DNA of 64,000 nt. Source: Acidimicrobiales bacterium (GTDB taxonomy: Bacteria; Actinomycetota; Acidimicrobiia; Acidimicrobiales; GCA-2861595). The stretch is from the NCBI GenBank assembly GCA_035689115.1, contig DASSMA010000058.1, forward strand, positions 2,573-66,572, in the 5' to 3' direction. Both the position numbers and the translations under genes were made by a program. Under the pieces are notes generated by a model. The model saw only the letters and a list, made by a program, of their open reading frames with translations. It was not told where the DNA came from and made no database searches. Of the stretch, positions 1-64,000 are shown piece after piece (position 1 is the first letter of the stretch; each line of letters starts with the position of its first letter).

Positions 1-237
1 CACGCCGTCGGAGAGCGCCGGCGTCACCACCTCCTGGGCCCGGATGACGGTGGTGGTGCGGGCGTCCGAGATGGCCTCCCGCTCGCCGATGCGCCGGCTG
101 GCGATCGAGGTGGCGACGGCCACGATGGCGAGGGCCACCAGGCCGGCGGCGGCGAACTGGCCGACCTGGAGGGCGACCAGCCGCCGACCGGACCGCACCG
201 CGCCGGCCTCGTCCGGGTCGGGGCCGGCGTCGGGCAT
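1..237 (-). CDS. N-terminal fragment of a membrane-anchored protein, possibly a sensor; the gene continues past the window start
   Basis: My own minus-strand translation from the ATG at 237 gives MPDAGPDPDEAGAVRSGRRLVALQVGQFAAAGLVALAIVAVATSIASRRIGEREAISDARTTTVIRAQEVV... It has one hydrophobic helix and GC-rich third codon positions. It runs off the window, so it is absent from the ORF track. Confidence 0.35.
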   Translation of the reverse strand, partial: MPDAGPDPDEAGAVRSGRRLVALQVGQFAAAGLVALAIVAVATSIASRRIGEREAISDARTTTVIRAQEVVTPALSDGV

Positions 238-260
238 CGGTTCCAGCGTAGGGGTGGCGC

Positions 261-767
261 TCAGCCGTCCCGGCCGCTGTCGGGCCCGTCGTGGCCGCCG
301 CCGTCGTGGCTGCCGGCGTCGCCCCCGCCCTCGTGCTCGAGGGTGGTGGACGTGGTGGCGGGCGCCACCGTCGTCGTCGTGGTGACCCGCGCATCGTCGC
401 CATGTTCGTCCCCCACCTCGTTCTCGACCGCGTGCTCGACCGCGTTCTCCGCGCCGTCCTCGTTCTCGGCCTCAACCTCGTGCTCGGGCGCGGTGGTCGT
501 CGTAGCGTGCTCCTCCTCCCGCTCCGGCCCCGTGGTGGTGCTGGCGGCGGGCGCGGGCGCCGTGGTGGTGGACGGGGCGGCGGCGTCGCCCGTGGTGGTG
601 GTCGTGGCGCAGCGGTCGTCCGTGGACGGCGTGGCGCACTCGTCGTGGCTTCGAAGCGCCGGTCGGGACGGACCCGTGAGGGCCGACGCCACGCCGGCGG
701 CCGCCAGCACCGTCGCGGCGGGCAGGGCGAGGCCGAGGAGCAGGCGGCGGATCGGGCTTCGAGGCAT
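261..767 (-). CDS. secreted Thr-rich protein with a His/Asp/Glu-rich C-terminal half
   Basis: Internal ATG at 767 is preceded by AGGAG. The signal-peptide-like N-terminus is MPRSPIRRLLLGLALPAATVLAAAGVASA. It is followed by poly-Thr tracts, EHE/ENE repeats and an HDGGGHDGPDSG tail. Confidence 0.5.
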   Translation of the reverse strand: MPRSPIRRLLLGLALPAATVLAAAGVASALTGPSRPALRSHDECATPSTDDRCATTTTTGDAAAPSTTTAPAPAASTTTGPEREEEHATTTTAPEHEVEAENEDGAENAVEHAVENEVGDEHGDDARVTTTTTVAPATTSTTLEHEGGGDAGSHDGGGHDGPDSGRDG

Positions 768-935
768 GGTGTGTTCTCCTGGTCGTCGGACGGGATCGGG
801 TCCATCGAACGACGACACCGGTCGGCCTTTCCATCGCGCCTTGGTGCTACGACCGAGGTACTACGACCATCGTCCACTACCGCCGGCCCCGGCGGTCGGC
901 GACCATTGCCTCGACGGTCGGAAGGAGGGAGCCTG

Positions 936-1334
936 ATGGCGAAGCGGTTGCTCGGCGTGGTGCTGTTCGGCCTCCTGGCCGCCACCGCCGCCACCGCCTC
1001 CATCCTGGCTGCCTCGGCGGTGAGCACCGAGCCGGCGCCGGCCTTCGTCTCGCCCGACCGCCGCGGCGCCAGCCCGGTCCCCCCGGTGTCCCTCCCCCCC
1101 GACACCGGCGGGGCCGGGCCGGCGGCGGTCGTCACGACCCGTCCCCGGGCACCCACCAGCCCGACCACCGCCAGGCCCGCCGTGCGCGCGACGACGGTTG
1201 CGACCGCCGTGACCACCGCCGGGGCCGGTGCCACGACCACCACCGCGCCGGACTCGCCGACCTCGACCACCGAGGTCGCCCACGACGAGGACGGCCACGG
1301 CGGCGGCTCCGGCGGTGAGCCGGGGCCGGGCTGA
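936..1334 (+). CDS. secreted Thr/Pro-rich protein with a His/Gly/acidic tail
   Basis: ATG at 936 is preceded by GGAAGGAGGGA. The signal-like N-terminus is MAKRLLGVVLFGLLAATAATASILAASA. It is Thr-rich and ends in HDEDGHGGGSGGEPGPG. Confidence 0.5.
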   Translation: MAKRLLGVVLFGLLAATAATASILAASAVSTEPAPAFVSPDRRGASPVPPVSLPPDTGGAGPAAVVTTRPRAPTSPTTARPAVRATTVATAVTTAGAGATTTTAPDSPTSTTEVAHDEDGHGGGSGGEPGPG

Positions 1335-1336
1335 CC

Positions 1337-2722
1337 TCAGTCCGCCAGGGGCGGGATGTTCTGGTTGTGGCGGAACAAGTTGGTGGGATCCCAGTCCCGC
1401 TTGACGGCCTGGAGCCGGGCGTAGCGCTCGGGTCCGAAGGCCGCCTCCACCCGCCCGAGGCCCTCGTCGCCGATGAAGTTCAGGTAGGCCCGCCCGACGG
1501 CCCACGGCTTCATGCTGCCGGCCAGCCCGCGGGTGTAGGCGATGTTCGTGTCGCTGTCCGCCGGGTCCGGCCACAGGGACAGGTAGTGGATGTTCCACTT
1601 GGCGGTGCGCTGCCCGAAGGCGGTGGCGTCCTCGGGGACGCGGGCGATGGCGCCTCCTCCGGGCACGAGGATGATCTGGGTGAGCGGGGACACCGGCTTG
1701 GTGGCCCCCTCGACGAGGGTGTCCACCGCCTCGTCGGGCAACTCGTCGTAGAAGTCGGCCGTCCAGTAGTTCTGCATCCCCTCGGGGTTGGCCGGGTCGA
1801 TCATCTTCTGGAGCTCGACGTACGGCATGGGCTGCACCATGTTGAGCGCCGGCGGCCCGAACTCGAGAAGCGGCCGCAGGACCTCCTGGCCCTGCTCCAC
1901 CGGGCCGGCGTACGACACGATGACGCCGACCATCGGCTTCCCGCGGGCCGGCTCCGGGACGAAGGGGGCGGGCGGGGCGGTGATGAAGGCCACGCCGCCG
2001 CCGACCTCGTCGGGCGCCGACTCGAGGAAGCTTCGGTAGAAGCGGACCAGGTCGCCGGCCATGTGGACGGGGTAGCCGAGCATGCCTCCGAGCACGATGG
2101 GGCCGACCCGGTGGACCCGCAGGTGGAAGGCGGTGACCACGCCGAAGTTGCCGCCGCCTCCCCGCAGGGCCCAGAACAGGTCCGGGTTCTCGTCGTCGGA
2201 CGCCACCACCTGGCTGCCGTCGGCGGTGACGACCTCGGCCTTCACCAGGTTGTCGCACACGAAGCCGAGCTTGCGCTCGAGCCAGCCGCTGCCGCTCCCG
2301 AGGGCCAGGCCGGCGACCCCGGTGCCCGAGACCCGGCCGCCGGTGACGGCCAGGCCGTGGGCCTGGGTGGCGGCGTCGACCTCGCCCCAGGTGCAGCCGC
2401 CCTCGACCGTGGCCACGCGCGACTCCGGGTCGACGGAGATACTCCGCATGCCCCGCATGTCGAGGCACACGCCGGCGTCGACCACCGCCGACCCCGTGAC
2501 CCCGTGGCCACCGCCGTACACCGACAGCGGCAGGTCCTGCTCCCGGGCGAGGTTCACCACCATGGCGACGTCGCCCGCCGAGGCGCACCGGGCGATCAGC
2601 ACCGGCCGGCGGTCGATCATCCCGTTGAACACCCGGCGGGCCTCGTCGTACTGGTCGTCCCCCGGATGGATCAGCTGGCCCCCGAAGCCGGGCAACTCGA
2701 ACAGCGTCGTCCCGTCGGCCAT
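1337..2722 (-). CDS. FAD-binding oxidoreductase (FAD_binding_4 / berberine-bridge-enzyme-like)
   Basis: 461 aa ORF. It has a GGGHG-type FAD-binding region (SVYGGGHGVTGSAV) and a BBE-like C-terminus (YLNFIGDEG...RLQAVKRDWDPTNLFRHNQNI). Confidence 0.85.
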   Translation of the reverse strand: MADGTTLFELPGFGGQLIHPGDDQYDEARRVFNGMIDRRPVLIARCASAGDVAMVVNLAREQDLPLSVYGGGHGVTGSAVVDAGVCLDMRGMRSISVDPESRVATVEGGCTWGEVDAATQAHGLAVTGGRVSGTGVAGLALGSGSGWLERKLGFVCDNLVKAEVVTADGSQVVASDDENPDLFWALRGGGGNFGVVTAFHLRVHRVGPIVLGGMLGYPVHMAGDLVRFYRSFLESAPDEVGGGVAFITAPPAPFVPEPARGKPMVGVIVSYAGPVEQGQEVLRPLLEFGPPALNMVQPMPYVELQKMIDPANPEGMQNYWTADFYDELPDEAVDTLVEGATKPVSPLTQIILVPGGGAIARVPEDATAFGQRTAKWNIHYLSLWPDPADSDTNIAYTRGLAGSMKPWAVGRAYLNFIGDEGLGRVEAAFGPERYARLQAVKRDWDPTNLFRHNQNIPPLAD

Positions 2723-2764
2723 GGTTTCGCCCTCCTCGTCGGGAAAAGGGCCATGGTAGGTGTG

Positions 2765-3049
2765 TCAGTCGCGGAACGCGGTCCCGGGGTCGGGCAGCAC
2801 CGCCAGCCGCCAGCGGGCGACCAGGGTGACGAAGTTGACCGCCGCGGTGACGCCGGCCAGGACGGCCGAGTCGAGGACGGTCAGCGACAGGTGGATGCCC
2901 GCCGCCTGAGCCAGCGGGGGACTGACGAGGGCCGAGGTGAAGCCGGCGACGAACGTCCAGAACAGGCGCTCGGCCATGTCGGCCAGCCGGATGCTGGGCG
3001 CCGCCGGAGCGGTGCCGGCGACGAACGTGGTGGTGTCGGTGGTGCTCAT
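2765..3049 (-). CDS. small two-helix membrane protein, r1t-type holin-like
   Basis: 94 aa. Hydrophobic helices (FWTFVAGFTSALV, VLAGVTAAVNFVTLVA) resemble actinobacterial holin-like proteins. The assignment rests on pattern recognition only. Confidence 0.4.
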   Translation of the reverse strand: MSTTDTTTFVAGTAPAAPSIRLADMAERLFWTFVAGFTSALVSPPLAQAAGIHLSLTVLDSAVLAGVTAAVNFVTLVARWRLAVLPDPGTAFRD

Positions 3050-3127
3050 GATCGTTCCCTCCCTGGGCCGAGCTTCCGGTGTCCAGACGCGGAGGAGGGA
3101 GCGGTGATACGTCCGGTTCGGCGGCTG

Positions 3128-4261
3128 CTACCGGCTGGCGGCGGCGGTGGCGCCGCCGGCGGGGACGTCGTGGCGGTGCTTCTCGATGAACTCCACGAGC
3201 CTCGGGAAGATGTCGCGCGCCACGTTCTTGCCCATGAACGGGTCCTGGTGGCCGTAGCCGGGGAACACGTGCAGTTCGTGGCGGCCCGGGACGATGCGCT
3301 CCATCCGCTCGTGGCACACGATGTTCGAGTTGGTGAACACCTTGTTGTTCTCGCCGGTCATGAACAGCACCGGCGTCTGGATGTCCTCGGCGTAGGTGAA
3401 GTAGTCGTCGGGCAGCCGGTCGAGGGCGGGGTTCGACGGTTCGTACTTCACGGCATGGCCGGCCTGCACCTGCCGCAGCACGTGCCGGTAGTAGTTCATG
3501 CTGGTGGCGCCGTAGAGGTCGCCGCCCCGCCGGTGGGTGACCGGGTCCATGTTCTCGTGGCTGTAGAGCGCCGGCCACCCCGTGCCCCACATGAGGCTCA
3601 GCATGTGGCAGGCGGGCACGTCGCACTCGCGGTGGAACATGTCGATGACCCGGGACACCAGCTTGCCGCGCGACCACCCCGGCTCGTCGCCCCAGTGCGG
3701 GTTCAGGTAGGGGAACCCGAGGATGTTCTCGGCGACGGTGGGCGCCACGGTCAGCTTGAGCTTCGACCACGGCGGCACCCGCGGCGTGAGGGCCACGCTG
3801 TTGGCGATCACGCTCGAGATGCCGGTGACCGCCTTGCCGAACAGCGACATCATGAACGAGTTGGCGCCCAGGCAGTGGCAGATCACGTGGATGGGCTTGT
3901 CGCCGATGTGGCGGCGCATCTCGGCCACCGCCGCCGGATGGTCGAACAGGGCGCAGTCGTCCATGGTGTAGCGGTGCTTGAACAGGTTGTACGAGTGGCG
4001 GTTGCTCATCCGGAAGTCGAAGCACCACACGTCGCCGAAGCCCTGGTCGAGCAGGTAGCTCACCAGGTTGTAGTGCTCCGGCTGGATGAACATGTCGGTG
4101 GACGTGGTGAGGCCGTGGATGATGAGGATGGCCTCGCCCGCCTCGCCCCGCTGGAAGCGGAGCATGCTGAGGCCGAGCTTGTCCTCGGTGGTCAGGTAGT
4201 GGGTGCTGACCTCGGCGTCCTTCACACCCTCCAGGGTGTAGAGAGGGATCTCCCGTTCCAT
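3128..4261 (-). CDS. alpha/beta-fold hydrolase (lipase/esterase-like) with Cys at the nucleophile position
   Basis: 377 aa. It has the IIHGLTTS oxyanion region, the elbow motif VICHCLGAN and a C-terminal GYGHQDPF His region. GC content is lower than in neighbouring genes. Confidence 0.8.
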   Translation of the reverse strand: MEREIPLYTLEGVKDAEVSTHYLTTEDKLGLSMLRFQRGEAGEAILIIHGLTTSTDMFIQPEHYNLVSYLLDQGFGDVWCFDFRMSNRHSYNLFKHRYTMDDCALFDHPAAVAEMRRHIGDKPIHVICHCLGANSFMMSLFGKAVTGISSVIANSVALTPRVPPWSKLKLTVAPTVAENILGFPYLNPHWGDEPGWSRGKLVSRVIDMFHRECDVPACHMLSLMWGTGWPALYSHENMDPVTHRRGGDLYGATSMNYYRHVLRQVQAGHAVKYEPSNPALDRLPDDYFTYAEDIQTPVLFMTGENNKVFTNSNIVCHERMERIVPGRHELHVFPGYGHQDPFMGKNVARDIFPRLVEFIEKHRHDVPAGGATAAASR

Positions 4262-4346
4262 GTGCCTGTCCTCCCGTGCCCGCGTACGCGCCGGAACAAG
4301 GGTAACCGCCCCGTTCGCCTAGTTCGACGGGCTCGCCGCAGGGCCC

Positions 4347-4886
4347 TCAGGCGCGGACGGCGTCGCGGACCCGGTCCACCAGGGCGGCGCCGGCGCCGGC
4401 GGCCACGTTGCCCGGCGGCTCGTCGGGCGCCTTGGGGTGCGGGTGGGTGGGCGCCGTCCGCTTGGCGTCCTCCATGGCGGTGCCCAGCTCGCCGAGCGCC
4501 TTGCGGCCCATGGCCTGGCGCACCTGGGGGAACAGCTCCTGCTCCTCCTCCTCGACGTGGTGCCGGACGTTCTCGATGAGCACGGTCATCTTGGCCCGGA
4601 ACCGCTCGTCCTCGGGGTCGCCGCCGTCGAGCTCCTTGGCCACCCACTTCACGATGTGGTGCTCCTCTAGGGACTCGAGGACCATGTCCTCGGTGTCGGG
4701 CACCGCCTTGCGGATGGCGGGGTAGAAGAGCTGCTCCTCGATGGCGGCATGGACCGACAGCTCGCGCACGATCCGCTCGGCCAGGTCCCGTTGGGCGGCG
4801 TGGGCCCGGGGCCCGGTCTTCTCGAACTTCTTGAACAGGCTCTCAACGGTCTTGTGGTCCTGCTTCAGCAGCGTGATGGCATCCAT
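4347..4886 (-). CDS. hemerythrin-domain protein
   Basis: Starts at MDAITLLKQDHKTVESLF (ATG at 4886). His/Glu ligand-like motifs are spread over a four-helix pattern (HxxxE, HHIVKW, HHVEEEE). Confidence 0.85.
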   Translation of the reverse strand: MDAITLLKQDHKTVESLFKKFEKTGPRAHAAQRDLAERIVRELSVHAAIEEQLFYPAIRKAVPDTEDMVLESLEEHHIVKWVAKELDGGDPEDERFRAKMTVLIENVRHHVEEEEQELFPQVRQAMGRKALGELGTAMEDAKRTAPTHPHPKAPDEPPGNVAAGAGAALVDRVRDAVRA

Positions 4887-4992
4887 ACAGGAGGTGTTCC
4901 CCCGCCGGCGGCCCTTGGAACGGCCTGGCCGAGCCGTACAATTGAGGGTGGCGACCGGGTTTCGTCGACCGCTCGCCCGGAGGAGGTCGGCG

Positions 4993-6753
4993 ATGCGGAG
5001 CACGTCCCACCGGAGCGGTGCGTTGGTGGCCGACCCACCACCGGCGGACGACGTTCCGGCCTCGGGCCGGTCGAGCGTCCCTTCGTCGGTGCTGCTGGTG
5101 GAGGACGACGAGGGCGACGCCCTGATCGTGCGTCGCCTCGTGGCCGCGGCCGGCGGGATCGAAGTCGCTGTGGTCAGGCGGCTGGACGAGGCACGCGAGC
5201 ACCTAGTCGCCCACACCGTGCAGTGCGTGCTGCTGGATCTCTCGCTGCCCGACGCGCGCGGGCTCGACACCGTGGAGGGCGTGCGCAGCGCCGATCCGGA
5301 CGTGGCCATCGTGGTGGTGAGCGGCCTGAACGACGAGGACATGGCGGTGGCGTCGCTCCAGCGGGGCGCCCAGGACTACCTCACCAAGGACGAGATCGAC
5401 GGCCGCTCGCTGTGGCGGGCGATCCGCTACGCCGTCGAGCGCAAGCGCAGCGAGCTGCTGATCCGCTACCAGGCCAACCACGACGCCCTCACCGGCCTGG
5501 CCAACAGGCTGCTGTTCATGGAGCGGCTGCGCGCCGCCGTGGCCCGCCTGGCCCGGCACGGCTCCCACGTGGCGGTGCTCTTCCTCGACCTCGACCATTT
5601 CAAGTGGGTCAACGACAGCCTGGGCCACGACGCCGGCGACGAGCTGATCATGGAGGTGGCGGCCCGGCTGGCGGCCGCCCTCCGCCCCGAGGACGTGGCC
5701 GCCCGCCTCGGGGGCGACGAGTTCCTCGTCCTGGTGGAGGACGTGCGCGCCGAGCTGGACGCCGCGCTGGTGGCCGAGCGCATCCACCGGATGCTCGAGG
5801 AGCCGTTCCTCGTCCGCGGCCTCGAGCTGCGGCTGACGGCCAGCGTCGGGATCTCGCTGTCCGGCGACCCGGGGGTCCAGGCCGACGCGCTGGTGCGGGA
5901 CGCCGACGCCGCCATGTACCGGGCCAAGGCGCTCGGGCGGGACCGGTCCGAGCTGTTCGACGCCGGCCTGCGGCACCTGGCGCAAACCCGCCTCCAGATG
6001 GAGAACGACCTCCGGCGGGCGGTCGACCGCGGCGAGTTCGTGGTCCACTACCAGCCGGTCGTCGAGCTTGAGGAGGGCCGGCTCGTCGGGGCCGAGGCGC
6101 TGGTGCGCTGGTGCCACCCGTCCGGCACCCTGCTGCCGCCCGACCGGTTCATGGCGCTGGCCGAGGAGACCGGCCTCATCGTGCCGATCGGCGACTTCGT
6201 GCTGCGGACCGCCTGCGAGCAGCTGCGCGTGTGGGAGCGCCGGGCCGGCTTCGTGCCCGCCCTCAGCGTGAACCTGTCGTCGGTGCAGGTGGCCGATCCC
6301 GGCCTCGGCCGGCGGATCGGCGGGATCATCGCCGCCGCCGGCGTGGACCCGGCCAGCCTCTGCCTCGAGGTGACCGAGACCACCATCCTCGGCGAGGCCG
6401 CCGCCAGCCTCGACCGGCTCCGCGAGCTGCGGGGGCTCGGCGTGCGCCTGGGGATCGACGACTTCGGCACCGGCTACTCGTCGCTCACCTACCTCAAGCG
6501 CTACCCGTTCGAGGTCCTGAAGGTCGACCGTTCCTTCACCGCCGGCCTGGGCGTCAACGCCGACGACGCCGCCATCGTCGAGGCCATCGTCGGCCTGGCG
6601 CGGGTGCTGGCGATGGAGGTGATCGTGGAGGGGGTGGAGACGGAGACCCAACGGGCGTGGCTCCGCCATCTCGGCTGCACCCGTGCCCAGGGCTTCCTGT
6701 TCGCCGCACCGGCGCCGGCCGACCAGCTCGACCGGTGGCCGCTGGCGGAGTGA
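4993..6753 (+). CDS. response regulator with REC-GGDEF-EAL domains (c-di-GMP turnover)
   Basis: ATG at 4993 follows GGAGGAGG. REC region: [10 protein letters not shown]...[13 protein letters not shown] motif: [14 protein letters not shown] motif: EALVRW, plus [10 protein letters not shown]. Confidence 0.9.
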
Positions 6754-8192
6754 CCGTGGCTCTTCCCGACGCCGATGCCTGGCGGCTGCTCGATCTGGCC
6801 GCCGACGCCATCTTCGTGCGCGACGCCGGCGGGGTCATCACCTACTGGAACGCCGGGGCCGCCCGGCTCTACGGCTGGGCGCCGGAGGAGGCGGTCGGAC
6901 AGGTCGCCGGCCGGCTCCTCGGGACGCGCTATCCCGAGGGCGAGGCGGCGGTGGTCGCGGCGGCGGAGGCCGGCGGGTGGGACGGCGAGCTGGTCCAGCT
7001 GGCGCGCGACGGCCGCCGGGTGCTCGTCGAGAGCCGCTGGGTCGCCGACATCGACGCCGACGGCCTGCTGCGGGGGTTCCTCGAGGTCAACCGGGACATC
7101 ACCGCCCGGCGCGCCGCCGAGCAGCGGGTCCGCCGGCTGCTGGAGGCGGCCCCCGACCCCACGGTCCTCGTCGACGAGCACGGCATCATCCGGATGGCCA
7201 ACCGGCGGGCCCACGGGCTGCTCGGCTACGACCCCGGCGCCCTGCCCGGCATGGCGGTCGAGACCCTGGTGCCCGACGGGGTACGGGCCGGTCACGCCAA
7301 GCTCCGGGAGGGCTACTTCACGGACCCCCAGCCGCGGACCATGGGGGCGAGCGTCGACCTGGCGGCCCGTCGGGCCGACGGGACGGAGGTGCCGGTGGAG
7401 ATCTCGCTGGCGCCCGTCGAGACCGAGGAGGGCATGCTCGTGGCCGCCGCCCTCCGCGACGTGACGGTGCGCCGCCAGGTCCAGCGCCGCCTCGAGGACC
7501 AGGCGGCGGCGCTGGCCCGTTCCAACGCCGAGCTCGAGCGATTCGCCTACGTGGCCTCCCACGACCTCCAGGAGCCGCTGCGAAAGGTGGCGACGTTCTG
7601 CAAGCTGCTCAAGGAGGACTACGGGGGCCGGCTCGACGAGACGGCCGACATGTACATCGACTACGCGGTCGACGGGGCGCTGCGCATGCGCGACCTGATC
7701 AACGACCTCTTGACGTTCTCCCGGATCGGGCGGCGGGAGGGTGCGGCCGAGGACGTCGACGTGGCCGCTGTCGTGGCCACGGCGCTGCGCAACCTGGACG
7801 CACTGCGGGAGGAGTGCGACGCCACCGTCGACGTCGGCGACCTGCCCACCGTGCGGGCCGAGCGGTCCCTGCTCGTGCAGCTGTACCAGAACCTCCTCGG
7901 CAACGCCCTGAAGTTCCGCGCCCCGGGGCGGCGCTGCCATGTCGAGGTCGGTGCCCGGCGCCAGGGCGGCGAGTGGCTGTTCTGGGTGGCCGACAACGGC
8001 ATCGGCATCGACGACGACAAGGGCGAGCAGATCTTCGAGATGTTCAGCCGGCTGCACGCCCGCACCGAGTACCCGGGGACCGGGATCGGGCTCGCCATCT
8101 GCCGGCGGATCGTGGAGCGGTCGGGCGGTCGCATCTGGCTCGACTCCCGGCCCGGGGTCGGCTCGACGTTCTCCTGGACGATGCGCACGTGA
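6750..8192 (+). CDS. PAS-PAS sensor histidine kinase
   Basis: GTG at 6750 overlaps the upstream stop (GTGA). It has two PAS-like segments, an H-box ([16 protein letters not shown]), an N box (LLGNALKF), G1 (DNGIGI) and G2 (GTGIGLAI). Confidence 0.9.
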
Positions 8193-8215
8193 CCCCAGTC
8201 CCGAAGGAGGGTGGC

Positions 8216-8644
8216 ATGCAGCCGGTGGAGATCCTGCTCGTCGAGGACGACCCGGGGGACGTCTACATCACCCGCCGGGCGCTGGAGCGGGCCAAGATCA
8301 GCAACACCCTCCACACCGTCGGCGACGGCGAGGCCGCCATGCGGTTCCTGCGCCGGGAAGGCGAGTACGCCGGCGCCCCGAGTCCCGACCTGATCCTTCT
8401 CGACCTGAACCTCCCGCGCATGGACGGGCGCCAGGTGCTGGAGCAGGTGAAGTTGGACGAGGAGCTACGGCGGATCCCGGTGGTGGTCCTCACGACGTCG
8501 GCGGCCGAGGAGGACGTCCTCCGCAGCTACGACCTCCACGCCAACCTCTACGTCGTCAAGCCGGTGGAGGCCGACAAGTTCCTGCACGTGGTGGGGGAGA
8601 TCGACGACTTCTTCGTGACGGTCGTCCGCCTTCCCCCTCGGTGA
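8216..8644 (+). CDS. single-domain response regulator (REC only)
   Basis: ATG at 8216 follows GAAGGAGG. Receiver motifs: [29 protein letters not shown]. Confidence 0.9.
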
Positions 8645-8657
8645 GCCGGGGGACGCG

Positions 8658-9779
8658 TCAGCTGCGCCGGCCGGACGCCTGCCAGGCGTCCGCCAGGCGC
8701 CGGGCCTCGTCGTCGCCCATAGCCTGCACCGGCTCCGCCGCCCGCCTGGCCTCCTCGTCGCCGGCCGCCCGGACCGGCTCCTCCAGGCGTGCCCTCCGCC
8801 GCTCTACCCGCTCGGCCAGCGGCTCGGGCCGGCGCCGCTGCTCGGGTGGCGGGCCGGCCGCCTCCTTGGCCGCCTGGCGCTCGAGTTCGGCGTTGAGCTC
8901 GCCTCCGGCGACCACGGCGATCGCCGACAGGTACAGCCAGAGCAGCAGGACGACCACGCCGGTGAGCGACCCGTAGGTGCGGGCGTACGACGAGAAGCTC
9001 GACACGTAGAAGGAGAACGCCAGCGATGCGGCCAGCCACAGCAGTGCGGCCACCACCCCGCCGGGGCTGATCCACACGAACCGGGGCGAGTCGCGGTTGG
9101 GCCCGAGGTAGTAGAAGAGGGCGAACATCAGGCTGAGGAAGCCGAGGGCCACCACCCACCGGGCGATCGTCCACACGAGCACGAACAGCGCGCCGAGCGG
9201 CAGGTGGTCGTGCAGGACGTTGCCGAGCGGCCGGCCGAACACGATCAGGGCGGTGGCCGCGCCTCCGCACACGGCGGCGGCGGCGATCAGTTCCAGGGCG
9301 ACGAGCCGGGCCTTGACGAAGCGCCGCTCGGTGGCGACGTCGTAGGCGACGTCGAGGCCCCGCTGGAGGGCGACCATCCCGGCGGTTGCGCCCCACAGGG
9401 CGGCCGCGACGCCGATGACGGCGGCACTGACCGAACTGGCCTTCGACTGCGTGCCGGCCCGCTGCACGGCGCCGACGAGCACGCCGGCGGCGTCTCCCGG
9501 AAGGGCCGAGCGGAGGGCGCGGACCACGGCGTCGGTGCCCTCGCGGCTCAGTCCGACCAGTCCTACGAGGCCGACCGCGGCCAGCACGGCCGGGAACACG
9601 GCGAGGAACCAGTAGAAGGCCATGCCGGCGGCGGCGAGTGTGCCGCGGTCGGCCTTGAACTCGGCCGCCGCCCGCTTCAGGGACGCCTTCCACCCCGCGG
9701 CGCCCCGTTCGGCGGGGGAGTCGGGCCCGCCTCCGCCGCCGACCTGGGGCGGGACCTGCTCGTCTGCCTGGCGCAGCAC
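8658..9779 (-). CDS. YihY/BrkB (virulence factor BrkB / RNase BN-like) family membrane protein
   Basis: 373 aa with a GTG start. It has an FKADRGTLAAAGMAFYWFLAVFPAVLA-type N-terminus, multiple TM helices and a charged C-terminal extension. Confidence 0.85.
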   Translation of the reverse strand: MLRQADEQVPPQVGGGGGPDSPAERGAAGWKASLKRAAAEFKADRGTLAAAGMAFYWFLAVFPAVLAAVGLVGLVGLSREGTDAVVRALRSALPGDAAGVLVGAVQRAGTQSKASSVSAAVIGVAAALWGATAGMVALQRGLDVAYDVATERRFVKARLVALELIAAAAVCGGAATALIVFGRPLGNVLHDHLPLGALFVLVWTIARWVVALGFLSLMFALFYYLGPNRDSPRFVWISPGGVVAALLWLAASLAFSFYVSSFSSYARTYGSLTGVVVLLLWLYLSAIAVVAGGELNAELERQAAKEAAGPPPEQRRRPEPLAERVERRRARLEEPVRAAGDEEARRAAEPVQAMGDDEARRLADAWQASGRRS

Positions 9780-9785
9780 CCCTGC

Positions 9786-10820
9786 TCAGCCGGAGGTGGA
9801 GCGCCGGCGGGTGGTGGCCGGCCGGGTGGCGCGGGGCCGGGTGGAAGCGGACCGCGTGCGGGAGTTCGCGGTCGGCGAACCCGCTGCCCGCGCCCGCGTG
9901 GTCCGCCCCGAGTTGGAGCCGGCCTTGGTCGTGCGCGTGGCCGACTTGGCGGCGCTCTTCACCGTGCGGGTGGCCGACTTGGCCTCGCCCTTCACCGACC
10001 GGGCGGCGGACCTGGCCTCGCTCTTGACGTCCTCGGTGGCGCCCTTGGCGGCACCCTTGACGTCCTCGGCGGCGGCCTGGGTGCGGGTCTTGGTCCGCTC
10101 CGACACCGCCCTGGCCTCGCCCTTGACCTCTTCGGCCGCCTCCAGGGCGCGCTGCTTCACCTGCTCGGCGCCCGACATGGTCGAGCGCCTGATCTCCTCG
10201 GCCGCCGCCCGACCCGATTCCAGCGCCTGCTCCTTGAGGGGCTCGAGCCGCTGCTTGGCCTCGGCCGCCAGCCGCCGCTCGCGCTGGGTGGGGCGCAGGG
10301 TCGACGCGGCCAGGAACCCGGCGCCGAAGGCGATCGCTCCCGCCAGCAGCGGGTTGCCCTCGGTCGCCTGCGGGAGGTCCCGGAGTTTCTCGCCGGCGCT
10401 GCCTGCCACCTGCGACGCACGGTCGGCGATGTCGCCGGCCGAGCCGCGAACCCGTTCGCCGACACCCGACGCTCGGTCGGCGACGTCGCCCGCCGAGCCG
10501 CGCACGCGGTCGCCCACCGAGCGGCCGGATCGGATGCTGCGGCCGTTCGTCGCTGGCGCCCAGTCCGGCTCGGGTGATCCCATCACGCTCTCCTTCGCAT
10601 CGATGACGGCCTGGCGCGTCCGGCGGGCCAGGTTGCGCAGGTTGCGGGTCGGACTGACCCGCTCCTTGACCTCTTCGACCTTCTCGTGCACCTCCGCCTT
10701 GGCCCGGGCGGCCACCTTCTTCGGCGCCACCTTGTCGCCCAGCTCCACCAGGGCGGCACCCAGGTCGGCCTGGCTCTCGGCGATCTGCCGGCGCACCACG
10801 TCTGCCTGTTGCTGGCTCAC
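9786..10820 (-). CDS. DUF3618-type protein with one TM helix and 11-residue amphipathic repeats
   Basis: GTG at 10820 follows GGAGGGAG and overlaps the upstream stop (GTGA). The N-terminus VSQQQADVVRRQIAESQADLGAALVELGDKV is DUF3618-like. The central helix is NPLLAGAIAFGAGFLAAS. The C-terminus has K/A/S/T-rich 11-mers. Confidence 0.7.
   Translation of the reverse strand: MSQQQADVVRRQIAESQADLGAALVELGDKVAPKKVAARAKAEVHEKVEEVKERVSPTRNLRNLARRTRQAVIDAKESVMGSPEPDWAPATNGRSIRSGRSVGDRVRGSAGDVADRASGVGERVRGSAGDIADRASQVAGSAGEKLRDLPQATEGNPLLAGAIAFGAGFLAASTLRPTQRERRLAAEAKQRLEPLKEQALESGRAAAEEIRRSTMSGAEQVKQRALEAAEEVKGEARAVSERTKTRTQAAAEDVKGAAKGATEDVKSEARSAARSVKGEAKSATRTVKSAAKSATRTTKAGSNSGRTTRARAAGSPTANSRTRSASTRPRATRPATTRRRSTSG
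9937..10068 (-). repeat. 4 x 33 nt tandem repeat encoding 11-residue repeats
   Basis: The units start at 9937, 9970, 10003 and 10036 (gtggccgacttggc...cttcaccg...). On the coding strand they give repeats of the type KSATRTVKSAA. Confidence 0.8.
10417..10524 (-). repeat. 2 x 54 nt tandem duplication inside the DUF3618 gene
   Basis: The units start at 10417 and 10471 and encode RVRGSAGD(V/I)ADRAS twice. Confidence 0.75.
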
Positions 10821-11308
10821 CTTGCTCCCTCCGTCTTCCAGTAGCGGTACTGGTCCGGTGGGCCGGAGGCGCCCGCCTTGAACGACTCCTTCGCCACCGT
10901 CACGTCCTGTTTCAGGGTCTGCACCGTCTGCGTGGGCACCGGCGAGAACCCTGCCAGCTTGCGCTTCGCCTGCATGAACAGCAGGCCGGCGGCCACGGCG
11001 AAGACCACGCCGACGATGAGGAAGGCCAGGCCGGGCGGCATGACCTCGGCCAGCCCCCACGCCGCCGCCATGGACACGAGCAGGAGGCCGACGAACGCCG
11101 CGACCGCGGTGCCGCCGAACATGGCTCCTGCCTTGCCCGCTTTGGCGATCTGGTCCTTGGTCTCGATGCGGGCCAGCTCCATCTCGCTGCGGAGCAGGTT
11201 CTGGAGGTTGCTGCTGACGCCGCTGAGCAGCTCGCCGACCGACCGCTCGGAATCCGCCGCCGGCTGGACCCGGCGGCGGGGCCGGTCGTTCATGGGCTGG
11301 GTCATCAT
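10817..11308 (-). CDS. Holin-X / phage holin superfamily III-like membrane protein
   Basis: 163 aa. It has LLRSEMELARIETKD followed by two TM helices (AMFGGTAVAAFVGLLLVSMAAAWGL, GLAFLIVGVVFAVAAGLLF). Its start overlaps the upstream stop (ATGA). Confidence 0.75.
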   Translation of the reverse strand: MMTQPMNDRPRRRVQPAADSERSVGELLSGVSSNLQNLLRSEMELARIETKDQIAKAGKAGAMFGGTAVAAFVGLLLVSMAAAWGLAEVMPPGLAFLIVGVVFAVAAGLLFMQAKRKLAGFSPVPTQTVQTLKQDVTVAKESFKAGASGPPDQYRYWKTEGAR

Positions 11309-11985
11309 CGGGCCCTCCTCGACCCCGAGGCCCGGCGGTAGCCGTTCCCGTTGCCCGCCGGCAGGGCGAGCTGCTCGTCGTACTCGTCCTCGTCGTCGCT
11401 CGAACTGCGGGCGATCCGGCCGACCAGGAACCCGGCGCCGACGGCGCCCAGCAGGAACATGCCTGGGCGGCGGCGGGCGTACGCCTGCACGTCGGCCAGC
11501 GCCGCGCCGACGCCGCGCGTCTCGATGTCGTTGCCGATGATCGAGACCCGCTCGGCCAGGCCGGCCAGCTGCTGGCCGGCGTCGGCCACCAGGTCGCGCA
11601 GGGTGGCCGCCTCCTCGGGGTTCCCCTCGGCCAGGGCGTTGGCCTCGGCGGCCAGCTGCTGGAGCCGCTCACTGAGCCGGTCCAGCTGCGACGCCGCCTG
11701 GCCCTGGAGCACGCTCCGGGTGTCCTCGAGACTGCGGCGAGCCTGCCCGGTGGCCTCTTCGAGCACGCCGGACGCCTCGTACTTCACCTGCTCGACCAGG
11801 CCCTTGGCTTCGGACGCCGTGGCCTGGGCGACCTCCGTCGTCCGCTGCCGGGCGCGGGACCCGACCTCCTCGGCCTGCCCCTTCACCGTCGACGCCACGT
11901 CCTGGCCCTCGTCGGCCACCCGTGACGCGACGCGCCTGCCCTCTCGCGACGCCGATGTTCCGAGTTCTGTGGTTTGCACCGCCAC
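11305..11985 (-). CDS. helical-repeat (apolipoprotein/LEA-like) protein with a C-terminal TM helix
   Basis: GTG at 11985 is preceded by AGGAGG. It has long A/E/Q/R-rich helical segments, then RRRPGMFLLGAVGAGFLVGRI and an acidic tail. Confidence 0.6.
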   Translation of the reverse strand: MAVQTTELGTSASREGRRVASRVADEGQDVASTVKGQAEEVGSRARQRTTEVAQATASEAKGLVEQVKYEASGVLEEATGQARRSLEDTRSVLQGQAASQLDRLSERLQQLAAEANALAEGNPEEAATLRDLVADAGQQLAGLAERVSIIGNDIETRGVGAALADVQAYARRRPGMFLLGAVGAGFLVGRIARSSSDDEDEYDEQLALPAGNGNGYRRASGSRRAR

Positions 11986-12080
11986 GCCGTCTCACCTCCT
12001 GTCGTTCCTCGCCACGCCCTACCCAGGGTTTCGGCGATCGGAACCTCGCCGGGTCGAGGTGAGTGCCGCCGGCCGCATTC

Positions 12081-12200
12081 CGCCGCCGCTGGCGGCCAGG
12101 GGGGTGTGCGGGGCACGGCCCCCCACGCGAAGCCGCCGTGCCGCCTTCGCCGGTCGGCGGCCTGAGCGCCAGGGCGGCCCCGCTAATTCGGCGAGGAACC
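12081..12200 (-). repeat. GC-rich interspersed element, family C, reverse-oriented diverged copy
   Basis: cgccgccgctggcggccaggggggtgtgcggggcacggccccccacgcgaagccgccg... aligns to the reverse complement of C1 (gctggcggcactggggggtgcggggggcgcagccccccgaaaggagccgccg). Confidence 0.55.
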
Positions 12201-12322
12201 TCCGGTACAGAGTCGATGAGAAGTGAATCCTCTTGCGGTTATTCGGTTCTTGCGGTGGGTACGCGGTTCTCCAGGCCCTTCAGACGGAGGGGCGTTGCTA
12301 CGCCCAACCGTTGGAGGCAGCT

Positions 12323-13951
12323 GTGCGGGTGTTGGGGCTGAACGCCGTGTTCCACGATCCGGCCGCGGCCCTGGTCGTCGACGGCGAGATCGTGGCGGCG
12401 GCCGAGGAGGAGCGCTTCACCCGCCGCAAGCACGGGAAGCGGCCGGTGCCGTTCGCCACGTGGGAGCTCCCGGAGCACTCGGCGGCGTGGTGCCTCGAGC
12501 AGGCCGGACTGGACCCGTCGGACGTCGACGCCGTGGCGTACTCCTACGACCCGTGGCTGGCGCCCTCGCCCGGTCCCGACGTCACCGCCGACGGCTGGGA
12601 AGGGTTGCGCACGCTGTACGCCTGGCGGGCTCCGCAGTTCCTGCAGACCGCGCTGCCCGGCCTCGACCCGGCGTCCGTGCGGTTCGTCCCCCACCACGTG
12701 GCCCACGCCGCGTCGGCCCACCTGGCCGCTCCCTTCCCCGACTCGAGCGTCCTCGTGCTCGACGGCCGGGGCGAGACGGCTTCGAGCCTGGCCGGCCGCT
12801 CGGTGGGCGGCGACCTCGAGATCCTGGCCGTCCAGCAGCTCCCCCACTCGCTCGGGCTCCTGTACGAAGAGGTCACCGAGCACCTCGGCTTCCTGCGTTC
12901 GTCCGACGAGTACAAGGTGATGGCCCTGGCCTCCTACGGGGAGGCGACGTTCCTGCCCGAGCTGCGCGAGCTGGTGCGCACGACCGGTGACGGCGGCTTC
13001 GTCGTGGAGCCGATGGACTGGGGCGCCTTCGCCAAGCCGCGCCGGCGCGGGGAGGCGCTCGGGGACGGCCACGCCAACCTGGCGGCCAGCGTGCAGCGCC
13101 GCCTCGAGGAGGTCCTGCTCGACCTGGGCCGCTGGCTCCACGCCCGCACCGGCGACCGCGTCCTCACGATGGCCGGCGGGGTGGCCCTGAATTGCGTGGC
13201 CAACTCCCGCCTCGCCGAGGAGGGCCCGTTCGAGCACGTGTGGGTCCAGCCGGCCGCCGGCGACGCCGGCACGGCGCTGGGCGGCGCCCTCCACGTCGCC
13301 CATGCCGGCGGGGACCGGGTGCGACCGATGCCCGGTGCCGACCTCGGCCGCGAGTTCGGCGACGCCGACCTGGAGGCGTGGCTCACCACTGCCGACGTGG
13401 CGTACGAGCGACCGACCGACGTGGCCGAGGCGGTGGCCGAGGCGCTGGCCGCCGACGCGATCGTCGCCTGGTTCCAGGGCCGGAGCGAGTACGGGCCCCG
13501 TGCCCTCGGGCGCCGCAGCCTCCTCGCCCACCCGGGCCACCGGCGCAACCTCGAGCGTCTCAACGACGTGAAGGGACGCGAGCAGTTCCGGCCGCTGGCG
13601 CCCATGGTGCTCGCCCACCGGGCCGGCGAGGTCTTCGACGGGCCGCTCCCGAGCCCCTACATGCTCTTCACCCAGCGGGTGCGCCCGGAGTGGCGCGACC
13701 GGATCCCGGCCGTCGTCCACGTCGACGGCACAGCCCGCGCGCAGACCGTCGACCCCGCCGGCGAGCCGCTGGTGGGCCGGATGCTCGAGGGCTTCGAGCG
13801 CCGCACCGGCCTGCCGGTCGTCGTCAACACCAGCCTCAACACCGCCGGGCGACCCATGGTCGACGACCCGCGCGACGCCCTCGAGTGCTTCGGCTCGGGG
13901 CCAATCGACCTCCTCGCCCTCGGCCCCTTCACGATCCGGAGGTGCCGATGA
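12323..13951 (+). CDS. carbamoyltransferase (NodU/CmcH family)
   Basis: GTG at 12323 follows GGAGG. The N-terminus VRVLGLNAVFHDPAAALVVDGEIVAAAEEERFTRRKH and the C-terminal region VHVDGTARAQTV...VVVNTSLNTAGRPMV are hallmarks of this family. Confidence 0.9.
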   Translation: MRVLGLNAVFHDPAAALVVDGEIVAAAEEERFTRRKHGKRPVPFATWELPEHSAAWCLEQAGLDPSDVDAVAYSYDPWLAPSPGPDVTADGWEGLRTLYAWRAPQFLQTALPGLDPASVRFVPHHVAHAASAHLAAPFPDSSVLVLDGRGETASSLAGRSVGGDLEILAVQQLPHSLGLLYEEVTEHLGFLRSSDEYKVMALASYGEATFLPELRELVRTTGDGGFVVEPMDWGAFAKPRRRGEALGDGHANLAASVQRRLEEVLLDLGRWLHARTGDRVLTMAGGVALNCVANSRLAEEGPFEHVWVQPAAGDAGTALGGALHVAHAGGDRVRPMPGADLGREFGDADLEAWLTTADVAYERPTDVAEAVAEALAADAIVAWFQGRSEYGPRALGRRSLLAHPGHRRNLERLNDVKGREQFRPLAPMVLAHRAGEVFDGPLPSPYMLFTQRVRPEWRDRIPAVVHVDGTARAQTVDPAGEPLVGRMLEGFERRTGLPVVVNTSLNTAGRPMVDDPRDALECFGSGPIDLLALGPFTIRRCR

Positions 13952-15456
13952 CCAGCAGCACGTTCGACGTGGTCATCCCCACCGTGGGCCGGCCCTCGCT
14001 GGCCCGTACCCTCGACGCCGTCGCGGCCGGACCGGGACCGCAGCCGGCGAGGGTGGTGGTGGTGGACGACCGCCGCTGCGCCGGGACCCGGCTGCTGCCC
14101 GGCCCCCTCCCGGACGGCACCGTGGTGCTGGCCGGCGGCGGTCGAGGCCCGGCCGCGGCGCGCAACGTGGGCTGGCGCTCGGGCTCGTCCGAATGGGTGG
14201 CGTTCCTCGACGACGACGTGGTGCCGGAGCCGGGCTGGCGGGCCCGCCTGGCCGTCGACCTGGCCGCCGGAGGGCCCCGCACCGGCGCCAGCCAGGGCCG
14301 CATCGTCGTGCCGCTGCCCGAGGGTCGCCGGCCCACCGACTGGGAGCGCAACGTGGTCGGCCTGGCGACCGCCCGCTGGGCCACCGCCGACATGGCCTAC
14401 CGACGGGCCGCGCTGGCCGACGTGGGCGGGTTCGACGAGCGCTTCCCCCGGGCGTACCGGGAGGACGCCGACCTGGCCGCCCGGGTCCGGGCCGCCGGCT
14501 GGAGGATCGTCATGGGCGAGCGGGTCACCACCCATCCCGTGCGGCCGGCCGGCCGGTGGGTCAGCGTGCGCCTCCAGTCCGGCAATGCCGACGACGTCCT
14601 GCTGCGCGTCCTGCACGGCCGCCACTGGCGGCGGGCCACCGGCGTCCCGTCCGGCCGCCGCCGCCGCCACCTCGCCATCACTGCGGCCGCCGCCGGAGCG
14701 GTGGGGGCCGCCGCCGCCGGCCGCCCCCGCCTGGCCCTGGCCGCCGCCACCTGTTGGGCGCTCGGCACGGCCGAGTTGGCGTGGGCCCGCATCGCACCTG
14801 GCCCCCGCACGGCCGAGGAGGTCGTCACCATGATCGCCTCGTCGGTGGCCATCCCGCCGGCGGCCACGTGGCACTGGCTGCGCGGATGGGCGGGACTGCC
14901 TCGCTGCCTCCGCGCCCAGCCCGCCAGAAGGGTCGAGCCTCCGGCGGCGGTGCTGTTCGACCGCGACGGCACCCTGGTCGTCGACGTCCCCTACAACGGC
15001 GATCCCGCCCTCGTCGTCCCGATGCCGGGCGCCCGCCAGGCCCTCGACCGGCTCCGTGCCGCCGGGATCCCGATCGGGGTCGTGTCGAACCAGAGCGGTG
15101 TGGCCCGCCGCCTCGTGACCGCCGAGCAGGTTGCAGCCGTCAACCGGCGGGTCGAGGAGCTGCTGGGGCCGCTCGGTTCCTGGGCCGTCTGCCCGCACGG
15201 CCCGGACGACGGCTGCCCGTCCCGCAAGCCGGCGGCCGGGCTGGTGCTCGAGGCGTCGGCCGCCCTGGGCGTCGACCCCACGCGGGTGGCGGTGGTCGGC
15301 GACATCGGGTCCGACGTGGAGGCGGCCCTGAGGGCCGGGGCGCGGGCCGTCCTCGTGCCGACCGCCGTCACCAGGCCCGAGGAGGTGGCGTCCGCACCCG
15401 AAGTGGCGCTGGACCTGCCGGCCGCCGTCGACCTGCTCCTCCGGGGCGCGTCATGA
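13948..15456 (+). CDS. fusion protein: GT2 glycosyltransferase, TM segment, then D,D-heptose 1,7-bisphosphate phosphatase (GmhB-like HAD-IIIA)
   Basis: ATG overlaps the upstream stop (ATGA). GT2 region: FDVVIPTVGRP...VVVVDD. HAD motif I: AVLFDRDGTL. GmhB-like zinc-loop: CPHGPDDGCPSRKP. Motif III: VVGDIGSD. Confidence 0.85.
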   Translation: MTSSTFDVVIPTVGRPSLARTLDAVAAGPGPQPARVVVVDDRRCAGTRLLPGPLPDGTVVLAGGGRGPAAARNVGWRSGSSEWVAFLDDDVVPEPGWRARLAVDLAAGGPRTGASQGRIVVPLPEGRRPTDWERNVVGLATARWATADMAYRRAALADVGGFDERFPRAYREDADLAARVRAAGWRIVMGERVTTHPVRPAGRWVSVRLQSGNADDVLLRVLHGRHWRRATGVPSGRRRRHLAITAAAAGAVGAAAAGRPRLALAAATCWALGTAELAWARIAPGPRTAEEVVTMIASSVAIPPAATWHWLRGWAGLPRCLRAQPARRVEPPAAVLFDRDGTLVVDVPYNGDPALVVPMPGARQALDRLRAAGIPIGVVSNQSGVARRLVTAEQVAAVNRRVEELLGPLGSWAVCPHGPDDGCPSRKPAAGLVLEASAALGVDPTRVAVVGDIGSDVEAALRAGARAVLVPTAVTRPEEVASAPEVALDLPAAVDLLLRGAS

Positions 15457-16487
15457 AGCCCGGGATCCACGTGCTCGTGGCCCGCCTCGACAACCAGGGC
15501 GACGTCCTGCTGGCCGGGCCGGCCGTCCGGGCGGCGGCGGCGGGTGCCGACCGGGTCACCTTTCTGTGCCGGCCCTCGTCGGAGCCGGTGGCCCGCATGC
15601 TGCCCGGTGTCGACGACGTGGTCACGTTCGAGGCGCCCTGGGTCCCGGCCGACCCGCCGCCGTGCGACTCGCCGGCCGTCCTCCGCCTGGTGGGCCGGCT
15701 GGCCTCCCTCGAGGTCGACGACGCCCTGGTGCTGACCTCGTACCACCAGTCGCCGCTGCCCCTCGCCCTGCTCCTCCGCATGGCGCGCGTCCGCACCGTG
15801 GCCGGTATCAGCGCCGACTACCCCGGGTCGCTGCTCGACGTGCGCCATGAGGTGGCCGAAGACCGCCACGAGGTCGAGCGCAACCTCTCGCTCGCCGCCA
15901 CCCTCGGCTACCGGCTCCCGGCCGGCGACGACGGGCGGCTGCGGATCGTGCGGCGCACGCCGGCCGTCCTCCCGCCCGACGTCCCCGAGAGCCCGTTCGT
16001 CGTGGTCCATCCCGGCGCGTCCGTACCGGCCAGGGCGTGGGCGCCGGAGCGGAATGCCGAACTGGTCCGGGCGCTCGCCGCCGCCGGGTGGCCCGTGGTG
16101 GTCACGGGGGGCGGCGGCGAGGCGCCCCTGTGCGCCGAGGTCGCCGGCGACGACGGCGTCGACCTCTCGGGGCGCACCGACGTGGGCGGCCTGGCCGACC
16201 TGCTGGCCCGGGCGGCCGCCGTGGTGGTCGGCAACACCGGTCCCGCCCACCTGGCGGCGGCGGTGGGGACGCCGGTGGTGAGCCTCTACGCGCCCACCGT
16301 CCCGGCCGTGCGGTGGCGGCCGTGGCGGGTGCCCCACGAGCTGCTCGGGCTCCAGGACATCGAGTGTGCCGGGTGCCGCAACCGGGTGTGCCCGTTGCCG
16401 CGGCAGACGTGCCTCGACGGTGTCCCCGTTCCTTCGGTGGTCGCCGCCGTCGACCGCCTGGCCGCAGGACGGCTGGTGCCGGCGTGA
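15453..16487 (+). CDS. GT9 glycosyltransferase (heptosyltransferase family)
   Basis: ATGA overlap with the upstream gene. Motifs: LVARLDNQGDVLLAGPAVRA, VVHPGASVPARAW, VVGNTGPAHLAAAVGTPVVSLYAPT. Confidence 0.85.
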   Translation: MKPGIHVLVARLDNQGDVLLAGPAVRAAAAGADRVTFLCRPSSEPVARMLPGVDDVVTFEAPWVPADPPPCDSPAVLRLVGRLASLEVDDALVLTSYHQSPLPLALLLRMARVRTVAGISADYPGSLLDVRHEVAEDRHEVERNLSLAATLGYRLPAGDDGRLRIVRRTPAVLPPDVPESPFVVVHPGASVPARAWAPERNAELVRALAAAGWPVVVTGGGGEAPLCAEVAGDDGVDLSGRTDVGGLADLLARAAAVVVGNTGPAHLAAAVGTPVVSLYAPTVPAVRWRPWRVPHELLGLQDIECAGCRNRVCPLPRQTCLDGVPVPSVVAAVDRLAAGRLVPA

Positions 16488-17425
16488 ACGTGTTCGTCTG
16501 GCACGTCCACGGCACCTACACCACCGCCCTCGTCCAGGGGCGCCATCGCTACCTGATCCCCGTCCTGCCCGACCGCGGGCCGTACGGCCGAGGGCGGGCG
16601 CGCACCTGGGACTGGCCGGAGTCGGCCGTCGAGGTCACACCGGCCGAAGCGGCCCAGGCGGAGGTCGACCTCGTGATCCTCCAGCGGCCGGGCGAGCTCG
16701 CCCACGTGGCGAGCGCCTGGCTCGGGGGTCGCGTCCCCGGCGTCGACGTGCCGGCCGTGTACCTCGAGCACAACGCCCCCCAGGGGCGGGTGAACGACCT
16801 CCGCCACCCGGCGGCCGACGCGCCGGGCGTCACCGTCGTCCACGTGACGAAGTTCAACGCCCTCTTCTGGGACACCGGAAACTCTCCCGTCAGCGTGATC
16901 GAGCACGGCGTCGTCGACCCCGGCCACCGGTGGACGGGGGAGCTGCCGCAGGCGGTGGCCGTGGTCAACGAGCCGGTGCGACGGGCGCGTGTCACCGGCA
17001 CCGATTTGCTCGGCCCGCTGGCCATCCGCTCCGGCGTCCCCGTCGACCTGTTCGGCATGGCGAGTGAGCCGCTGGGCGGCGTCCACCTGGGCCAGGCGGA
17101 GCTGCACGCCGAGATGCCGAGGCGGCGGGTGTACCTCCATCCGTTCCGGTGGACGTCCCTCGGCCTCACGCTCCTGGAGGCGATGCATCTCGGGATGCCG
17201 GTGGTGGCCCTGGCCACGACGGAGGTGCCGGCGGCGGTGCCGGCCGAGGCCGGCATCGTGTCCAACGACGGCGAGGTGCTGGCCGCCGGCCTCCGCCGGC
17301 TGGCGGCGGACCCGGAGGAGGCCGAGTTGATGGGCAAGGCGGCCCGGGAGGTGGCCCTGGAGCGCTACGGCCTCGGCCGCTTCCTCGACGACTGGGACCG
17401 CGTGTTCGAGGAGGTCGCAGCATGA
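16484..17425 (+). CDS. GT1/GT4-like glycosyltransferase
   Basis: GTGA overlap with the upstream gene. The C-terminal GT-B signature is WTSLGLTLLEAMHLGMPVVALATTEVP. Confidence 0.7.
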   Translation: MNVFVWHVHGTYTTALVQGRHRYLIPVLPDRGPYGRGRARTWDWPESAVEVTPAEAAQAEVDLVILQRPGELAHVASAWLGGRVPGVDVPAVYLEHNAPQGRVNDLRHPAADAPGVTVVHVTKFNALFWDTGNSPVSVIEHGVVDPGHRWTGELPQAVAVVNEPVRRARVTGTDLLGPLAIRSGVPVDLFGMASEPLGGVHLGQAELHAEMPRRRVYLHPFRWTSLGLTLLEAMHLGMPVVALATTEVPAAVPAEAGIVSNDGEVLAAGLRRLAADPEEAELMGKAAREVALERYGLGRFLDDWDRVFEEVAA

Positions 17426-18633
17426 GGGTCGCCATGGTGTCCGAGCACGCCAGCCCCCTGGCCGTGCTCGGCGGGGCCGACGCCGGCGGCCAGAACGTGC
17501 ACGTCGCCTCGCTGGCGGCCGCCATGGCCGCCCAGGGCGCATCGGTGACCGTGCACACCCGGCGGGAAGACGCCCAGCTCCCGAGGCGGGTCGCGCTCAC
17601 CGCCGGCGTCGAGGTCGACCACGTCGACGCCGGTCCGCCGCACCCGATCCCCAAGGACGACCTGCTGCCGCACATGGGCCGGTTCGCCGAGGAGCTCCGC
17701 CGGCAGTGGGTGGCCGACCGGCCCGACATCGTCCACGCCCACTTCTGGATGTCGGCGCTGGCCGCCCTGCAGGCGGCCGACGACCTCGGCATCCCGGTGG
17801 TCGCCACCTTCCACGCCCTCGGGGTGGTGAAGCGCCGGCACCAGGGCCGCCGCGACACGAGCCCGCCCGAGCGCACGGCGGCCGAGGCCATGATCGCCCG
17901 ACGGGCGGTGCACGTGGTGGCCACGTGCACCGACGAGGTGGCCGAGCTGGTGCGCATCGGTGCCGACCCCCGGCGCGTCTCGGTGATCCCCTGCGGCGTC
18001 GACCTTCGGACCTTCACGCCGGCGGGTGCGGCCGAGCTCGGCCGCACCGACCTGCGGCGGGTGGTGGTGGTGAGCAGGCTGGTCGAGCGCAAGGGCATCG
18101 GCAACGTGATCGAGGCGCTGCCGGCCGTGCCTGCGACCGAGCTGGTCGTGGCCGGCGGGCCTCCCGGCGACGACTTCGACGAACGGCCCGAGGTCCGCCG
18201 CCTGCGCCGGCTCGCCGAGCGCCACGGCGTGGCCGACCGCGTGCACCTGCGGGGGCCGGTGGGCCGGAACGATCTCCCGCCGTTGCTGCGGTCGGCCGAC
18301 GTGGTGGCCTGCGTGCCCTGGTACGAGCCGTTCGGCATCGTCCCCCTCGAGGCCATGGCGTGCGGCGTCCCCGTGCTGGCCTCCGAGGTCGGCGGCCTGC
18401 GCGACACCGTGGTCGACGGGGTCACCGGCGTCCACCTGCCGCCGCGGCGGCCCGATCTCATCGGCCAGTCGCTGGCCCGGCTCCTCGCCGATCCCGAGCG
18501 GTGCCGGGCCATCGGTCGGGCCGGCGCCCGCCGGGCGGCGGCCCGCTACGGCTGGTCCACCGTGGCCGCCGCCACGCTCGGGACGTACGCGTCGCTGCTG
18601 GACGCGCCCCGCCTGGTGGGGGCCCGGCGATGA
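17422..18633 (+). CDS. GT4 glycosyltransferase (MshA-like retaining type)
   Basis: ATGA overlap with the upstream gene. Motifs: MRVAMVSEHASPLAVLGGADAGGQNVHV, YEPFGIVPLEAMACGVPVLASEVGGLRDTV. Confidence 0.9.
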   Translation: MRVAMVSEHASPLAVLGGADAGGQNVHVASLAAAMAAQGASVTVHTRREDAQLPRRVALTAGVEVDHVDAGPPHPIPKDDLLPHMGRFAEELRRQWVADRPDIVHAHFWMSALAALQAADDLGIPVVATFHALGVVKRRHQGRRDTSPPERTAAEAMIARRAVHVVATCTDEVAELVRIGADPRRVSVIPCGVDLRTFTPAGAAELGRTDLRRVVVVSRLVERKGIGNVIEALPAVPATELVVAGGPPGDDFDERPEVRRLRRLAERHGVADRVHLRGPVGRNDLPPLLRSADVVACVPWYEPFGIVPLEAMACGVPVLASEVGGLRDTVVDGVTGVHLPPRRPDLIGQSLARLLADPERCRAIGRAGARRAAARYGWSTVAAATLGTYASLLDAPRLVGARR

Positions 18634-19214
18634 CCGCTGCCGCGCTGCGCAGCGCCCACGTGGTCTCGGTGGTCGACGCCCTGACGACCCTCGACGGCGA
18701 CGTCGACAAGCTGCGGCGGTGGGGCACCGACCTGGCCGCCCGCCTGCTGGCCGGCCGGCGCCTGCTGGCGGCCGGCAACGGCGGCAGCGCCGCCCAGGCC
18801 CAGCACCTCACCAGCGAGCTGGTGGGCCGGTACTGCCGCGACCGGCAGCCGTTCAGCGCCATCTCGCTGCACGCCGACTCGTCGAGCGTCACCGCCATTG
18901 CCAACGACTACGGCGCCGGCGAGGTCTTCGCCCGCCAGGTCCGGGCCCACGGCCGGCCGGGCGACGTGCTCGTGGCCTTTTCCACCTCCGGTCGCAGCGC
19001 CAACGTGGTCGCCGCCGCCGAGGCGGCCGTCGAGGCCCGGCTCACCGTGTGGTCGCTCACCGGGCCCGCCCCCAACCCGCTGGCCGCCTGCTCCGACGAC
19101 GCCCTGAGCGTCGACGCCCCGGCGACCGCAACCGTCCAGGAGGTCCATCTGGTGGCAGTCCACCTGCTGTGCGAATTCGTCGACGAAGTCCTCGGCTGCG
19201 GGGTCGACAAGTGA
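18630..19214 (+). CDS. gmhA: phosphoheptose isomerase (SIS domain)
   Basis: ATGA overlap with the upstream gene. Motifs: LLAAGNGGSAAQAQHLTSEL, VLVAFSTSGRSANV. Confidence 0.85.
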   Translation: MTAAALRSAHVVSVVDALTTLDGDVDKLRRWGTDLAARLLAGRRLLAAGNGGSAAQAQHLTSELVGRYCRDRQPFSAISLHADSSSVTAIANDYGAGEVFARQVRAHGRPGDVLVAFSTSGRSANVVAAAEAAVEARLTVWSLTGPAPNPLAACSDDALSVDAPATATVQEVHLVAVHLLCEFVDEVLGCGVDK

Positions 19215-20587
19215 CCGGGCGCCTCACCGTGGCCGGCGACGTGCTGGTCGACCGCGACGTGGTGGGAGGGGTGCGGCGGGTGGCGCCCGACGCACCGGTG
19301 CCCGTGGTCGACGTGGCCTCCCGCACCACCCGGCCTGGCGGCGCCGGCCTGGCCGCCCTGCTGGCCGCCGCCGACGGCCGGCCCGTCACCCTCGTCACCG
19401 CCCTCGGGAGCGACGCCGCCGGCGCCGAGGTGGCCGCCCTCCTGGAGGACGCCGGGGTCGACGTGGTGGACCTGGGCCTGGCCGGGCCGACGCCGGAGAA
19501 GGTGCGGGCCGGGACCCCCGGCCATCCGATGCTGCGCCTCGACTACGGCGGGCCGCCGTCGCCGGTCGGGCCCCTCACCCCCGCCGCCCGGCGGGCCCTC
19601 GGCGGTGCCGCCGCCGTGCTGGTGGCCGACTACGGGCGCGGCGTGGCCGCCCATCCCGAGGTGCGCGCCGCCCTGGCGGCGCTGCCCGCCCGCCGGCCCG
19701 TGGTGTGGGACCCGCACCCGCGGGGACCGGCGCCGGTGGCCGGGGCCCGGCTGGCCACGCCCAACCGCGAGGAGGCCGGCGTGCCGCCCGGCGCCGGCCT
19801 GGCCGCCGTCACCGCCCGGGCCCGGGCCCTGGCCGAGCAGTGGTCGGCCGTGGGCGTGGCCGTCACCCTCGGGTCCCGCGGCGCGGTGCTGGTGGAGGGC
19901 GACGGGCCGCCCCTGGCCGTGCCCGCCCGGCCGGCGGCCGGCGACCCCTGCGGCGCCGGCGACCGCTTCGCCTCCCGCGCCGCCGGCCTGCTCGCCGACG
20001 GTGCCCTCCCCTCCGAGGCCGTCACCGGAGCGGTCGCCGCCGCCGCCGCCTTCGTGGCCTCCGGCGGCGCCGGCGGCGCCCTCCCGTCCGATCCACCCGC
20101 ACCCCGAGCCGGCGGGGACGGAGGCGTCGTCGACGCCCTCGCCCTCGTGGACGGGGTGCGGGCGGCCGGCGGCACGGTGGTGGCGGCCGGCGGGTGCTTC
20201 GACCTGCTCCACGCCGGCCACGTCGGCCTCCTGGAGGCGGCCCGGCGCCTGGGCGACTGCCTGGTGGTGTGCCTCAACTCCGACGACTCGGTGCGCCGGC
20301 TGAAGGGACCGGGCCGGCCCGTGCAGTCCGCCGCCGACCGGGCCCGGGTGGTGCTCGCCCTCGGCTGCGTCGACGCCGTCGCCGTGTTCGACGAGGACAC
20401 GCCCGAGGCGGTGCTGGCCCGGCTGCGGCCCCACGTGTTCGCCAAGGGCGGCGACTACGCCGGCGGCCGGCTCCCCGAGGCGGCGCTCCTGGCCGGCTGG
20501 GGCGGCCAGGCGGCCGTCCTGCCCTACCTGGAGGGCCGCTCCACCACCCGCCTGATCGAGGAGGCCAACGCCCATGCCCGCGGCTGA
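19211..20587 (+). CDS. hldE: bifunctional D-beta-D-heptose 7-phosphate kinase / heptose 1-phosphate adenylyltransferase
   Basis: GTGA overlap with the upstream gene. It has an N-terminal ribokinase-like domain (GDPCGAGDRF) and a C-terminal cytidylyltransferase domain (GCFDLLHAGHVGLLEAARRLGDCLVVCLNSD). Confidence 0.9.
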   Translation: MTGRLTVAGDVLVDRDVVGGVRRVAPDAPVPVVDVASRTTRPGGAGLAALLAAADGRPVTLVTALGSDAAGAEVAALLEDAGVDVVDLGLAGPTPEKVRAGTPGHPMLRLDYGGPPSPVGPLTPAARRALGGAAAVLVADYGRGVAAHPEVRAALAALPARRPVVWDPHPRGPAPVAGARLATPNREEAGVPPGAGLAAVTARARALAEQWSAVGVAVTLGSRGAVLVEGDGPPLAVPARPAAGDPCGAGDRFASRAAGLLADGALPSEAVTGAVAAAAAFVASGGAGGALPSDPPAPRAGGDGGVVDALALVDGVRAAGGTVVAAGGCFDLLHAGHVGLLEAARRLGDCLVVCLNSDDSVRRLKGPGRPVQSAADRARVVLALGCVDAVAVFDEDTPEAVLARLRPHVFAKGGDYAGGRLPEAALLAGWGGQAAVLPYLEGRSTTRLIEEANAHARG

Positions 20588-21269
20588 TCCCGGAACCGTG
20601 CTCGTCACCGGCGGCGCCTCCGGGCTCGGGGCGGCGGTCGTCCGCGCCGTCGTCGAGGCCGGCGGCCGGCCGCTGGTCGTCGACCTCCGCCCGCCCCAGG
20701 CCGCCGCCATCGACCACGAGCTGGCCGACCTGGGCGACGGCCGGGCGGCCGAGGCGGCGGTCCGGGCCCTCGCCGACCGGGCCGGCGGGCTCGACGCGGT
20801 GGTGACGGCGGCCGGCACCGACTCCTGCGGGCGCCTGGCCGAGGTGGACGCCGAGGCGTGGGAGCGCGTCGTCCGGGTGAACCTGCTCGGCACGGCCGCC
20901 GTGGTCCGGGCCGCCCTCCCGTTCCTTGAGACGTCGTCCGGGCGCATCGTCACGGTGGCCTCCACGCTCGGCCTCAAGCCCCTGTCCGACGCCAGCGCCT
21001 ACGCGGCGGGCAAGTTCGGCGTGGTGGGCTTCACCCGGGCCCTGATGCTCGAGCTGGGCGGCCGGGTGGGCGTCACCCTCCTCGTGCCCGGCGGGATGGA
21101 CACCGCCTTCTTCGACGGCCGCGACCCGAAGTACCGGCCCCCGGCCGACGCCAAGCTGAGCCGCCCCGAGGACGTGGCCGCCGCCGTGCTCTTCGCCCTG
21201 TGCCAACCGCCTGGCTGCGAGGTGCGCGAGCTGGTCGTCACGCCGTCGACGGAGCCCTCCTGGCCGTAG
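20574..21269 (+). CDS. classical short-chain dehydrogenase/reductase (SDR)
   Basis: VLVTGGASGLGAA Rossmann motif and YAAGKFG catalytic YxxxK. It overlaps hldE by 14 nt. Confidence 0.85.
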   Translation: MPAADPGTVLVTGGASGLGAAVVRAVVEAGGRPLVVDLRPPQAAAIDHELADLGDGRAAEAAVRALADRAGGLDAVVTAAGTDSCGRLAEVDAEAWERVVRVNLLGTAAVVRAALPFLETSSGRIVTVASTLGLKPLSDASAYAAGKFGVVGFTRALMLELGGRVGVTLLVPGGMDTAFFDGRDPKYRPPADAKLSRPEDVAAAVLFALCQPPGCEVRELVVTPSTEPSWP

Positions 21270-21273
21270 GTCA

Positions 21274-22257
21274 GTGGTGCGCCGGCAGCCCGTCCTCGTC
21301 GTCCTCCGGGCCCTCGGGCTCGGCGACCTGTGCACGGCCGTCCCCGCCCTGCGCGCCCTCGCCGACGCCTATCCCCGCCATCGCCGGGTGCTCCTCACCA
21401 CCGCCGGCGTCGCCCCCCTCGCCGCCGCCGCCGGCCTGGCCGACGAGGTCGTCACGACCGAGGACCCCCGATCCCGAGTACATAGCGTGCGGAAACCGCA
21501 CGCTATGTACTCGGGGTCGGTGGACGTGGCGGTGAACCTCCACGGCAAGGGCCCGGAGAGCCACCGGGCCCTGCTGGCGGCGGGGCCCCGCCGGCTCATC
21601 GCCTTCGGCACCGCCGGCGTGCCGGGGCCGGCGTGGCGCGCGGACGAGCACGAGGTGCACCGCTGGTGCCGGCTGCTGCGGGAGTCCGGCGTCCCCGCCG
21701 ATCCCGGCCGCCTCGACCTGGACCTGCCGGCGGCGCCCGTTCCGGACGGCGTGGCCGGCTCCACGGTGGTCCACCCCGGTGCCGCCTACCCGGCCAGGCG
21801 CTGGCCGGCGGCCCGGTGGGCGGCCGTGGCCCGGGCCGAGGCGTCCGCCGGGCGCGCCGTCGTCGTCACCGGCGGCGCCTCCGAGGCGGGCCTGGCCCGA
21901 GGCGTCGCCGCCGCCGCCGGCCTGCCGTCGTCCGCCGTCCTGGCCGGCGCCACAGGGGTGGTCGAGCTGGCGGCCGTGGTCGGCGCCGCCGGCCGGGTGG
22001 TGTGCGGCGACACCGGCGTCGCCCACCTGGCCACCGCCCTGCGCCGGCCGTCGGTCGTGCTGTTCGGTCCCGTCCCGCCCTCCTTGTGGGGACCGCCGCC
22101 CGACCGGCCGTGGCACACCGCACTGTGGGCCGGGCGCACCGGCGACCCCTGGGCGGCCAGTGTCGATGGGGGCCTGCTGGAGATCGGCGTCGACGACGTG
22201 CTGGCCGCCCTCGACGGCCTGCCCGCCGCCGAGCCGGTCGCGGCCGCGCCGGCATGA
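21274..22257 (+). CDS. second GT9 glycosyltransferase, carrying an in-frame palindromic insert
   Basis: Motifs: LVVLRALGLGDLCTAVPALRAL, DVAVNLHGKGPESH, VVHPGAAYPARRW, VVCGDTGVAHLATALRRPSVVLFGP. Residues PRSRVHSVRKPHAMYSGS are encoded by repeat A1. Confidence 0.8.
   Translation: MVRRQPVLVVLRALGLGDLCTAVPALRALADAYPRHRRVLLTTAGVAPLAAAAGLADEVVTTEDPRSRVHSVRKPHAMYSGSVDVAVNLHGKGPESHRALLAAGPRRLIAFGTAGVPGPAWRADEHEVHRWCRLLRESGVPADPGRLDLDLPAAPVPDGVAGSTVVHPGAAYPARRWPAARWAAVARAEASAGRAVVVTGGASEAGLARGVAAAAGLPSSAVLAGATGVVELAAVVGAAGRVVCGDTGVAHLATALRRPSVVLFGPVPPSLWGPPPDRPWHTALWAGRTGDPWAASVDGGLLEIGVDDVLAALDGLPAAEPVAAAPA
21468..21520. repeat. palindromic element, family A, copy 1 (inside the GT9 CDS)
   Basis: ccgatcccgagtacatagcgtgcgg-aaa-ccgcacgctatgtactcggggtcgg. 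It has 25 nt arms with one T:G position and a 3 nt loop. Confidence 0.9.
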
Positions 22258-22568
22258 CCGGGCCCTGGCGGTTCCCGTTCACCGTCATCGACGAGGCGGT
22301 GCACATCCTCGACTCGCTCGCCGAGCCGTGGGGGATCGAGATCGAGCTCGACCTGCCGGGGCCCGCCGGCTGCCCGCCCGCCGCACCGACCGCACCTGGA
22401 CCTGGGAGGTGGCGCCGGCGCGTGAGCTTAGGGGCGGAGGTGGTGGAGATGGACGGGCACCACAACGCCTGGATGGTGCTGCCCGGCGACTGGGCGGGCG
22501 CCCTGGACGAGGCCATCGGCCGGGTCCTGCGCTCGAACGCCACGGCCGGCGCCTTCCCGGGTCGCTAG
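22254..22568 (+). CDS. hypothetical protein, translationally coupled to GT9
   Basis: ATGA overlap with the upstream gene. Third-position GC is very high at both ends of the 104-codon ORF. I recognise no domain. Confidence 0.45.
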   Translation: MTGPWRFPFTVIDEAVHILDSLAEPWGIEIELDLPGPAGCPPAAPTAPGPGRWRRRVSLGAEVVEMDGHHNAWMVLPGDWAGALDEAIGRVLRSNATAGAFPGR

Positions 22569-22575
22569 ATCTGCG

Positions 22576-23220
22576 CTACCGGCAGTCGACGCAGAGGTCG
22601 GAGCCGGCCACGAACTGCGTGGGGGCCTTGTGCATCCGGCACGAGGGGCACAGCCGGGTGGCGGCCTCCGGCTTGCGCTTGGGCGGCGCCGCCGTCCTGG
22701 GCTTCTGCACCCGCGGCGGGCGGACGGCGGCGGCCCGCTTGGCGCCACCGGCCGGCGGCCGGGACGACGGCGAGGGCGGGGGCGGGGCGGCCGGAGGCGG
22801 GAAGGGCGGGCTCTCGAGGAGCAGGTCGGCCTCGAGGAAGGCGTCCTCCACCTCGGGCGGGACGTCGCCGTACCAATTGCCGGTCTCGAACCGGGTCGGG
22901 ATGCGGCCCTCGGTGCGCACGTAGTGCAGCGGCCGGGCGCCGCCCGACAGCTTGTAGCCCACGACCCAGCGCCGGCCGGGCGTCCAGCGGACCAGGTACA
23001 GCTCGGGGTCGCGCCACACGCCGGCGGCCACACCGGTGGGCCCGTGGGCGGCGGCGCTCACGGGCGGCACCTCCTGGAGGAGCCCGAGCGTGCGCAGCAC
23101 GGTGCCGCCGGGGTCGCCCCTGGAAGGTTCCGCCAGGCGGACCTGCCGCCCCTCCACGTCGATGGCCAGTCCGTGCTCGCTGCGCAGCGCCTCGAGCGCG
23201 TCGGCCATCGCGTCGTCCAT
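22576..23220 (-). CDS. hypothetical protein with a Pro-rich linker and a C-terminal CxxC...CxxC zinc ribbon
   Basis: ATG at 23220 (MDDAMADALEALR...). The C-terminus is CPSCRMHKAPTQFVAGSDLCVDCR. Confidence 0.5.
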   Translation of the reverse strand: MDDAMADALEALRSEHGLAIDVEGRQVRLAEPSRGDPGGTVLRTLGLLQEVPPVSAAAHGPTGVAAGVWRDPELYLVRWTPGRRWVVGYKLSGGARPLHYVRTEGRIPTRFETGNWYGDVPPEVEDAFLEADLLLESPPFPPPAAPPPPSPSSRPPAGGAKRAAAVRPPRVQKPRTAAPPKRKPEAATRLCPSCRMHKAPTQFVAGSDLCVDCR

Positions 23221-23266
23221 GTGCTCATGTTGCCCGCGGACGGCCTGCGGCGACGAAGCGGGGCCG

Positions 23267-24391
23267 TCAGCCGGCATCCCGGAGGGCCGCCTGCACCTCC
23301 ATCCGGACCCGTAGATCGGGGTCGCCGGCCAGCGCCTCGACCGCCTCCCGGCTGGCTCCGGCACCGAGGACGGACAGGCCGCGGACGGCCTTCCACCGTA
23401 CCCACGCGTCGTTGTCGCCCAGGGCCCGCTCCAGGGCGCGGCGTAGCGCCGGCCGGCCGGCGCCGGCCATGGCGTCGACCGCCGCCCGGCGGACGCTGCG
23501 CCGGGGATCGGCCGCCAGCGCCTCCCAGGCCGGGTGGGCGGCCTCGGGCGGGGCGCCGTCGAGGAGGCCGGCCGCCACCCGGCGCTCGGCGGCGTCATCC
23601 CCGTCGGCGGCGGCGAGGAGCATGGCCAGGTCGGCCGGGTCGTCCGCCCGCAGGGCGCCGAGCCGCCGCCACGCCCGCTCCAGCGACGCGTCGCGCGACG
23701 CCGGTGCCGCCGCACCGGGAACGCCGCCGGCGCCGGCCACCGCCGGGTCGCCGCCGCCGGCGAAGCCGTCCTCCACCGCCGCCAGGACAGGCGCCAGCAG
23801 CCCCTCCCACGCACCCGGCCGGCGGAGGGTGACGGAGACGAAGTCGCGGGCGACGAGCACGTTGTCCACCTCGGGGAAGGCCTCGAACAGCGCCGCCACC
23901 CGCCCGTCGGCCGCCGCCTCCGCCGCCGAGCGGTAGGACACGCTCTCGCCGTCGTGCAGGTGCCCCGTGCGGAACGTCATGGTCCGGGGGTTGGGCGTGG
24001 CCTCGGGGGCCACCGGGTGGCCGGCCGCCGGCGCCGCCCCGTCCGCCGCGACGGCCAGGCGGAACCGGCCGTGCTCCCACCCGAAGACGAGGGTGAGGCC
24101 GCCGTCCAGCGGCTCCGACCACCATCCCTCGCCCGGCCCCACCGCCCTGGCCAGCTCGTCGTCGTCGGCCGGACCCCAGTCGGCGGTGGAGAAGTACCGC
24201 TTCAGCAGGGCCTTGGTGGGCCCCAGGGCCTCGAACGGCAGCGACCCGAGGGCCCGCCGGGTGAGCGCGGCGATGGCCGGCGCAACCAGCCCCCGCTCGA
24301 CGACCGCCCGGCGCCCGTCGGCCACGGTCAGGGACCGGCGGCCGGTGGCCCAGACCCCGGCCGCAGGCCGCACGCCGGCCCCAGCCGGCAC
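23267..24391 (-). CDS. CvfC/YpgR-like protein: Nfu_N (NifU N-terminal) domain plus HEAT repeats
   Basis: Nfu_N hallmark: EATPNPRTMTFRTG...FPEVDNVLVARDFVSVTL. C-terminal HEAT-like repeats: DPRRSVRRAAVDAM, DNDAWVRWKAVRGL, DPDLRVRMEVQAAL. An alternative GTG start at 24325 lies 2 nt after the upstream stop. Confidence 0.7.
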   Translation of the reverse strand: MPAGAGVRPAAGVWATGRRSLTVADGRRAVVERGLVAPAIAALTRRALGSLPFEALGPTKALLKRYFSTADWGPADDDELARAVGPGEGWWSEPLDGGLTLVFGWEHGRFRLAVAADGAAPAAGHPVAPEATPNPRTMTFRTGHLHDGESVSYRSAAEAAADGRVAALFEAFPEVDNVLVARDFVSVTLRRPGAWEGLLAPVLAAVEDGFAGGGDPAVAGAGGVPGAAAPASRDASLERAWRRLGALRADDPADLAMLLAAADGDDAAERRVAAGLLDGAPPEAAHPAWEALAADPRRSVRRAAVDAMAGAGRPALRRALERALGDNDAWVRWKAVRGLSVLGAGASREAVEALAGDPDLRVRMEVQAALRDAG

Positions 24392-24690
24392 AGACGGGGG
24401 GCGGCCTGGGCGAGCAGCTCGAGCCCGAAGCGGCGCATCTGACCGGCGTCGCGGGACCGCTCGTCGCCGGCCTCGGCCAGCACCTCGGCCATGGCGAACA
24501 AGGAGCCGCCGCTCTCGAGCATGTGGTCGGTGGTGGCCAGCATCACCGCCTTGACGTCGGACCAGGCCACCGCGGCGTCGCCGTCCTCGCTGCGGTAGTA
24601 GATGCCGTCGGCGTCGATGGCGGTGACGTCGACGGTGAGCATCCGGTCGTCGCGGAAGGTGATCCCGGCGGTGAAGTCGACGTTCCCCAC
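24328..24690 (-). CDS. hypothetical small protein
   Basis: GTG at 24690. Sequence: VGNVDFTAGITFRDDRMLTVDVTAIDADGIYYRSEDGDAAVAWSDVKAVML... It is tightly packed between the lipoprotein gene and the CvfC-like gene. Confidence 0.35.
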   Translation of the reverse strand: MGNVDFTAGITFRDDRMLTVDVTAIDADGIYYRSEDGDAAVAWSDVKAVMLATTDHMLESGGSLFAMAEVLAEAGDERSRDAGQMRRFGLELLAQAAPRLCRLGPACGLRPGSGPPAAGP

Positions 24691-24701
24691 GCCGGGGAAG
24701 A

Positions 24702-25292
24702 CTACGAGCAGCCGTCGCTGTAGCCGACCTCCGGCTGCCGGCCGGCCCGCAGGGCGGTGACCCGCCGGCCGTCGGTCTCGGCCACCAGCCGGAAGCCGGC
24801 GTCGGCGCCGGCCGGCACCAGGGTGAGCTCGTGGCCGCCGATCAGGAAGTCGTTGGGCGTGACCTTGAGCTTCCCGCCGTAGCGGCGCTGGGCCTCGGCC
24901 TCCGTCTGGCCGATGGCGAGACCCTCGGTGGTGGCCGTGGGGCCGCCGGTGACGACGACGCTGGCCACCGTCCCGCCGCTGACGAGGAACGACACGCCCT
25001 CCAGCCCGTCGGGCGGGGCGTAGAGGGCGCAGTCGCCGGACGGCGGGGCGACGGCCTGGAGCGGGCGGCCGAGGGCGGTCTGCGCCTGGGCCAGGGTCAT
25101 GCCGACCCGCACCGGCCCGAGGCCGTGGATGTCGAGGCGCAGGCCGGCGTCCGCCGCCGTGGCGGGAGGAGCCGTTGTGGTCGTGGCCACAGCGGCCGTG
25201 GTGGTGGAGCCGGGCGCGGCGGCCTGCTTGCCGCTGCTGCAACCGCCGGCCACGACCACGGCGGCGGCGGCGAGGCAGCGGCGGACCTTCAC
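24702..25292 (-). CDS. lipoprotein
   Basis: GTG at 25292 overlaps the upstream stop (GTGA). The signal peptide has the lipobox VKVRRCLAAAAVVVAGGCSSG, followed by a Thr-rich linker. Confidence 0.65.
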   Translation of the reverse strand: MKVRRCLAAAAVVVAGGCSSGKQAAAPGSTTTAAVATTTTAPPATAADAGLRLDIHGLGPVRVGMTLAQAQTALGRPLQAVAPPSGDCALYAPPDGLEGVSFLVSGGTVASVVVTGGPTATTEGLAIGQTEAEAQRRYGGKLKVTPNDFLIGGHELTLVPAGADAGFRLVAETDGRRVTALRAGRQPEVGYSDGCS

Positions 25293-26149
25293 GGGTTGCG
25301 GAGCATCGACCGCAGCTTCGGCCCCAGCCAGGGGCGGCGCCCCCACGCCAGCAGCTGGCCCCGGGCGATGGCGCTCCACTGGCTGCGCCGGGCCCACACG
25401 ACGTCGAGCATGGCCACCGGGTCGGCCGACACGTAGCAGTCGACCCGCCGGTCGGAGGGGTCCTCCACCGTGGCGGCGCCGTCGTCGAACACGAAGCGCC
25501 ACCGGCCGCCGCCCCGGAGCCGCACCTCGTAGGTGGCGCGCACGCCGGCCGCCGCCCGCTGGTCGACGAGCGCCCTGGGATCCATCGCCGCCATCGACGG
25601 CAGGAGGAAGCCCTGGTGCACCAGCACGGCGTGGGCCGGGGGGACCGGCCACGGCCGCCCGGCGGCCCTGGCCAGGTCGGCGCCGTGCATCACCATCTCG
25701 TTGAGCAGGTGGCAGGTGAGCATGGTGAGGTCGACGGTGCTGCCCTCGACCAGCCACGGCCGGGGCTCGTCGCCGGCGCAGCCGGCGCAGGCGGCGAAGA
25801 AGCCCTCGGCCCGCTCCTCGATGCGCCCGGCGAGGACGGCCGGGTCGCGCTCGGGATCGCTGCGCACGGCGCCGCCCGAGAAGTCGGCCAGGTCCCACAC
25901 GTCGGCCAGCGGGGCCTCGTCGCCGGTGCCCGAGCCGGCGACCGCCCGCAGCTCCGACAGGTCGCGCCGGGCCAGGCCGGGGACGGCGATCCATGCCTGC
26001 GACAGGTGCATGGCCAGGTCGCCGAAGTTCCAGTCGCCGAGGGCGGGGACGGTGGGATCGGGACGGGACCGGAGCAGGGCCGTGACCCGGCCGACCTCGT
26101 CGCGCAGTGCGGCCTGGGCGTCGGCCCACCCGACCCGCCACGCCGGCAC
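25289..26149 (-). CDS. DinB-like, mycothiol-dependent maleylpyruvate isomerase family protein
   Basis: GTG at 26149 lies 2 nt after the VOC stop. It has an N-terminal metal-binding DinB-like segment (WNFGDLAMHLSQ) and an SCP2-like C-terminal half. Confidence 0.7.
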   Translation of the reverse strand: MPAWRVGWADAQAALRDEVGRVTALLRSRPDPTVPALGDWNFGDLAMHLSQAWIAVPGLARRDLSELRAVAGSGTGDEAPLADVWDLADFSGGAVRSDPERDPAVLAGRIEERAEGFFAACAGCAGDEPRPWLVEGSTVDLTMLTCHLLNEMVMHGADLARAAGRPWPVPPAHAVLVHQGFLLPSMAAMDPRALVDQRAAAGVRATYEVRLRGGGRWRFVFDDGAATVEDPSDRRVDCYVSADPVAMLDVVWARRSQWSAIARGQLLAWGRRPWLGPKLRSMLRNP

Positions 26150-26151
26150 CG

Positions 26152-26517
26152 CTACGACGGTCGGGCCAGCACCAGGCCGACGCGGTTGCCGGCGGGGTCG
26201 TTGAACAGGGCGATGTTCGGGCCGCCCGGCATCACCTCGGTGGGCGGCATCAGGGTGGTGCCGCCGCCCGCCTCGACCGCCTCGAGCGCCTTGGCCAGGT
26301 CGTCGACCTGGATGTAGACGGTGACGAACGGCTTGCCGTCCATGGCCGGGCCGACGCCGCCGCCGATGCCGCCCTCGGCGGCCGGCACCAGGCCGTAGTT
26401 CATGGGGTTGGCGGCGTCGATCTCCCACCCGAAGGTGCCGGCGTAGAAGTCGACGAGGGCGGCGCCCTCCCCGCCCATGATCTCGAAGTGCACGACGGGA
26501 TTCGGCATGTCCGCCAC
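26152..26517 (-). CDS. VOC / glyoxalase-family protein
   Basis: Motifs: MPNPVVHFEIMGG...FYAGTFGWEI...FNDPAGNRVGLV. The start is probably the ATG at 26508; a GTG at 26517 is also in frame. Confidence 0.85.
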   Translation of the reverse strand: MADMPNPVVHFEIMGGEGAALVDFYAGTFGWEIDAANPMNYGLVPAAEGGIGGGVGPAMDGKPFVTVYIQVDDLAKALEAVEAGGGTTLMPPTEVMPGGPNIALFNDPAGNRVGLVLARPS

Positions 26518-26532
26518 GGTAGTTCGGACATG
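26506..26532. promoter_or_regulatory. 8 bp perfect inverted repeat between head-to-head start codons
   Basis: catgtccg-n11-cggacatg. The left arm contains the VOC ATG (26508), and the GlsB ATG is at 26538. Confidence 0.3.
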
Positions 26533-26537
26533 GGAGA

Positions 26538-26810
26538 ATGGGGGCGGTGATCGGGTTCATCGTTTTTGGCCTCGTCGTGGGTGCCCTCGCCCGGTGGATC
26601 GTGCCCGGCAAGCAGGAGCTGTCCGTCCTGATGACGCTGCTCCTCGGCGTGATCGGGTCGGTGGTGGGCGGCGTCATCGCCAACATCCTCGGCACCGGCG
26701 ACATCTTCGAGCTGAACGTCGTGGGCGGACTGGTTGCCATCGCCGCCTCCGTGGTGCTGATCGTGGTCGGCGAGCGCGTGGGTGCCGTCCGCCGGCGCCT
26801 GACCCGGTAG
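26538..26810 (+). CDS. GlsB/YeaQ/YmgE (transglycosylase-associated) stress membrane protein
   Basis: 90 aa. Motif: MGAVIGFIVFGLVVGALARWIVPGKQ..., with three Gly-rich TM helices. Confidence 0.85.
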   Translation: MGAVIGFIVFGLVVGALARWIVPGKQELSVLMTLLLGVIGSVVGGVIANILGTGDIFELNVVGGLVAIAASVVLIVVGERVGAVRRRLTR

Positions 26811-26891
26811 CGCCCCGAGGGGGGCTGGCCCCCGGCGCGCAGGGCGGGCTGCTCCCTTGTCGCCGCGGCGGGGACCGACGACGATCTCCGC

Positions 26892-29258
26892 GTGACCGCA
26901 GTGCTCCTGCGCCTGCGCGCCGAGATCCGGGCCCGCTGGAAGGCGTGGCTGGCGCTCGCCGTGCTCAGCGGCGTCGTCGGCGGCGTGGCCGTCGCCGCCC
27001 TGGCCGGCGCCCGGCGCACGGAGACGGCCTACCAGCGCTTCCTGGCCGGCACCGGCGCCGCCGACGTCCTCCTGACCAACGGCGGCACGACGGCCGACAA
27101 CCTCAATCGCCAGTTCTCCCTCGACCAGCTGGCCGGGCTGCCCCAGGTCGCCCAGGTGGTGCCGATGCGCTACTACGCGCCGGAGGGCAGCACGGCCGCC
27201 GGCCGCCGGATCACCCAGGCCGACTTCTCGCCCTTCGCGCCGGTCGACGGCCGGTGGGGCAGCGAGGTCGACAGGCCGCGGATCCTCGAGGGTCGCCTGC
27301 CCCGCGGCGACCGGGAGATCGCCCTGCCCTTCTTCGCCGCCGACCGCCTGGGCGTGACGGTGGGCGACCGCCTCCGGCTCCGGCTGCTGCTGGCGGCGGC
27401 ACCCCCCGGGACCCCCGAGGCGCCCACCGAGGACGTCGACGTGGTGGGGTTGCTGGCCGTCCAGGGCGGGTTCCCGCCCCTCACCGGCGGCCTCCCGCCG
27501 CCGGCACTGCTGTCGCCGTCCTACGCCTCGTCGCACCCCGGGGCCGCCGAGGTGTTCGCCGTCCGCCTCCGCCGGGGCCGGGCCGCCATCACCTCGTTCG
27601 AGGACGCGCTCGACCGGCTGGCCCACGGCGAGCAGGTGGTCACCAGCAACCAGACCGAGGAGTCCGACGTCGTGCAGCGGGGGCTGGCCGTGGAGGCGAC
27701 CACCCTTCGCATCCTCGCCGCCGTGGTCGCCGGCGTGGCCCTCCTGCTCCTCGGCCAGGCCTTCGTGCGGGCCGCCTTCGTGGAGGCCGACGACTACCCG
27801 ACGCTGCGCGCCCTCGGCGCGAGCCGCGGCCAGCTGCGGTCGGTGGCGGCGGCCCGGGCGGCGGCGATCGCCGTGGCCGCCGGGGTGTTCGCCGCCGTTG
27901 CCGCCGTCGCGCTGTCCCCACTGACGCCCGTCGGCGTGGCCCGCCAGGCTGAGCTGCATCCGGGCGCCGAGGTCAACGTCGCCTACCTGGGCGCCGGGGC
28001 CGCCGCCGTCTCGGTGCTGGTGTTCCTCCTGGCCGCCTGGCCCGCCTGGCGATTCGCCCGTGCCGCCGGCGCCAGCCGACGGCAGGCGGGTTCGGTGGGG
28101 TCGCGCCTGGCGGCCGCCCTCAACGGGACGGCGCTCCCACCGCCGGCGACGTGCGGCGTGCACATGGCCCTGGAGCCGGGTCGCGGCCGCACGGCGGTGC
28201 CGGTGCGGGCCACCATCGTGAGCATCGTCCTCGCCGTGGCAGTCGTCACCGCCACCGTCACCTTCAGCGCCAGCCTGGGGCGGATCTACGGCGACCCCCG
28301 CCTCTACGGTTGGAACTGGGACATCCAGGTCGGGGACAGCTTCTCGCCGCCCAGCGACGGCGCCATCGCCCGCTACGCCGCCGATCCTGCGGTCTCGGCG
28401 GTGGCGGCGGCCACGATCGCGCGCGTGCAGATCGGCTCCGTGCGAGTCGACGCGCTGGCCAGCGAACCGGTGCGGGGCACCGTCGAGCCGGTGGTGATCC
28501 AGGGCCGGGCCCCGAGGGCGCCCGACGAGATCCTCCTCGGCAGCCGGACCCTGCGCGCCCTGGGCCGGCGGGTCGGCGACACGGTGACGGTGGAACTGGG
28601 CGACGGGCGGGCCCGCATGACCGTCGTGGGTCGCGGCGTGCTGACCGAGTTCGCCGGCGCCGCCGGTCTCGGGCGTGGCGCCGCCCTCACCCTCGACGGG
28701 CTGCGCCGGCTCAACCCGGAGGCGTCGGCCGACGTGGCCATGGTCCGCGTCCGGGCCGGGCCCGAGGGGCGCCGCTTCGTGGACAGGCTCACCGCCGCCG
28801 CGCCGGGCAACCTCTACCTGCCGTCGAAGCCGTCCGACCTCGCCGACCTCGAGCGGGTGGGTGGCCTCCCGTCGGCCGTCGCCGGCCTGGTCGCCGGGTT
28901 CGCCGTGGTCACCCTGGCCCAGATGCTCGTGGTCGGGGTGCGCCGCCGGCAGCGGGACCTGAGCGTCCTCAAGGTGCTCGGTTTCACGACGGGCCAGGTG
29001 TCGGCCGCCGTGGCCTGGCAGGCCAGCGTGGTCACCCTGCTCTGCGCCGCCGCCGGCCTGCCCCTCGGCGTGGCCGCCGGCCGGTGGGCGTGGCGGGAGT
29101 TCGCCGACCGCCTCGGGGTGCCCGCCCACCCCGTCGTCCCGGTCGCCCTGTTCGCCGCCGTCGCCGGGGCCGGACTCGTGCTCGCCAACCTGGCCGCCGC
29201 CGTGCCCGCCCGGCTGGCCGCCTCGACCCGGCCGGCGCGCGTGCTCCGCTCCGAGTGA
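26892..29258 (+). CDS. FtsX-family ABC transporter permease (two FtsX modules, MacB-like)
   Basis: 788 aa. An N-terminal TM helix is followed by large extracytoplasmic regions and two 4-TM FtsX-like blocks. There is no adjacent ATPase gene. Confidence 0.85.
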   Translation: MTAVLLRLRAEIRARWKAWLALAVLSGVVGGVAVAALAGARRTETAYQRFLAGTGAADVLLTNGGTTADNLNRQFSLDQLAGLPQVAQVVPMRYYAPEGSTAAGRRITQADFSPFAPVDGRWGSEVDRPRILEGRLPRGDREIALPFFAADRLGVTVGDRLRLRLLLAAAPPGTPEAPTEDVDVVGLLAVQGGFPPLTGGLPPPALLSPSYASSHPGAAEVFAVRLRRGRAAITSFEDALDRLAHGEQVVTSNQTEESDVVQRGLAVEATTLRILAAVVAGVALLLLGQAFVRAAFVEADDYPTLRALGASRGQLRSVAAARAAAIAVAAGVFAAVAAVALSPLTPVGVARQAELHPGAEVNVAYLGAGAAAVSVLVFLLAAWPAWRFARAAGASRRQAGSVGSRLAAALNGTALPPPATCGVHMALEPGRGRTAVPVRATIVSIVLAVAVVTATVTFSASLGRIYGDPRLYGWNWDIQVGDSFSPPSDGAIARYAADPAVSAVAAATIARVQIGSVRVDALASEPVRGTVEPVVIQGRAPRAPDEILLGSRTLRALGRRVGDTVTVELGDGRARMTVVGRGVLTEFAGAAGLGRGAALTLDGLRRLNPEASADVAMVRVRAGPEGRRFVDRLTAAAPGNLYLPSKPSDLADLERVGGLPSAVAGLVAGFAVVTLAQMLVVGVRRRQRDLSVLKVLGFTTGQVSAAVAWQASVVTLLCAAAGLPLGVAAGRWAWREFADRLGVPAHPVVPVALFAAVAGAGLVLANLAAAVPARLAASTRPARVLRSE

Positions 29259-29993
29259 CTACAGCAGCAGGGCGCCGGCCAGGGCGGCGGCCGCCTCCCG
29301 GAGGGGGCCGTCCGGTGCCAGGCCGGCGCCCGCCTTGTCGGACGCCACGACGCCGGTACTGAAGGGGAGGACCCCGGCCAGGGGGACGCCGTGGTCGCCG
29401 GCGACGTCGTCGAAGGACCAGCCGTCGCTCTGGCCGGCCTTGTTGCCCACCAGGCGCACGTCGCCGATGCCGTGCTCCCTCGCCCGGCTGACCACCCGGC
29501 CGGCGGTGACCGACGACTTGACGCTCGGCTCGGCGACCACCAGCAGGACGTCGACGTGGGCCAGTGTGCCCGAGGGCCGGTCGAGGTGCTCGAGGCCCGT
29601 CTCGAGGTCGAGGACGGCGGCGCCGGCCTCGCCGAGGGCGGTGCCCAACACGCCCCAGGGCGGGGCGTGGGCGGCGCAGGCGCACCCCGCCGCCTGCTCG
29701 GCGGCGGCCATGGCGTGCAGCACGGTGACGCCCGACGGGGTCACCAGGCCGAAGCCCGACACCAGCCGCTCGGGGCTGATGCCGCCGCCGCCCTTGCCAA
29801 CGATCAGCGCCCGCGGGACGGGGCGGGCACCGGCCGTCGCCTCGTGGCCGAGCCCGAGGCTGACGGCCAGGTTGGGCGTGGGGTCGGCGTCGACGGCCAG
29901 GACGCGCACGCCCCGCTCGGCCACGGCCAGGGCCAGCAGGGCGGCGACCGTGGTCTTGCCGGAGCCGGTCTTGCCGGCGACGCCGACGCGCAC
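29259..29993 (-). CDS. CooC-like MinD/ParA-type metal-insertion ATPase
   Basis: GTG start. Deviant Walker A: GVAGKTGSGKTTV. DADP motif: VLAVDADPTPNL. Cys-x-Cys motif: AAGCACAAH. Confidence 0.7.
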   Translation of the reverse strand: MRVGVAGKTGSGKTTVAALLALAVAERGVRVLAVDADPTPNLAVSLGLGHEATAGARPVPRALIVGKGGGGISPERLVSGFGLVTPSGVTVLHAMAAAEQAAGCACAAHAPPWGVLGTALGEAGAAVLDLETGLEHLDRPSGTLAHVDVLLVVAEPSVKSSVTAGRVVSRAREHGIGDVRLVGNKAGQSDGWSFDDVAGDHGVPLAGVLPFSTGVVASDKAGAGLAPDGPLREAAAALAGALLL

Positions 29994-30307
29994 GGTCAGG
30001 CCGCGCCCTGGTGGTGGAGCGCCGACGGCGTCATGGTGGGGGAGTCTTGCAGGTCGACGGACGACGGCGGCCGGGCAGGGTGCCCCTCACCCACCCTCCC
30101 CGGCGACGGCCGGCCGGCACGTGGTTGTGCGCAGTGCGCGCTGCCCGGTGACGTGTGCGCCGTGCGGGGCTGCTCGGTGCCGTTGCTGCACGGGCCCCTC
30201 CGCGCGACGAACCCGTTTCCGGGTGTGCGCCGGTCACCATGCCGCCGGCGCTCGGCCTCGTGCCCACTCCGACCGCCGCCGGGTACCTGCTCCTGCCCGG
30301 CCTGCCG

Positions 30308-30790
30308 TCATTCCGCCAGCTCGACTGCCCAGTTGGCCTCCTGGATCCGCACGTCCAGCTCCCGGTGCTGGCGGGCCAGGTCGTCGGCCTCCCGCCGGAG
30401 GTCGGCCACGGGGACGTCGGTGACCTGGCGCAGCTCGCTCCGCAGCTGGCGGGCGGCCCACATCGCCGTGCCGGGCTCGTGCTGGCCGGCGGCGGCGTCG
30501 GCCACCGCGGTCACCAGCCGGCGCCGCTGGGCCAGGGCGTCGCGGCGGGCGATGGCGTCGGTGATGGTGAACCCCGGCTCCAGCTCGGTGGCGGCGTTGG
30601 TGCGGTTGACGCGCCGAACGAGGTCCTCCGCCTCGTCGACGAGCACCCGGGCCTGGGCGAGGAGGGCGTTGGCGTCCTCCGCCGGGTGTTCGCCCTCCTG
30701 GTACCGGGCCGACGCCGCGGCCCGCGCCACCAGCTGCGCCAGCCGCTTCTGGGCGTCGCTCCGCAGGGAAAGGGCTTCCGCCAGCTTCAT
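30308..30790 (-). CDS. DIP1984-family (septicolysin-like) protein
   Basis: Starts at [20 protein letters not shown] (ATG at 30790). Later motifs are [19 protein letters not shown] and QEANW. Confidence 0.7.
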
Positions 30791-30820
30791 GGCCGAGAGT
30801 GTCGCGCCCGCACCTCGCAA

Positions 30821-30858
30821 GTAACAACGGGTTTTGGAGCCGGAAACGGTCCGGAAAC
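30821..30858 (+). promoter_or_regulatory. candidate GlnR-type box upstream of ureA
   Basis: GTAAC-n6-TTTTG-n6-GAAAC-n6-GAAAC, that is, pentamers on an exact 11 nt period, 25 nt upstream of the ureA GTG. Confidence 0.35.
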
Positions 30859-30882
30859 ACCTCCTGTCTAGCTTCCGCCGGC

Positions 30883-31185
30883 GTGAACCTGACGCCGGCC
30901 GACGTCGACAAGCTCCTGCTGTCGGTGGCCGCCATGGTCGCCCGCGACCGCCGGGCCAGGGGCGTGAAGCTCAACCTGCCGGAGGCCACCGCCCTGCTGT
31001 CGTCGTTCGTGCTGGAGGGGGCGCGCGACGGGCGCCCGGTGCGGGAGCTGATGGCCGACGGTCGCCACGTGCTCACCCGCGACGACGTGATGGAGGGAGT
31101 CCCGGAGGTGCTGCACGAGGTTCAGGTCGAGGCCACGTTCCCCGACGGCACCAAGCTGGTGACGATCCACCAGCCGATCCCGTGA
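30883..31185 (+). CDS. ureA: urease subunit gamma
   Basis: GTG start. [35 protein letters not shown]..., 100 aa. Confidence 0.9.
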
Positions 31186-31478
31186 CGGTCCCTGGGGAGG
31201 TGGTCGCCGGCGACGGCGAGGTGGAGCTGAACCCGGGCCGGGCGCGGGTGACGCTGGTGGTCGAGAACACCGGCGACCGGCCCGTGCAGGTGGGGTCCCA
31301 CTTCCACTTCGCCGACGTCAACGCCGCCCTGGCCTTCGACCGGGCGGCGGCCGACGGCATGCGCCTCGACGTCCCCGCCGGCACCGGCGTCCGCTTCGAG
31401 CCGGGCGTTTCCCGCGAGGTCACCCTCGTCGCCCTGGCCGGCGCCCGCTCCGTTCCCGGCCTCCAGCGGCGGGCCTGA
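31182..31478 (+). CDS. ureB: urease subunit beta
   Basis: GTGA overlap with ureA. Motif: PGEV...ELNPGR...[19 protein letters not shown]. Confidence 0.9.
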
Positions 31479-33181
31479 TGCGGATCGACCGCCGGCGCTA
31501 CGCCGAGCTGTACGGGCCCACGGTGGGCGACCGCGTGCGGCTGGCCGACACCGACCTGTGGATCAGCCCCACCGAGGACCGCACGGCGCCCGCCGGCCCG
31601 GGCGACGAGGTGGTGTTCGGCGGCGGCAAGGTGGTGCGGGAGTCGATGGGCCAGGCCCTCACGTCGGCCGTCGACCTGGTGATCACCAACGTGGTGGTGC
31701 TCGACCACTGGGGCGTGGTGAAGGCCGACGTGGGCGTGAAGGACGGTCGCATCACCGCCGTCGGCAAGGCCGGGAACCCCGACGTCATGGACGGCGTCGC
31801 GCCCGACCTGGTGGTGGGCCCGGAGACGGAGGTGCTGGCGGGGGAGGGGCGCATCCTCACCGCCGGCACCGTCGACTGCCACGTCCACCTCATCTGCCCC
31901 GGCGTGGTGGAGGCGGGCCTCGCCGCCGGCACCACCACGGTGGTCGGCGGCGGCACCGGGCCGGCGGAGGGCACCAAGGCCACCACCGTCACCCCCGGTG
32001 CGTTCTACCTGGCGAGGATGCTCGAGGCCCTCGACCCGTGGCCGGTCAACGTCGCCCTCCTCGGCAAGGGCAACACGGTGTCCCAGGAGGCGCTGGACGC
32101 CCAGGCCCGGGCCGGCGCCGCCGGCTTCAAGCTGCACGAGGACTGGGGCACCACGCCGGCCGCCATCGACGCCTGCCTCACCGCCTGCGACCGCCTCGGC
32201 CTGCAGGTGGCCATCCACACCGACACCCTCAACGAGGCCGGGTTCGTGGGCGACACGCTGGCCGCCATCGCCGGCCGGGGCATCCACGCCTACCACACCG
32301 AGGGTGCCGGCGGCGGCCACGCCCCCGACATCATCACCGTGGCCTCGCACCCCAACGTGCTGCCGTCGTCCACCAACCCGACCCGGCCGCACACGGTCAA
32401 CACCATCGACGAGCACCTCGACATGCTCATGGTGTGCCACCACCTCAACCCGAAGGTGGCCGAGGACGTGGCGTTCGCCGAGAGCCGCATCCGCCCGTCC
32501 ACCATCGCGGCCGAGGACTGGCTGCACGACATGGGCGCCATCTCCATGATCGGGTCCGACTCCCAGGCCATGGGCCGGGTGGGCGAGGTCGTGCTGCGCA
32601 CCTGGCAGACGGCCCACGTGATGAAGGCCCGCCGCGGCCCGCTGCCCGGCGAGCCGGTGGCCGGCGCCGACAACCTGCGGGCCCGCCGCTACGTGGCCAA
32701 GTACACCATCTGCCCGGCCGTGGCCCACGGCCTCGACGGCGAGGTCGGCTCGGTGGAGCCCGGCAAGCTGGCCGACCTGGTGCTGTGGGACCCCGCCTGG
32801 TTCGGCGTCCGCCCGCACGTGGTCGTGAAGGGCGGGATGATCGCCTGGGCGCCGATGGGCGACGCCAACGCGTCCATCCCCACGCCCCAGCCGGTGCTCT
32901 CCCGCCCCATGTTCGGCGCCACCACCGCCGGCGCCCTCTCGGTGTCCTGGGTGGCGCCGGCCGCCCTCGACGCCGGCCTGGGCGACCGCCTGGCCCTGCG
33001 CCGGCGCCTCCTCCCGGTGGGCGACACCCGCGCCGTCGGCAAGGCCCACCTGCCCGAGAACACCGCCACGCCGGCCATCGAGGTCGACCCCTCCACCTTC
33101 ACCGTCCGCATCGACGGCGTCGAGGTCGTCCCCGACCCCGTGGCGGTGCTCCCCATGGCCCAGCGCTATGCCCTCTTCTGA
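31478..33181 (+). CDS. ureC: urease subunit alpha
   Basis: 567 aa. Motifs: [27 protein letters not shown], and a C-terminus PMAQRYALF. Confidence 0.97.
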
Positions 33182-33182
33182 C

Positions 33183-33234
33183 CCGTCCCGAGTACATAGC
33201 GTGCGGAATCCGCACCCTATGTACTCGGGAACGG
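33183..33234. repeat. palindromic element, family A, copy 2
   Basis: ccgtcccgagtacatagcgtgcgg-aat-ccgcaccctatgtactcgggaacgg. The arms match copy 1 at 21468-21520. It starts 2 nt after the ureC stop. Confidence 0.9.
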
Positions 33235-33857
33235 CAGTCCTGCTCCTGTTGGGGGACGGGCGGTTCCCGGGCGGCGGGCATGCCCACTCGGGCGGGCTGG
33301 AGGCGGCGGTGGCCGAGGGACGGGTGACGGGCGCCAGCGGCCTGCGGGCCTTCCTGGAGGGGAAGCTCCACACCACCGGGGTCACCGACGCCTGGCTGGC
33401 GGCGGCCGCCTGCGCCGGCGCCGACCCGAGCCTCATGGAGGCGGAGTGCGAGGCCCGCTGCCCGTCGCCGGCGCTGCGGGCGGCCGGCCGGGCGCTCGGC
33501 CGGGGGCTGCGGCGGGCGGCGGCCCGGTCCTGGCCGGAGATCGCCGGCGTCGGCGTCGAGCAGCACCCGGTGGTGCTCGGCCTGGTGGCGCGGGCCGCCG
33601 GCCTGGCGCCGGCCGGCGCCGCCTCGCTGGCGGTGCACGGGATGCTGGCCGGCGGGGCCTCGGCCGCCGTGCGGCTCCTGCCCCTGGACATGGCCGACGC
33701 CATGGCGGTGGTGGCCGGGCTGGCGCCGGAGGCCGACGCGGTGGCGGCAGAGGCGGCGGCCCTTGCCCTGGAGGACGGGCCGGCCCGCTCGGCGCCGGTG
33801 CTGGAGCGGCGGGCCGAGGAGCACGCCCGCTGGGAGGTGCGGCTCTTTGCATCGTGA
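33219..33857 (+). CDS. ureF: urease accessory protein UreF
   Basis: [31 protein letters not shown] matches the usual UreF N-terminal length and motif. A longer in-frame ATG at 33168 overlaps the end of ureC. Confidence 0.85.
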
Positions 33858-34500
33858 CCACGACGCCGACCTGGGCGGGGCCAACGGCACGCCGCCGCCG
33901 CCGGGCGGCCCGCTGCGCGTCGGCATCGGCGGGCCGGTGGGCTCGGGCAAGACGGCGCTGGTGGCGGCGCTGTGCCGCGCCCTGGCGGGGCGCCGGCAGG
34001 TGGCCGTCGTCACCAACGACATCTACACGCGCGAGGACGCCGAGTTCCTCCTGCGGGCCGGCGTCCTCGACCCCGACCGCATCGCCAGCGTGGAGACGGG
34101 CTGCTGCCCGCACACCGCCATCCGCGACGACGTGGCCGCCAACCTCGACGCCGTCGAGGGCCTGACCGCCCGCCACCCGGGGCTCGAGCTGGTGCTGGTC
34201 GAGTCCGGCGGCGACAACCTCACCGCCACCTTCAGCCCCGCCCTCGCCGACGTGCAGCTGTTCGTGATCGACGTCGCCGGCGGGGACAAGGTGCCCCGGA
34301 AGGGCGGGCCGGGCGTCCGGGCCTCCGACCTCCTGGTGGTGAACAAGACCGACCTGGCCCCCTACGTCGGCGCCGACCTGGCCGTCATGGCGCGCGACGC
34401 CGAGCGGCAGCGCAACGGGGCGCCCACGGTGTTCCTCTCGCTGGTCGAGGACCCGCTGGCGTCGCAGGTGGCCGCCTTCGTCGAGGACAGGTTGGGCTGA
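33847..34500 (+). CDS. ureG: urease accessory GTPase UreG
   Basis: TTG at 33847 gives (M)[10 protein letters not shown]... Motifs: P-loop [18 protein letters not shown]-like [19 protein letters not shown]. Confidence 0.9.
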
Positions 34501-35252
34501 TGGACGCCGCCCTCGACGTGGCGGTGGAGGGGCACCGGGTGGTGCGCCTGGCCGCCACGCCGCCGCTGGCGGCCAAGGTGCTCCCCGGCGCTCAGCTGCT
34601 CGTCGTGGGCGCCGCCGCGTCCCTGCTCGAGGGCGACCGGCTGCAGGTGCGGCTGCGCCTCGGCCCCGGCGCCCGGCTCACGGTGCGTACGGTCGCCGCC
34701 ACCCTCGCCCACCCGTGCCCGGGCGGCGGGGAGACCCGGTTCGACGTGGAGGCCGACCTCGGCGCCGGCAGCCGCCTGGCCTGGCTGCCCGAGCCGCTGG
34801 TGGCGTGCGCCGGCTGCGGCCACGCCGGGCGGGCCCGCCTGCGCCTCGGCCCCGGCGCCGCTGCCCTGTGGTGGGAGGCGCTGGCGCTGGGCCGCACCGG
34901 CGAGGAGCCCGGCTCGCTCGACCTGCGCCTCGACGCCGACCTGGCTGGTGCGCCACTGCTGCGCGACGGCCTGATGGTTGGCGGCGGCGCAGGCGGCTGG
35001 GACGGCCCGGCGGTCCTCGACGGCGCCCGTCACCTGGGCACGCTCGCCCTGCTTGGTCTCGATGACCCGGAACCGGCCGCCGGGGTCATGCCGCTGGCTG
35101 GCCCCGGCGCCGTCGCCCGGGCGGCCGGAGCCGACGCTGCTGCCGTCGAGCACTCGCTCGGCCCTGTCCGCGGGCGCTGGAACGCATTGCTCGCGAACCC
35201 GTCACAAAGGGTAAACGTCGCAAAAGGTTGCGTACAGCAGATAGTCATGTAG
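34500..35252 (+). CDS. ureD: urease accessory protein UreD/UreH
   Basis: The ATG overlaps the ureG stop (TGATG). The assignment rests on position and size. The last 17 or so codons have low GC and look like read-through into the intergenic region. Confidence 0.75.
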   Translation: MDAALDVAVEGHRVVRLAATPPLAAKVLPGAQLLVVGAAASLLEGDRLQVRLRLGPGARLTVRTVAATLAHPCPGGGETRFDVEADLGAGSRLAWLPEPLVACAGCGHAGRARLRLGPGAAALWWEALALGRTGEEPGSLDLRLDADLAGAPLLRDGLMVGGGAGGWDGPAVLDGARHLGTLALLGLDDPEPAAGVMPLAGPGAVARAAGADAAAVEHSLGPVRGRWNALLANPSQRVNVAKGCVQQIVM

Positions 35253-35265
35253 CTGACGCCGGCAG

Positions 35266-35281
35266 GCAACGGTTGGGCAAC
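35266..35281 (+). promoter_or_regulatory. candidate GlnR-type half-box upstream of urtA
   Basis: GCAAC-n6-GCAAC (AC-n9-AC), 74 nt upstream of the urtA start. Confidence 0.25.
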
Positions 35282-35354
35282 GGGCGATTCCTAGCGTTCG
35301 TCGGGACACAGGGGCTCGACGGCCGCAGCGCCGTCAGGGAGAGGGGAGTTTGCA

Positions 35355-36662
35355 TTGGGACAGGGACGGGTCGCTTCGCGTCTGCGAGCGGGATGGAAAC
35401 CCGTGGTGGTGGGCCTGGCGCTGGCGACGACATTCGCCGCCTGCGGCAACGACAGCAACTCGGCGGCGGGGACCAAGACGACGGGTGGAAGTGACTCGAC
35501 GGCGGCGTCGGGCGGCACCATCAAGGTGGGCGTGCTCCAGTCGTTGAGCGGCACCATGTCGATCAGCGAGGTGGCGGTGAAGAACTCCGAGCTGCTCGCC
35601 ATCAAGGAGATCAACGACGCCGGCGGCGTGATGGGCAAGAAGCTCGAGCCGGTGGTGGAGGACGGCGAGTCCAAGCCCGAGGTCTTCGCCCAGAAGATCC
35701 AGAAGCTGCTGACCCAGGACGACGTGTCGGTGGTGTTCGGCGGGTGGACGTCGGCCAGCCGCAAGGCCATGAAGCCGGTGGTCGAGGGCGCCCACGGCCT
35801 GCTCTTCTACCCCGTGCAGTACGAGGGCCTCGAGGTGTCGCCGAACATCTTCTACACCGGCGCCACCACCAACCAGCAGATCGTCCCGGCCCTCGACTAC
35901 CTGAAGGAGAAGGGCCTCACCAAGGTCTTCCTGGTCGGTTCGGACTACGTGTTCCCGCGCACCGCCAACAAGGAGATCAAGGCCTACGCGGCGGCCAACG
36001 GCCTCCAGATCCTCGGCGAGGAGTACCTCCAGCTGGGCGACACCAACGTGCAGGGCATCGTCCAGAAGGTGCTCGACGCCAAGCCCCAGGTCGTGTTCAA
36101 CACCCTGAACGGCGACTCCAACGTGGCGTTCTTCAAGGAGCTCAAGGCCAAGGGCAACACGCCGGACAAGATCCAGACCGTCTCGGTGTCGATCGCCGAG
36201 GAAGAGGTCGGCGGCGTCGGCGTCGACAACCTCGCCGGCCACCTGGTGGCGTGGAACTACTACCAGACCACCGACCTGCCCAAGAACAAGGAGTTCGTGG
36301 CAGGCTTCCAGAAGGAGTACGGCGCCGACAAGCACACCGACGACCCCATCGAGGCCGGGTACAACTCGGTCTACATCTGGAAGGCGGCCGTGGAGAAGGC
36401 CGGCTCCTTCGACGTCGCCAAGGTGATCCCCGCCGCCGCCGGGATCGAGCTGGACACGCCGGAGGGCCACCTCACGGTCCACGCTTCCAACCACCACGTC
36501 TACAAGACGGCCCGTATCGGCATGGTGAACAGCAACGGGCTCATCGACGAGGTGTGGAACTCGGGCCAGCCGGTCGCCCCGGACCCGTGCCTCGACACCT
36601 ACCCGTGGGCCAAGGGCCTGGCCACCGGCGAGGCCAGAGCCGAGTGCGACGCCGCCAAGTAG
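35355..36662 (+). CDS. urtA: urea ABC transporter substrate-binding lipoprotein
   Basis: TTG start after GGGAGAGGGGAG. Lipobox LATTFAACG. The body is a UrtA/LivJ-type periplasmic binding protein sequence. Confidence 0.9.
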   Translation: MGQGRVASRLRAGWKPVVVGLALATTFAACGNDSNSAAGTKTTGGSDSTAASGGTIKVGVLQSLSGTMSISEVAVKNSELLAIKEINDAGGVMGKKLEPVVEDGESKPEVFAQKIQKLLTQDDVSVVFGGWTSASRKAMKPVVEGAHGLLFYPVQYEGLEVSPNIFYTGATTNQQIVPALDYLKEKGLTKVFLVGSDYVFPRTANKEIKAYAAANGLQILGEEYLQLGDTNVQGIVQKVLDAKPQVVFNTLNGDSNVAFFKELKAKGNTPDKIQTVSVSIAEEEVGGVGVDNLAGHLVAWNYYQTTDLPKNKEFVAGFQKEYGADKHTDDPIEAGYNSVYIWKAAVEKAGSFDVAKVIPAAAGIELDTPEGHLTVHASNHHVYKTARIGMVNSNGLIDEVWNSGQPVAPDPCLDTYPWAKGLATGEARAECDAAK

Positions 36663-36692
36663 CGGGGCCGTAGCGCGAACGGGGAGGGCGAC

Positions 36693-37586
36693 GTGGAGAC
36701 GGTCCTGAGCAACTTGTACATCGGAGTGACGCTGGCCTCGATCCTGCTGCTGGTCGGGCTCGGGCTGACGTTCACGTTCGGCCAGATGGGCGTCATCAAC
36801 ATGGCCCACGGCGAGTTCATCATGGCCGGCGCCTACGTCCCCTACGTGCTCCAGACGACGCTCTTCGAGCACGCCAGGGGGACGGCCGTCCTCGTCGCCT
36901 TCCCGGTCGCCTTCGTGGTGGCCGGGCTCATGGGAGCGCTGCTCGAGCGGGTGGTCCTGCGCCGGATGCACGGCCGCCCGCTCGACACCCTCCTCGTCAC
37001 CTTCGGGGTGAGCCTCATGCTCCAGCAGCTGGCCAAGGATCTCTTCTCGGCCGAGAACAAGGAGGTGGTGACGCCGACGTGGCTGCGGGGCCAGTGGCAC
37101 CTGGGCGGCGTCACCCTCACCCACACTCGCCTGTTCGTCCTGCTGGTGGTGGTGGCCACGGTCGCCGCCGTGTGGGTCTTCCTGTCCCGGCTGGCCGCCG
37201 GCCGGCGCATGCGGGCCGTCATGCAGAACCGCCAGCTGGCGGCGGTGAGCGGCCTGCCCACCGGGCGGGTCGACACGCTCACGTTCTTCCTGGGGTCGGG
37301 GCTCGCCGGCATCGCCGGCGTGGCCGTCTCCCTGATCGGCTCGATCGGCACCACCACCGGCACCGCCTACGTGCTCAGCGCCTTCCTGGTCGTCATCGTC
37401 GGCGGGCTGGGCAAGCTGCGGGGCGTGGTGCTGGCCGCCCTCTTCCTGGGCGTGATCAACGCCTACGTGGAGCACGCCACCTCGTCCACCATCGGCAAGG
37501 CGGCCGTGTTCGCCTTCGTGATCCTGTTCCTCCAGTTGCGGCCCAACGGCATCGTCACCTTCCAGACGAGAGGTCTGGCTGCGTGA
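36693..37586 (+). CDS. urtB: urea ABC transporter permease
   Basis: GTG start. LivH-type permease with INMAHGEFIMAGAY. Confidence 0.9.
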   Translation: METVLSNLYIGVTLASILLLVGLGLTFTFGQMGVINMAHGEFIMAGAYVPYVLQTTLFEHARGTAVLVAFPVAFVVAGLMGALLERVVLRRMHGRPLDTLLVTFGVSLMLQQLAKDLFSAENKEVVTPTWLRGQWHLGGVTLTHTRLFVLLVVVATVAAVWVFLSRLAAGRRMRAVMQNRQLAAVSGLPTGRVDTLTFFLGSGLAGIAGVAVSLIGSIGTTTGTAYVLSAFLVVIVGGLGKLRGVVLAALFLGVINAYVEHATSSTIGKAAVFAFVILFLQLRPNGIVTFQTRGLAA

Positions 37587-38758
37587 GCGACCTGGAGACG
37601 GCACCCCCGCCCCGCGGCGCGGAACTGTCGCCCGAGCCCGACGTCGTCGACGTACCCGAGGTGGTGCGCCGGCGCCGCACGCCAATGGCGATGCTGGTCC
37701 CGGGCAGCCAGAGCCCGTGGCCGGGCCGGATCGCCTTCGTGGCCTTCGCCGCCGCCCTCTTCGCCCTGCCCGGCGTGCTGGGGCAGTCGAGCGAGGTGCG
37801 GCAGTGGGCCGAGTGGCTCTGCTACGCCATGGTCGCCGTCGGCCTCGACCTGGCCTGGGGCTACGGCGGGATGCTGGCCCTCGGCCAGGGCCTGTTCTTC
37901 GGCCTGGGCGCCTACGCCATGGGCATGCACCTGTCGCTGGAGCAGGTGCCGAAGGGCTCGCTGCCCTCGTTCATGTCCCTGTACAGCGACTACAAGACGC
38001 TTCCGGCGCTGTGGCGGCCGTTCCAGACGTTCTGGATGTCGGCGGCCATCGCCGTGGTGCTGCCCATGCTGATCGCCGGCCTGCTCGGGCTCCTCGTCTT
38101 CAAGCGCCGCATCCGGGGCCCGTACTTCGCCATCCTCACCCAGGCCACGGCCGTGATCTTCGCCCTCGTGCTCATCGGCAACCTGAAGCTCACCGCCGGC
38201 TTCAACGGCCTCACGGGGTTCACCAAGATCTTCGGGCGCAACAAGTACGCGCCCGGCACCGACACCTGGCTGTTCCAGATCGCCGCCGTGGGGCTGCTGG
38301 CCGTGCTGGCGGCGGCCATGAAGATCGTCGGCAGCCGGTACGGCAAGTTGCTCCAGGCCACCCGCGACAGCGAGGACCGGGTCCGGTTCCTCGGCTACGA
38401 CCCGGCGCTGGTGAAGACGGTCGGCTTCGCCGTCGCCGCCGGCATGGCCGGCCTGGCCGGGGCGGTGGCGGCGCCCGTGATCGGCATCGTGTCGCCCGGC
38501 CAGTTCGACTTCCTGCCGTCCATCCTGCTGGTGTGCTGGGTGGCCGTCGGCGGCCGCGGCAAGCTGTGGGGCGCCGTCCTCGGTGCCCTCCTCGTGAACT
38601 GGCTGCGGGTCACGGTGAGCGCCGCCCGGCCCAACGACTGGCAGTACTTCCAGGGCCTGCTGTTCGTGCTGGTGCTGGCGTTCATGCCCGGCGGGCTGGC
38701 CGGGTTCCTCAGGGCCGGCTGGCAGTCCGTCGCCACCCGGCTGGGGAGGGCCTCGTGA
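37583..38758 (+). CDS. urtC: urea ABC transporter permease
   Basis: GTGA overlap with urtB. LivM-type permease with LDLAWGYGGMLALGQGLFFGLGAY. Confidence 0.9.
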   Translation: MSDLETAPPPRGAELSPEPDVVDVPEVVRRRRTPMAMLVPGSQSPWPGRIAFVAFAAALFALPGVLGQSSEVRQWAEWLCYAMVAVGLDLAWGYGGMLALGQGLFFGLGAYAMGMHLSLEQVPKGSLPSFMSLYSDYKTLPALWRPFQTFWMSAAIAVVLPMLIAGLLGLLVFKRRIRGPYFAILTQATAVIFALVLIGNLKLTAGFNGLTGFTKIFGRNKYAPGTDTWLFQIAAVGLLAVLAAAMKIVGSRYGKLLQATRDSEDRVRFLGYDPALVKTVGFAVAAGMAGLAGAVAAPVIGIVSPGQFDFLPSILLVCWVAVGGRGKLWGAVLGALLVNWLRVTVSAARPNDWQYFQGLLFVLVLAFMPGGLAGFLRAGWQSVATRLGRAS

Positions 38759-39552
38759 GCGCGGCGCTCGAGATCAGGGGCCTGTCGGTGGAGTTCGACG
38801 GCTTCCGCGTCCTCGACGGTGTGAACCTGTCGGTCGAGCACGGGGAGCTGCGCTTCCTCATCGGGCCCAACGGCGCCGGCAAGACCACGCTGGTCGACTG
38901 CATCACCGGCCTCACCCACCCCACCGCCGGCGAGGTCGTGTGGGAGGGCCGGTCCCTCGGGCGCATGCCCGAGCACCGCCGGGTCCGCATGGGCATCGGG
39001 CGCAGCTTCCAGACGCCGACGGTCTTCGAGTCGCTCACCGTGCTCGACAACCTCGACCTGGCCGCCTCGTTCCGGCGCCCGCCGCTCACGATGTTCCTGC
39101 GCCGTCGCGGCGTCCCGGCGGCGGTGGCGGCCACCCTCGAGCGCATCGGCCTCGAATCGGTCGCCGGCCGGCCGGCGGGCGCCCTGAGCCACGGCCAGAA
39201 GCAGTGGCTGGAGATCGGGATGCTGCTGGTGCAGGAGCCGCGGCTGCTGCTGCTCGACGAGCCGGTGGCCGGCATGAGCCCCCAGGAGCGCCTCGACACC
39301 GGCGCGCTCCTGAAGGAGCTGGCCGGCGACCACACCGTGCTGGTCATCGAGCACGACATGGCGTTCCTTCGCCGCTTCGCCGACACCGTCACCGTCCTGC
39401 ACCTGGGCCGGGTCGTGTCGGAGGGCACGGTGGAGCACGTCCAGTCCGACCCCGTGGTGCGGGAGGTCTACCTGGGTCGCTCCCGCGACGAGCGCTCCGG
39501 CGCCGCCCCCGCCCTCGAGGCGGCCGCCCTCGGTCTCGGGGAGGAAGCGTGA
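38755..39552 (+). CDS. urtD: urea ABC transporter ATP-binding protein
   Basis: GTGA overlap with urtC. Walker A: GPNGAGKTT. Signature: LSHGQKQWLEI. Walker B: LLLLDEP. Confidence 0.9.
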   Translation: MSAALEIRGLSVEFDGFRVLDGVNLSVEHGELRFLIGPNGAGKTTLVDCITGLTHPTAGEVVWEGRSLGRMPEHRRVRMGIGRSFQTPTVFESLTVLDNLDLAASFRRPPLTMFLRRRGVPAAVAATLERIGLESVAGRPAGALSHGQKQWLEIGMLLVQEPRLLLLDEPVAGMSPQERLDTGALLKELAGDHTVLVIEHDMAFLRRFADTVTVLHLGRVVSEGTVEHVQSDPVVREVYLGRSRDERSGAAPALEAAALGLGEEA

Positions 39553-39670
39553 GAATCGCCTCGCAGGCGGAGCTTGCTCGGCGAGCCGGATCGGCGGCTC
39601 CTTTCGGGGGGCTGCGCCCCCCGCACCCCCCAGTGCCGCCAGCCACGGGGGCCGCCTACGGCGGCGCGGG
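39553..39670 (+). repeat. GC-rich interspersed element, family C, copy 1
   Basis: tcgcctcgcaggcggagcttgctcgg...ggggggctgcgccccccgcaccccccagtgccgccagccacgggggccgcctacggcgg. I estimate roughly 85% identity to the copy at 51299-51393 over the core. Confidence 0.8.
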
Positions 39671-39718
39671 CCGGCCGGCGGCGGTGCCCGTCGGTCTCAG
39701 ATCGCTTGGCGAAGGGCG

Positions 39719-40423
39719 GTGGAAGGCGTGAACCTCGAACTCGACAGCGTGCGGATCGCCTACGGCCGGGCCGAGGTGGTGTTCGGCGTGTCGCTCGACG
39801 TGCCCGACCGCAGCTTCACCTGCCTCATGGGCCGCAACGGGGTGGGCAAGACCACGCTGCTCAACGGGGTGATGGGCATCCTCCCGCTGAAGGCGGGCGC
39901 CGTCCGCCTCGACGGCCGCGACATCACCCGGCTGGGCGCCCCCCAGCGGGCCCGGGCCGGGATCGGCTACGTGCCCCAGGGCCACCAGGTGTTCCCGTAC
40001 CTCACGGCCGCCGAGAACCTGGCCGTCGTCCTGGAGCGCCACGGCCGGCCGGCCAAGGGCGCCCTGGACGACGCCCTCGACCTGTTCCCCGCCCTCCGCC
40101 CCCTGCTCGACCGCCCCGCCGGCCTGCTGTCGGGCGGCCAGGCCCAGCAGCTGGCCATCGCCCGGGCCCTGGTGGCCCGTCCGTCGCTGCTGGTCCTGGA
40201 CGAGCCCACCGAGGGCATCCAGCCGTCGATCATCGTGGAGATCGAGGAGGCCATCGCCGAGCTGCACGCCTCGGGCCTCACCATCCTGCTGGTGGAGCAG
40301 TACGTGGAGTTCGCCCTCCGCCTGGCCCACCGGTTCGCGGTGATGGACGGCGGCATGCTGGTCCACGCCGGGGACACCGCCGGCGTGGACCCCGGGACCC
40401 TGGCCCAGCTTCTCGCCGTGTAG
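39719..40423 (+). CDS. urtE: urea ABC transporter ATP-binding protein
   Basis: Walker A: GRNGVGKTT. Signature: LSGGQAQQLAI. Walker B: LLVLDEP. Candidate starts are GTG at 39719 or GTG at 39728. Confidence 0.9.
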   Translation: MEGVNLELDSVRIAYGRAEVVFGVSLDVPDRSFTCLMGRNGVGKTTLLNGVMGILPLKAGAVRLDGRDITRLGAPQRARAGIGYVPQGHQVFPYLTAAENLAVVLERHGRPAKGALDDALDLFPALRPLLDRPAGLLSGGQAQQLAIARALVARPSLLVLDEPTEGIQPSIIVEIEEAIAELHASGLTILLVEQYVEFALRLAHRFAVMDGGMLVHAGDTAGVDPGTLAQLLAV

Positions 40424-40427
40424 GTTG

Positions 40428-40472
40428 CGCCTCGCAAGCGCCGGCGGCGCTCAGGCCGCCGCCGGCGAGGCG
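40428..40472. terminator. long imperfect GC hairpin between convergent urtE and the YCII gene; its 5' end matches the head of family C
   Basis: cgcctcgc...gcgaggcg outer stem with an internal ccggcggcg/cgccgccgg-like stem. There is no U-tract. The head motif gcgcctcgcaagcg equals the start of elements C1 and C2. Confidence 0.3.
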
Positions 40473-40479
40473 AAACCCC

Positions 40480-40833
40480 CTACGCCCCCTCGGTGGGCCG
40501 GAGCTCGACGGGGCCCTCGCAGGCGAGGGCCGCCTTGGACGCCCAGTCGAGGGCGACCTCCCGGTCGGCGGCCTCGATGATCCAGAAGCCGCCCATCTGC
40601 TCCTTGGTCTCGGCGAAGGGCCCGTCGGTCATGGCGATGTCGGCGCCGGTCGCCCGCACGACCGTGGCCGTGGAGGCCGGGCGGAGGCCGGTGCCGAACA
40701 CCCAGGCCCCCGCCCGCTCGAGGGTGCCGTTGAAATCGCTCACCTGGGCCATGCGGCGCTGCATGTCCGGCGAGTTGAAGTCGAGGTCGTCGTAGGGCTC
40801 GGCGTGCCAGACCGACAGCAGGTACTGGGGCAT
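40480..40833 (-). CDS. YCII-related (DGPF) domain protein
   Basis: ATG at 40833 follows GAAGGAG. Motif: MPQYLLSVWH...DGPFAETKEQMGGFWIIEA. Confidence 0.8.
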   Translation of the reverse strand: MPQYLLSVWHAEPYDDLDFNSPDMQRRMAQVSDFNGTLERAGAWVFGTGLRPASTATVVRATGADIAMTDGPFAETKEQMGGFWIIEAADREVALDWASKAALACEGPVELRPTEGA

Positions 40834-40846
40834 CGGGGGTTCTCCT

Positions 40847-41269
40847 TCAGTCGCGGGCGTGGCGGATGAGGACGGGGACGACGAGGGCGGCCGCCAGCAG
40901 GTGCAGGGTGACCAGCCACAGCTTGGTCGCGACGTCGTCGGGCCAGGCGACGGCGGGCAGGCACGACAGGGCGGTGAGGGCCACCGTGGCGGTGACGAAC
41001 CGGCGCCGGGGCGAGGCGCTCCGGCGGTCGAGCACGGCGACGAGCACGCCGCCGATGACGGCACCGGCGAAGGTCAGCTGGGCGAACCCGGCCAGCGGGA
41101 TCATCTCGCCGCCGACGGCGAACGAGACGCCGGCGGCGTGGAGGGCGGCGGCGGCGGCGGTGACGACGCCGGCCGATCGGAGGCCGGCGACGAGCGTGGT
41201 GCGCCGCAGCGAGCCGGCGGGACGGGCGGCGGTGGTCGGAGCGGTGAGGGCGGTGGTGGTGACGGACAT
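40847..41269 (-). CDS. four-helix membrane protein (DUF6069-like)
   Basis: 140 aa with hydrophobic helices. It lies adjacent to the YCII gene, as is common in actinobacteria. Confidence 0.55.
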   Translation of the reverse strand: MSVTTTALTAPTTAARPAGSLRRTTLVAGLRSAGVVTAAAAALHAAGVSFAVGGEMIPLAGFAQLTFAGAVIGGVLVAVLDRRSASPRRRFVTATVALTALSCLPAVAWPDDVATKLWLVTLHLLAAALVVPVLIRHARD

Positions 41270-41372
41270 CGGGGGCTCCCTTCGGGCCGGCGGCGCCCGG
41301 TGCGCCGCTCACCCAGGACGACGAACGGGACCGCCCCCGATCGACACCTGCGGCTCAGAAATCCCCCGCCGA

Positions 41373-41417
41373 CTGGCATGCGGATCGCGGGGAATCTGAC
41401 GGCGATCTGCATGCCAG
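41373..41417. promoter_or_regulatory. 16 bp-arm inverted repeat in the divergent intergenic region
   Basis: ctggcatgcggatcgc-n13-gcgatctgcatgccag, with 15 of 16 positions complementary. Confidence 0.4.
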
Positions 41418-41566
41418 TGGTGGTGACCGCTGCCGGCCGGCCCCGGAAGAGGCCCCGGAACCCCTGATTCCCCCGGTTGCCCACAGGTTTCGGGGGTGGC
41501 GGTCCACAGGGCGCCTTGCGTATCGTCGCGGGTGGCGGAGGTTGGGGCGTGCTCGGAGGCGATCGG

Positions 41567-41917
41567 ATGAAGGCTGGTTCCCGCACACGCGGCCCTGTCG
41601 GGCCGGCGGCGCCCACCTGCCGGCAGGTCATCGAGGAGGCGGCGGCCGTCTTCGGTGTCACCACCGACGAGTTGTGCGGCCACGGCCTCAGCGGGCGGGT
41701 CATCGCCGCCCGCCAGACGGCCATGTACGTGTGCCACCTCCTGGTCGACGAGCCCCTGCGGGCCATCGGGCGCAGCTTCGGCGGCCGCGACGACGCCACC
41801 GTGCTGGCCGCCGCCAGGCGCGTCGACCGGCTGATGGCCGAGCGCCCGGCCATCCGCGGCAAGGTGGCCGAGCTCACCAACCGCCTCGGGCGCGTCCACG
41901 GGAGGCGGGCCGGGTAG
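41567..41917 (+). CDS. stand-alone DnaA domain IV-like helix-turn-helix protein
   Basis: ATG at 41567. VIEEAAAVFGVTTDELCGHGLSGRVIAARQTAMYVCHLLVDEPLRAIGRSFGGRDDATVLAAARRV resembles the Bac_DnaA_C DNA-binding domain. There is no AAA+ domain. Confidence 0.6.
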   Translation: MKAGSRTRGPVGPAAPTCRQVIEEAAAVFGVTTDELCGHGLSGRVIAARQTAMYVCHLLVDEPLRAIGRSFGGRDDATVLAAARRVDRLMAERPAIRGKVAELTNRLGRVHGRRAG

Positions 41918-41926
41918 GGTCGGGGT

Positions 41927-42496
41927 GTGGCAGCCCAGGCGTCCTTCGTCGATCAGGCGATGGAGCACATGGGCTCGCTGTACGGGGCGGCGCTGCGGAT
42001 GACCCGCAACCCGGCCGACGCCGAGGACCTCCTCCAGGAGACCTACCTCAAGGCCTACCGCTCCTTCGACACGTTCCAGGAGGGCACCAACCTCAAGGCG
42101 TGGCTGTACCGCATCCTCACCAACACCTTCATCAACAGCTACCGGGCCAAGAAGCGGCGCCCGGAGCAGACCGATGTCGACGACGTAGAGGATCTCTACC
42201 TGTACCATCGACTCGGCGGACTGGAAGCGGCTACCGCCGGCCGCAGCGCCGAGGAGACGGTTCTTGAGCGCTTCACCGACGAGGACGTGAAGACCGCCCT
42301 TGAGGCCCTGCCCGAGCAATTCCGGCTGGCCGTCCTCCTCGCCGACGTCGAAGGCTTCTCCTACAAGGAGATCGCAGAAATGACCGACGTCCCCATCGGC
42401 ACCGTGATGAGCCGTCTCCACCGGGGAAGAAGGGCGCTCCAGAAGGCGTTGTTCGATTTCGGTATGGAACGGGGTCTCACCGGAGGACGTGGCTGA
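41927..42496 (+). CDS. sigH: ECF sigma factor of the SigH/SigR type
   Basis: Region 2: [29 protein letters not shown]. Region 4: [25 protein letters not shown]. It is followed by a ZAS anti-sigma gene. Confidence 0.9.
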
Positions 42497-42777
42497 TGCC
42501 GTTCTCGGACCACGAACGGTGCGCCGACGCCGTCGGCTGGCTCTACCAGTTCCTCGACGGCCAACTCGACGAGGTGCGCGCCACCGACATCCAGCGCCAT
42601 CTCGACGAGTGCCTCCCCTGCCTGGAGGCGTTCGACTTCGAGGCCGAGCTGCGCCAGGTGGTCGCCCGCCGCTGCCGCGAGGGCGTCCCCGAGACCGTCC
42701 GCCTGCGCATCATCGGGGCCATCCAGGCCGAGTACCGCTCCGTAGACGGCATGGAGGGAATGTCTCCCTCCCACTGA
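42496..42777 (+). CDS. rsrA: zinc-binding anti-sigma factor (RsrA/RshA type)
   Basis: TGATG overlap with sigH. HxxxCxxC motif: QRHLDECLPCLEAF, plus an N-terminal Cys. Confidence 0.85.
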   Translation: MPFSDHERCADAVGWLYQFLDGQLDEVRATDIQRHLDECLPCLEAFDFEAELRQVVARRCREGVPETVRLRIIGAIQAEYRSVDGMEGMSPSH

Positions 42778-42790
42778 CTGTTGCGGATGG

Positions 42791-42985
42791 ATGATGGTGA
42801 GCGAACGTTCTGTCCAGGGAACGCCGTTTCGAGGCGCCGACCGGCCCTCGAAGTCGTTCGGCAAGGGTCGTGTCTGCAAGGAGCCCGGGTGCAAGACCCG
42901 GCTGTCCATGTACAACAGCGGCAAGTTCTGCTACGAGCACGAGCCGATGACCATCCCGCGCACCCGCGGCAAGAAGATCGCCTGA
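42791..42985 (+). CDS. small basic zinc-ribbon-like protein
   Basis: 64 aa. Motif: GRVCKEPGCKTRLSMYNSGKFCYEHE (CxxxxC...CxxH). Confidence 0.5.
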   Translation: MMVSERSVQGTPFRGADRPSKSFGKGRVCKEPGCKTRLSMYNSGKFCYEHEPMTIPRTRGKKIA

Positions 42986-42997
42986 CGGTGCGCCCCG

Positions 42998-43023
42998 GCG
43001 CCCGGGAGGCTGGCCCCGGGTGC
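42998..43023 (+). terminator. GC hairpin after the small zinc-ribbon gene (weak terminator candidate)
   Basis: gcgcccggg-n8-cccgggtgc, with 8 of 9 positions complementary. There is no U-tract. Confidence 0.25.
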
Positions 43024-43037
43024 CCTACGATCGGGAG

Positions 43038-43175
43038 ATGCACCTCATCGCCGCCGCCAAGGTGTGGCACTACTGGATCGGCATCTTCATCCTCATCCCG
43101 GCGCTGCTGGCCGTGGTCTTCACGATCGTGGGGTACGTGGTGAAGGTGTCGAGCAAGAAGTACCCGCGGGCCTGA
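43038..43175 (+). CDS. 45-aa single-TM mini-protein (tentative)
   Basis: My own translation: MHLIAAAKVWHYWIGIFILIPALLAVVFTIVGYVVKVSSKKYPRA. The stop lies 2 nt before the next ATG. It is below the ORF-track length cutoff. Confidence 0.35.
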   Translation: MHLIAAAKVWHYWIGIFILIPALLAVVFTIVGYVVKVSSKKYPRA

Positions 43176-43177
43176 CG

Positions 43178-44254
43178 ATGCCGTCGGTCGAGGCGATCTC
43201 GTGGAGCCTGGCCGAGCGCGTCGCCGTCCGGGTGGCCGGCTACGAGCCGCTGGCCGACTCGTACCACTACGCCTCGCTGGCCCCCGACTTCGAGGAGCTC
43301 ACCGCCGAGGCCGAGGAGTTGGTCGAGGCGGCCACCGGCCTGCGCTCGGCCGCCGGCCCGGCCCGGGCCCGCGTCACCGACCGGGCGGGGTGGGTCCACG
43401 CCAACATCGCCTCGTTCCAGCGCCTGCTGCGGCCCCTCACCGACAAGGTGGGGGCTCGCCTCGAGTCGAGCCCGATGGCGCCGGTCAGCCGGGCCGTCAC
43501 CGGCGCCCAGCTCGGCACCATGCTCGGCTGGATGGCCAGCCGGGTCCTCGGCCAGTACGACCTCCTGCTCATCGAGGAGGAGCGGCCCGAGGACCAGGAC
43601 ATCGTCTACTACGTGGGGCCCAACATCATCGGCCTGGAGAAGCGCTTCGGCTTCCCGCCCCGCGAGTTCCGGCTGTGGCTGGCCCTCCACGAGGTCACCC
43701 ACCGGATGCAGTTCACCGGCGTGCCGTGGCTGCGGCCGCATTTCCTGTCCCTCGTGGAGGGGTGCCTGGAGGGTGTCGACCCCGACCCCAGGCGGCTCAC
43801 CGAGGCGCTGCGCCGGGCGGTCGACGAGATGAAGGCGGGCCGTAACCCCCTCAACGACGGCGGCCTGGTGGCCCTGCTGGCCGGGCCGGAGCAGAAGGCG
43901 ATGCTCGACCGCGTGGGCGGGCTCATGAGCCTGCTGGAGGGCCACGGCGACGTCACGATGGACCGGGCCGGCGCCGGCCGCATCCCGAGCGCCCAGCGCT
44001 TCGGCGCCGTGCTGCGCCAGCGCCGGGCCGACGCCCGAGGGGCGTCCCGGCTGCTGCGGCAGCTCATCGGCCTCGAGGCCAAGCTGAAGCAGTACGAGCT
44101 GGGCGAGCGCTTCATCGAGACGGTGGAGGCACGCGGCGGCGACCTGCTCGACCACGTCTGGCGCGGTCCCGAGTGGCTGCCCGACCTGGCGGAGATCCGC
44201 GAGCCGCAGGCGTGGGTCGACCGGGTGCAGTCCGGAGCCGGCGCGGGGAGGTAG
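43178..44254 (+). CDS. zinc-dependent metalloprotease (DUF2342 / F420-biosynthesis-associated hydrolase family)
   Basis: ATG at 43178. HExxH motif in LWLALHEVTHRMQF. Conserved LLEGHGDVTMD. Confidence 0.8.
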   Translation: MPSVEAISWSLAERVAVRVAGYEPLADSYHYASLAPDFEELTAEAEELVEAATGLRSAAGPARARVTDRAGWVHANIASFQRLLRPLTDKVGARLESSPMAPVSRAVTGAQLGTMLGWMASRVLGQYDLLLIEEERPEDQDIVYYVGPNIIGLEKRFGFPPREFRLWLALHEVTHRMQFTGVPWLRPHFLSLVEGCLEGVDPDPRRLTEALRRAVDEMKAGRNPLNDGGLVALLAGPEQKAMLDRVGGLMSLLEGHGDVTMDRAGAGRIPSAQRFGAVLRQRRADARGASRLLRQLIGLEAKLKQYELGERFIETVEARGGDLLDHVWRGPEWLPDLAEIREPQAWVDRVQSGAGAGR

Positions 44255-44258
44255 CGGC

Positions 44259-45008
44259 ATGGCGCTGGTCCTTGTCGTCGACGACGAGGCCGACATCCGG
44301 CGGCTGGTGCGCTTCACCCTGGAGCTCGACGGTCACACCGTCCTGGAGGCCCTCGACGGCGTCGACGCCCTGCGGGCCCTCGACGACGCCCGGCCCGACC
44401 TGATCGTGCTCGACCTCACCATGCCCCGGCTCGACGGCTGGGACCTGCTGGTCCAGCTCAAGGCGAAGGGCGGCGACCGGGCCGCCGTGCCCGTGATCCT
44501 CCTCACCGCCCTGGAGGGCGACACCGAGCGCATCCGGGCCGGCATCGAGGGCGCCGTGCGGTACCTCACCAAACCGTTCGACGCCGACGGCCTGCGGGCG
44601 GAGGTGGCCCGGGCCCTGGCCGAGCCCGAGCGGGAGCAGCGGCGGCGGGCGGCCGGCGAGGCGCTGGAGCGGCTGGCCGCCCTCGAGCGGGGGGACACGC
44701 CCACCACGGGCGGCGAGCGGCCGGCCCGGCCCCGCCTCAGCCGTCTCGGCCCGCCGGCCGAGCGGCCCACCCACCGCCCCGCGCCCCGGCTGGCCCGGGA
44801 GGCGGTGGCCGACCTGTCGCCCCGCCAGCGCGAGCTGCTGGAGGCGGTGGCGTCCACCCCCACGGTGCTGGAGGCGGCCGAGCAGCTCGGTGTCAGCCGC
44901 TCCAACGTCTACGCCAGCCTGCGGCGCATCGCCCGGCGGCTCCACGTGGCCTCGGTGCCCGACCTGGTCACGCTCGCCCGCGAGGGGGTCGGCGACGACG
45001 CCGCCTGA
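44259..45008 (+). CDS. response regulator with a C-terminal HTH
   Basis: Motifs: LVVDDEADIRR, LIVLDLTMPRLDG, YLTKPF, and a C-terminal LSPRQRELLEAV...LGVSRSNVYASLRRI. Confidence 0.85.
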   Translation: MALVLVVDDEADIRRLVRFTLELDGHTVLEALDGVDALRALDDARPDLIVLDLTMPRLDGWDLLVQLKAKGGDRAAVPVILLTALEGDTERIRAGIEGAVRYLTKPFDADGLRAEVARALAEPEREQRRRAAGEALERLAALERGDTPTTGGERPARPRLSRLGPPAERPTHRPAPRLAREAVADLSPRQRELLEAVASTPTVLEAAEQLGVSRSNVYASLRRIARRLHVASVPDLVTLAREGVGDDAA

Positions 45009-45873
45009 GCTGCTGGCCCGGTGCACCTTCCCGGAGGCCGGCACCCCGCTCCACTGCGCGGTCTCGGGGGGAGCCGACTCGCTCGCCCTGCTCGTCCTGG
45101 CCGTGGCCGCCGGCTGCGAGGTCACCGCCCACCACGTGGACCACGGGCTGCGGCCCGGGTCGGCGGCCGAGGCGGGGGTGGTGGCGGCTGCCGCCGAGCG
45201 CTTCGGCGCCCGCTTCCAGGGCCACGTGGTGGCGCCGGGGCCGGGCCCCAACCTGGAGGCCCGGGCCCGGGCCGCCCGCCGGGCCGTCCTGCCCGCCGGG
45301 ACGGCGACCGGGCACACCGCCGACGACCAGGCCGAGACGATCCTGCTGAACCTGCTGCGGGGGGCGGGGCTCGACGGCCTGGCCGGCATGCGCCCCGGCC
45401 CGTCGAAGCCCATCCTGGCCCTCCGCCGGGCCGAGACCCGCGCCCTGTGCGCGTCGGCCGGCCTCGAGCCGGTGGACGACCCGTCCAACGGCGACCCCGC
45501 CCACCGCCGCAACCGGGTGCGCCACGAGGTGCTGCCCCTCCTGGACGCGGTGGCGGGCCGGGACGTGGCCGCCGTCCTCGCCCGCCAGGCCGGCGTGCTG
45601 CGCGACGAGGCCGACCTCCTCGACGAGCTGGCGGCCGCCGTCGACCCGGCCGACGGGCGGGCGCTGGCCGCCCTGCCCCCGCCGCTGGCCCGCCGGGCCG
45701 TCCGCCGGCTGCTGGCCGGCGAGCACCCGCCGGACACGGCGTCGGTGGAGCGGGTGCTGGACGTGGCCCGCCACCAGGCGGCCGCCTGCCAGGTGGGCGG
45801 CGGGCGCACCGTTCGCCGCACCGCGGGCCGCCTCCGCATCGAGGGTGGGACAGGGGGCGGGGCCGGCGCGTAG
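44890..45873 (+). CDS. tilS: tRNA(Ile)-lysidine synthase
   Basis: PP-loop: AVSGGADSLALL. Also HHVDHGLRPGS. The start is uncertain. The only canonical start (ATG at 44890) overlaps the upstream gene by 119 nt, and the likely real start is near 45010. Confidence 0.8.
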   Translation: MSAAPTSTPACGASPGGSTWPRCPTWSRSPARGSATTPPELLARCTFPEAGTPLHCAVSGGADSLALLVLAVAAGCEVTAHHVDHGLRPGSAAEAGVVAAAAERFGARFQGHVVAPGPGPNLEARARAARRAVLPAGTATGHTADDQAETILLNLLRGAGLDGLAGMRPGPSKPILALRRAETRALCASAGLEPVDDPSNGDPAHRRNRVRHEVLPLLDAVAGRDVAAVLARQAGVLRDEADLLDELAAAVDPADGRALAALPPPLARRAVRRLLAGEHPPDTASVERVLDVARHQAAACQVGGGRTVRRTAGRLRIEGGTGGGAGA

Positions 45874-45883
45874 GTTCGGGGCC

Positions 45884-46450
45884 GTGCACGAGCCCGGCGC
45901 CGACCCGAACCTCGGCAAGGTGGTCGTCTCCGAGGCCGACCTCCAGCGCCGGATCGCCGAACTGGGCGAGCGGCTCACCGAGGACTACCTGGGCCGCGTG
46001 CCGCTCCTGGTCGGCGTGCTGAAGGGCGCCTTCGTGTTCATGGCCGACCTGGCCCGGGTCATCCGCCTGCCCCTCGAGTTCGACTTCATGGCCGTGTCGT
46101 CCTACGGGAGCGCCACCAAGACCAGCGGCGTGGTCCGGATCGTGAAAGACCTCGACCTCGACCTCACCGGCCGCCACGTGCTGGTGGTGGAGGACATCGT
46201 CGACTCCGGCCTCACCCTGTCCTACCTGCGGCGCAACCTGGCGGCCCGGGGGCCGGCCAGCCTCGAGGTGTGCGCCCTGCTGGTGAAGGAGGGGCTCCAG
46301 AAAGCCGACCTCAAGCTCCGCTACGTGGGCTTCACCATCCCCCCGGAGTTCGTCGTCGGCTACGGCCTCGACGCCGGGGAGCGCTATCGGAACCTTCCGT
46401 ACGTGTGCGGCTACGTGGGACCGATGGGTGTCGGTACCCTGAAAGGGTGA
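45884..46450 (+). CDS. hpt: hypoxanthine phosphoribosyltransferase
   Basis: GTG at 45884. PRPP motif: VLVVEDIVDSGLTL. Also VGYGLDAGERYRNLPYV. Confidence 0.9.
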   Translation: MHEPGADPNLGKVVVSEADLQRRIAELGERLTEDYLGRVPLLVGVLKGAFVFMADLARVIRLPLEFDFMAVSSYGSATKTSGVVRIVKDLDLDLTGRHVLVVEDIVDSGLTLSYLRRNLAARGPASLEVCALLVKEGLQKADLKLRYVGFTIPPEFVVGYGLDAGERYRNLPYVCGYVGPMGVGTLKG

Positions 46451-46502
46451 CCAGCCCGACCGTCCCGCTCAAGCCCGTCTCACAGGTGTCGAAGGGGCTG
46501 GC

Positions 46503-48473
46503 ATGAAGAAGCCGTTCCGGCACCCGCTGGTCTGGGTGGTCGTCGCCCTCGTCGCCCTGCTCGTCGCCGTCGCCCTGCTCACCGGCGGCAACCACCGCAA
46601 GAACGTCCCGCTCAGCCGCTTCCAGGCCCTGGTGGCGGAGAACCGGGTGCGGTCGGCCGAGGTCGTGGGCCAGGACCGGGTGCGGGGCGTGCTGAAGGAC
46701 GGCTCGAAGTACGAGACTCGCTTCCCGCCGGAGTACAGCGACGAGCTCACCGGCCAGCTGCTCAAGGCCAAGGTGAGCGTCGATTCGAGGGAGTCCGGCC
46801 AGAACGTCCTGATGGCGCTGCTCATCAACGTGCTGCCCATCGTGCTGCTGTTCGGCGGCTTCCTGTTCGTCATCAACGCCATGCAGGGCGGCGGGAGCCG
46901 GGTCATGCAGTTCGGCCGGGCCAAGCCCAAGGTCATGTCGAAGGACGAGCCCAAGGTCACCTTCACCGACGTGGCCGGGGCCGACGAGGCGGTGGCCGAG
47001 CTCCAGGAGATCAAGGAGTTCCTCGAGGCGCCGGCCAAGTTCCACGCCATCGGCGCCAAGATCCCCAAGGGCGTGCTGCTCTACGGGCCTCCCGGCACGG
47101 GCAAGACGCTGCTGGCCAAGGCGGTGGCCGGCGAGGCCGGCGTGCCGTTCTTCTCCATCTCCGGCTCCGACTTCGTGGAGATGTTCGTGGGCGTCGGCGC
47201 CAGCCGGGTGCGCGACCTGTTCGCCCAGGCCAAGGCGTCGCCGCCGGCCATCATCTTCATGGACGAGATCGACGCCGTCGGCCGCCACCGCGGCGCCGGC
47301 ATGGGCGGCGGCCACGACGAGCGGGAGCAGACCCTCAACCAGCTGCTCGTCGAGATGGACGGCTTCGACACCAAGGCCGGCGTCATCCTCATCGCCGCCA
47401 CCAATCGCCCCGACATCCTCGACCCCGCCCTGCTGCGACCGGGCCGCTTCGACCGCCAGATCGTGGTCGACCGCCCCGACCTCCACGGCCGGGTGAAGAT
47501 CCTCGAGGTCCACTCGAAGGGGAAGCCCCTCGACGACGCCATCGACCTGGAGGTGCTGGCCCGGCGCACGCCCGGCTTCACCGGCGCCGACCTGGCCAAC
47601 CTGATGAACGAGGCCGCCCTGCTCTCGGCGCGCGCCGGCAGCAAGCGCATCGGCATGCAGGAGCTGGAGGCGGCCATCGACCGCGTCATCGGGGGCCCCG
47701 AGCGCAAGACCCGGGTGATGAGCGAGAAGGAGAGGCTGGTCATCGCCTACCACGAGGGCGGCCACGCCATCGTGGGCCACGTGCTCCCGCACGCCGACCC
47801 GGTGCACAAGGTGTCCATCGTGGCCCGGGGCCGGGCCCTCGGGTGGACCCTCTCGCTGCCCACCGAGGACAAGTACCTCGTCACCCGCTCCGAGCTGCGC
47901 GACCAGCTGGCCGTCCTCATGGGCGGGCGCACGGCCGAGGAGCTGATCTTCTCCGAGATCACCACCGGCGCCGCCAACGACATCGAGAAGGCGTCGGAGA
48001 TCGCCCGGGCCATGGTCACCCAGTACGGCATGAGCGACCTGCTCGGGCCCCTCCAGCTCGGGGAGAAGAACGGCGAGGTGTTCCTCGGGCGCGACCTCGG
48101 CCACCAGGCCAACTACTCCGTCGAGGTCGCTTCCCACATCGACAGCGAGGTGCGCCGGCTCATCGACGGGGCCCACGACCAGGCGGTGCAGATCCTCACC
48201 GCCCACCGGGCCACCCTCGACCGGCTGGCGTCGGCCCTCCTCGACCAGGAGACGCTCGAGACCGGGCCCCTCATGGAGATCCTGGGCGACCTGCCGCCGT
48301 GGTCGGGGACCGCCCGGCCCTCGGCGCCGGCGCTGCCCACGCCGCACGTCCCCGCGCCCGTGCCCGTCGGTGCCCACGCGGTGGAGGCTCCCGTCGCCGG
48401 GCCGGCGCTCACCGCCGTCCGCAAGCTCCGCCGCAAGCTGCGGCGGGCGGGGAACCGCCCCGCGACCGCGTAG
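46503..48473 (+). CDS. ftsH: ATP-dependent zinc metalloprotease FtsH
   Basis: Walker A: [21 protein letters not shown]: [25 protein letters not shown] zinc site. Confidence 0.97.
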
Positions 48474-48509
48474 CTGGATGATTCGGCTCGGGTCTCCTGC
48501 CATGGCCGC

Positions 48510-49094
48510 TTGGAGTTGAGCTCCGGCGGGGTTGATCTGCCCCGCATCGAGCGGGCGGTGCGGGAGATCCTGGAGGCCATCGGCGAGGACCCCGATCGCG
48601 ACGGCCTGCGCCGCACCCCGGCGCGGGTGGCCGCCCTCTACGCCGAGGTCTTCTCGGGCCTGGGAGCGCGCCCGGAGGACGCTCTGAGCGTCACCTTCGA
48701 GTCGGGTCACGACGAGATGGTGATGGTCAACGACATCCCGCTCTACGGCGTCTGCGAGCACCACCTCATCCCCTTCGTGGGGCGGGCCCACGTGGCCTAC
48801 GTCCCCAACGAGGAGGGCCGCATCACCGGGCTCTCCAAGCTGGTCCGCCTCGTCCACGTCTACGCCCGCCGGCCCCAGGTGCAGGAGAACCTCACCGCCC
48901 AGATCGCCGACGCCCTGATGGCGGTGCTGGCCCCGCGCGGCGTGCTCGTGTCCATCGAGGCCGAGCACCTGTGCATGTCGATGCGCGGGGTCCGTACGCC
49001 CGGCACCAAGACGGTCACCACGGTGGTGCGGGGCCTGTTCCGCACCGACCCGAGGACCCGTTCGGAGGCGATGGCGTTCATCCACGGGCGCTGA
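48510..49094 (+). CDS. folE: GTP cyclohydrolase I
   Basis: Motifs: [43 protein letters not shown] start. Confidence 0.95.
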
Positions 49095-49181
49095 CCATTT
49101 CGGTATCTGCGGGGGGAGTGGCTGGTCTAGTCACCTGAGCGGCCGCTACGGAGGCGGCCCGCACGGGGGAGAGACCCAGCC

Positions 49182-51296
49182 ATGAACCAGGCGAGCAGGC
49201 CCGCCAACGACATCGAGCGCCACATCCAAGCGCGCTCCCGCTTTGCCTCGCTCCTCGTCCAGGAGCCCGAGTACTTCCAGAAGATCTTCCCGGTCAGCGG
49301 GAGCACCATCTTCGAGCAGCTCACCTGCGTGGGGCTCGAGCCCGACCAGCACGCGCTGTACGCCACCATTGCCGTGAAGCACACGACCGGCTACGGCGGC
49401 GACCTGTGCACCCGCGCCGGCGGCCGCGAGTACGTCCGGTTCTTCGTCGACTGGAACGGCGACGGCGACTTCACCGACGCCGCCGAGGACCTGGGCGTGG
49501 CCAGCGTGGCCGTCCACGACATCCCCGGTCCCAAGCCGCTCGTGTACTCGGTGACCGTGCCCCTCACCCGCGAGCAGGGGCTGTGCTTCCTCGCCCGGCC
49601 GGTGAAGGTGCGGGCCGTCCTCATGTACAACGCCGTCCCGCCGGCCGGGGACCCCGACCCGTTCATCGTCTGGGGCGGGATCCTCGACGTCAACGTGCAG
49701 CCGCGGTCCGGGAGCCTGGTTCTCGGCGACCTGCTGGCGCACGCCCAGGTCAAGCTGGCGCCGGCCTTCGCCGAGCTGGTCGACACCAAGGCGCCGGTGG
49801 CGAAGTCCACGACGCTCACGCCCGCCCAGGTGGTGGCCCTCTACGCCGGCGACGAGACCATGCCCCTGCACCGGTCCCTCGGGCCGCAGCTGGCCACCAT
49901 CGCCCAGGCCATGTCGGCCGACGCCGGCAAGGCGCAGCCGGCCGCCCTGGCGTCGTCGCTCCAGGCCGCCGTCGGCACCGAGGTGGCCGCCAAGCTCGAC
50001 CTGTCCAACGTGATCGGCGCCTATCTCGACCTGGACGGCGACACCAGCTTCGAGGAACTGCACTGCGTGGGGCTGCACCCCGATCTCAGCGCGGTGGTCG
50101 GCGTCCTGGAGATCAAGCGGCCGGCCGGCTACTCGGGCGGCCCGTGCACCTCGGGCAGCCTGGAGTTCGTCAGCTTCTGGGCCGACTGGGACGACAGCGG
50201 GTCGTGGGACCAGTACCTCGGCACCGCCCAGGTCCGCGTCCACGACGAGCAGGTGCCGCCCGGGGGCATCCGCTACGCGGTGTTCCTGCCGGTGAACCTG
50301 GCCCCCCACCGGCGGCCTTGCGGCCAGTCGCACACCGCCCGCATCCGGGCCGTGCTGTCCTGGAACACCCCGCCCGCCTCCACCAACCCCTACGCCGTGC
50401 CCAGGTGGGGCAACCACGTCGAGGCCCTGGTCCAGCTCCCCGTGGGCGAGCCCGAGATCGGGCAGGTGCCGTTCATCAGCGTGGTGGGCGGCATGGCGGT
50501 GGCCGACATCGACGGCGCCGGCCTCGCCACCGGCACCGCCGTGATGGCCGGGTTCCACGCCTCGAACAGCCCGTTCGCCGGCATGGTGTCGATCGCCGGC
50601 CACATCTCCAACCCGCCGGACCTGAGCGCCGGCCAGCCGGCGCTGACGTACGGCCTCAAGTTCCGCAAGGACGGCGACGTGGCGGTGCACGACATCGCCG
50701 ACTCCTTCCAGGTGACCCTGAGCCGCTACTCGGGCTCCGTGTGGACCCAGACCCAGCCGATGCAGATCGCCAACCCGGGCACCCACCGGTTCCCCTACCT
50801 GGAGGACCTCACGCCCAACGGCCCGGCGGGGGACATCACCTTCGTCGAGGGCTTCCTGCTGGGCAAGTGGAAGACCGGCGTCTTGGCCGATGGTCGCTAC
50901 GAGGTGTGGATGGAGGCCGACATCGGGGGCTCGACGGTCGAGAGCAACCACGTGTGGGTCCAACTGGACAACACCGCCCCCAAGGCGGTGCTGGCCCTGA
51001 ACGGCGACCCGTTCACGCCCAAGGGCACCGACATCACCGGGACGTTCGAGGCCACCGACGACCACTTCGGGTCGTGGTCGCTCGGGGTCGTGCCCGGCGG
51101 CTACCCGCACGCCCCGTCGCCGGCCGGCGACAGCGCCCCCAGGGCGGCGGGCACCCCGTTCACGCTGTCGACGAACCTGGCCACGCCGGGGGGCTACGTC
51201 CTCCACCTGCAGGTGACCGACCGCTCGATCGTGAACAGCGGCTCCATCGGCCTCACCACCCCTGCAGACGTGGGCTTCTGCGTCGAGAAGCCCTAG
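49182..51296 (+). CDS. 704-aa uncharacterised protein with two copies of a novel ~130-aa Cys-containing domain and a C-terminal beta-rich (Ig-like?) region
   Basis: High third-position GC. The internal repeat covers aa 44-173 and aa 290-418. There is no signal peptide, and I recognise no family. Confidence 0.7.
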   Translation: MNQASRPANDIERHIQARSRFASLLVQEPEYFQKIFPVSGSTIFEQLTCVGLEPDQHALYATIAVKHTTGYGGDLCTRAGGREYVRFFVDWNGDGDFTDAAEDLGVASVAVHDIPGPKPLVYSVTVPLTREQGLCFLARPVKVRAVLMYNAVPPAGDPDPFIVWGGILDVNVQPRSGSLVLGDLLAHAQVKLAPAFAELVDTKAPVAKSTTLTPAQVVALYAGDETMPLHRSLGPQLATIAQAMSADAGKAQPAALASSLQAAVGTEVAAKLDLSNVIGAYLDLDGDTSFEELHCVGLHPDLSAVVGVLEIKRPAGYSGGPCTSGSLEFVSFWADWDDSGSWDQYLGTAQVRVHDEQVPPGGIRYAVFLPVNLAPHRRPCGQSHTARIRAVLSWNTPPASTNPYAVPRWGNHVEALVQLPVGEPEIGQVPFISVVGGMAVADIDGAGLATGTAVMAGFHASNSPFAGMVSIAGHISNPPDLSAGQPALTYGLKFRKDGDVAVHDIADSFQVTLSRYSGSVWTQTQPMQIANPGTHRFPYLEDLTPNGPAGDITFVEGFLLGKWKTGVLADGRYEVWMEADIGGSTVESNHVWVQLDNTAPKAVLALNGDPFTPKGTDITGTFEATDDHFGSWSLGVVPGGYPHAPSPAGDSAPRAAGTPFTLSTNLATPGGYVLHLQVTDRSIVNSGSIGLTTPADVGFCVEKP

Positions 51297-51298
51297 GG

Positions 51299-51393
51299 TT
51301 TCGCCTCGCAAGCGGATCTTGCTCGGCTGCTTTGTGGGGGGCTGCGCCCCCCACGCCCCCCGTGCCGGCAGCCGTGGGGGGCGCCTCCGGCGC
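51299..51393 (+). repeat. GC-rich interspersed element, family C, copy 2
   Basis: tttcgcctcgcaagcggatcttgctcggctgctttgtggggggctgcgccccccacgccccccgtgccggcagccgtggggggcgcctccggcgcc. It starts 3 nt after the TAG of the 704-aa gene. Confidence 0.8.
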
Positions 51394-51494
51394 CGTTCTG
51401 CGGCCGCCGGCAGCCGATGCACCCGCCGGCGACCGGGCAATGGGGCCCGGTCGTCCGGCGCGAAGAATCGCCGGAAGCTGCCGATACTGAAAGG

Positions 51495-52748
51495 GTGAGG
51501 CTCGGTCTCGCGGGGGTTGTGGTGGCGGCCGCTGTGGTGGCCGCCGGCGGCTCGGCGGGCGCCGGCGTGCCGGGGTCGTCCTGCCCCGTCTTCCCGGCCG
51601 ACAACGTGTGGCACGCCGACGTGTCGTCGCTGCCGGTCCACCCGTCCGGCGCCGCCTGGCTGGCGTCGATGGGAGGCCCGGCCGTGCGGATCCACCCCGA
51701 CTTCGGGCCGGCCGGGCCGGGGGAGCAGCCCTACGGGATCCCGTGGGTCACCGTGGCGGGCGACGCCCCCAAGGTCGACGTGGCCTTCGAGTACGCCGAC
51801 GAGAGCGACCCGGGGCCCTACCCCCTCACCCGGGCCACGCCGGTGGAGGGCGGCAGCGACCGCCACGCCATCATGGTCGACCGCGACCGCTGCACGCTCT
51901 ACGAGCTGTACGGGACGGCGTGGGATGCCGAGGGGGCGGTCGCCGGCTCCGGGGCGGTCTGGGACCTGCGGTCCGACGCCCTCCGGCCCGACGGCTGGAC
52001 CTCGGCCGACGCCGCCGGCCTGCCCATCTTCGCCGGCCTCCTCCGGCGCGACGAGGTGGCGTCGGGCACGGTCGACCATGCCATCCGGATGACCGCCCAG
52101 CGCACCGACCGGTCCTACGTGTGGCCGGCCCGCCACCAGGCCGGCGCCGCCCGCGACCCGTCGCTGCCGCCCATGGGCGCCCGGTTCCGCCTCAAGGGGG
52201 CCTTCTCCCTGGCCGGCTTCCGCCCCGACACCCAGGCGGTGCTGCGGGCCATGCAGCACTACGGCCTGATCCTGGCCGACAACGGGTCGAATTGGTACTT
52301 CACGGGCACGTCCGAGGACGGCTGGGACCCCGCCATGCTCGACGAGCTGAAGACGATCCCGGCCGGCGCCTTCGAGGCGGTGGACGCCTCGTCGCTCATG
52401 GCCAGCCCCGACTCGGGCCGGGTACGGGCGCCGGCGCCGGCCACCACCCTCCCGGCGGCCACGACCACCACCACCCGGCCGCCGACCACCACCACCCGCC
52501 CGGACACCACGACGACGGCGCCGGCCACCACCACGTCGTCGTCGACCACCGTGCCGCCTCCCAAGCGGGTGCTGCTGCTCCCGCCGACCACCGAGGCGGC
52601 GCCCGACGAGACCGTGTCGGCCGCCCCGGCGGCGGCCACGTCGGGCGGAGGGCCGACCGCGTGGCTGCTGGCCCTCGGCGCCGCCGGCGCGGCGGCGGGC
52701 GCCGGCTGGGCCGTCCTCCACCTGCGCCGGCGCCGCCCACCCCCCTGA
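51495..52748 (+). CDS. secreted protein with a Thr-rich stalk and a C-terminal membrane anchor
   Basis: GTG at 51495. The signal-like N-terminus is VRLGLAGVVVAAAVVAAGGSAGA. After a conserved-looking globular part (DESDPGPYP, GWTSADAAGLPI, PPMGARFRLK) come a poly-Thr linker, a TM helix and an RRRR stop-transfer. Confidence 0.65.
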   Translation: MRLGLAGVVVAAAVVAAGGSAGAGVPGSSCPVFPADNVWHADVSSLPVHPSGAAWLASMGGPAVRIHPDFGPAGPGEQPYGIPWVTVAGDAPKVDVAFEYADESDPGPYPLTRATPVEGGSDRHAIMVDRDRCTLYELYGTAWDAEGAVAGSGAVWDLRSDALRPDGWTSADAAGLPIFAGLLRRDEVASGTVDHAIRMTAQRTDRSYVWPARHQAGAARDPSLPPMGARFRLKGAFSLAGFRPDTQAVLRAMQHYGLILADNGSNWYFTGTSEDGWDPAMLDELKTIPAGAFEAVDASSLMASPDSGRVRAPAPATTLPAATTTTTRPPTTTTRPDTTTTAPATTTSSSTTVPPPKRVLLLPPTTEAAPDETVSAAPAAATSGGGPTAWLLALGAAGAAAGAGWAVLHLRRRRPPP

Positions 52749-52776
52749 CCGCCGCAGCAGGGTACGGTCGGGGGCC

Positions 52777-54201
52777 GTGGCCCGCTACGACCTGGTCATC
52801 GTGGGGATGGGCTCGGGGGGGATGGTGGCGGCCGAGTTCGCCGCCTCGCTCGGCCTCCGGGTGGCGGTGGTGGAGCGGGCGAGGGTGGGCGGCGACTGCC
52901 TGTGGACGGGGTGCGTGCCGTCCAAGGCCCTCCTGGCGTCGGCCAAGGTGGCCCACCACATCCGGACGGCCGACCGCTGGGGGCTGCCGGCCCGGGAGCC
53001 GGAGATCGACACCGGCGAGGTGTGGAAGCGCATCCGGGCGGTGCAGCAGGAGGTGGCCGCCACCGACGACAGCCCGGCCCGCTTCGAGGCGCTGGGGGTC
53101 GAACTGGTCACCGGCACCGGCCGCCTCGCCGGTCCCCATACGGTCGACGTGGACGGGCGGGCGCTGGAGACCCGGTTCGTGCTGCTTTGCACCGGCAGCC
53201 GGCCGGCTGTCCCGCCCGTGCCGGGGCTGGCCGAGGCCGGCCACCTCACCAGCGAGAACGTGTTCGAGGTGGAGCGGGCGCCGGCCCGGCTGATGGCGAT
53301 CGGCGGCGGGCCGATCGCCGTCGAGCTGGCCCAGGGGTGCAACCGCCTGGGCGTGGACGTCACCGTGCTCCAGCGGGGGCCCCGCATCCTGCCGCGCGAC
53401 GAGCCCGAGCTGGTGGCCATCCTGGCCGACCGGCTGCAGGCCGAGGGCGTGCGGATCGTGGTCGACGTGGCCGTGGAGCGGGTGGAGGTGTCGGGCGGGG
53501 TCAAGGTCGTGCACGGCACGGTGGCCGGGGAGCCGTCCTCCTGGGAGGCCGACGAGATCCTGGTGGCGGCCGGGCGGCGGCCCAACGTGGAGGCGCTGGG
53601 CCTGGAGGCGGCGGGGGTGCGCACCGGGCCCCGGGGGATCGAGGTCGACGACCGCATGCGCTCGAGCGTGCCGTCGGTCTACGCCGCCGGCGACGTGGCC
53701 GGCCGGTACCTGTTCACCCACTCGGCCGCCCACGAGGCCCTGCGGGCGGTCCGGGACATGTTCTTCCCCGGCCGGGGCACGGTGAGCGACCTGGTGCCGT
53801 GGTGCACGTTCACCGACCCGGAGCTGGCCCACGCCGGGCTCACCGAGGCCGAGGCCAGGGCCGCCCACCCCGGCGAGGTCACCGTTCACCGGATCGACCT
53901 GTCCCACTCCGACCGGGCCCGGGCCGACGGCGACGCCGAGGGCCGGATCGTCGCCGTCTGCGGCAAGCGTGACCGCCTGCTCGGGGCCAGCATCCTGGCG
54001 CCGGGCGCCGGCGAGCTGATCCACGAGCTGGCCCTCGTGATCAAGCAGGGGGGCCGCCTCACCGACCTGTCGAGCCTGATCCACGTGTACCCCACGCTGT
54101 CGACCTCGGTGAGCCAGGTGGCGGCAGAGGCCACCTTCGCCTCGGCCCTGCGCCTCAAGTGGGTCACCCGCCTGGCCCGTCTGCGGCTGCCGGGGCGCTG
54201 A
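52777..54201 (+). CDS. FAD-dependent pyridine nucleotide-disulfide oxidoreductase (mercuric reductase / dihydrolipoamide dehydrogenase family)
   Basis: Motifs: YDLVIVGMGSGG, redox CxxxxC GGDCLWTGCVPSK, and a C-terminal dimerisation HxxxxE region (IHVYPTLS). Confidence 0.9.
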   Translation: MARYDLVIVGMGSGGMVAAEFAASLGLRVAVVERARVGGDCLWTGCVPSKALLASAKVAHHIRTADRWGLPAREPEIDTGEVWKRIRAVQQEVAATDDSPARFEALGVELVTGTGRLAGPHTVDVDGRALETRFVLLCTGSRPAVPPVPGLAEAGHLTSENVFEVERAPARLMAIGGGPIAVELAQGCNRLGVDVTVLQRGPRILPRDEPELVAILADRLQAEGVRIVVDVAVERVEVSGGVKVVHGTVAGEPSSWEADEILVAAGRRPNVEALGLEAAGVRTGPRGIEVDDRMRSSVPSVYAAGDVAGRYLFTHSAAHEALRAVRDMFFPGRGTVSDLVPWCTFTDPELAHAGLTEAEARAAHPGEVTVHRIDLSHSDRARADGDAEGRIVAVCGKRDRLLGASILAPGAGELIHELALVIKQGGRLTDLSSLIHVYPTLSTSVSQVAAEATFASALRLKWVTRLARLRLPGR

Positions 54202-54255
54202 GCCTGCCCGATCGGGCAAGGGCGGGCGGTCCCGCCGGCGGTACGCTCGGAGCCG

Positions 54256-55023
54256 ATGGCTCCCCTCGTGATGGGCGTGGTGAACGTGACGCCCGACTCG
54301 TTCTCCGATGGCGGCTTGCACGCCGACCCCCGACGGGCGGTGGCCCACGGGCTGGCTCTGCTCGCCGAGGGCGCGGCCGTGCTCGACGTGGGGGGCGAAT
54401 CCACCCGCCCCGGCGCCGAGCCGGTGGGGGAGGCCGAGGAGCTGCGCCGGGTGCTGCCGGTGGTGGAGGCCCTGGCCGCCCACGGCCGGGTGTCGATCGA
54501 CACCACCAAGGCGTCCGTGGCCCGGGCGGCGGTGGCGGCGGGGGCCACGCTGGTCAACGACGTGTCGGCTTTACTGCACGAGGTGGCGGCCGAGGCCGGC
54601 GTGGGGTGGGTGGCCATGCACCGCCGGGGGGACCCCCGCACCATGCAGGCGGCCCCCCGCTACGACGACGTGGTCGCCGAGGTGCGGGCCTTCCTGCTCG
54701 AGCGGGCCGAGGCGGCGAAGGCGGCCGGCGTGGCCGAGGTCTGGATCGACCCCGGCATCGGCTTCGGCAAGACGGCCGGTCACAACCTGTCCCTGCTGCG
54801 CCACCTCCGCTCGCTGGTGGACACCGGCTGGCCGGTCCTGGTGGGCACCAGCCGCAAGTCGTTCCTCGGCGCCCTGGCCGGCGGGGCGGCGGCCGCCGAC
54901 CGCCTGGAGGGCTCGCTGGCCACCGCCGTGTGGGCCATGGCCCAGGGGGCGGCCATGGTGCGGGTCCACGACGTGGCCGCCACCGCCGAGGCGGCCCGGC
55001 TGGTGGCGGGAGTGGCGGCGTGA
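54256..55023 (+). CDS. folP: dihydropteroate synthase
   Basis: Motifs: MGVVNVTPDSFSDGG, DVGGESTRPGA, IDPGIGFGK. Confidence 0.95.
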   Translation: MAPLVMGVVNVTPDSFSDGGLHADPRRAVAHGLALLAEGAAVLDVGGESTRPGAEPVGEAEELRRVLPVVEALAAHGRVSIDTTKASVARAAVAAGATLVNDVSALLHEVAAEAGVGWVAMHRRGDPRTMQAAPRYDDVVAEVRAFLLERAEAAKAAGVAEVWIDPGIGFGKTAGHNLSLLRHLRSLVDTGWPVLVGTSRKSFLGALAGGAAAADRLEGSLATAVWAMAQGAAMVRVHDVAATAEAARLVAGVAA

Positions 55024-55529
55024 GGGGCAAGTGGGCGGCCGGGCTGCCCCCCCGCAACTTCACGTGGATCATCAAGGACAAGCTGGCGGTCAGCGAGCGG
55101 CCAGGCGGCTACGCCCGCAACCACCGGCGGGTCCGGCGCCAGGAGGAGATCATCTGGCTGCGGGAGCAGCACTTCGACCGGATCGTGTCGCTGCTCGGGT
55201 CGCCCCACAACCTCCATGCCTACGAGGAGCAGGGCATCACCTCGTCGCACGTGCCCTTCAGCGCCCTCGACGACCCCCGCACCGTGCTGCCCGACCTGTA
55301 CCAGCAGCTGGCCGGCTGGCTGGGCGGCGGCGAGAAGCTGCTGGTGCACCAGGAGGAGATGGGCGACCGGCTCATGGGCGTCATGGCCGGCTACCTGCTC
55401 TGCATGAACCTGATCCCCGACGGCCCCCAGGCCATCGCCGTCGTCGAGCGCATCACCCAGCGCCAGATGGGCCCGCCGGGCCGGGAGCTGGTCGCCCTGG
55501 TGCCCACGCTCTCGTGGCCGACGCCGTAG
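55020..55529 (+). CDS. dual-specificity-phosphatase-fold protein lacking the catalytic Cys
   Basis: GTGA overlap with folP. NFTWIIKDKLAVSERPGG and LLVHQEEMGDRLMGVMAGYL align to the DSP HCX5R P-loop, with Gln replacing Cys. Confidence 0.6.
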   Translation: MRGKWAAGLPPRNFTWIIKDKLAVSERPGGYARNHRRVRRQEEIIWLREQHFDRIVSLLGSPHNLHAYEEQGITSSHVPFSALDDPRTVLPDLYQQLAGWLGGGEKLLVHQEEMGDRLMGVMAGYLLCMNLIPDGPQAIAVVERITQRQMGPPGRELVALVPTLSWPTP

Positions 55530-55876
55530 AGCTGCGCGGCCTGCGGGTCGTGGGGCGCCACGGCCTGCTGCCCCACGAGCGCGACCGCGACCAGCCCTTC
55601 GAGGTCGACCTCGACCTCCACCTCGACCTGGCACCGGCCGGCGCCTCCGACGCCCTGGCCGACACGGTGGACTACGGGGCGGTGGTCGCCGCCACCGCCC
55701 GGGTCGTCGCCGGCCCCAGGGTCGACCTGCTGGAGACGCTGGCCCAGCGCATCGCCGACGCCGTGCTGGCCGACGCCCGGGTCGAGGCGGTCACCGTCGC
55801 CGTCCGCAAGCTGCGCCCGCCCGTCCCCGCCGACCTGGCCACCGCCGGCGTCCGCATCAGCCGCCGGCGCCGGTGA
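55514..55876 (+). CDS. folB: dihydroneopterin aldolase
   Basis: VELRGLRVVGRHGLLPHERDRDQPFEVDLDL...DTVDYGAV. GTG at 55514. Confidence 0.85.
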   Translation: MADAVELRGLRVVGRHGLLPHERDRDQPFEVDLDLHLDLAPAGASDALADTVDYGAVVAATARVVAGPRVDLLETLAQRIADAVLADARVEAVTVAVRKLRPPVPADLATAGVRISRRRR

Positions 55877-56316
55877 CGAGGGCGTTCGTCGCCCTCGGGT
55901 CGAACCTGTGTGACCGGCGGGCCCACCTGCGGGCGGCGGTGGCCGGCCTGCCCGGCGTAGTGGCCGTCTCGGACGCCTACGAGACGGACCCGGTGGGCGG
56001 GCCCGCCGGCCAGCCGCCGTACCTGAACGCGGTGGTGGAGCTGGACACCGACCTGTCGCCCCGGGAGCTCCTGGCGGTCGGCCAGGGCCTCGAGGCGGCC
56101 GCCGGCCGGGTGCGGGCCGAGCGGTGGGGGCCGAGGACGCTCGACGTGGACGTGCTGCTCGTCGGCGACCTCGTGGTGGAGGAGCCCGACCTCGTGGTGC
56201 CCCACCCCCGGATGCGGGAGCGGGCCTTCGTGCTCGTCCCCCTCCACGACCTGGCGCCCGAGCTGGTGGGGGAGCGCCCCGCCGACCCGTCCGTCCGGGG
56301 GATCGGCCCGCTGTAG
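55873..56316 (+). CDS. folK: 2-amino-4-hydroxy-6-hydroxymethyldihydropteridine diphosphokinase
   Basis: GTGA overlap with folB. Motifs: AFVALGSNL, WGPRTLDVDVL, PHPRMRERAFVLVPL. Confidence 0.9.
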   Translation: MTRAFVALGSNLCDRRAHLRAAVAGLPGVVAVSDAYETDPVGGPAGQPPYLNAVVELDTDLSPRELLAVGQGLEAAAGRVRAERWGPRTLDVDVLLVGDLVVEEPDLVVPHPRMRERAFVLVPLHDLAPELVGERPADPSVRGIGPL

Positions 56317-56368
56317 GGTGGAACCACGAACGGCACTCCACGCGGAGGCCGGAACGTGAAGGAGCAGC

Positions 56369-57190
56369 GTGGACCTCATCACCACCGTGGCCGCGTTCCG
56401 CGCCGCGCTCGAGGGCGAGCGGGCGGCGGGGCGCTCGGTCGGGCTGGTGCCCACCATGGGCGCCCTCCACGACGGCCACCTGTCCCTCATGCGCCGGGCC
56501 AAGAGGCAGTGCGACGTGGTGGCGGCGACGGTGTTCGTCAACCCGCTCCAGTTCGGCCCCAAGGAGGACCTCGACGCCTATCCGCGGGACCTCGAGGGCG
56601 ATGCCGCCAAGGCCAAGGCGGCTCGCGTGAAGTACGTCTTCGCCCCGTCGCCGGCCGAGATGTTCCCCACGCCCCCGCTCACCACCGTGCACGTGGCCGA
56701 GCTGGGCGACGAGCGGGAGGGGGCGTCCCGGCCCGGCCACTTCGACGGCGTCGCCACCATCGTCGCCAAGCTCTTCGCCGTCGCCGGGCCCTGCAGGGCC
56801 TACTTCGGCGAGAAGGACTACCAGCAGCTCGAGGTGGTGCGCCGGCTGGCGGCCGACCTGTCGCTGCCGGTGGAGGTCGTCGCCTGCCCCACCGTGCGCG
56901 AGCCCGACGGCCTGGCCCTGTCCAGCCGCAACGCCTACCTGTCGCCCGATGAGCGGGCCGCCGCCACCGTGCTCTACCGGGCCCTGCAGGAGGGGAAGAA
57001 GGTGGTGGAGCGGCAGGGCGACCTGGCCATCGCCAGCGCCGTGATGGCCACCACCATCGCCCACGAGCCCCTCGCCACCTTCGACTACGCCGACGCCGTC
57101 CCCGAGGGCGTCTTCCGTGTCCGCCTCTTCGTGGCGGCCCGCATCGGCAGCACCCGGCTCATCGACAACATGGAGGCCACCCTGCCGTGA
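56369..57190 (+). CDS. panC: pantoate--beta-alanine ligase
   Basis: GTG follows GAAGGAG. Motifs: [33 protein letters not shown]. Confidence 0.95.
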
Positions 57191-57546
57191 GGCGCCAGTT
57201 GCTCAAGTCCAAGATCCACCGGGCCACCGTCACCGACGCCGACGTCGACTACGTCGGCTCGGTCACCGTCGACGCCGACCTCCTGGCGCTGGCCGACATC
57301 CGGGAGTGGGAGCAGGTCCACCTGCTCGACATCGACAACGGCGCCCGCCTCGTCACCTACGCAATCCCCGGCGGGCCCGGGGAGATCTGCGTCAACGGGG
57401 CCGCCGCCCGGCTCGTCCGCCCCGGCCACAGGGTCATCGTCATCACCTACGCCGACTACGAGGAGGCCGAGCTGGACGGCCACCAGCCGGTGGTGGTCCA
57501 CGTCGACGCCCGCAACCGCCCGGCGGCACCGGTGCCCGCCCAGTAG
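57187..57546 (+). CDS. panD: aspartate 1-decarboxylase
   Basis: GTGA overlap with panC. Motif: [24 protein letters not shown]. Confidence 0.95.
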
Positions 57547-57556
57547 CTTCGCCCGC

Positions 57557-59080
57557 GTGGACCTCGACCTCCTCGTGCTCGGCTCGGGCGTGGCCGGCCT
57601 GTCGGCCGCCGTGCGGGCCGCCCTGGAGGAGCCGGGGCTGCGGGTGGGCGTGCTCACCAAGGCGGAGCTGGCCCAGACGGCCACCCGCTGGGCCCAGGGC
57701 GGCGTGGCGGCCGCCCTGGGCGGCGACGAGGACTCCACCGACCTCCACCTGGCCGACACCCTGAAGGCCGGCGCCGGCCTGTGCGACGTCGACGCCGTGC
57801 GGGTGCTGGTGGACGAGGGTCCGGGCCGGGTCAACGAGCTGATCGGCCTGGGCGCCGTCTTCGACACCGACCGCTCGGGCGCCCTGCTCCTGGCGCGGGA
57901 GGGCGGCCACTCCGTCGCCCGGGTCGTCCACGCCGGCGGGGCGGCGACGGGCGCCGAGATCGAGCGGGCCCTGGTCGACGCCGTGCGGGCCACTGCCGCC
58001 GGCGTGTTCGAGCGCTGGTTCGCCGTCGACCTGCTGGTGGAGGGGGGCCGGTGCCGGGGCGTGGCGGCCCTCGATGAGGCGGGTGCCCGCCACGAGGTGC
58101 GGGCTTCCCACGTGCTGGTGGCCACCGGCGGCGCCGGCCAGCTGTACTCGGTCACCACCAACCCGCTGGAGGCCACCGGCGACGGCGTGGCCATGGCGCT
58201 GCGGGCCGGCGTGGCGGTGGCCGACGTCGAGTTCATGCAGTTCCACCCCACTGCCCTGCACCACCCCGAGATGCCCCGGCCGCTGCTGTCGGAGGCCCTG
58301 CGGGGCCACGGCGCCCTGCTGCGGGACGCCGGCGGCGAGCGCTTCGTCGACGAGCTGCTGCCGCGCGACCAGGTCAGCCGGGCCATGACCGAGCGGCTGC
58401 TGGACCAGGGCGTCGACCATCTCTGGCTCGACGCCACCGGCCTGGAGGACTTCGACCGCCGGTTCCCCACCATCGCCGCCTCGGTGCGCAAGGTGGGGCT
58501 CGACCCCACCGCCGACTGGCTGCCGGTGGCACCGGCCGCCCACTACCTGTCGGGCGGCGTGGTCACCGACCTGCGGGGCGCCACCACCCTGCCCGGCCTC
58601 TGGGCCTGCGGGGAGGCGGCCTCCACCGGCGTGCACGGCGCCAACCGGCTGGCGTCCAACTCGCTGCTGGAGGGCATGGTGTTCGGGCCGCGGGTGGTGG
58701 AGGCCGTCCTCGCCGGCGCTGACGGCCCCGAGCCCAGCGGCGTCATGCGCGCCGTCCTGGCCGGCGAGAGCCCGCTCCTGTCGCTGCCGCCGGCGCCGGC
58801 CGCCGGGGCACCCGTCGAGGCGGTGAAGGCCCGCTCCGTTCTCCAGCACGCCATGACCGAGGGCGCCGGCGTGCTGCGCTCGGCTCGCTCGCTGGCCGCC
58901 ACCGCTGCCACCCTCGACGAGCTGGGCGACGAGTCCGACCCGGAGCTGGCCAACCTGCGCGCCGTCGCCCGGGCGCTGGTGCTCGCCGCCACCGCCCGCG
59001 AGGAGACGAGGGGCTGCCACGCCCGCACCGACTTCCCCGCCACGCGGCCCGAGTTCGCCCGCCGGTTCGTGATCCGGTGA
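57557..59080 (+). CDS. nadB: L-aspartate oxidase
   Basis: Motifs: LVLGSGVAGLSAA, WAQGGVAAAL, RGCHARTDFP. Confidence 0.95.
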   Translation: MDLDLLVLGSGVAGLSAAVRAALEEPGLRVGVLTKAELAQTATRWAQGGVAAALGGDEDSTDLHLADTLKAGAGLCDVDAVRVLVDEGPGRVNELIGLGAVFDTDRSGALLLAREGGHSVARVVHAGGAATGAEIERALVDAVRATAAGVFERWFAVDLLVEGGRCRGVAALDEAGARHEVRASHVLVATGGAGQLYSVTTNPLEATGDGVAMALRAGVAVADVEFMQFHPTALHHPEMPRPLLSEALRGHGALLRDAGGERFVDELLPRDQVSRAMTERLLDQGVDHLWLDATGLEDFDRRFPTIAASVRKVGLDPTADWLPVAPAAHYLSGGVVTDLRGATTLPGLWACGEAASTGVHGANRLASNSLLEGMVFGPRVVEAVLAGADGPEPSGVMRAVLAGESPLLSLPPAPAAGAPVEAVKARSVLQHAMTEGAGVLRSARSLAATAATLDELGDESDPELANLRAVARALVLAATAREETRGCHARTDFPATRPEFARRFVIR

Positions 59081-59916
59081 CGCCGTTCGACCCGCCCCTG
59101 CCGGCGGTGCGCGAGCTGGTGGCCCGGGCCCTGGCCGAGGACCTGGAGCCGCTGGGCGACCTCACCGCCGCCCTGCTCGACGGCTCCGTCCCGGTGAGCG
59201 CGGCCGTGGTGAGCCGGGAGGACGGTGTGCTGGCCGGGTCGCTGTGCTTCGAGGAGGCCTACGTCCGGCTCGACCCGGCGGTGTCGGTGTTCTTCCTGGT
59301 GGCCGACGGCGACCGGCTGGCGCCGGGCACCAAGGTGGCCGAGCTGGAGGGGCCGGCGCCCTCGCTGCTGGCGGGGGAGCGCACCGCCCTCAACCTGCTG
59401 TGCCACCTGTCGGGCGTCGCCACCCTCACCCGCCGCTTCGTGGACGCCGTCGAGGGGTCGCACACCCGCGTCCTCGACACCCGAAAGACCCTGCCCGGGC
59501 TGCGGGCCGTCCAGAAGGCGGCGGTGCGGGCCGGCGGCGGCCACAACCACCGGGGCAGCCTGTCGGAGATGGTGCTGGTGAAGGACAACCACCGGGCCGC
59601 CCTCGGCGTGGCCGAGGCGGTGGGCCGGGCCCGCCAGCGGTGGCCGTTCCGGGCCGTCGAGGTGGAGTGCGACACGATCGAGCAGGTGCGGGAGGCGGTG
59701 GCCGCCGGCGCCACCGCCGTGCTCCTCGACAACATGGGCCCGATCCAGGTCCGGCAGTGCGTGGAGGAGGTGGCCGGCCGGGCGCTCACCGAGGCGTCGG
59801 GCGGCATCACCCTCGAGCACGTCGCCGCCTACGCGGCGGCCGGCGTGGACTTCGTGTCGGTGGGCGCCCTCACCATGTCGGCGCCTTCCCTGGACCTCGG
59901 TCTGGACCTCGCCTGA
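59077..59916 (+). CDS. nadC: nicotinate-nucleotide diphosphorylase (carboxylating)
   Basis: GTGA overlap with nadB. Motifs: DTRKTLPGLR, GGGHNHRGSLSEMVLVKDNH, LLDNM. Confidence 0.95.
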   Translation: MTPFDPPLPAVRELVARALAEDLEPLGDLTAALLDGSVPVSAAVVSREDGVLAGSLCFEEAYVRLDPAVSVFFLVADGDRLAPGTKVAELEGPAPSLLAGERTALNLLCHLSGVATLTRRFVDAVEGSHTRVLDTRKTLPGLRAVQKAAVRAGGGHNHRGSLSEMVLVKDNHRAALGVAEAVGRARQRWPFRAVEVECDTIEQVREAVAAGATAVLLDNMGPIQVRQCVEEVAGRALTEASGGITLEHVAAYAAAGVDFVSVGALTMSAPSLDLGLDLA

Positions 59917-59917
59917 G

Positions 59918-60685
59918 ATGCTGCTGGCCGTCGACACCGGCAACACCCAGACCGTGCTCGGCCTCTTCGACGGACCCGAGCTGGCCTCCAGCTGGCGCAT
60001 CGCCACCAACGCCTCCCGCACGGCCGACGAGCACGCCCTCGTGATCACCCAGCTGCTCGACCTCGACGGCTACCCGGCCGAGGAGGTGGTCAGCGGCATC
60101 GCCGTGTCGTCCACCGTCCCGGCCCTCACCGCCACCCTGCGGGCCATGACCGAGCGGTGGTTCGAGGTGCCCACGGTCGTGCTGGAGCCGGGCGTGCGCT
60201 CGGGCGTCGCCATCCTGGCCGACAACCCGAGGGAGGTGGGCGCCGACCGTGTGGCCAACACCGTCGCCGTCCACGCCTTCGTCGAGGGAGCGGCCATCGT
60301 CGTCGACTTCGGCACGTCCACCAACTTCGACGTGGTGTCGGCCAAGGGCGAGTACCTGGGCGGCGCCATCGTCCCCGGCATCGAGATCAGCCTCGACGCC
60401 CTGTTCGGCCGGGCCGCTGCCCTCGGCCGGGTGGAGCTGGTCGAGCCCCGCAGCGTGATCGGCAGGAACACCGTGGAATGCATCCAGTCCGGCGCCCTCT
60501 ACGGCTACACCGAGCTGGTCGACGGCATGTGCCGGCGCATGCGGGCCGAGCTGGGCGAGGCCACCGTGGTGGCCACCGGAGGCCTCAGCGGCCTCATCAC
60601 CCCGCTGTCCACGGCGATCGACCGCCACGAGCCCTGGCTCACCCTCCACGGCCTCCGCCTCGTGTTCGAGAGGAACCAGACGTGA
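59918..60685 (+). CDS. coaX: type III pantothenate kinase
   Basis: Motifs: MLLAVDTGNTQTV, GADRVANTVA, VVDFGTSTNFD. Confidence 0.9.
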   Translation: MLLAVDTGNTQTVLGLFDGPELASSWRIATNASRTADEHALVITQLLDLDGYPAEEVVSGIAVSSTVPALTATLRAMTERWFEVPTVVLEPGVRSGVAILADNPREVGADRVANTVAVHAFVEGAAIVVDFGTSTNFDVVSAKGEYLGGAIVPGIEISLDALFGRAAALGRVELVEPRSVIGRNTVECIQSGALYGYTELVDGMCRRMRAELGEATVVATGGLSGLITPLSTAIDRHEPWLTLHGLRLVFERNQT

Positions 60686-62079
60686 TCCCCTACCGCTTCG
60701 AGCGGGACCGCGACGCCGCCTCGCTCCAGGCCGAGTTCGGCGGGCTGGAGGCCGGGGCCGAGACGGGCGCGACCGCGTCGGTCGCCGGCCGCCTCATGCT
60801 CCGGCGGGTGCAGGGGAAGCTGGCTTTCGGGACGCTCCAGGACTCGTCCGGCCGCGTGCAGCTGTTCGCACGCAAGGGCCGGACCCCCGACTTCGACACG
60901 TTCTGCGCCCTCTCCCTGGGCGACTGGATCGGGGTGCGGGGCGAGGTGTTGAAGACCCGCACGGGCGAGCTGTCGGTGAGCGTGGACGAGTGGGTGCTCC
61001 TGGCCGAGGCCCGCCGCTCCTTCCCCGACAAGTGGCACGGCATCACCGACGTCGACACGCGCTACCGCCAGCGCTACGTCGACCTGTGGGTCACCGACGA
61101 GGCCCGCCGCACGTTCCTGCTCCGCAGCCGCCTCATCAGCCTCCTGCGCCGGTTCCTGGAGGACAGGGGCTTCGTCGAGGTGGAGACGCCGATCTTCCAC
61201 CCGGTGGCCGGCGGGGCGGCGGCCCGGCCCTTCGTCACCCACCACAACGCCCTCGACCTCGACCTCTACCTGCGGATCGCCACCGAGCTGTACCTCAAGC
61301 GGCTGGTGGTGGGCGGCTTCGAGAAGGTGTTCGAGGTGGGCCGCACGTTCCGCAACGAGGGCCTGTCGCCCCGCCACAACCCCGAGTTCACCATGCTCGA
61401 GGTCTACGAGGCCTACGCCGACTACGGCGACATGATGGCCCTCACCGAGGGCCTGGTCGTCCACCTGGCCACCGAGCTGTGCGGGACGACCCACCTCACC
61501 TACGGGGGCCGGGAGCTGGACCTCACCCCGCCGTGGCGGCGGGCCACCCTCACCGAGCTGGTGGAGGAGCACGCCCACGTCCACGTCGACGTCGACATGC
61601 CGGTGGAGGACCTGCGGAAGGTCGCCGAGGACCACGGGATCGAGCCCCAGTCGGGCTGGGGACCGGGGAAGCTCGTCCTGGAGATCTACGAGAAGACCAC
61701 CGAGTCGCAGCTGTGGGGCCCGGTGTTCGTCTGCGACTACCCCCAGGAGGTGTCCCCCCTGGCCCGCGTCCATCGCGAGCGCCCCGGCCTGGTGGAGCGC
61801 TTCGAGGCCATCCTCGCCGGCCGGGAGCTGGCCAACGCCTTCTCCGAGCTGGTCGACCCCGACGACCAGCGCCGGCGCTTCGAGGACCAGGCCCGGGCCA
61901 AGGCGGCCGGCGACGAGGAGGCCATGGACCTCGACGAGGACTTCCTCCGGGCCCTCGACTACGGCTTCCCGCCCACCGGCGGCCTCGGGATCGGCATCGA
62001 CCGCCTGGTGATGCTCCTGGCCGACGCCCACCACATCCGCGACGTCCTCCTCTTCCCCACCCTCCGCCCCGAGCAGTGA
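60682..62079 (+). CDS. lysS: lysine--tRNA ligase (class II)
   Basis: GTGA overlap with coaX. It has an OB-fold N-terminus. Motif 2: FRNEG. Motif 3: GGLGIGIDRLVMLL. Confidence 0.95.
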   Translation: MIPYRFERDRDAASLQAEFGGLEAGAETGATASVAGRLMLRRVQGKLAFGTLQDSSGRVQLFARKGRTPDFDTFCALSLGDWIGVRGEVLKTRTGELSVSVDEWVLLAEARRSFPDKWHGITDVDTRYRQRYVDLWVTDEARRTFLLRSRLISLLRRFLEDRGFVEVETPIFHPVAGGAAARPFVTHHNALDLDLYLRIATELYLKRLVVGGFEKVFEVGRTFRNEGLSPRHNPEFTMLEVYEAYADYGDMMALTEGLVVHLATELCGTTHLTYGGRELDLTPPWRRATLTELVEEHAHVHVDVDMPVEDLRKVAEDHGIEPQSGWGPGKLVLEIYEKTTESQLWGPVFVCDYPQEVSPLARVHRERPGLVERFEAILAGRELANAFSELVDPDDQRRRFEDQARAKAAGDEEAMDLDEDFLRALDYGFPPTGGLGIGIDRLVMLLADAHHIRDVLLFPTLRPEQ

Positions 62080-62084
62080 ACGGA

Positions 62085-62127
62085 CTCGGGACGTTTTCGA
62101 TCGCTATGCGATCGGAACCGTCCCGAG
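62085..62127. repeat. palindromic element, family B, copy 1
   Basis: ctcgggacgttttcgatcgc-tat-gcgatcggaaccgtcccgag. It starts 6 nt after the lysS stop and encodes the last 7 codons and the stop of the DUF559 gene. Confidence 0.85.
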
Positions 62128-63021
62128 AACGCGGCGGACCTGGGCGGCGACCCGGTCGGGGCGCCGGACGACGTCGGCCCAGGTGAACCGCAGGACGGTC
62201 CAGCCGAGGGCCACGAGGGCGTTCTGCCGCTCGAGATCGTGCTGGAACGCCTGGGGCGAGGCATGGGCGGCGTGGCCGTCGACCTCCAGGGCCAGGCGCC
62301 GGTCGGGGTAGGCGAAGTCCACCCGGGCGACGAAGCGTCCGGCCTCGCGCACCTCGTGCTGGAAGGCGGCCGGCGGGAGTCGGTGGACCCGCATGAGGCG
62401 GGCCATGCGGGGCTCGAGCAGGGAGTCCGGCCGGTCGGCGCCGAGCGCCCGCCGGTCGAGGACGCCCCGCAGCACGCCGGCGCCCGAGCGCCCCGGCCCG
62501 GCCACCTCTTCGAGTGCCTGCTCCACGCCGGCGACCGTCAGCAGGCGCGCCTCCAGCGCCCGCTCGAGGGCGTCCTCCACCGCGCCGGCCGGCAGGACGG
62601 CCCCCAGGTCGACCAGCGCGCGCATCGGCGTGGTCGTCGGGACCCCCCTGCGGCGCACCGCCCGGGCGGCGCCGAGGTCGCCGGACCGGTGCAGCACGAC
62701 GCCGTGGAGCCGGGGCCGGCGGGGGCGCGGCACGGACACCTCGACGGTGTCGTCGTCCAGCAGGCCCCACAGGCGCGCCGCCGAGCGGTGGGACGCCACC
62801 GCTCCCTGGCCGGCGCCGAGCACGGCGGCCAGCACCCGCTGCTCCCAGGTGACCGGTGCGCCGGCCACCCGGTACACCGAGGGGAACACGGCGACGACCC
62901 GGCCGGCGCCCAGCCAGCGGCCGACGGTCGGCTCGCTCACGCCGGCCGCGTGCAGCTGCTCCCTCGTCACCAGCCCGTGCTGGCCGGCGCCGAGCCCGTC
63001 CAGCCATGTGATCGGGCCCAC
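62104..63021 (-). CDS. AbiEi_4-like N-terminal domain plus DUF559 (Vsr-endonuclease-fold) protein
   Basis: GTG at 63021 follows GAGGAGGGG. N-terminal region: GLVTREQLHAAGVSEPTVGRWLGAGR. C-terminal DUF559-like region: VDFAYPDRRLALEVDGHAAHASPQAFQHDLERQNALVALGWTVLRFTW. Confidence 0.8.
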   Translation of the reverse strand: MGPITWLDGLGAGQHGLVTREQLHAAGVSEPTVGRWLGAGRVVAVFPSVYRVAGAPVTWEQRVLAAVLGAGQGAVASHRSAARLWGLLDDDTVEVSVPRPRRPRLHGVVLHRSGDLGAARAVRRRGVPTTTPMRALVDLGAVLPAGAVEDALERALEARLLTVAGVEQALEEVAGPGRSGAGVLRGVLDRRALGADRPDSLLEPRMARLMRVHRLPPAAFQHEVREAGRFVARVDFAYPDRRLALEVDGHAAHASPQAFQHDLERQNALVALGWTVLRFTWADVVRRPDRVAAQVRRVLGTVPIA

Positions 63022-63042
63022 GGCCCCTCCTCGTTGACGCGG

Positions 63043-63087
63043 TCTGGGGACGTTTTCGATCGCTCTGCGATCGGAAACGTCCCGAGA
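63043..63087. repeat. palindromic element, family B, copy 2
   Basis: tctggggacgttttcgatcgc-tct-gcgatcggaaacgtcccgaga. It lies 22 nt upstream of the DUF559 start codon. Confidence 0.85.
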
Positions 63088-63113
63088 CTGTTTTCGGGTG
63101 GAGGGGGAAGGGG

Positions 63114-64000
63114 CTAGATGGTGTCGAGGAGGCGGTGGCCGAGGTCGGCCATGGCGTTGGTGACCGGGCCGGGCGGCAGGGCGCCGGCGGCCTCGGCCGC
63201 CTGGTCGGCGAAGCGGGTGGCGGCGGCGAGGGCGGCGTCGATGGCGTCGGTGGATTTCACGATCTCCCGTGCCTTGTCGCGCTCGGGGACGTCGAGGGGG
63301 CGGCCGAGCAGGGCCCGCAGCTCCTCGCCGGGCTGGGGCTGGGCCAGGGCGTAGATGACGGGCAGGGTGTAGGTGCCCTGCACGAGGTCCTGGCCGGCCG
63401 GCTTGCCCAGCGACTCCTCGGTGCCCACCACGTCGAGGATGTCGTCGCGGATCTGGAAGACCATGCCGAAGGCGTGCCCGTAGGCGGTGAGGGCGTCGAC
63501 GTAGGCCCGGTCGAGCCCGGCGGTGAGGGCGCCGATCCTGCACGAAGCCGACATCAGGGACGCGGTCTTGCCGGCGATCGAGGTCAGGTACGCCTCTTCG
63601 GTGCGGCCGGTGTCGAACGCCGTGCGCAGCTCGCTGACCTGGCCCTGGCACAGCTTGCCGATGGTGGCGGCCAGGAGGCCGGCCACCTCGGTGCCGAGGG
63701 AGGCGGCGATCTCCGACGCCCGGGCCAGCAGGAAGTCGCCGGCCAGGATGGCCACCAGGTTGCCCCAGCGGGCGTTGACCGTCTCCACGCCCCGCCGGCT
63801 GGTGCCCTCGTCCATCACGTCGTCGTGGTACAGCGACCCGAGATGGACGAGCTCCACAGAGACGCCGCCCTGGAGGACGTCGTCGGTGGCGTGGGTGCCG
63901 CCGGCGGCCGCCGCCGCCACGGCCAGCGCCGGGCGCAGCCGCTTGCCGCCGGCGGTGATCAGGTGGCCGGCGACCTGGGACAGGAAGGGGTCGTCCGTGG
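63114..64000 (-). CDS. polyprenyl diphosphate synthase (trans-isoprenyl diphosphate synthase family); 5' end lies outside the window
   Basis: First DDxxD motif: LYHDDVMDEG. Second motif: FQIRDDILD. The GGKRLRP motif is visible in the minus-strand translation near 63940. Confidence 0.9.
   Translation of the reverse strand, partial: TDDPFLSQVAGHLITAGGKRLRPALAVAAAAAGGTHATDDVLQGGVSVELVHLGSLYHDDVMDEGTSRRGVETVNARWGNLVAILAGDFLLARASEIAASLGTEVAGLLAATIGKLCQGQVSELRTAFDTGRTEEAYLTSIAGKTASLMSASCRIGALTAGLDRAYVDALTAYGHAFGMVFQIRDDILDVVGTEESLGKPAGQDLVQGTYTLPVIYALAQPQPGEELRALLGRPLDVPERDKAREIVKSTDAIDAALAAATRFADQAAEAAGALPPGPVTNAMADLGHRLLDTI

Follow-up and report, generated by a model that had tools for sequence, protein, structure and literature searches.

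Three short-repeat families at gene boundaries of an Acidimicrobiales genome are probably independent elements

Three families of short repeats, here termed A, B, and C, lie at or near gene boundaries in a 64,000-nt stretch of DNA from an Acidimicrobiales bacterium (the window, that is, the whole stretch analyzed), raising the question of whether a single mechanism placed them there. The initial annotation had treated them as one phenomenon, in which colonizing elements respect genes and their translational coupling. The genome, which has a GC content of ~75% and is related to Acidimicrobiia, is compact: the coding fraction of the window is 0.94, and 4-nt overlaps are frequent, as had been claimed, making up 19 of 60 same-strand junctions (gene starts were taken from an in-house GC3-based caller). 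Because ~94% of the window is coding and such overlaps are common, any repeat is bound to contact a gene boundary, so that the apparent respect of repeats for boundaries is largely forced in genomes of this density. All three families exist where they had been annotated, with one exception, a fragment of C at 12080-12152. Contact with ORF boundaries was observed for the second copy of A, both copies of B, and the main copies of C, not for this fragment, and is uninformative by itself at 94% coding. The best explanation for the set as a whole, held with moderate confidence, is that A, B, and C are three independent things; boundary contact would then come mainly from coding density and purifying selection, rather than from one mechanism common to all three.

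Family B is the hairpin pair of one endonuclease gene, not a dispersed repeat. The gene (62104-63021, minus strand) encodes a 305-aa protein, identical to database protein P0121, in which Pfam recognizes an AbiEi_4 winged helix-turn-helix (wHTH) and a DUF559/MTES_1575 domain, a Vsr-like PD-(D/E)xK endonuclease; its homologues are ~305 aa long at 54-71% identity. The 3′ hairpin (copy 1, 62081-62128) lies between this gene and the convergent lysS (class II lysyl-tRNA synthetase, 60682-62079, plus strand; Pfam tRNA-synt_2 and tRNA_anti-codon). As had been described, the codons for LGTVPIA come from the 5′ arm as read on the minus strand, and the TAG stop of the DUF559 gene from the loop, while the CTCGGG arm begins 5 nt, rather than 6, past the lysS stop. 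The second hairpin (copy 2, 63040-63087) is in the 5′ leader of the same gene, upstream of a GAGGAGG ribosome-binding site, spanning 66 to 18 nt before the GTG start and located 27 nt downstream of the stop of a polyprenyl synthase gene (63114-63998, minus strand; Pfam polyprenyl_synt), the same-strand upstream neighbor. The two copies are identical at 44 of 48 nt.

The proposal that B colonized the genome was not supported by comparison with relatives, in which the hairpins belong to the DUF559 gene unit, are conserved, and evolve together. Among nine Acidimicrobiales lineages (including the window), both hairpins were clear in six, partial in two, and restricted to the 5′ one in the last, and the leader palindrome and AbiEi_4 domain were present in all nine. 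Matched pairs were found at loci L072, L075, L077, L078, L084, and L085, and a partial pair at L074. The hairpins are lineage-specific in sequence yet matched to each other within a locus, with 88-92% identity within loci, and have diverged by about half between lineages. Base pairing was preserved: 14 of 20 base pairs had double compensatory changes, 84.9% of alignment cells were paired vs 66.6% in shuffles (reached in 0 of 500), and the covariation score was 0.51 vs at most 0.15 with partners slid. Since G-U pairs and A-C mismatches were about equally common in these hairpins, function at the RNA level and at the DNA level is indistinguishable. Solo or extra copies were found neither elsewhere in the window nor in the loci of DUF559 homologues read, and at the DNA level B, like A, is known from two window copies. 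The LGTVPIA tail can be aligned to the C-terminal ends native to homologues.

The proposed reading is that the hairpins mark the edges of a gene unit that moves in one piece and would also serve as binding sites for its own HTH-nuclease. AbiEi proteins bind inverted repeats (PMC3985639, PMC7319586), and the DUF559 genes of the nine lineages occupy at least six different neighborhoods, with the unit at L072 carrying along ~25 nt of a birA 3′ end. Alternatively, the hairpins are local signals (an upstream terminator, an operator, and a 3′ bidirectional terminator) of a resident, vertically inherited gene that is not mobile, a reading that we find doubtful, yet the most serious of the alternatives. 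It would fit the location of copy 2 shortly past the polyprenyl synthase stop and of copy 1 between convergent genes, the autoregulation of AbiEi-type HTH proteins via inverted repeats (PMC3985639, PMC7319586), and the gene order birA-DUF559-aminotransferase IV common to four lineages; because of this shared birA-adjacent position, much of the DUF559 distribution may be vertical with few rearrangements, rather than the result of active mobility. However, independent signals should not stay so alike within a locus while diverging between lineages, the unit is found in many neighborhoods, once with the birA remnant, and no intrinsic terminator (a G+C-rich hairpin with a U-tract) was present in 61900-63300.

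A hairpin pair belonging to one gene unit has partial counterparts in known systems. The likeness to AbiEi autoregulation (PMC3985639, PMC7319586) consists in a DUF559 protein with an N-terminal AbiEi_4 wHTH and a long inverted repeat in its own 5′ leader; in contrast to that system, the gene lacks an AbiEii toxin partner, a Vsr-like nuclease forms the C-terminal domain, and the repeat, to which binding is putative, is a 20-bp-arm hairpin duplicated at the gene's own stop codon. Like integron attC sites, B offers an imperfect palindrome directly at an ORF 3′ end, and the unit occurs in different contexts, but it has no integrase, attI, or cassette array, no R′/R″ core sites (GTTRRRY) visible by eye in the hairpins, and a second copy upstream of the same gene. 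RAYTs are Y1 (IS200/IS605-like) genes, usually flanked by REPs, and a nuclease gene bracketed by two hairpin copies resembles such a REPtron; the enzyme, however, is a Vsr-like PD-(D/E)xK protein with a wHTH rather than a Y1 transposase, and the hairpins are in direct orientation, with no solo copies seen in the window or the loci read.

Family C is different in kind. Specifically, one full copy (39553-39700, plus strand) lies between livG-like (38755-39552) and livF-like (39719 or 39728-40423) ABC ATPase genes and consists of module 1 (TCGCCTCGCAGGCGGAGCTTGCTCGGCGAG, 39556-39585) followed by genome-specific G/C hairpins. Module 1 of the second full copy (51297-51420, plus strand), which is ~80% identical to the first over 89 nt, begins 4 nt past the TAG of a gene for a GEVED-domain protein (49182-51296). 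Additionally, a related short hairpin (40424-40479, plus strand), located 1-4 nt past the livF stop between convergent genes, matches module 1 over the 13-18 nt at its 5′ end (GTTGCGCCTCGCAAGCG). The initial annotation had the other copies begin 2 to 4 nt after stops; this stands, at 1-4 nt, for the copies at 51297 and 40424, and not for the reverse-oriented fragment at 12080-12152 (minus strand), a diverged piece of modules 2-3 (76% over 74 nt, E 1e-7) that lies in the 403 nt between divergent genes, with no ORF ending beside it.

Module 1 (TCGCC-TC-GCAAGC-GGA-GCTTGC-TC-GGCGA) is 30 nt long and forms two stems joined by a fixed UC/UC internal loop, the hairpin loop being GGA. When one genome per species was scanned for the exact pattern, it turned up in 17 loci of 13 species-level MAGs, with one or two exact copies per MAG, so that with the window it is nearly invariant across at least 14 species, and the flanking bases outside the scanned pattern are also conserved; no copies were found in 484 kb of other loci. 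Variant copies retain the architecture via compensatory changes, and a recurrent stem A-to-G change (W39558, L009, and L013) gives a G-U pair on the sense strand only. At 15 of 18 independent sites the element was sense-oriented just past a stop codon (p = 0.004), and at 12 of the 18 module 1 started 0-7 nt past the same-strand stop of a real gene. These positions lend the earlier interpretation partial support, for C only; A, with two copies, allows no general statement, and B is part of a gene unit. The upstream genes are unrelated (MetE, MCM, GNAT, CorA, L27, GrpE, cytochrome c, MoxR, UppS, Prs, livG, and the GEVED-domain protein), and several sites are in housekeeping operons (rplN-rplX, grpE-dnaJ, after rpmA, and after prs). 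The downstream hairpins differ by genome, and pairs of copies from one genome exceeded the 95th percentile of the scores for pairs from different genomes, suggesting that the element spread inside individual genomes. Tandem or partial extra hairpins were present only at L002 and L009, and one operon copy (L007) was antisense. A variable (G)TTTC or purine-rich linker precedes the element, no inverted copy of its 5′ end occurred within 400 nt, and none of the Rfam 15 families reached the gathering threshold for any of these repeats.

C is best read as a dispersed non-coding hairpin mosaic, comparable to REP/BIME or MIRU elements. It may act at the RNA level as a 3′-end or intercistronic hairpin, and module 1 may be the recognition site of a conserved host or mobilizing factor; near-identity across at least 14 species, usually just past stops, points to a conserved trans-acting factor, for which a transposase, an RNase, or an RNA-binding protein would be candidates. 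The initial annotation had suggested a search for a RAYT/IS200-like or other mobilizing enzyme, and the Pfam scan of 42 window proteins returned no transposase. We think it unlikely that C is instead a host cis-regulatory RNA motif (a 3′-UTR or intercistronic stabilizer, a processing site, or a factor-dependent terminator) that was recruited repeatedly for its usefulness and is not selfish DNA. The invariance of the 30 nt across 13 MAGs and the window, the strand bias and nearness to stop codons, the sense-strand G-U pairs, the low copy density, and the housekeeping operons all speak for such a motif. Yet the genes it would serve have nothing in common, genome-specific subfamilies at non-orthologous loci imply copying, the truncated or tandem fragments and the antisense copy resemble repeat debris, and no Rfam family matches; moreover, such a role is compatible with mobility, REP elements being both mobile and functional.

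Copies of C, as a mobile mosaic, would survive only where expression is undisturbed, partly because they leave the cistrons connected by a relay ORF free of stops. Such an ORF had been described across the copy at 39553 and was recovered at 39549-39731 (plus strand), its GTG overlapping the livG TGA and its TGA overlapping the livF start candidate GTG 39728 (GTGA in each case); it counts as a relay only if livF starts at 39728, not 39719, and its frame is in any case free of stops over 263 codons, which is common at 75% GC. ORFs linking the stop of the upstream gene with the start of the downstream one were present at 6 of 11 operon-internal C sites vs 4 of 76 control spacers (p = 1.5e-4), with p ~0.007 to 0.045 under a stricter length-phase control, and six of the seven C sites that can be bridged in one length phase only are in that phase. 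Relative to the element, relay ORFs occur in each of the three frames, with no conserved frame, and part of the enrichment arises because the element has no stop codons; the counts also depend on the gene starts called, and the evidence for enrichment is modest. Spacers longer than ~20 nt abolish termination-reinitiation (PMC10666635). A 100-200-nt C spacer alone would therefore abolish coupling, which could survive only through a translated, putative relay ORF. The earlier suggestion that the elements are selected or targeted to respect coupling has partial support in the relay-ORF enrichment, for C only, and is not supported for B, an inherited part of its gene unit.

REP/BIME elements, the REPs of Enterobacteria and Pseudomonas, are RAYT-mobilized, and a genome holds tens to hundreds of them outside its genes, often as inverted doublets. 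C resembles them in that it is a short hairpin with imperfect pairing, has an internal mismatch that is conserved, and forms mosaics with other hairpins at gene 3′ ends and between operon cistrons; Liang, Rudd and Deutscher reportedly noted in 2015 that REPs often lie near stop codons. In contrast to REPs, C has no GTAG-type 5′ tetranucleotide and no inverted doublets, its apparent copy density is low, its module 1 is conserved across many species where REPs are species-specific, and no RAYT was found among the 42 window proteins scanned; A and B, for their part, are near-perfect 20-nt-arm palindromes. MIRUs are said, after Supply in 1997, to contain short ORFs whose ends overlap the adjacent stop and start codons, and C, in Actinobacteria and between operon genes, has candidate ORFs of this kind at the 6 of 11 operon-internal sites. 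As summarized in PMC2734929, MIRUs are actinobacterial, intergenic in operons, and proposed to affect differential translation in polycistronic operons (Supply et al. 1997). They differ from C in being 40-100-bp units in tandem variable-number arrays, where C is a single mosaic with tandem partials only at L002 and L009, in having no sequence similarity to it, and in that the relay ORF frames of C vary by copy. C is also unlike MITEs, having no terminal inverted repeats.

A bolder reading, speculative and in our view improbable, is that the DUF559 unit is an autonomous cassette whose wHTH/Vsr-fold nuclease reads its own palindromes, and/or that C is a class-wide element with a conserved factor and coupling relay ORFs. 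If so, the cassette would have REPtron-like logic with another enzyme class and would explain a very abundant actinobacterial DUF559 gene in varied neighborhoods, and the relay ORFs would maintain translational coupling within operons despite an insertion of 100-200 nt. The matched B pair offers a testable handle on this very large family, as selfish nuclease cassette vs autoregulated gene, and C is a ready marker for operon structure, 3′-end formation, and strain typing in Acidimicrobiia, which are abundant in soil and water and poorly studied. We found no description of such repeats in the literature on intergenic repeats in Acidimicrobiia, and all three families may be undescribed for this lineage; the kinds of element are already known from other lineages (REP/BIME, MIRU, and RPE).

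Family A is a near-perfect palindrome of 45-57 nt with two copies in the window (95% identical over 44 nt, E 1e-12). Copy 1 (21465-21523; repeat 21472-21520; core 21473-21515, CCCGAGTACATAGCGTGCGG AAA CCGCACGCTATGTACTCGGG; RNA fold -54.9 kcal/mol, z -11) lies in frame within a GT9 (heptosyltransferase-family) gene (21274-22257, plus strand; supported by Pfam PF01075, E 2e-25, and the frame plot), in which it encodes SRVHSVRKPHAMYSG. The frame is open across the repeat with high GC3 on both sides, and the Pfam match is intact despite it. In the AF2 model (mean pLDDT 90), residues 67-78 form the sole internal low-confidence segment (<50), and the predicted position of the repeat is a disordered loop. 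This loop has 19 aa in the window vs a variable 12-13 aa in aligned homologues, and the corresponding stretch of DNA measures 42 nt in the closest homologue and 66 nt in the window; because the net gain is only 6-8 codons, a clean insertion is not demonstrable. Copy 2 (33186-33234; core 33187-33229; RNA fold -42.4 kcal/mol) is in the ureC-ureF spacer, 4 nt past the stop (33181) of ureC (urease alpha subunit, 31478-33181, plus strand; Pfam Urease_alpha and Amidohydro_1), and the reading frame used in copy 1 is likewise open. Its 3′ arm holds ATG 33219, in frame with UreF (33219-33857, plus strand; Pfam UreF), one of three start candidates with ATG 33168 and GTG 33201, among which NCBIfam and PDB were uninformative; ureF probably starts at ATG 33219, inside the element. 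The claim that one copy of A is in frame in a CDS and the other provides a start codon thus stands in its first part and is likely in its second, and codons and start codons from such elements can become part of real proteins (GT9 and UreF).

On each strand, two of the three frames through the element are open, which is presumably why it is tolerated at both sites, within a GT9 surface loop as an in-frame insertion of RPE type and between ureC and ureF; the chance of both copies being in an open frame is ~0.44. RPEs are palindromic repeats in frame in protein genes (Ogata et al. 2000, summarized in PMC10969869), and copy 1 is similarly in frame in a CDS, in a surface loop that the fold can accommodate, with one frame for both copies; the differences are that RPEs are ~100-150 bp, multi-copy, and of conserved peptide, compared with 45-57 nt and two known copies for A, and that the net gain vs homologues is so small. 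Unlike MITEs, A is palindromic throughout and has no target-site duplication (flanks GAT...GTC vs CGT...AAC). Viral contigs, JGI metagenome contigs, and plasmids yielded no further copies, and a peptide search gave no matches, although the same search also missed the window's own protein. No T run follows the hairpins of A or C. At E <= 1, Rfam 15 gave only a spurious mir-345 match, on the A hairpin.

That three mobile families colonized the genome, targeted or selected to keep frames and translational coupling, is highly improbable, since the open frames of both A copies, the undisrupted CDS end at B copy 1, the stop/start-overlapping ORF at 39549-39731 with its enrichment across C sites, and the frequent 4-nt overlaps are outweighed by the inheritance of B as part of its gene unit, the homology of its coding tail to the tails of relatives, the two frames of A that are open anyway at a joint chance of ~0.44, the loss of reinitiation across spacers >~20 nt (PMC10666635), the unconserved relay frames, and the C fragment at 12080 away from any gene boundary. 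The outer-arm cores that A and B had been said to share, and the inner cores shared by B and a palindrome at 41373, are common hexamers (CCCGAG 70, CTCGGG 72, GATCGC 29, and GCGATC 25 occurrences in the window) at chance level, two random 22-nt arms sharing a hexamer with P = 0.33; a link between A, B, and C is not supported. The palindrome itself (41373-41417, 17-nt arms) is single-copy, lies between a divergent DUF6069 gene and a gene for a DnaA_C-like HTH protein, and is likely to be an operator or hairpin of local role, not related to B.

The window, with a G+C content of 71-79% and a coding fraction of 0.94, was densely packed, and 4-nt overlaps accounted for 19 of its 60 same-strand junctions. 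Genes were called with a GC3 log-odds scheme and 42 of the called genes were checked against Pfam; the closest protein relatives came from Acidimicrobiales/Acidimicrobiia MAGs, at ~54-71% identity. Families A and B were the sole long, high-identity repeats, and family C was recovered by reading intergenic sequence and then aligning it. No tRNA was found in the tRNA scan of the window, nor did any Rfam family reach its gathering score there, and searches at gathering score and E <= 1 gave no relevant match for the repeats.

The initial annotation had placed all three families at ORF boundaries, and this observation was largely correct: all positions held apart from a family C fragment at 12080-12152, which lies in reverse orientation inside a 403-nt divergent spacer with no ORF ending beside it. 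The single interpretation offered for the three families did not hold, since family B is explained otherwise, the sample for family A is too small, and contact with gene boundaries follows mostly from the compactness of the genome. The hexamer cores said to be shared between families were likewise uninformative. The window contains ~70 occurrences each of CCCGAG and CTCGGG, and a random pair of 22-nt arms shares a hexamer in one case out of three; kinship through shared hexamers, of A with B or of B with the palindrome at 41373, was rejected as sharing at chance level.

Family C, a hairpin mosaic that opens with a 30-nt hairpin (module 1), does show placement that is non-random, polar, and adjoining stop codons. 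Counting the orthologous database loci L004 and L017 once gave 18 independent sites, at 15 of which module 1 lay downstream of the stop of a same-strand gene (p = 0.004), with a gap of 0-7 nt in 12 of these. Pfam confirmed ten of the upstream genes, which are mutually unrelated and encode MetE, MCM, GNAT, CorA, L27, GrpE, cytochrome c, MoxR-like, UppS, and Prs proteins. The three exceptions were an antisense copy within an operon (L007) and two copies that precede, respectively, a tRNA-Thr gene (L005) and a divergent gene (L006). The window also holds other short, G+C-rich hairpins that start right after stop codons, at 26811-26840 (CGCCCCGAGGGGGGCTGGCCCCCGG) and 54202-54230 (GCCTGCCCGATCGGGCAAGG); stop-proximal hairpins without a U-tract seem common in the source genome, which raises the baseline for any claim of hairpins at gene ends. 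Where module 1 is antisense (L007 1899-2071; L017 6423-6452), its complement ends in ...GCGAGGCGAAAC, 3-4 nt ahead of an ATG, and the following gene could use its GAGG as a Shine-Dalgarno sequence.

The two full copies in the window (39553-39700 and 51297-51420) are ~80% identical along an 89-nt stretch and also have module 1 in common. A scan with the pattern GCCTCGCARGCGGNNCTTGCTCGGC, using one genome per species, identified 17 loci in 13 Acidimicrobiia-type MAGs (JAUJNQ01, JALZKD01, JBKHXC01, JADDQT01, CAVSZO01, JALYYN01, CAVQTY01, JBIOUO01, DASSOZ01, JAHFUS01, DATASA01, JALYGF01, and JALZJC01), in which module 1 was extended by conserved bases outside the scan pattern (TCGCCTCGCAAGCGGAGCTTGCTCGGCGAG, with 0-1 mismatch). 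In every case module 1 folded as two stems with a UC/UC internal loop between them and a GGA cap, and variants in L009, L016, and L017 had altered stems with the loops retained. Extra partial or tandem copies were present immediately upstream of the canonical one in L002 (1150-1216) and L009 (4203-4270); both stems are changed in the L009 variant, with its UC/UC and GGA loops intact. The hairpins further downstream differed from genome to genome but were alike at non-orthologous loci of one genome (scores 95, 75, and 68; 95th percentile of the between-genome scores, 45), a signature of copying inside genomes. A MITE bounded by terminal inverted repeats was rejected, there being no inverted copy of the 5′ end downstream.

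We found ORFs that bridge the family C spacer, starting on or beside the upstream stop and ending on or beside the downstream start, at six of the 11 operon-internal sites (the window copy at 39553-39700, L004/L017, L011, L013, L014, and L007), compared with four of 76 control spacers of 50-340 nt from the same data (p = 1.5e-4). Because the element is almost devoid of stop codons, length phase is the fairer null; of seven sites able to bridge in just one of the three phases, six occupied that phase (p ~0.007), or five (p ~0.045) with the livF start at 39719, the gene caller's first placement. A conserved peptide was rejected, as the stop-to-element distance varies modulo 3 and the copies use all three frames. 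Since a spacing of ~20 nt already abolishes termination-reinitiation (PMC10666635), such a relay ORF would be the sole way to maintain coupling across these spacers. The data are suggestive of relay ORFs that would maintain translational coupling across family C, possibly under selection, and a similar arrangement has been proposed for MIRU (Supply 1997, as relayed in PMC2734929).

Family B proved to be the bracket of a gene unit rather than a dispersed repeat. Its hairpins, at 62081-62128 and 63040-63087, flank a minus-strand gene (62104-63021) whose product combines an AbiEi_4 wHTH domain with a DUF559/MTES_1575 nuclease domain, according to Pfam. The initial annotation had read the terminal LGTVPIA as encoded by the repeat; codons added by an element were rejected, because the C-termini of homologues, which are ~305 aa long (VLGSLQAA, VLRTLRTA, and similar), match VLGTVPIA residue for residue in the alignment, and the codons within the hairpin are therefore native. 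Comparing the DNA around eight homologues with the window, nine lineages in all, we found that six (window, L072, L075, L078, L084, and L085) pair a clear ~48-nt palindrome in the 5′ leader with a nearly identical one at the 3′ end; most of the six carry the stop codon within the loop of the 3′ hairpin (CGCATAGCG). Partial pairs were present in L074 and L077, and L079 had the 5′ hairpin only. No solo copies were found elsewhere in the window or in the DUF559 loci, and this, together with the native tail codons and the matched pairs, argues for the bracket.

The two hairpins of one locus were 88-92% identical (44/48 in the window, 45/49 in L072, and 44/50 in L078), and only the outer TTCTCnGG...CCnGAGAA and a central GCATA were kept between lineages. 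Across 11 hairpins, 14 of 20 pairs showed double compensatory changes; 84.9% of cells were paired versus 66.6% after shuffling, a value that none of 500 shuffles reached, and the covariation score was 0.51 versus <=0.15 with partners slid. G-U pairs and A-C mismatches were about equally frequent, so these data do not distinguish the acting strand, or RNA from DNA. A scan for sigma-70 promoters and terminators around family B detected none. The bracket may be a candidate operator for the AbiEi-like HTH (PMC3985639, PMC7319586), a pair of putative protective 5′ and 3′ stem-loops, or the putative ends at which a unit moving in one piece would recombine.

The DUF559 gene occupied at least six different neighborhoods across the lineages read: lysS/polyprenyl synthase (window), aconitase/CHAT, birA/aminotransferase IV (L075/L076 and L078), UGSC/HhH-GPD, Ham1/alanine racemase, and SEC-C/NuoF. 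Also grouped with the birA neighborhood are L077, with birA upstream of the gene, and L074, which carries the birA 3′-end motif; the L072 unit brings along ~25 nt from the 3′ end of a birA gene. Most lineages read have a C-rich motif, CCCTTCCCCC, at 15-25 nt upstream of the 5′ hairpin (L072 2610-2640; L074 1-30; L075 4895-4930; upstream of the gene in L077 and L078; window 63100-63125, minus strand); the motif is degenerate in L084. It is preceded by (G/C)CATACTGA in L072, L074, L075, L077, and L078. In L075 the TGA of the motif is where birA stops, the corresponding TAG in the window being the polyprenyl synthase stop.

A JGI metagenome scan for family B returned 39 matches, all chance matches in coding sequence except one at 170-194 of a 75% GC contig (L050). 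This short hairpin, ACGTTTTCGATCGCTGTGCGATCGG, equals the inner 25 nt of the window element bar one loop base and lacks the outer arms. The same type of scan gave zero matches for family A, as did plasmid BLAST with families A and C, and viral-contig scans for A and B yielded only chance 17-mer matches in coding DNA, with no palindrome. No paper on such elements in the class was found, nor an Rfam model, in keeping with the suggestion that they are undescribed for this lineage; family C and the DUF559 bracket appear to be hitherto undescribed representatives of kinds already known.

Family A, with two copies, is too small for any statement on targeting. Copy 1 (21465-21523; core 21473-21515) folds into a 27-bp hairpin (-54.9 kcal/mol) and is located within a GT9 gene; on either side of the copy, the gene's reading frame and GC3 signal carry on. 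Copy 1 encodes a 19-residue loop, DPRSRVHSVRKPHAMYSGS, at a place where 18 aligned sequences have a variable 12-13 residues, and the loop DNA spans 66 nt versus 42 nt in the closest relative. The AlphaFold model of the protein has a mean pLDDT of 90, and its sole internal low-confidence stretch, residues 67-78, falls within this loop, between strands 58-61 and 83-88. Copy 2 (33186-33234) begins 4 nt past the ureC stop and is open in the same frame, with an ATG at 33219 in its 3′ arm that, judged from sequence, would be a candidate UreF start giving an element-encoded N-terminus. GTG 33201 and ATG 33168 are other candidates, and NCBIfam and PDB searches gave no matches and did not settle the choice. 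As two of three frames are open on both strands of the element, two frame-compatible copies are unsurprising (P ~0.44). A protein-database search with the concatenated A-encoded peptides yielded zero candidates; as it failed to recover even the GT9 protein of the window itself, it was uninformative. The contig with the closest GT9 relative (L081) held zero copies of A, B, or C, and its loop DNA is unrelated to A, so that a clean empty site was not demonstrable. In the 2090-10024 region of that contig, the relative's gene adjoins a tyrosine integrase, a HicAB pair, a Tn3-family transposase, and a resolvase, a mobile-element hotspot without counterpart in the window. Family A resembles a small palindrome of the RPE type (PMC10969869).

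Elsewhere in the window, a minus-strand gene at 10817-11308 encodes an actinobacterial Holin-X domain (PF07332, E 3e-30) amid genes without a Pfam match, with no further phage genes seen in its vicinity. The minus strand at 31646-31905, antisense in the ureC start and just downstream of the ureB-ureC junction, gave a sub-threshold Rfam match to 5_ureB_sRNA (31.9 bits against a gathering score of 40, E 1e-4) that probably reflects conserved urease coding sequence. A 36-nt direct repeat (92%; 10413-10448 and 10467-10502) lies within the minus-strand CDS 9786-10820, and a perfect 24-nt palindrome (18025-18048) within CDS 17422-18633. Finally, the single-copy palindrome at 41373-41417 (17-nt arms, -38.8 kcal/mol) looks like a putative local operator, being located in a 297-nt spacer between a minus-strand DUF6069 gene and a DnaA_C-like HTH gene that is followed by an ECF sigma factor/zf-HC2 anti-sigma pair.

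Follow-up and report, generated by a model that had tools for sequence, protein, structure and literature searches.

We found that the palindrome at 21468-21520 of the window (the whole 64,000-nucleotide stretch of DNA that was analysed) is probably a rare intragenic copy of a REP-like repeat family whose members mostly lie at gene ends; it would have spread via a hairpin, and the GT9 glycosyltransferase gene that carries it would tolerate the insert. The family is a dispersed, hairpin-forming, REP-like repeat that is widespread in soil Actinomycetota and was previously undescribed, being absent from Rfam and from the literature searched. The repeat family is new, whereas in-frame palindromic insertions as such have precedents in other bacteria. 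The GT9 case would extend tolerated in-frame palindromic repeats in enzyme genes to uncultured high-GC Actinomycetota, and the anatomy of the family was precise: a unit of 15 codons in which the box is invariant and the inner stem is specific to the lineage. The behaviour of the family as a whole, namely the frozen box, the rewritten inner stem and the capture of stop codons, is a more interesting lead than the GT9 copy itself.

The palindrome and its host gene

As read from the window sequence, the palindrome is composed of two 25-nt arms and a 3-nt AAA loop, with no strand assigned to it, to its boxes or to its inner stem-loop. The first-pass annotation had described it as a 53-nt palindrome with perfect arms; the sequence stood as quoted, but the 25-bp stem contains 24 Watson-Crick pairs and one T·G pair (left ccgaTccc against right ggGgtcgg), which falls in the outer part, and only the inner 20 bp are perfect. 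The 20-mer arm had four occurrences in the window, one for each arm of the two copies, and none in 100 shuffles. The region had a predicted RNA fold of -60.4 kcal/mol (z = -11). Within the palindrome, the element unit proper spans 45 nt (TCCC...GGGG, 21472-21516, + strand) and corresponds to codons S67-G81 (SRVHSVRKPHAMYSG) of the GT9 open reading frame (ORF). It consists of a family-invariant left box, GAGTACATAG (21476-21485), whose own TAG (21483-21485) does not lie in the GT9 frame; an inner stem-loop, CGTGCGG and CCGCACG around AAA (21486-21502), which is the lineage-specific part of the element; and a right box, CTATGTACTC (21503-21512), whose own ATG at 21505-21507 is codon M78. The unit is read in phase b (SRVHS...AMYSG), which is stop-free, and the ORF therefore stays open.

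The ORF at 21274-22257 (+ strand) encodes 327 amino acids and, as had been claimed, is open across the palindrome, which is translated as ...TTEDPRSRVHSVRKPHAMYSGSVDVAVNLHG.... It was assigned to GT9 by Pfam (PF01075, E = 1.9e-25) and by fold, the best Foldseek matches being 3tov, 1psw (WaaF) and 2h1f (WaaC). Apart from the insert, this heptosyltransferase-like gene is intact; all family-invariant residues are kept and the GC3 is 0.92. The gene belongs to an ADP-heptose operon on the + strand, in which the genes overlap or abut. An HldE-like PfkB kinase and cytidylyltransferase gene for ADP-heptose synthesis (19226-20587, start approximate) is followed by a short-chain dehydrogenase (SDR) gene immediately upstream of GT9 (20574-21269), by GT9, and by a small ORF with no Pfam match (22254-22568). 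The ATG of the small ORF overlaps the GT9 stop codon (ATGA), an arrangement that suggests translational coupling. A GT9 paralogue was also present at approximately 15861-16328 of the window.

The first-pass annotation had proposed an alignment with GT9 orthologues and a protein model, and had named the occurrence of the same segment in orthologues as evidence against an insertion. The alignment identified the segment as an insertion; the element peptide was found in 0 of the 119 other GT9 homologues, the best of which are 65-70% identical to the window protein. No empty-site allele of the window gene was found in databases, where the closest homologue is 70% identical. The spacing between the invariant residues G54 and A86 was 22-24 residues in 118 of 120 homologues and 31 residues in the window protein, which corresponds to a net gain of +7 or +8 residues in the linker. 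The earlier claim that the segment is a repeat and not native coding sequence was borne out by this spacing, by its absence from the homologues, by its occurrence at more than 120 other loci and by its position in the one low-confidence stretch of the protein model. The suggested length of 18 residues had to be revised, as comparison with a clean insertion in a second gene (L088, described below) assigned only 45 nt, or 15 codons (S67-G81), to the element. With a net gain of about +8 residues and 15 element codons, approximately 7-8 native linker codons are missing, and an accompanying deletion is required; the element would thus have replaced these codons of the variable β3-β4 linker. In one homologue, P0061, this position is occupied by an unrelated insert of 8 residues, which indicated that the GT9 linker tolerates length changes.

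The AlphaFold (AF2) model of the GT9 protein, built on 28 sequences, was confident overall, with a pLDDT of 90.2 and a pTM of 0.90. Residues 61-80 were the sole stretch of low confidence (block means of 62 and 51, with residues 74-78 below 50). Strands 58-61 and 83-88 flank the insert, which places it in the β3-β4 linker of the N-terminal Rossmann-like domain. According to the model, the element sits in a surface loop that is predicted to be poorly ordered. The placement in a variable linker that had been read from the sequence agreed with both the low pLDDT and the length variation among homologues.

A repeat family at gene ends

A near-identical copy had been placed between genes at 33183-33234. 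We found this second copy at 33185-33231 (no strand assigned), where ureC stops and ureF starts; its loop is AAT, and its arms have one mismatch. The stop codon of ureC (urease alpha, 31478-33181, + strand) lies 3 nt upstream of the copy. The likely start of ureF (33219-33857, + strand) is the ATG in the right arm of the element, since a UreF that begins at ATG 33219 has a normal-length N-terminus, and the frame is also open from the ATG at 33168 through the element. The copy is therefore present but not simply intergenic. A covariance model of the family detected only these two copies in the window, with 68-72 bits, and the next best match scored 13 bits.

The unit of the family measures approximately 45-47 nt. 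Its outer part contains 4-5 pairs, mostly GTCCC/GGGAC, GTCTC/GAGAC or GTTTC/GAAAC, and its core is the invariant 10-bp box GAGTACATAG/CTATGTACTC, an invariance that is partly built into the search pattern. The box has a GC content of 40%, against 74.6% for the window. Inside the box, the 7-bp inner stem varies between lineages yet is always complementary, and it is closed by a 3-nt A/T loop (AAT, ATT, AAA or TTT). Positions -5, -4 and -3 were G, T and C in 66%, 92% and 83% of copies, respectively, with a preceding C in 43%, and this CGTC-like terminal sequence was present symmetrically at both ends. Beyond ±5 nt of the element, no sequence conservation was found among the copies; apparent flank pairing there was a matter of C-rich and G-rich composition rather than of position-specific pairing, and where the sequence preceding the GT9 copy resembled flanks elsewhere in the family, the likeness was again one of composition.

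In a half-site scan of one genome per species, half-site palindromes were found at 18 contigs of one Actinomycetota metagenome-assembled genome (MAG), JAHWLA01, which held at least 22 copies in the loci fetched. One copy was found in a Dermatophilaceae MAG and one degenerate copy in an Acidimicrobiales MAG, and single half-sites in unrelated phyla occurred at chance level. A metagenome scan that demanded the inner stem of the window copy gave 0 matches, and the scan relaxed to the boxes gave 101 soil contigs. Together with 25 palindromic copies in genome loci, approximately 125 copies were collected, which placed the element at more than 120 other loci, mostly at gene 3' ends. All copies were singletons, with the nearest pairs more than 700 nt apart, and the genes between paired copies were housekeeping genes (mdh, icd, ligD and ku). 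Neither the genes between paired copies nor the 738 kb of loci yielded a Y1/IS200/RAYT-like gene, in what was a weak test (tblastn with an IS200 TnpA query). Viral contigs gave 0 matches. Rfam, searched at gathering thresholds and at E <= 10, returned only sub-threshold microRNA-like hairpins, and a literature text search for the box returned unrelated primers only. A synthetic query of 99 residues concatenated from element peptides gave 0 further in-frame copies at E <= 10 and was uninformative as a query.

Pairing was examined in an alignment of 121 copies, in which 84.6% of cells were paired. The covariation score was 0.246, compared with 0.116 in shuffles (0 of 500 reached the observed value) and at most 0.09 when the partners were slid, and the pairs of the inner stem showed 20-64 double changes each. 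No significant strand asymmetry was detected among the copies (loop AAT in 20 and ATT in 18; G·U in 36 and A·C in 23), and an RNA-level function of the family therefore stays putative.

The copies were concentrated at the ends of genes. A coding-like gene 3' end lay within 80 nt of 110 of the 124 copies, usually at 0-30 nt; in approximately 90% of copies, the element was located 0-30 nt past a stop codon or supplied the stop through its own TAG. Classifiable contexts comprised 32 convergent, 22 tandem and 0 divergent arrangements, and one element can hold the ends of both genes of a convergent pair. The TAG in the 5' arm was used by 57-59 gene ends, giving the C-terminus ...SST, and served as the stop in approximately 40% of adjacent gene ends. 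The TAG-ended genes that were checked were genuine (ThiE, LigD, ROK, TrpE-like and Lon-like). Among ORFs that entered the element, 59 ended at the TAG and 1-3 read through, against a random-phase expectation of twice as many read-throughs as TAG stops; read-throughs were thus strongly depleted, and only about 2 of 124 sites were intragenic. A systematic supply of start codons was rejected, as 15 of 38 downstream genes were in frame with the element ATG, which is approximately the chance rate. A rule for annotation follows: in these genomes, the 45-nt unit marks the end of, contains the start of or is read through by many real genes.

The flanks were also informative about the type of element. 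Direct repeats of 2-5 nt did not exceed the shuffled expectation at boundary offsets of 0 to 9, so that no target-site duplication was detected and a MITE was rejected. A U-tract was absent, with T at no more than 28% at each position from +1 to +30, and the 3' flank was G-rich (40-60% G) and the 5' flank C-rich; a canonical intrinsic terminator was rejected on these grounds. Mycobacterial RNAP is described as needing a U-tract in vitro (PMC3993855), and on that account too the element is probably not a canonical intrinsic terminator. An integron attC site was rejected because the copies are dispersed beside housekeeping genes and do not form cassette arrays.

In-frame copies and rewriting of the inner stem

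Only two copies, those in GT9 and in L088, were flagged by a context screen as having one and the same coding frame open before and after the element. The L088 ORF, which lies in the synteny block ino1-PadR-DUF5318-X-PBP, encodes a conserved membrane protein. Three of its homologues, 75-81% identical, carry the peptide ...QSRVHS-x6-AMYSG..., and 12 others are without these 14 columns. At the DNA level, the element occupied the same site in the same phase b in four diverged genomes, and two orthologues had an empty site, from which the insertion was defined as a clean 45 nt. As the unit is 15 codons long, its insertion never shifts the frame. The L088 element common to four diverged genomes showed that in-frame copies can persist through speciation.

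The four orthologous intragenic copies differed sharply between their parts. Identity was 98.2% over the outer 28 nt (94.4% at third codon positions), 83.5% over the coding flanks (69.7% at third codon positions) and only 45.1% over the inner 17 nt, which were nonetheless nearly self-complementary in each copy. Simple copy-and-decay transposition accounts less well for such frozen boxes (98%) and divergent inner stems (45%) than conversion or repeated re-insertion does.

Intergenic orthologous sites likewise carried different inner stems within flanks that were 88-100% identical; for example, CGTGCGG/CCGCACG was found in one copy and CCGACGG/CCGTCGG in another beside a right flank of approximately 96% identity. 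The inner stem differed even between near-identical strains, and in MAG JAHWLA01 one inner stem was shared by approximately 19 of 22 copies. At orthologous sites, the 10-25 nt adjoining the element were also scrambled, and the host stop was sometimes moved into the element TAG. This pattern points to homogenisation, arm-to-arm template switching or re-insertion as the probable source, rather than to copy-and-decay. Because the inner stem is rewritten in this way, the covariation described above is no proof of selection on RNA structure. The combination of a frozen box and a swapped inner stem at orthologous loci makes the family a tractable case for the homogenisation of short dispersed hairpins.

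Related systems and alternative explanations

Ogata et al. reportedly described Rickettsia palindromic elements (RPEs) in 2000, in frame inside protein-coding genes. RPEs are 100-150 bp long, have a large intragenic share and occur in alpha-proteobacterial obligate intracellular hosts. The present family resembles them in its in-frame copies (GT9 and the membrane-protein gene in four genomes), which leave the host protein readable and add a surface peptide. It is set apart from RPEs, by description, in its unit of 45-53 nt, its high-GC Actinomycetota host and its intragenic share of about 2 of 124 sites. Mycobacterial interspersed repetitive units (MIRUs), which Supply et al. are said to have described in 1997, are similar as actinobacterial repeats that reportedly fill tiny operon gaps and overlap neighbouring stop and start codons; unlike the present hairpins, they are said to be tandem direct repeats of 46-101 bp.

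The closest known systems were REPs, including the GTAG- and CGTC-tagged families with intragenic copies. The first-pass annotation had known in-frame palindromes from Rickettsia; this holds for RPEs, but the phenomenon is not confined to Rickettsia, as intragenic REPs have been reported in several phyla (Di Nocera et al. 2013, PMC3733652). Like REPs (PMC3733652; RAYT-associated, PMC2817692), the family consists of short dispersed stem-loops in many copies per genome, mostly lying no more than 20 nt from the 3' ends of ORFs in convergent or tandem arrangement and rare between divergent genes; it shares the lack of target duplication and the occasional in-frame copies inside known genes, and its 5' end is often (C)GTC-like. 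There were also clear differences. The stem of the element is 21-25 bp and near-perfect, whereas REPs have stems of 8-9 bp (CGTC families) or are imperfect palindromes of 20-40 nt. Additionally, the element is fully symmetric with a tag at both ends, has an invariant 10-bp AT-rich internal box and a variable inner stem, and occurs as singletons without the inverted doublets of REPINs or BIMEs. No RAYT gene flanked by the element was found in the loci fetched, itself a weak test, and the host phylum, Actinomycetota, goes unmentioned in the PMC3733652 survey.

The statement that no described equivalent was known in high-GC actinobacteria was also in need of qualification. Mycobacterium has TRIT ('tuberculosis Rho-independent terminator') palindromes, reported as restricted to that genus, with approximately 150 conserved copies per genome (Gardner et al. 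2011, PMC3152330). The family is like TRIT in being actinobacterial, palindromic and bidirectional, with narrow placement around stops, frequent overlap of the coding end and no canonical U-tract logic, a likeness of behaviour and not of aligned consensus. In contrast to the present family, internal in-frame copies are not described for TRIT. A text search with an approximate TRIT fragment returned unrelated primers only.

On the reading that we consider probable, copies would spread or be renewed via a single-strand hairpin intermediate, as in REP/IS200-type elements, a route that would leave no target duplication. Long U-less stem-loops are typical at the 3' ends of actinobacterial transcripts (PMC13613805), and retention at gene ends may reflect the fact that such structures are normal there. 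The GT9 protein may tolerate the loop insertion, and the hairpin of -60 kcal/mol probably lowers or modulates the expression of GT9 and of the coupled ORF. Counting against this reading are the lack of a mobilising enzyme in the loci searched, the lack of an empty-site GT9 allele in databases, the accompanying deletion that the net gain demands, the absence of strand asymmetry, and the swapped inner stems and scrambled adjoining flanks at orthologous loci. The family also gives access to the question of which factors in actinobacteria recognise 3' stem-loops that lack a U-tract.

The GT9 gene could instead be a recent pseudogene or a hypomorph, which we regard as unlikely: the insertion would have inactivated or crippled the gene, with the hairpin stopping transcription, triggering cleavage or stalling ribosomes, and the paralogue might cover the function. 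An open frame by itself argues little against this, because the 45-nt unit keeps the frame automatically and two of its three phases are stop-free, giving a prior of about 2/3 for an open phase. The undecayed GT9 copy with its perfect 20-bp core is compatible with a recent event; the loss of about 7-8 native linker codons, the usual role of the family as a mark of gene ends and the presence of the paralogue point the same way. Against these stand the retained family-invariant residues and GC3 together with 0 frameshifts, the confident fold of the model around the insert, and the unrelated 8-residue insert that the same linker holds in P0061. Furthermore, the in-frame L088 copy persisted in four genomes with proteins 75-81% identical, and the depletion of read-through copies means that the survivors are probably tolerated ones.

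We give little credence to a further reading at the level of the whole family, in which the GAGTACATAG-box hairpins would be more than selfish REPs, namely a gene-end module that is maintained by the host and recognised by a conserved actinobacterial factor binding hairpin DNA or dsRNA. The box would be kept from changing, synonymous positions within coding sequence included, and the inner stem would be continually rewritten, being reset to the version of each genome through conversion, through template switching between the arms or through re-insertion directed to the site. Neighbouring genes would obtain a stop (TAG, 5' arm) and sometimes a start (ATG, 3' arm), and intragenic copies such as that in GT9 would be by-products that persist through speciation.

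It is improbable that the GT9 hairpin has been exapted as an internal regulator, a 3'-end or processing site within the operon through which expression of the upstream genes (hldE-like, SDR) would be set relative to that of the downstream ones (GT9, small ORF). Points in its favour are that neighbouring genes of the operon abut or overlap, that the hairpin is very stable, and that the orthologous intragenic boxes, at 94% against 70% for the flanks at third codon positions, show nucleotide-level maintenance within coding DNA. Yet the GT9 site is unique among 120 homologues, so the conservation argument does not reach this locus, and conversion from other copies would explain the conserved box just as well.

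An assembly artefact, with the contig joined or padded at a palindrome that recurs in the metagenome, is very improbable. The repeat is multi-copy and the window looks like a metagenome-type contig; on the other hand, the sequences to either side are the two halves of a single GT9 gene, correct, collinear and in frame, and a similar in-frame copy was present in four independent assemblies of the L088 gene. Finally, palindromic symmetry alone might have suggested a chance palindrome in native coding sequence, or the operator of a regulator that binds DNA as a dimer, but this was refuted by the copy census, with more than 120 copies at gene 3' ends and 0 in divergent (promoter) regions, as well as by the arm occurring in 0 of 100 shuffles, by the absence of the segment from all GT9 homologues and by a covarying spacer that is unexpected for a duplex operator.

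In-frame and orthologous intergenic copies

Four diverged genomes carried the element in frame and at one common site in a conserved membrane-protein gene adjoining DUF5318. The copies lay at 585-631 (minus strand), 1004-1048, 345-389 and 1968-2012 of the outside-window loci L088, L144, L145 and L146, respectively, and the site was empty in the orthologues L147 and L148. Among the four copies, identity was 98% in the boxes, 83.5% in the flanks and 45% in the inner stems. The inner stems also differed between genomes at orthologous intergenic copies, where each was self-complementary. This was found in the following four locus pairs: L038 4658-4704 and L112 311-357; L038 1550-1596 and L115 1306-1352; L078 3209 and L128 937; and L042 751 and L100 243. 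The 10-25 nt adjoining the orthologous copies were scrambled, whereas the distal flanks were 88-100% identical. Owing to a difference of 11 nt, the stop of the rpiB-like gene in L112 was shifted into the element's TAG.

Gene ends and flank composition

A single element was also observed to end both of two convergent genes (L060 8868-8914, L080, L091 and L111), with two TAGs, one per arm. Since both genes stop at the element's own TAGs, the entire intergenic space is the 17-nt inner stem-loop. In all copies, the 5' flank was C-rich and G-poor and the 3' flank was G-rich (positions 6-30 nt beyond the element boundary on each side), as in the second window copy (33155-33184 and 33232-33261, respectively). 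By symmetry, transcripts from either side are thus C-rich directly before the hairpin and in this resemble Rho-loading sites, although this C-rich approach may merely reflect C-terminal codon composition.

The ureC/ureF junction

At window positions 33168-33231, the second copy overlapped the 5' end of ureF, and the ureC stop TGA (33179-33181) was located 3 nt 5' of the copy. The ureF reading frame from ATG 33168 was open across the whole copy. The element-internal ATG 33219 yielded a UreF N-terminus of normal length; because of this, the predicted hairpin of the copy would bury the ureF start.

GT9 homologues

Among 120 GT9 homologues, only the window protein and P0061, a homologue from a Nitriliruptorales MAG, were outliers in linker length. 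P0061 contained an 8-residue insert (...EASGFHIVVGH...) that was unrelated to the element and occupied the linker position of the window palindrome, between the β3 and β4 equivalents. A second GT9-like coding segment (window ~15861-16328) was present in the same cluster, ~5 kb upstream of the insert-bearing GT9 gene, and showed 41% identity to it over 172 aa.

What the first reader, a model, noticed from the sequence alone, without database searches (positions are those of the whole stretch)
33183..33234. Second copy of the palindrome fills the ureC-ureF junction and carries the ureF start codon in its stem
Copy A2 starts 2 nt after the ureC stop (33179-33181). The ATG at 33219, inside the right arm (ccctATGtactcggg), gives a UreF N-terminus [26 protein letters not shown]. 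That matches the length and motif of typical UreF proteins, which run M-xxx-AVLL..D.R.P.G.H.HSGG. The element therefore supplies the start codon and the first codons of ureF while burying them in a hairpin of about 24 bp. A ribosome terminating on ureC would melt the left arm, which would enforce ureC-to-ureF translational coupling. A longer in-frame ATG at 33168 also reads through the whole element.
Basis: partly seen in the sequence, partly recalled or inferred. Interest (0 to 1): 0.65.

Follow-up and report, generated by a model that had tools for sequence, protein, structure and literature searches.

The report
Hairpin repeat replaced the ureF start
A short mobile-looking hairpin repeat that normally sits just behind stop codons in a group of soil actinobacteria has landed on the junction of two urease genes and removed the second gene's original start codon; this is a tidy example of a known phenomenon, not a new mechanism.

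Summary
A 45-nt near-perfect palindrome (core 33186-33230, extended 33183-33234) starts 4 nt (core) or 1 nt (extended) after the ureC stop. It folds at -42.7 kcal/mol (z -7.3) and holds an in-frame ATG (33219) in its right arm.

It is one copy of a dispersed REP-like family:
- There is a second copy in the window (21472-21516, in frame in a GT9 gene).
- There are 21 copies in one actinobacterial MAG and one in a second MAG.
- Depth over the element in the source soil run is about 100-250 times that of the flanks.

Copies sit 2-25 nt behind stop codons or supply the stop themselves.

Eleven element-free relatives have ureC-ureF spacers of 0-84 nt. Their UreF begins M/V-(T/S)-T-A-(A/V)-LLLL, so MYSG comes from the element and the ancestral start codon is gone.

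The coupling mechanism is not supported. A ribosome at the ureC stop reaches only the foot of the stem, and ATG 33219 stays paired in constrained folds.

The window alone has TAT instead of TAC in the ureC tail. This creates ATG 33168, 11 nt before the stop and in the ureF frame. I favour 33168 as the main start, with read-through of the hairpin, and 33219 as the fallback. The case is ordinary in kind and a new repeat family in detail.

The parts
31478..33181 (+). ureC (urease alpha subunit), stop TGA at 33179-33181
   Evidence: Pfam Urease_alpha 5.5e-48 and Amidohydro_1 1.1e-68. GC3 is 1.00 up to the stop. Only 4 of 567 sense codons end in A or T.
33168..33170 (+). Derived ATG in the ureF frame, formed by ureC codons TAT|GCC, 11 nt before the ureC stop (14-nt overlap). 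Favoured ureF start.
   Evidence: It is the first ATG/GTG/TTG in this frame after 109 start-free codons. Eleven relatives have TAC here. TAT is 2.9% of Tyr codons, and NAT|G junctions are 0.13% of codon junctions in the window's genes. It is not sequestered (unpaired probability 0.16-0.44).
33183..33234 (.).
   Evidence: Fold.
33186..33230 (.). 45-nt family core: left arm 33186-33206, loop AAT 33207-33209, right arm 33210-33230, C.C mismatch 33200/33216
   Evidence: The 24-copy alignment has 95% mean identity, with GAGTACATAG and CTATGTACTC invariant. 94.7% of cells are paired, and 4 pairs carry compensatory changes.
33201..33203 (+). In-frame GTG in the left arm. This is the start chosen by the gene caller behind the database protein (218 aa).
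   Evidence: P0001 is 218 aa and 100% identical. The codon is fully paired in all folds.
33219..33221 (+). Fallback or minor start.
   Evidence: It pairs with 33195-33197 and stays paired under every ribosome-footprint constraint tried. No Shine-Dalgarno motif lies at a usable distance (read from the sequence).
33231..33857 (+). Ancestral part of ureF (from codon T-A-V-LLLL onward), stop TGA at 33855-33857
   Evidence: Pfam UreF 2e-19. The alignment with 29 homologues is 65-80% identical, with all invariant columns kept. L077 has ..S-T-A-V-LLLL.
33847..33849 (+). Probable ureG start (TTG), overlapping ureF by 11 nt. A native example in the same operon of a start placed upstream of the preceding stop.
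   Evidence: Sequence. Relatives' called genes show the same 11-nt overlap (L062 10632 vs 10642, L071, L073).
21472..21516 (.). Second copy of the element, in frame (same frame 1, ..SRVHSVRKPHAMYSG..) inside a GT9 heptosyltransferase-like gene
   Evidence: The GC3 phase is the same on both sides. Pfam Glyco_transf_9 1.9e-25.

Best explanation
The palindrome is one copy of a dispersed, REP-like hairpin repeat family of an uncultured soil actinobacterial lineage (UreF/UreC relatives are Acidimicrobiia-like). Members normally lie a few bases behind stop codons.

This copy landed behind the ureC stop. In compact relatives the ureF start lies only 0-5 nt further on, so the insertion removed the ancestral GTG/ATG and codon 2 of ureF (shown by comparison with relatives).

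ureF is intact and is still translated in the frame that runs open through the element. I infer that most initiation now happens at ATG 33168. This start was created by a lineage-specific synonymous TAC>TAT change in the ureC tail, 11 nt upstream of the ureC stop. Ribosomes finishing ureC re-initiate there, as at the 11-nt ureF/ureG overlap. As elongating ribosomes they then unwind and translate the hairpin, giving UreF a 17-residue N-terminal extension ([21 protein letters not shown]..).

The element's own ATG 33219 probably served as the emergency start right after insertion and may still contribute at a low level.

As a side effect, the hairpin 4 nt behind the ureC stop may protect ureABC message ends and damp ureFGD expression (inferred by analogy with REPs).
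For: Family:
- The arm pattern occurs 4 times in the window against 0 expected.
- 21 copies lie on 17 contigs of MAG JAHWLA01 and one in a Dermatophilaceae MAG. There are 24 in all with the window's two, at 95% mean identity.
- Summed depth over the element in soil run X1 is 1300-3500, against 9-14 for the organism's unique contigs. Many different loose flanks adjoin it.

Placement:
- In 21 of 22 copies analysed, a GC3-supported gene ends 2-25 nt before the core or inside it. None lies between divergent genes.

Insertion removed the start:
- Eleven element-free relatives have spacers of 0, 3, 3, 3, 5, 15, 22, 37, 51, 52 and 84 nt, and N-termini M/V-(T/S)-T-A-(A/V)-LLLL.
- The window keeps T-A-V-LLLL directly after the element, and no start codon remains there.

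ATG 33168:
- It is the only start codon in that frame in 110 codons.
- All 11 relatives have TAC, including three with the same YALF tail.
- TAT is 5 of 172 Tyr codons, and the gene has 4 of 567 A/T-ending codons.
- It lies outside the hairpin and is the start nearest the stop. Scanning ribosomes prefer the nearest start, and structure just behind the stop lowers downstream coupling (review PMC12548453).

Read-through is tolerated:
- The same frame is translated in the GT9 copy.
- The same frame is open from an ATGA start in a cobT-like gene of L025.
Against: - There is no direct evidence for any start: no proteomics, Ribo-seq or RNA data for this uncultured organism.
- The TAT argument is a posteriori and rests on one lineage (p roughly 0.03 for the codon alone).
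- ATG 33168 has no Shine-Dalgarno motif.
- In E. coli reporters, coupling falls as overlap grows from -4 to -25 nt (PMC12548453).
- A start at 33219 gives an N-terminus closer in length to homologues.
- At the moment of insertion ATG 33168 presumably did not exist, so an element-internal start must have worked at least weakly.
- The exact ancestral junction and the insertion mechanism are unknown. A few ancestral bases are missing, which a simple insertion does not explain.
Confidence: 0.5

Rival explanations
1. First reader's model. ureF starts at ATG 33219 in the right arm. The hairpin silences it unless a ribosome terminating on ureC melts the left arm, so the element enforces ureC-to-ureF coupling by RNA unfolding.
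For: - The product is only 2 residues longer than the homologue consensus.
- ATG is invariant in all 24 copies.
- It must have been usable when the ancestral start was lost.
- A relative (L065) has an 11-bp stem that pairs the bases right behind the ureC stop with its ureF GTG. In that case unfolding by the terminating ribosome is geometrically possible.
- RNA unfolding is an accepted coupling model (PMC12548453).
Against: - The partner of the ATG (33195-33197) lies 14-16 nt past the stop, beyond the reach of the terminating ribosome.
- ATG 33219 stays paired when 33164-33194 is forced open, and the residual structure is still strong.
- The unpaired probability is 0.001 or less.
- The nearest purine run (GGA 33205-07) is 11 nt upstream and sits in the loop.
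- Structure just behind the upstream stop correlated negatively with coupling in a library screen (PMC12548453).
- The model does not explain the derived ATG 33168.
Confidence: 0.3
2. ureF starts at GTG 33201 in the left arm, as the automatic gene caller chose (218-aa product).
For: It is in frame, it is the caller's choice (P0001), and it lies 19 nt behind the stop.
Against: It is fully paired in every fold. It has no Shine-Dalgarno motif. Nothing comparative singles it out. The caller took no account of the hairpin.
Confidence: 0.07
3. The insertion is mildly deleterious and unresolved. ureF (and by polarity ureG and ureD) is poorly expressed, the hairpin acts mainly as a barrier or processing site between ureABC and ureFGD, and ATG 33168 is a chance codon.
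For: - The hairpin is very strong.
- REPs within 15 nt of a stop stall ribosomes and lower expression in E. coli (Liang et al. 2015, as summarised in PMC12306157).
- The repeat family looks selfish (many copies with varied contexts).
Against: - ureF keeps every invariant column of 29 homologues and a GC3 of 0.9-1.0.
- ureG and ureD follow intact.
- A second strain about 10% diverged appears to carry a palindrome at the same site, so the state has persisted (tentative).
- There is no T-tract, and the terminator scan finds nothing.
Confidence: 0.1

Closest known systems
REP elements (repetitive extragenic palindromes), including intragenic and ORF-terminal copies (Di Nocera et al. 2013, PMC3733652)
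   Same: - It is a short, high-copy, near-identical hairpin repeat.
- It is found between convergent and tandem genes and not between divergent ones.
- It lies mostly just downstream of coding regions.
- Some copies supply a TAG stop, some are in frame inside genes, and some sit at ORF N-termini where the true start is uncertain.
- Most copies are flanked by CGTC..GACG.
   Different: - The stem is 21-24 bp with a 3-nt loop. The described CGTC families 1-4 have 8-9 bp stems and 4-5 nt loops.
- The whole unit is a single symmetric palindrome, not a tagged asymmetric stem-loop or dimer.
- The host is an actinobacterium, a phylum that paper's text does not mention.
- No associated transposase is known.
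REPs within 15 nt of a stop codon that regulate translation (Liang, Rudd and Deutscher 2015, cited through PMC12306157)
   Same: The hairpin begins 1-4 nt behind the ureC stop, and most family copies lie 2-12 nt behind a stop.
   Different: That effect lowers output of the upstream gene through stalling and tmRNA. It has only been shown in E. coli and was not tested here.
Mycobacterial interspersed repetitive units (MIRUs)
   Same: They are actinobacterial repeats in intercistronic gaps of operons, with reading frames that bridge the flanking stop and start.
   Different: MIRUs are 40-100 bp direct, often tandem, units and not perfect palindromes. Here there is a single hairpin unit.
Rickettsia palindromic elements (RPEs)
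   Same: They are palindromic repeats found in frame inside protein genes, adding a peptide segment (PMC3733652 links RPE-4/6 to CGTC repeats).
   Different: RPEs are 100-150 bp, occur in an obligate intracellular proteobacterium, and have no sequence similarity to this element.
Translational coupling by termination and re-initiation at overlapping start/stop (review PMC12548453)
   Same: The proposed use of ATG 33168 (-14 spacing) mirrors the -11 ureF/ureG and -1 ureB/ureC junctions of the same operon.
   Different: Here the overlap start looks secondarily evolved, to bypass an inserted hairpin.

Membership tests
REP-like dispersed palindromic repeats (broad sense) | Many near-identical copies dispersed in a genome | tested here: met
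   There are 2 copies in 64 kb of the window, 21 on 17 contigs of MAG JAHWLA01 and 1 in a second MAG. Depth over the element in run X1 is 100-250 times the flank depth.
REP-like dispersed palindromic repeats (broad sense) | Imperfect palindrome able to form a stable stem-loop, with the structure kept among copies | tested here: met
   -42.7 kcal/mol, z -7.25. 94.7% of cells are paired over 18 distinct copies, and 4 pairs have compensatory changes.
REP-like dispersed palindromic repeats (broad sense) | Mostly extragenic, downstream of genes, between convergent or tandem genes | tested here: met
   21 of 22 copies lie next to or on a stop codon. None lies between divergent genes.
CGTC-tagged REP families 1-4 (Di Nocera 2013) | CGTC tetranucleotide at one end | tested here: inconclusive
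   Most copies read cGTCCCGAG..CTCGGGACg. However, the motif occurs symmetrically at both ends as part of the palindrome. The two window copies have it on one side (A2) or neither side (A1).
CGTC-tagged REP families 1-4 (Di Nocera 2013) | Stem of 8-9 bp, loop of 4-5 nt, short unpaired tail (CCA) | tested here: not met
   The stem is 21 bp, the loop is 3 nt, and there is no CCA tail. The definition is from PMC3733652.
GTAG REPs / REPtrons | GTAG at one end and an associated RAYT (Y1 HUH transposase) gene | tested here: not met
   No terminal GTAG is present. The gene bracketed by two copies in L017 is a malate dehydrogenase.
MITE | Terminal inverted repeats plus a target-site duplication, derived from an IS | tested here: inconclusive
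   The whole unit is an inverted repeat. No consistent direct duplication appears in the flanks of the 22 copies analysed. No parent IS was found.
Intrinsic terminator | GC-rich hairpin followed by a T-tract | tested here: not met
   The terminator scan of 30500-36000 finds none. The tail is AACGGCAGTCC.
Any Rfam family | Match at the gathering score | tested here: not met
   Only generic hairpin (miRNA precursor) matches at 16-22 bits, against gathering scores of 57-197.
UreF (gene downstream) | Pfam UreF domain and the conserved N-terminal LLLL.DGR.P.GGH.HSGG motif | tested here: met

The most novel reading that the evidence does not exclude
The repeat family is built to survive on gene boundaries. 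Its invariant blocks carry an ATG in one open frame and a TAG in another, in both orientations. A copy landing on a stop/start junction of a compact operon can therefore hand a stop to the upstream gene and a start to the downstream gene. Its long hairpin then makes the downstream gene strictly dependent on upstream translation. On this reading, ureF here (and cobT in MAG JAHWLA01) really start at the element's ATG, and the element acts as a portable coupling module.
Probability: 0.12. Interest if true: 0.6.

Novelty: new member of a known kind. Interest (0 to 1): 0.3.

Why it matters
It shows concretely how a compact operon copes when a selfish hairpin repeat lands on a start codon. The repeat's own ATG and a newly evolved upstream ATG are both available as replacements.

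It also flags an annotation problem. Three different starts are defensible, and the automatic caller picked the least likely one.

The family itself (21-bp stem, invariant GAGTACATAG blocks, Acidimicrobiia-like hosts) is undescribed as far as these searches reach. It could be useful as a marker of that lineage and as a test case for what REP-like hairpins close behind stop codons do in actinobacteria.

It does not reveal a new mechanism.

Tried and rejected
I therefore have no copy count or transposase search for the window's own genome.
- Two scans of JGI metagenome contigs found nothing: one for the junction-specific pattern and one for the general element pattern. This left no closer relatives carrying the insertion.
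- Laying contigs of run X1 showed a second strain sharing 33146-33183 and then differing inside the palindrome. The tool does not return its letters, so I could not read whether it keeps TAT or which inner stem it has.
- Rfam gave only sub-threshold hairpin hits.
- The plasmid and phage collections gave no match. Other windows of this scan gave none.
- I considered that the Ser-to-Ala change at UreC residue -3 was part of creating the ATG. I rejected this because Ala is common there (19 of 120 homologues, three close ones checked at DNA level). Only the synonymous C>T is specific.
- I considered a target-site duplication or a stop codon belonging to the element. The flanks are C-rich on the left and G-rich on the right (weak outer arms), but no consistent duplication appears.
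- I considered membership of the CGTC-REP families and rejected it on stem and loop size.

Full report
**What is there**

The stretch 33183-33234 reads CCGTCCCGAGTACATAGCGTGCGGAATCCGCACCCTATGTACTCGGGAACGG. The repeat finder reports arms 33186-33207 and 33209-33230, 22 nt and 95% complementary.

Folded as RNA, 33170-33250 gives -42.7 kcal/mol. Dinucleotide shuffles give -19.9 +/- 3.2 (z -7.25, none of 200 as stable). The stem has 21 core pairs, one C.C mismatch (33200/33216), an AAU loop, and three extra outer pairs across a bulged A.

- Upstream is ureC (31478-33181; Urease_alpha and Amidohydro_1).
- Downstream is ureF (Pfam UreF), followed by ureG and ureD.
- The GC3 phase switches from the ureC frame to the ureF frame across the element.
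- Three in-frame start candidates exist. ATG 33168 overlaps the ureC tail by 14 nt. GTG 33201 is in the left arm and is the start used for the 218-aa database protein P0001. ATG 33219 is in the right arm.

**It is a repeat family**

The 21-nt arm occurs four times in the window (two palindromes) against 0.00 expected. The other copy, 21472-21516, lies inside a GT9 heptosyltransferase-like gene. The GC3 phase is identical on both sides, so it is read in frame as ..SRVHSVRKPHAMYSG...

A scan of one genome per prokaryote species with a 16-base core pattern returned 61 loci. Most are single chance half-sites. Seventeen contigs of one fragmented MAG (JAHWLA01, 'Actinomycetota bacterium 0813_bin7') and one contig of a Dermatophilaceae MAG carry the full palindrome.

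With a mismatch scan I count 24 copies in hand, with 95% mean column identity. The blocks GAGTACATAG and CTATGTACTC, which contain the TAG and the ATG, are invariant in all 24. Two variant copies (L039 4799-4843, L024) change the inner stem on both sides and keep the hairpin. Overall 94.7% of cells pair and four pairs show compensatory changes.

In the soil run that holds the window (X1), summed contig depth over the element is 1300-3500, against 9-14 for the organism's unique contigs. Dozens of contigs enter the element from different flanks. The family is therefore abundant in that community.

Negative searches:
- No exact match in JGI metagenome contigs.
- No match in plasmid or phage collections.
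- No Rfam family.
- Nothing in other windows of this scan.

**Where copies sit**

Using GC3 phase to call the flanking genes, 21 of 22 copies have a gene ending 2-25 nt before the core (typically 2-12) or inside it. Contexts are convergent or tandem, never divergent.

- Several copies give their internal TAG to the gene that runs into them (..LPST*): L027, L053, L055, L060, the diverged 3' copy of L025, and minus-strand genes in L024 and L039.
- In tandem pairs the element hugs the upstream stop, and the downstream start is usually 16-38 nt further on.
- One copy closely parallels the ureF case. In L025, a cobT-like gene (DBI_PRT, 8.5e-133) has an ATGA stop/start overlap, eight further codons, the element in the same frame, and then the conserved ..IVPLD.. 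N-terminus, with no start codon after the element.

This habit of sitting just behind stop codons explains why the element is where it is. In an operon whose next start follows the stop almost at once, the insertion was bound to hit that start.

**What the junction looked like before**

I fetched eleven distinct relatives (UreF 74-82% identical in the alignment, Acidimicrobiia-like by the names attached to hits). None has the element.

Their ureC-ureF spacers are 0, 3, 3, 3, 5, 15, 22, 37, 51, 52 and 84 nt. The compact ones read TGA gcc GTG ACG ACC GCC.. or TAG GTG ACC ACC GCC... The consensus N-terminus of 29 homologues is [24 protein letters not shown]. L077 has V-S-T-A-V-LLLL.

The window has ..CTCGGGA ACG GCA GTC CTG CTC CTG TTG, that is T-A-V-LLLL directly after the element. 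No start codon remains between the element and that motif. So the ancestral start codon and codon 2 are gone, and MYSG is element sequence.

The longer spacers in relatives hold other hairpins:
- L073 has an unrelated 56-nt palindrome (-43 kcal/mol, z -5.7). Its right arm also contains the ATG chosen by the gene caller.
- L065 has an 11-bp stem that pairs the bases right after the ureC stop with the ureF GTG.

The junction is thus a recurrent landing place.

**Which start is used**

The geometry does not fit.

With the stop codon in the A site, the P-site codon starts at 33176. The ribosome's helicase point is about 11 nt downstream of that, and its 3' edge about 15 nt downstream (established knowledge: Takyar, Hickerson and Noller 2005). 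That places them at 33186-33191. The bases that pair with ATG 33219 are 33195-33197.

I folded 33150-33270 with 33164 up to 33186, 33188, 33191 and, generously, 33194 held single-stranded. ATG 33219 and GTG 33201 remain fully paired in every case. In the unconstrained ensemble their unpaired probabilities are 0.001 or less, against 0.16-0.44 for ATG 33168. Neither has a Shine-Dalgarno motif at a usable distance.

A recent review gives three relevant points (PMC12548453):
- Scanning ribosomes take the start nearest the stop.
- Structure immediately downstream of the upstream stop correlated negatively with coupling.
- Overlaps down to about -25 nt can still couple, with falling efficiency.

ATG 33168 is the nearest start (11 nt upstream of the stop) and lies outside the hairpin. 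A ribosome that begins there meets the hairpin as an elongating ribosome, which can unwind it. The same operon already uses such an arrangement at ureF/ureG (TTG 33847, 11-nt overlap, and relatives).

**ATG 33168 looks evolved**

- It is formed by ureC codons TAT|GCC.
- All eleven relatives have TAC, including the three checked that share the Y-A-L-F tail.
- Ala at that position is common (19 of 120 homologues), so the only lineage-specific change is the synonymous C>T.
- In this 74.6% G+C window, TAT is 5 of 172 Tyr codons. ATGs of the NAT|G type occur at 14 of 11,100 codon junctions.
- ureC has only four A/T-ending sense codons in 567, the other three being GGT.
- The ureF frame has no ATG, GTG or TTG in the 109 codons before it.

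This is a posteriori and rests on one lineage. A chance probability of a few percent, in the one lineage that lost its native start, still makes selection for this ATG the better reading.

A second strain in run X1 shares 33146-33183 exactly. The evidence is a 38-nt unitig whose depth of 21.7 equals the sum of the two strains. It then differs inside the palindrome. This suggests the state is old, but I could not read its letters.

**Best account and rivals**

I put about 0.5 on the following account. A REP-like insertion destroyed the native start. ureF is now mainly started at ATG 33168 by re-initiation and read through the hairpin. ATG 33219 was the stop-gap at the time of insertion and remains a possible minor start.

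It gives the more homologue-like N-terminus and must have worked at least weakly once.
- GTG 33201 gets about 0.07.
- A poorly expressed, unresolved state gets about 0.1. Against it stands an intact, well-conserved ureF.

A likely side effect, by analogy with E. coli REPs within 15 nt of stop codons (Liang et al. 2015 via PMC12306157) and with REP-stabilised messages, is lower ureFGD relative to ureABC. This was not tested. There is no T-tract, and no terminator was predicted.

**Comparison with known elements**

Behaviour matches REPs as surveyed by Di Nocera et al. (PMC3733652):
- downstream of genes;
- convergent or tandem contexts;
- stop codons donated to flanking ORFs;
- intragenic in-frame copies;
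- copies at ORF N-termini where the real start is doubtful.

Most copies are flanked by CGTC..GACG. The described CGTC families have 8-9 bp stems, 4-5 nt loops and a CCA tail, which this element does not have. I therefore do not file it there. No GTAG tag, no consistent target duplication, no parent IS and no RAYT could be shown. MIRUs and RPEs are functional analogues only.

**Verdict**

- This is a new repeat family of a known kind.
- The most interesting detail is the apparently compensatory start codon in the ureC tail.

Noticed in passing
L073:1464-1527: A relative (UreF 76% identical) has a different, unrelated 56-nt palindrome (-43 kcal/mol, z -5.7) in the same ureC-ureF gap. Its gene caller also placed the ureF start on an ATG in the right arm. 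A GTG at the foot of the stem would give the consensus-like MAALLLL.
   Followed up: partly
L065:118-164: In the closest relative (82%), the 11 bases right after the ureC stop pair with the ureF GTG start region (AAAUCUGGUCG / UGACCAGAUUU). A terminating ribosome could plausibly open this short stem, making it a natural RNA-unfolding coupling candidate.
   Followed up: partly
L025:1821-2994 (minus strand gene): A cobT-like gene (DBI_PRT) in MAG JAHWLA01 carries one copy of the element in its 5' end (frame 1, after an ATGA overlap start). A diverged copy at its 3' end supplies the stop (..ALPST*).
   Followed up: partly
L027:126-170, L053:6918-6962, L055:319-363, L060:1551-1595, L024:3155-3199, L039:7869-7913: The element's internal TAG (or its mirror CTA) serves as the stop codon of a flanking gene, adding ..PST* to the protein.
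   Followed up: partly
L039:4799-4843 and L024:3155-3199: Variant copies have a different inner stem that stays complementary (GCCGGCG/CGCCGGC; GGGTGCGG/CCGCACCC), while the outer GAGTACATAG/CTATGTACTC blocks are unchanged. This suggests subfamilies with a conserved outer recognition part.
   Followed up: partly
flanks of most copies, e.g. L026:1700-1770, L047:7105-7175: The left flanks are C-rich (CCACCGCCCG) and the right flanks G-rich (CGGGCGGTGG), as if weaker outer arms extend the unit to about 65-70 nt. In several tandem cases the G-rich right flank sits where the next gene's ribosome-binding site would be (L027, L051).
   Followed up: no
window:62081-62128 and 63040-63087: A second, unrelated palindromic repeat pair (92% identical, CGATCG cores) brackets about 900 nt.
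   Followed up: no
window:33146-33214 in run X1: A second strain at about half the depth shares the ureC tail exactly and then differs within the palindrome. Logan unitigs of both strains break at the palindrome centre.
   Followed up: partly
window:33102-33137 (minus strand): A weak Guanidine-II riboswitch match (15.7 bits against a gathering score of 32, E 0.42) lies inside ureC coding sequence. It is almost certainly chance.
   Followed up: no
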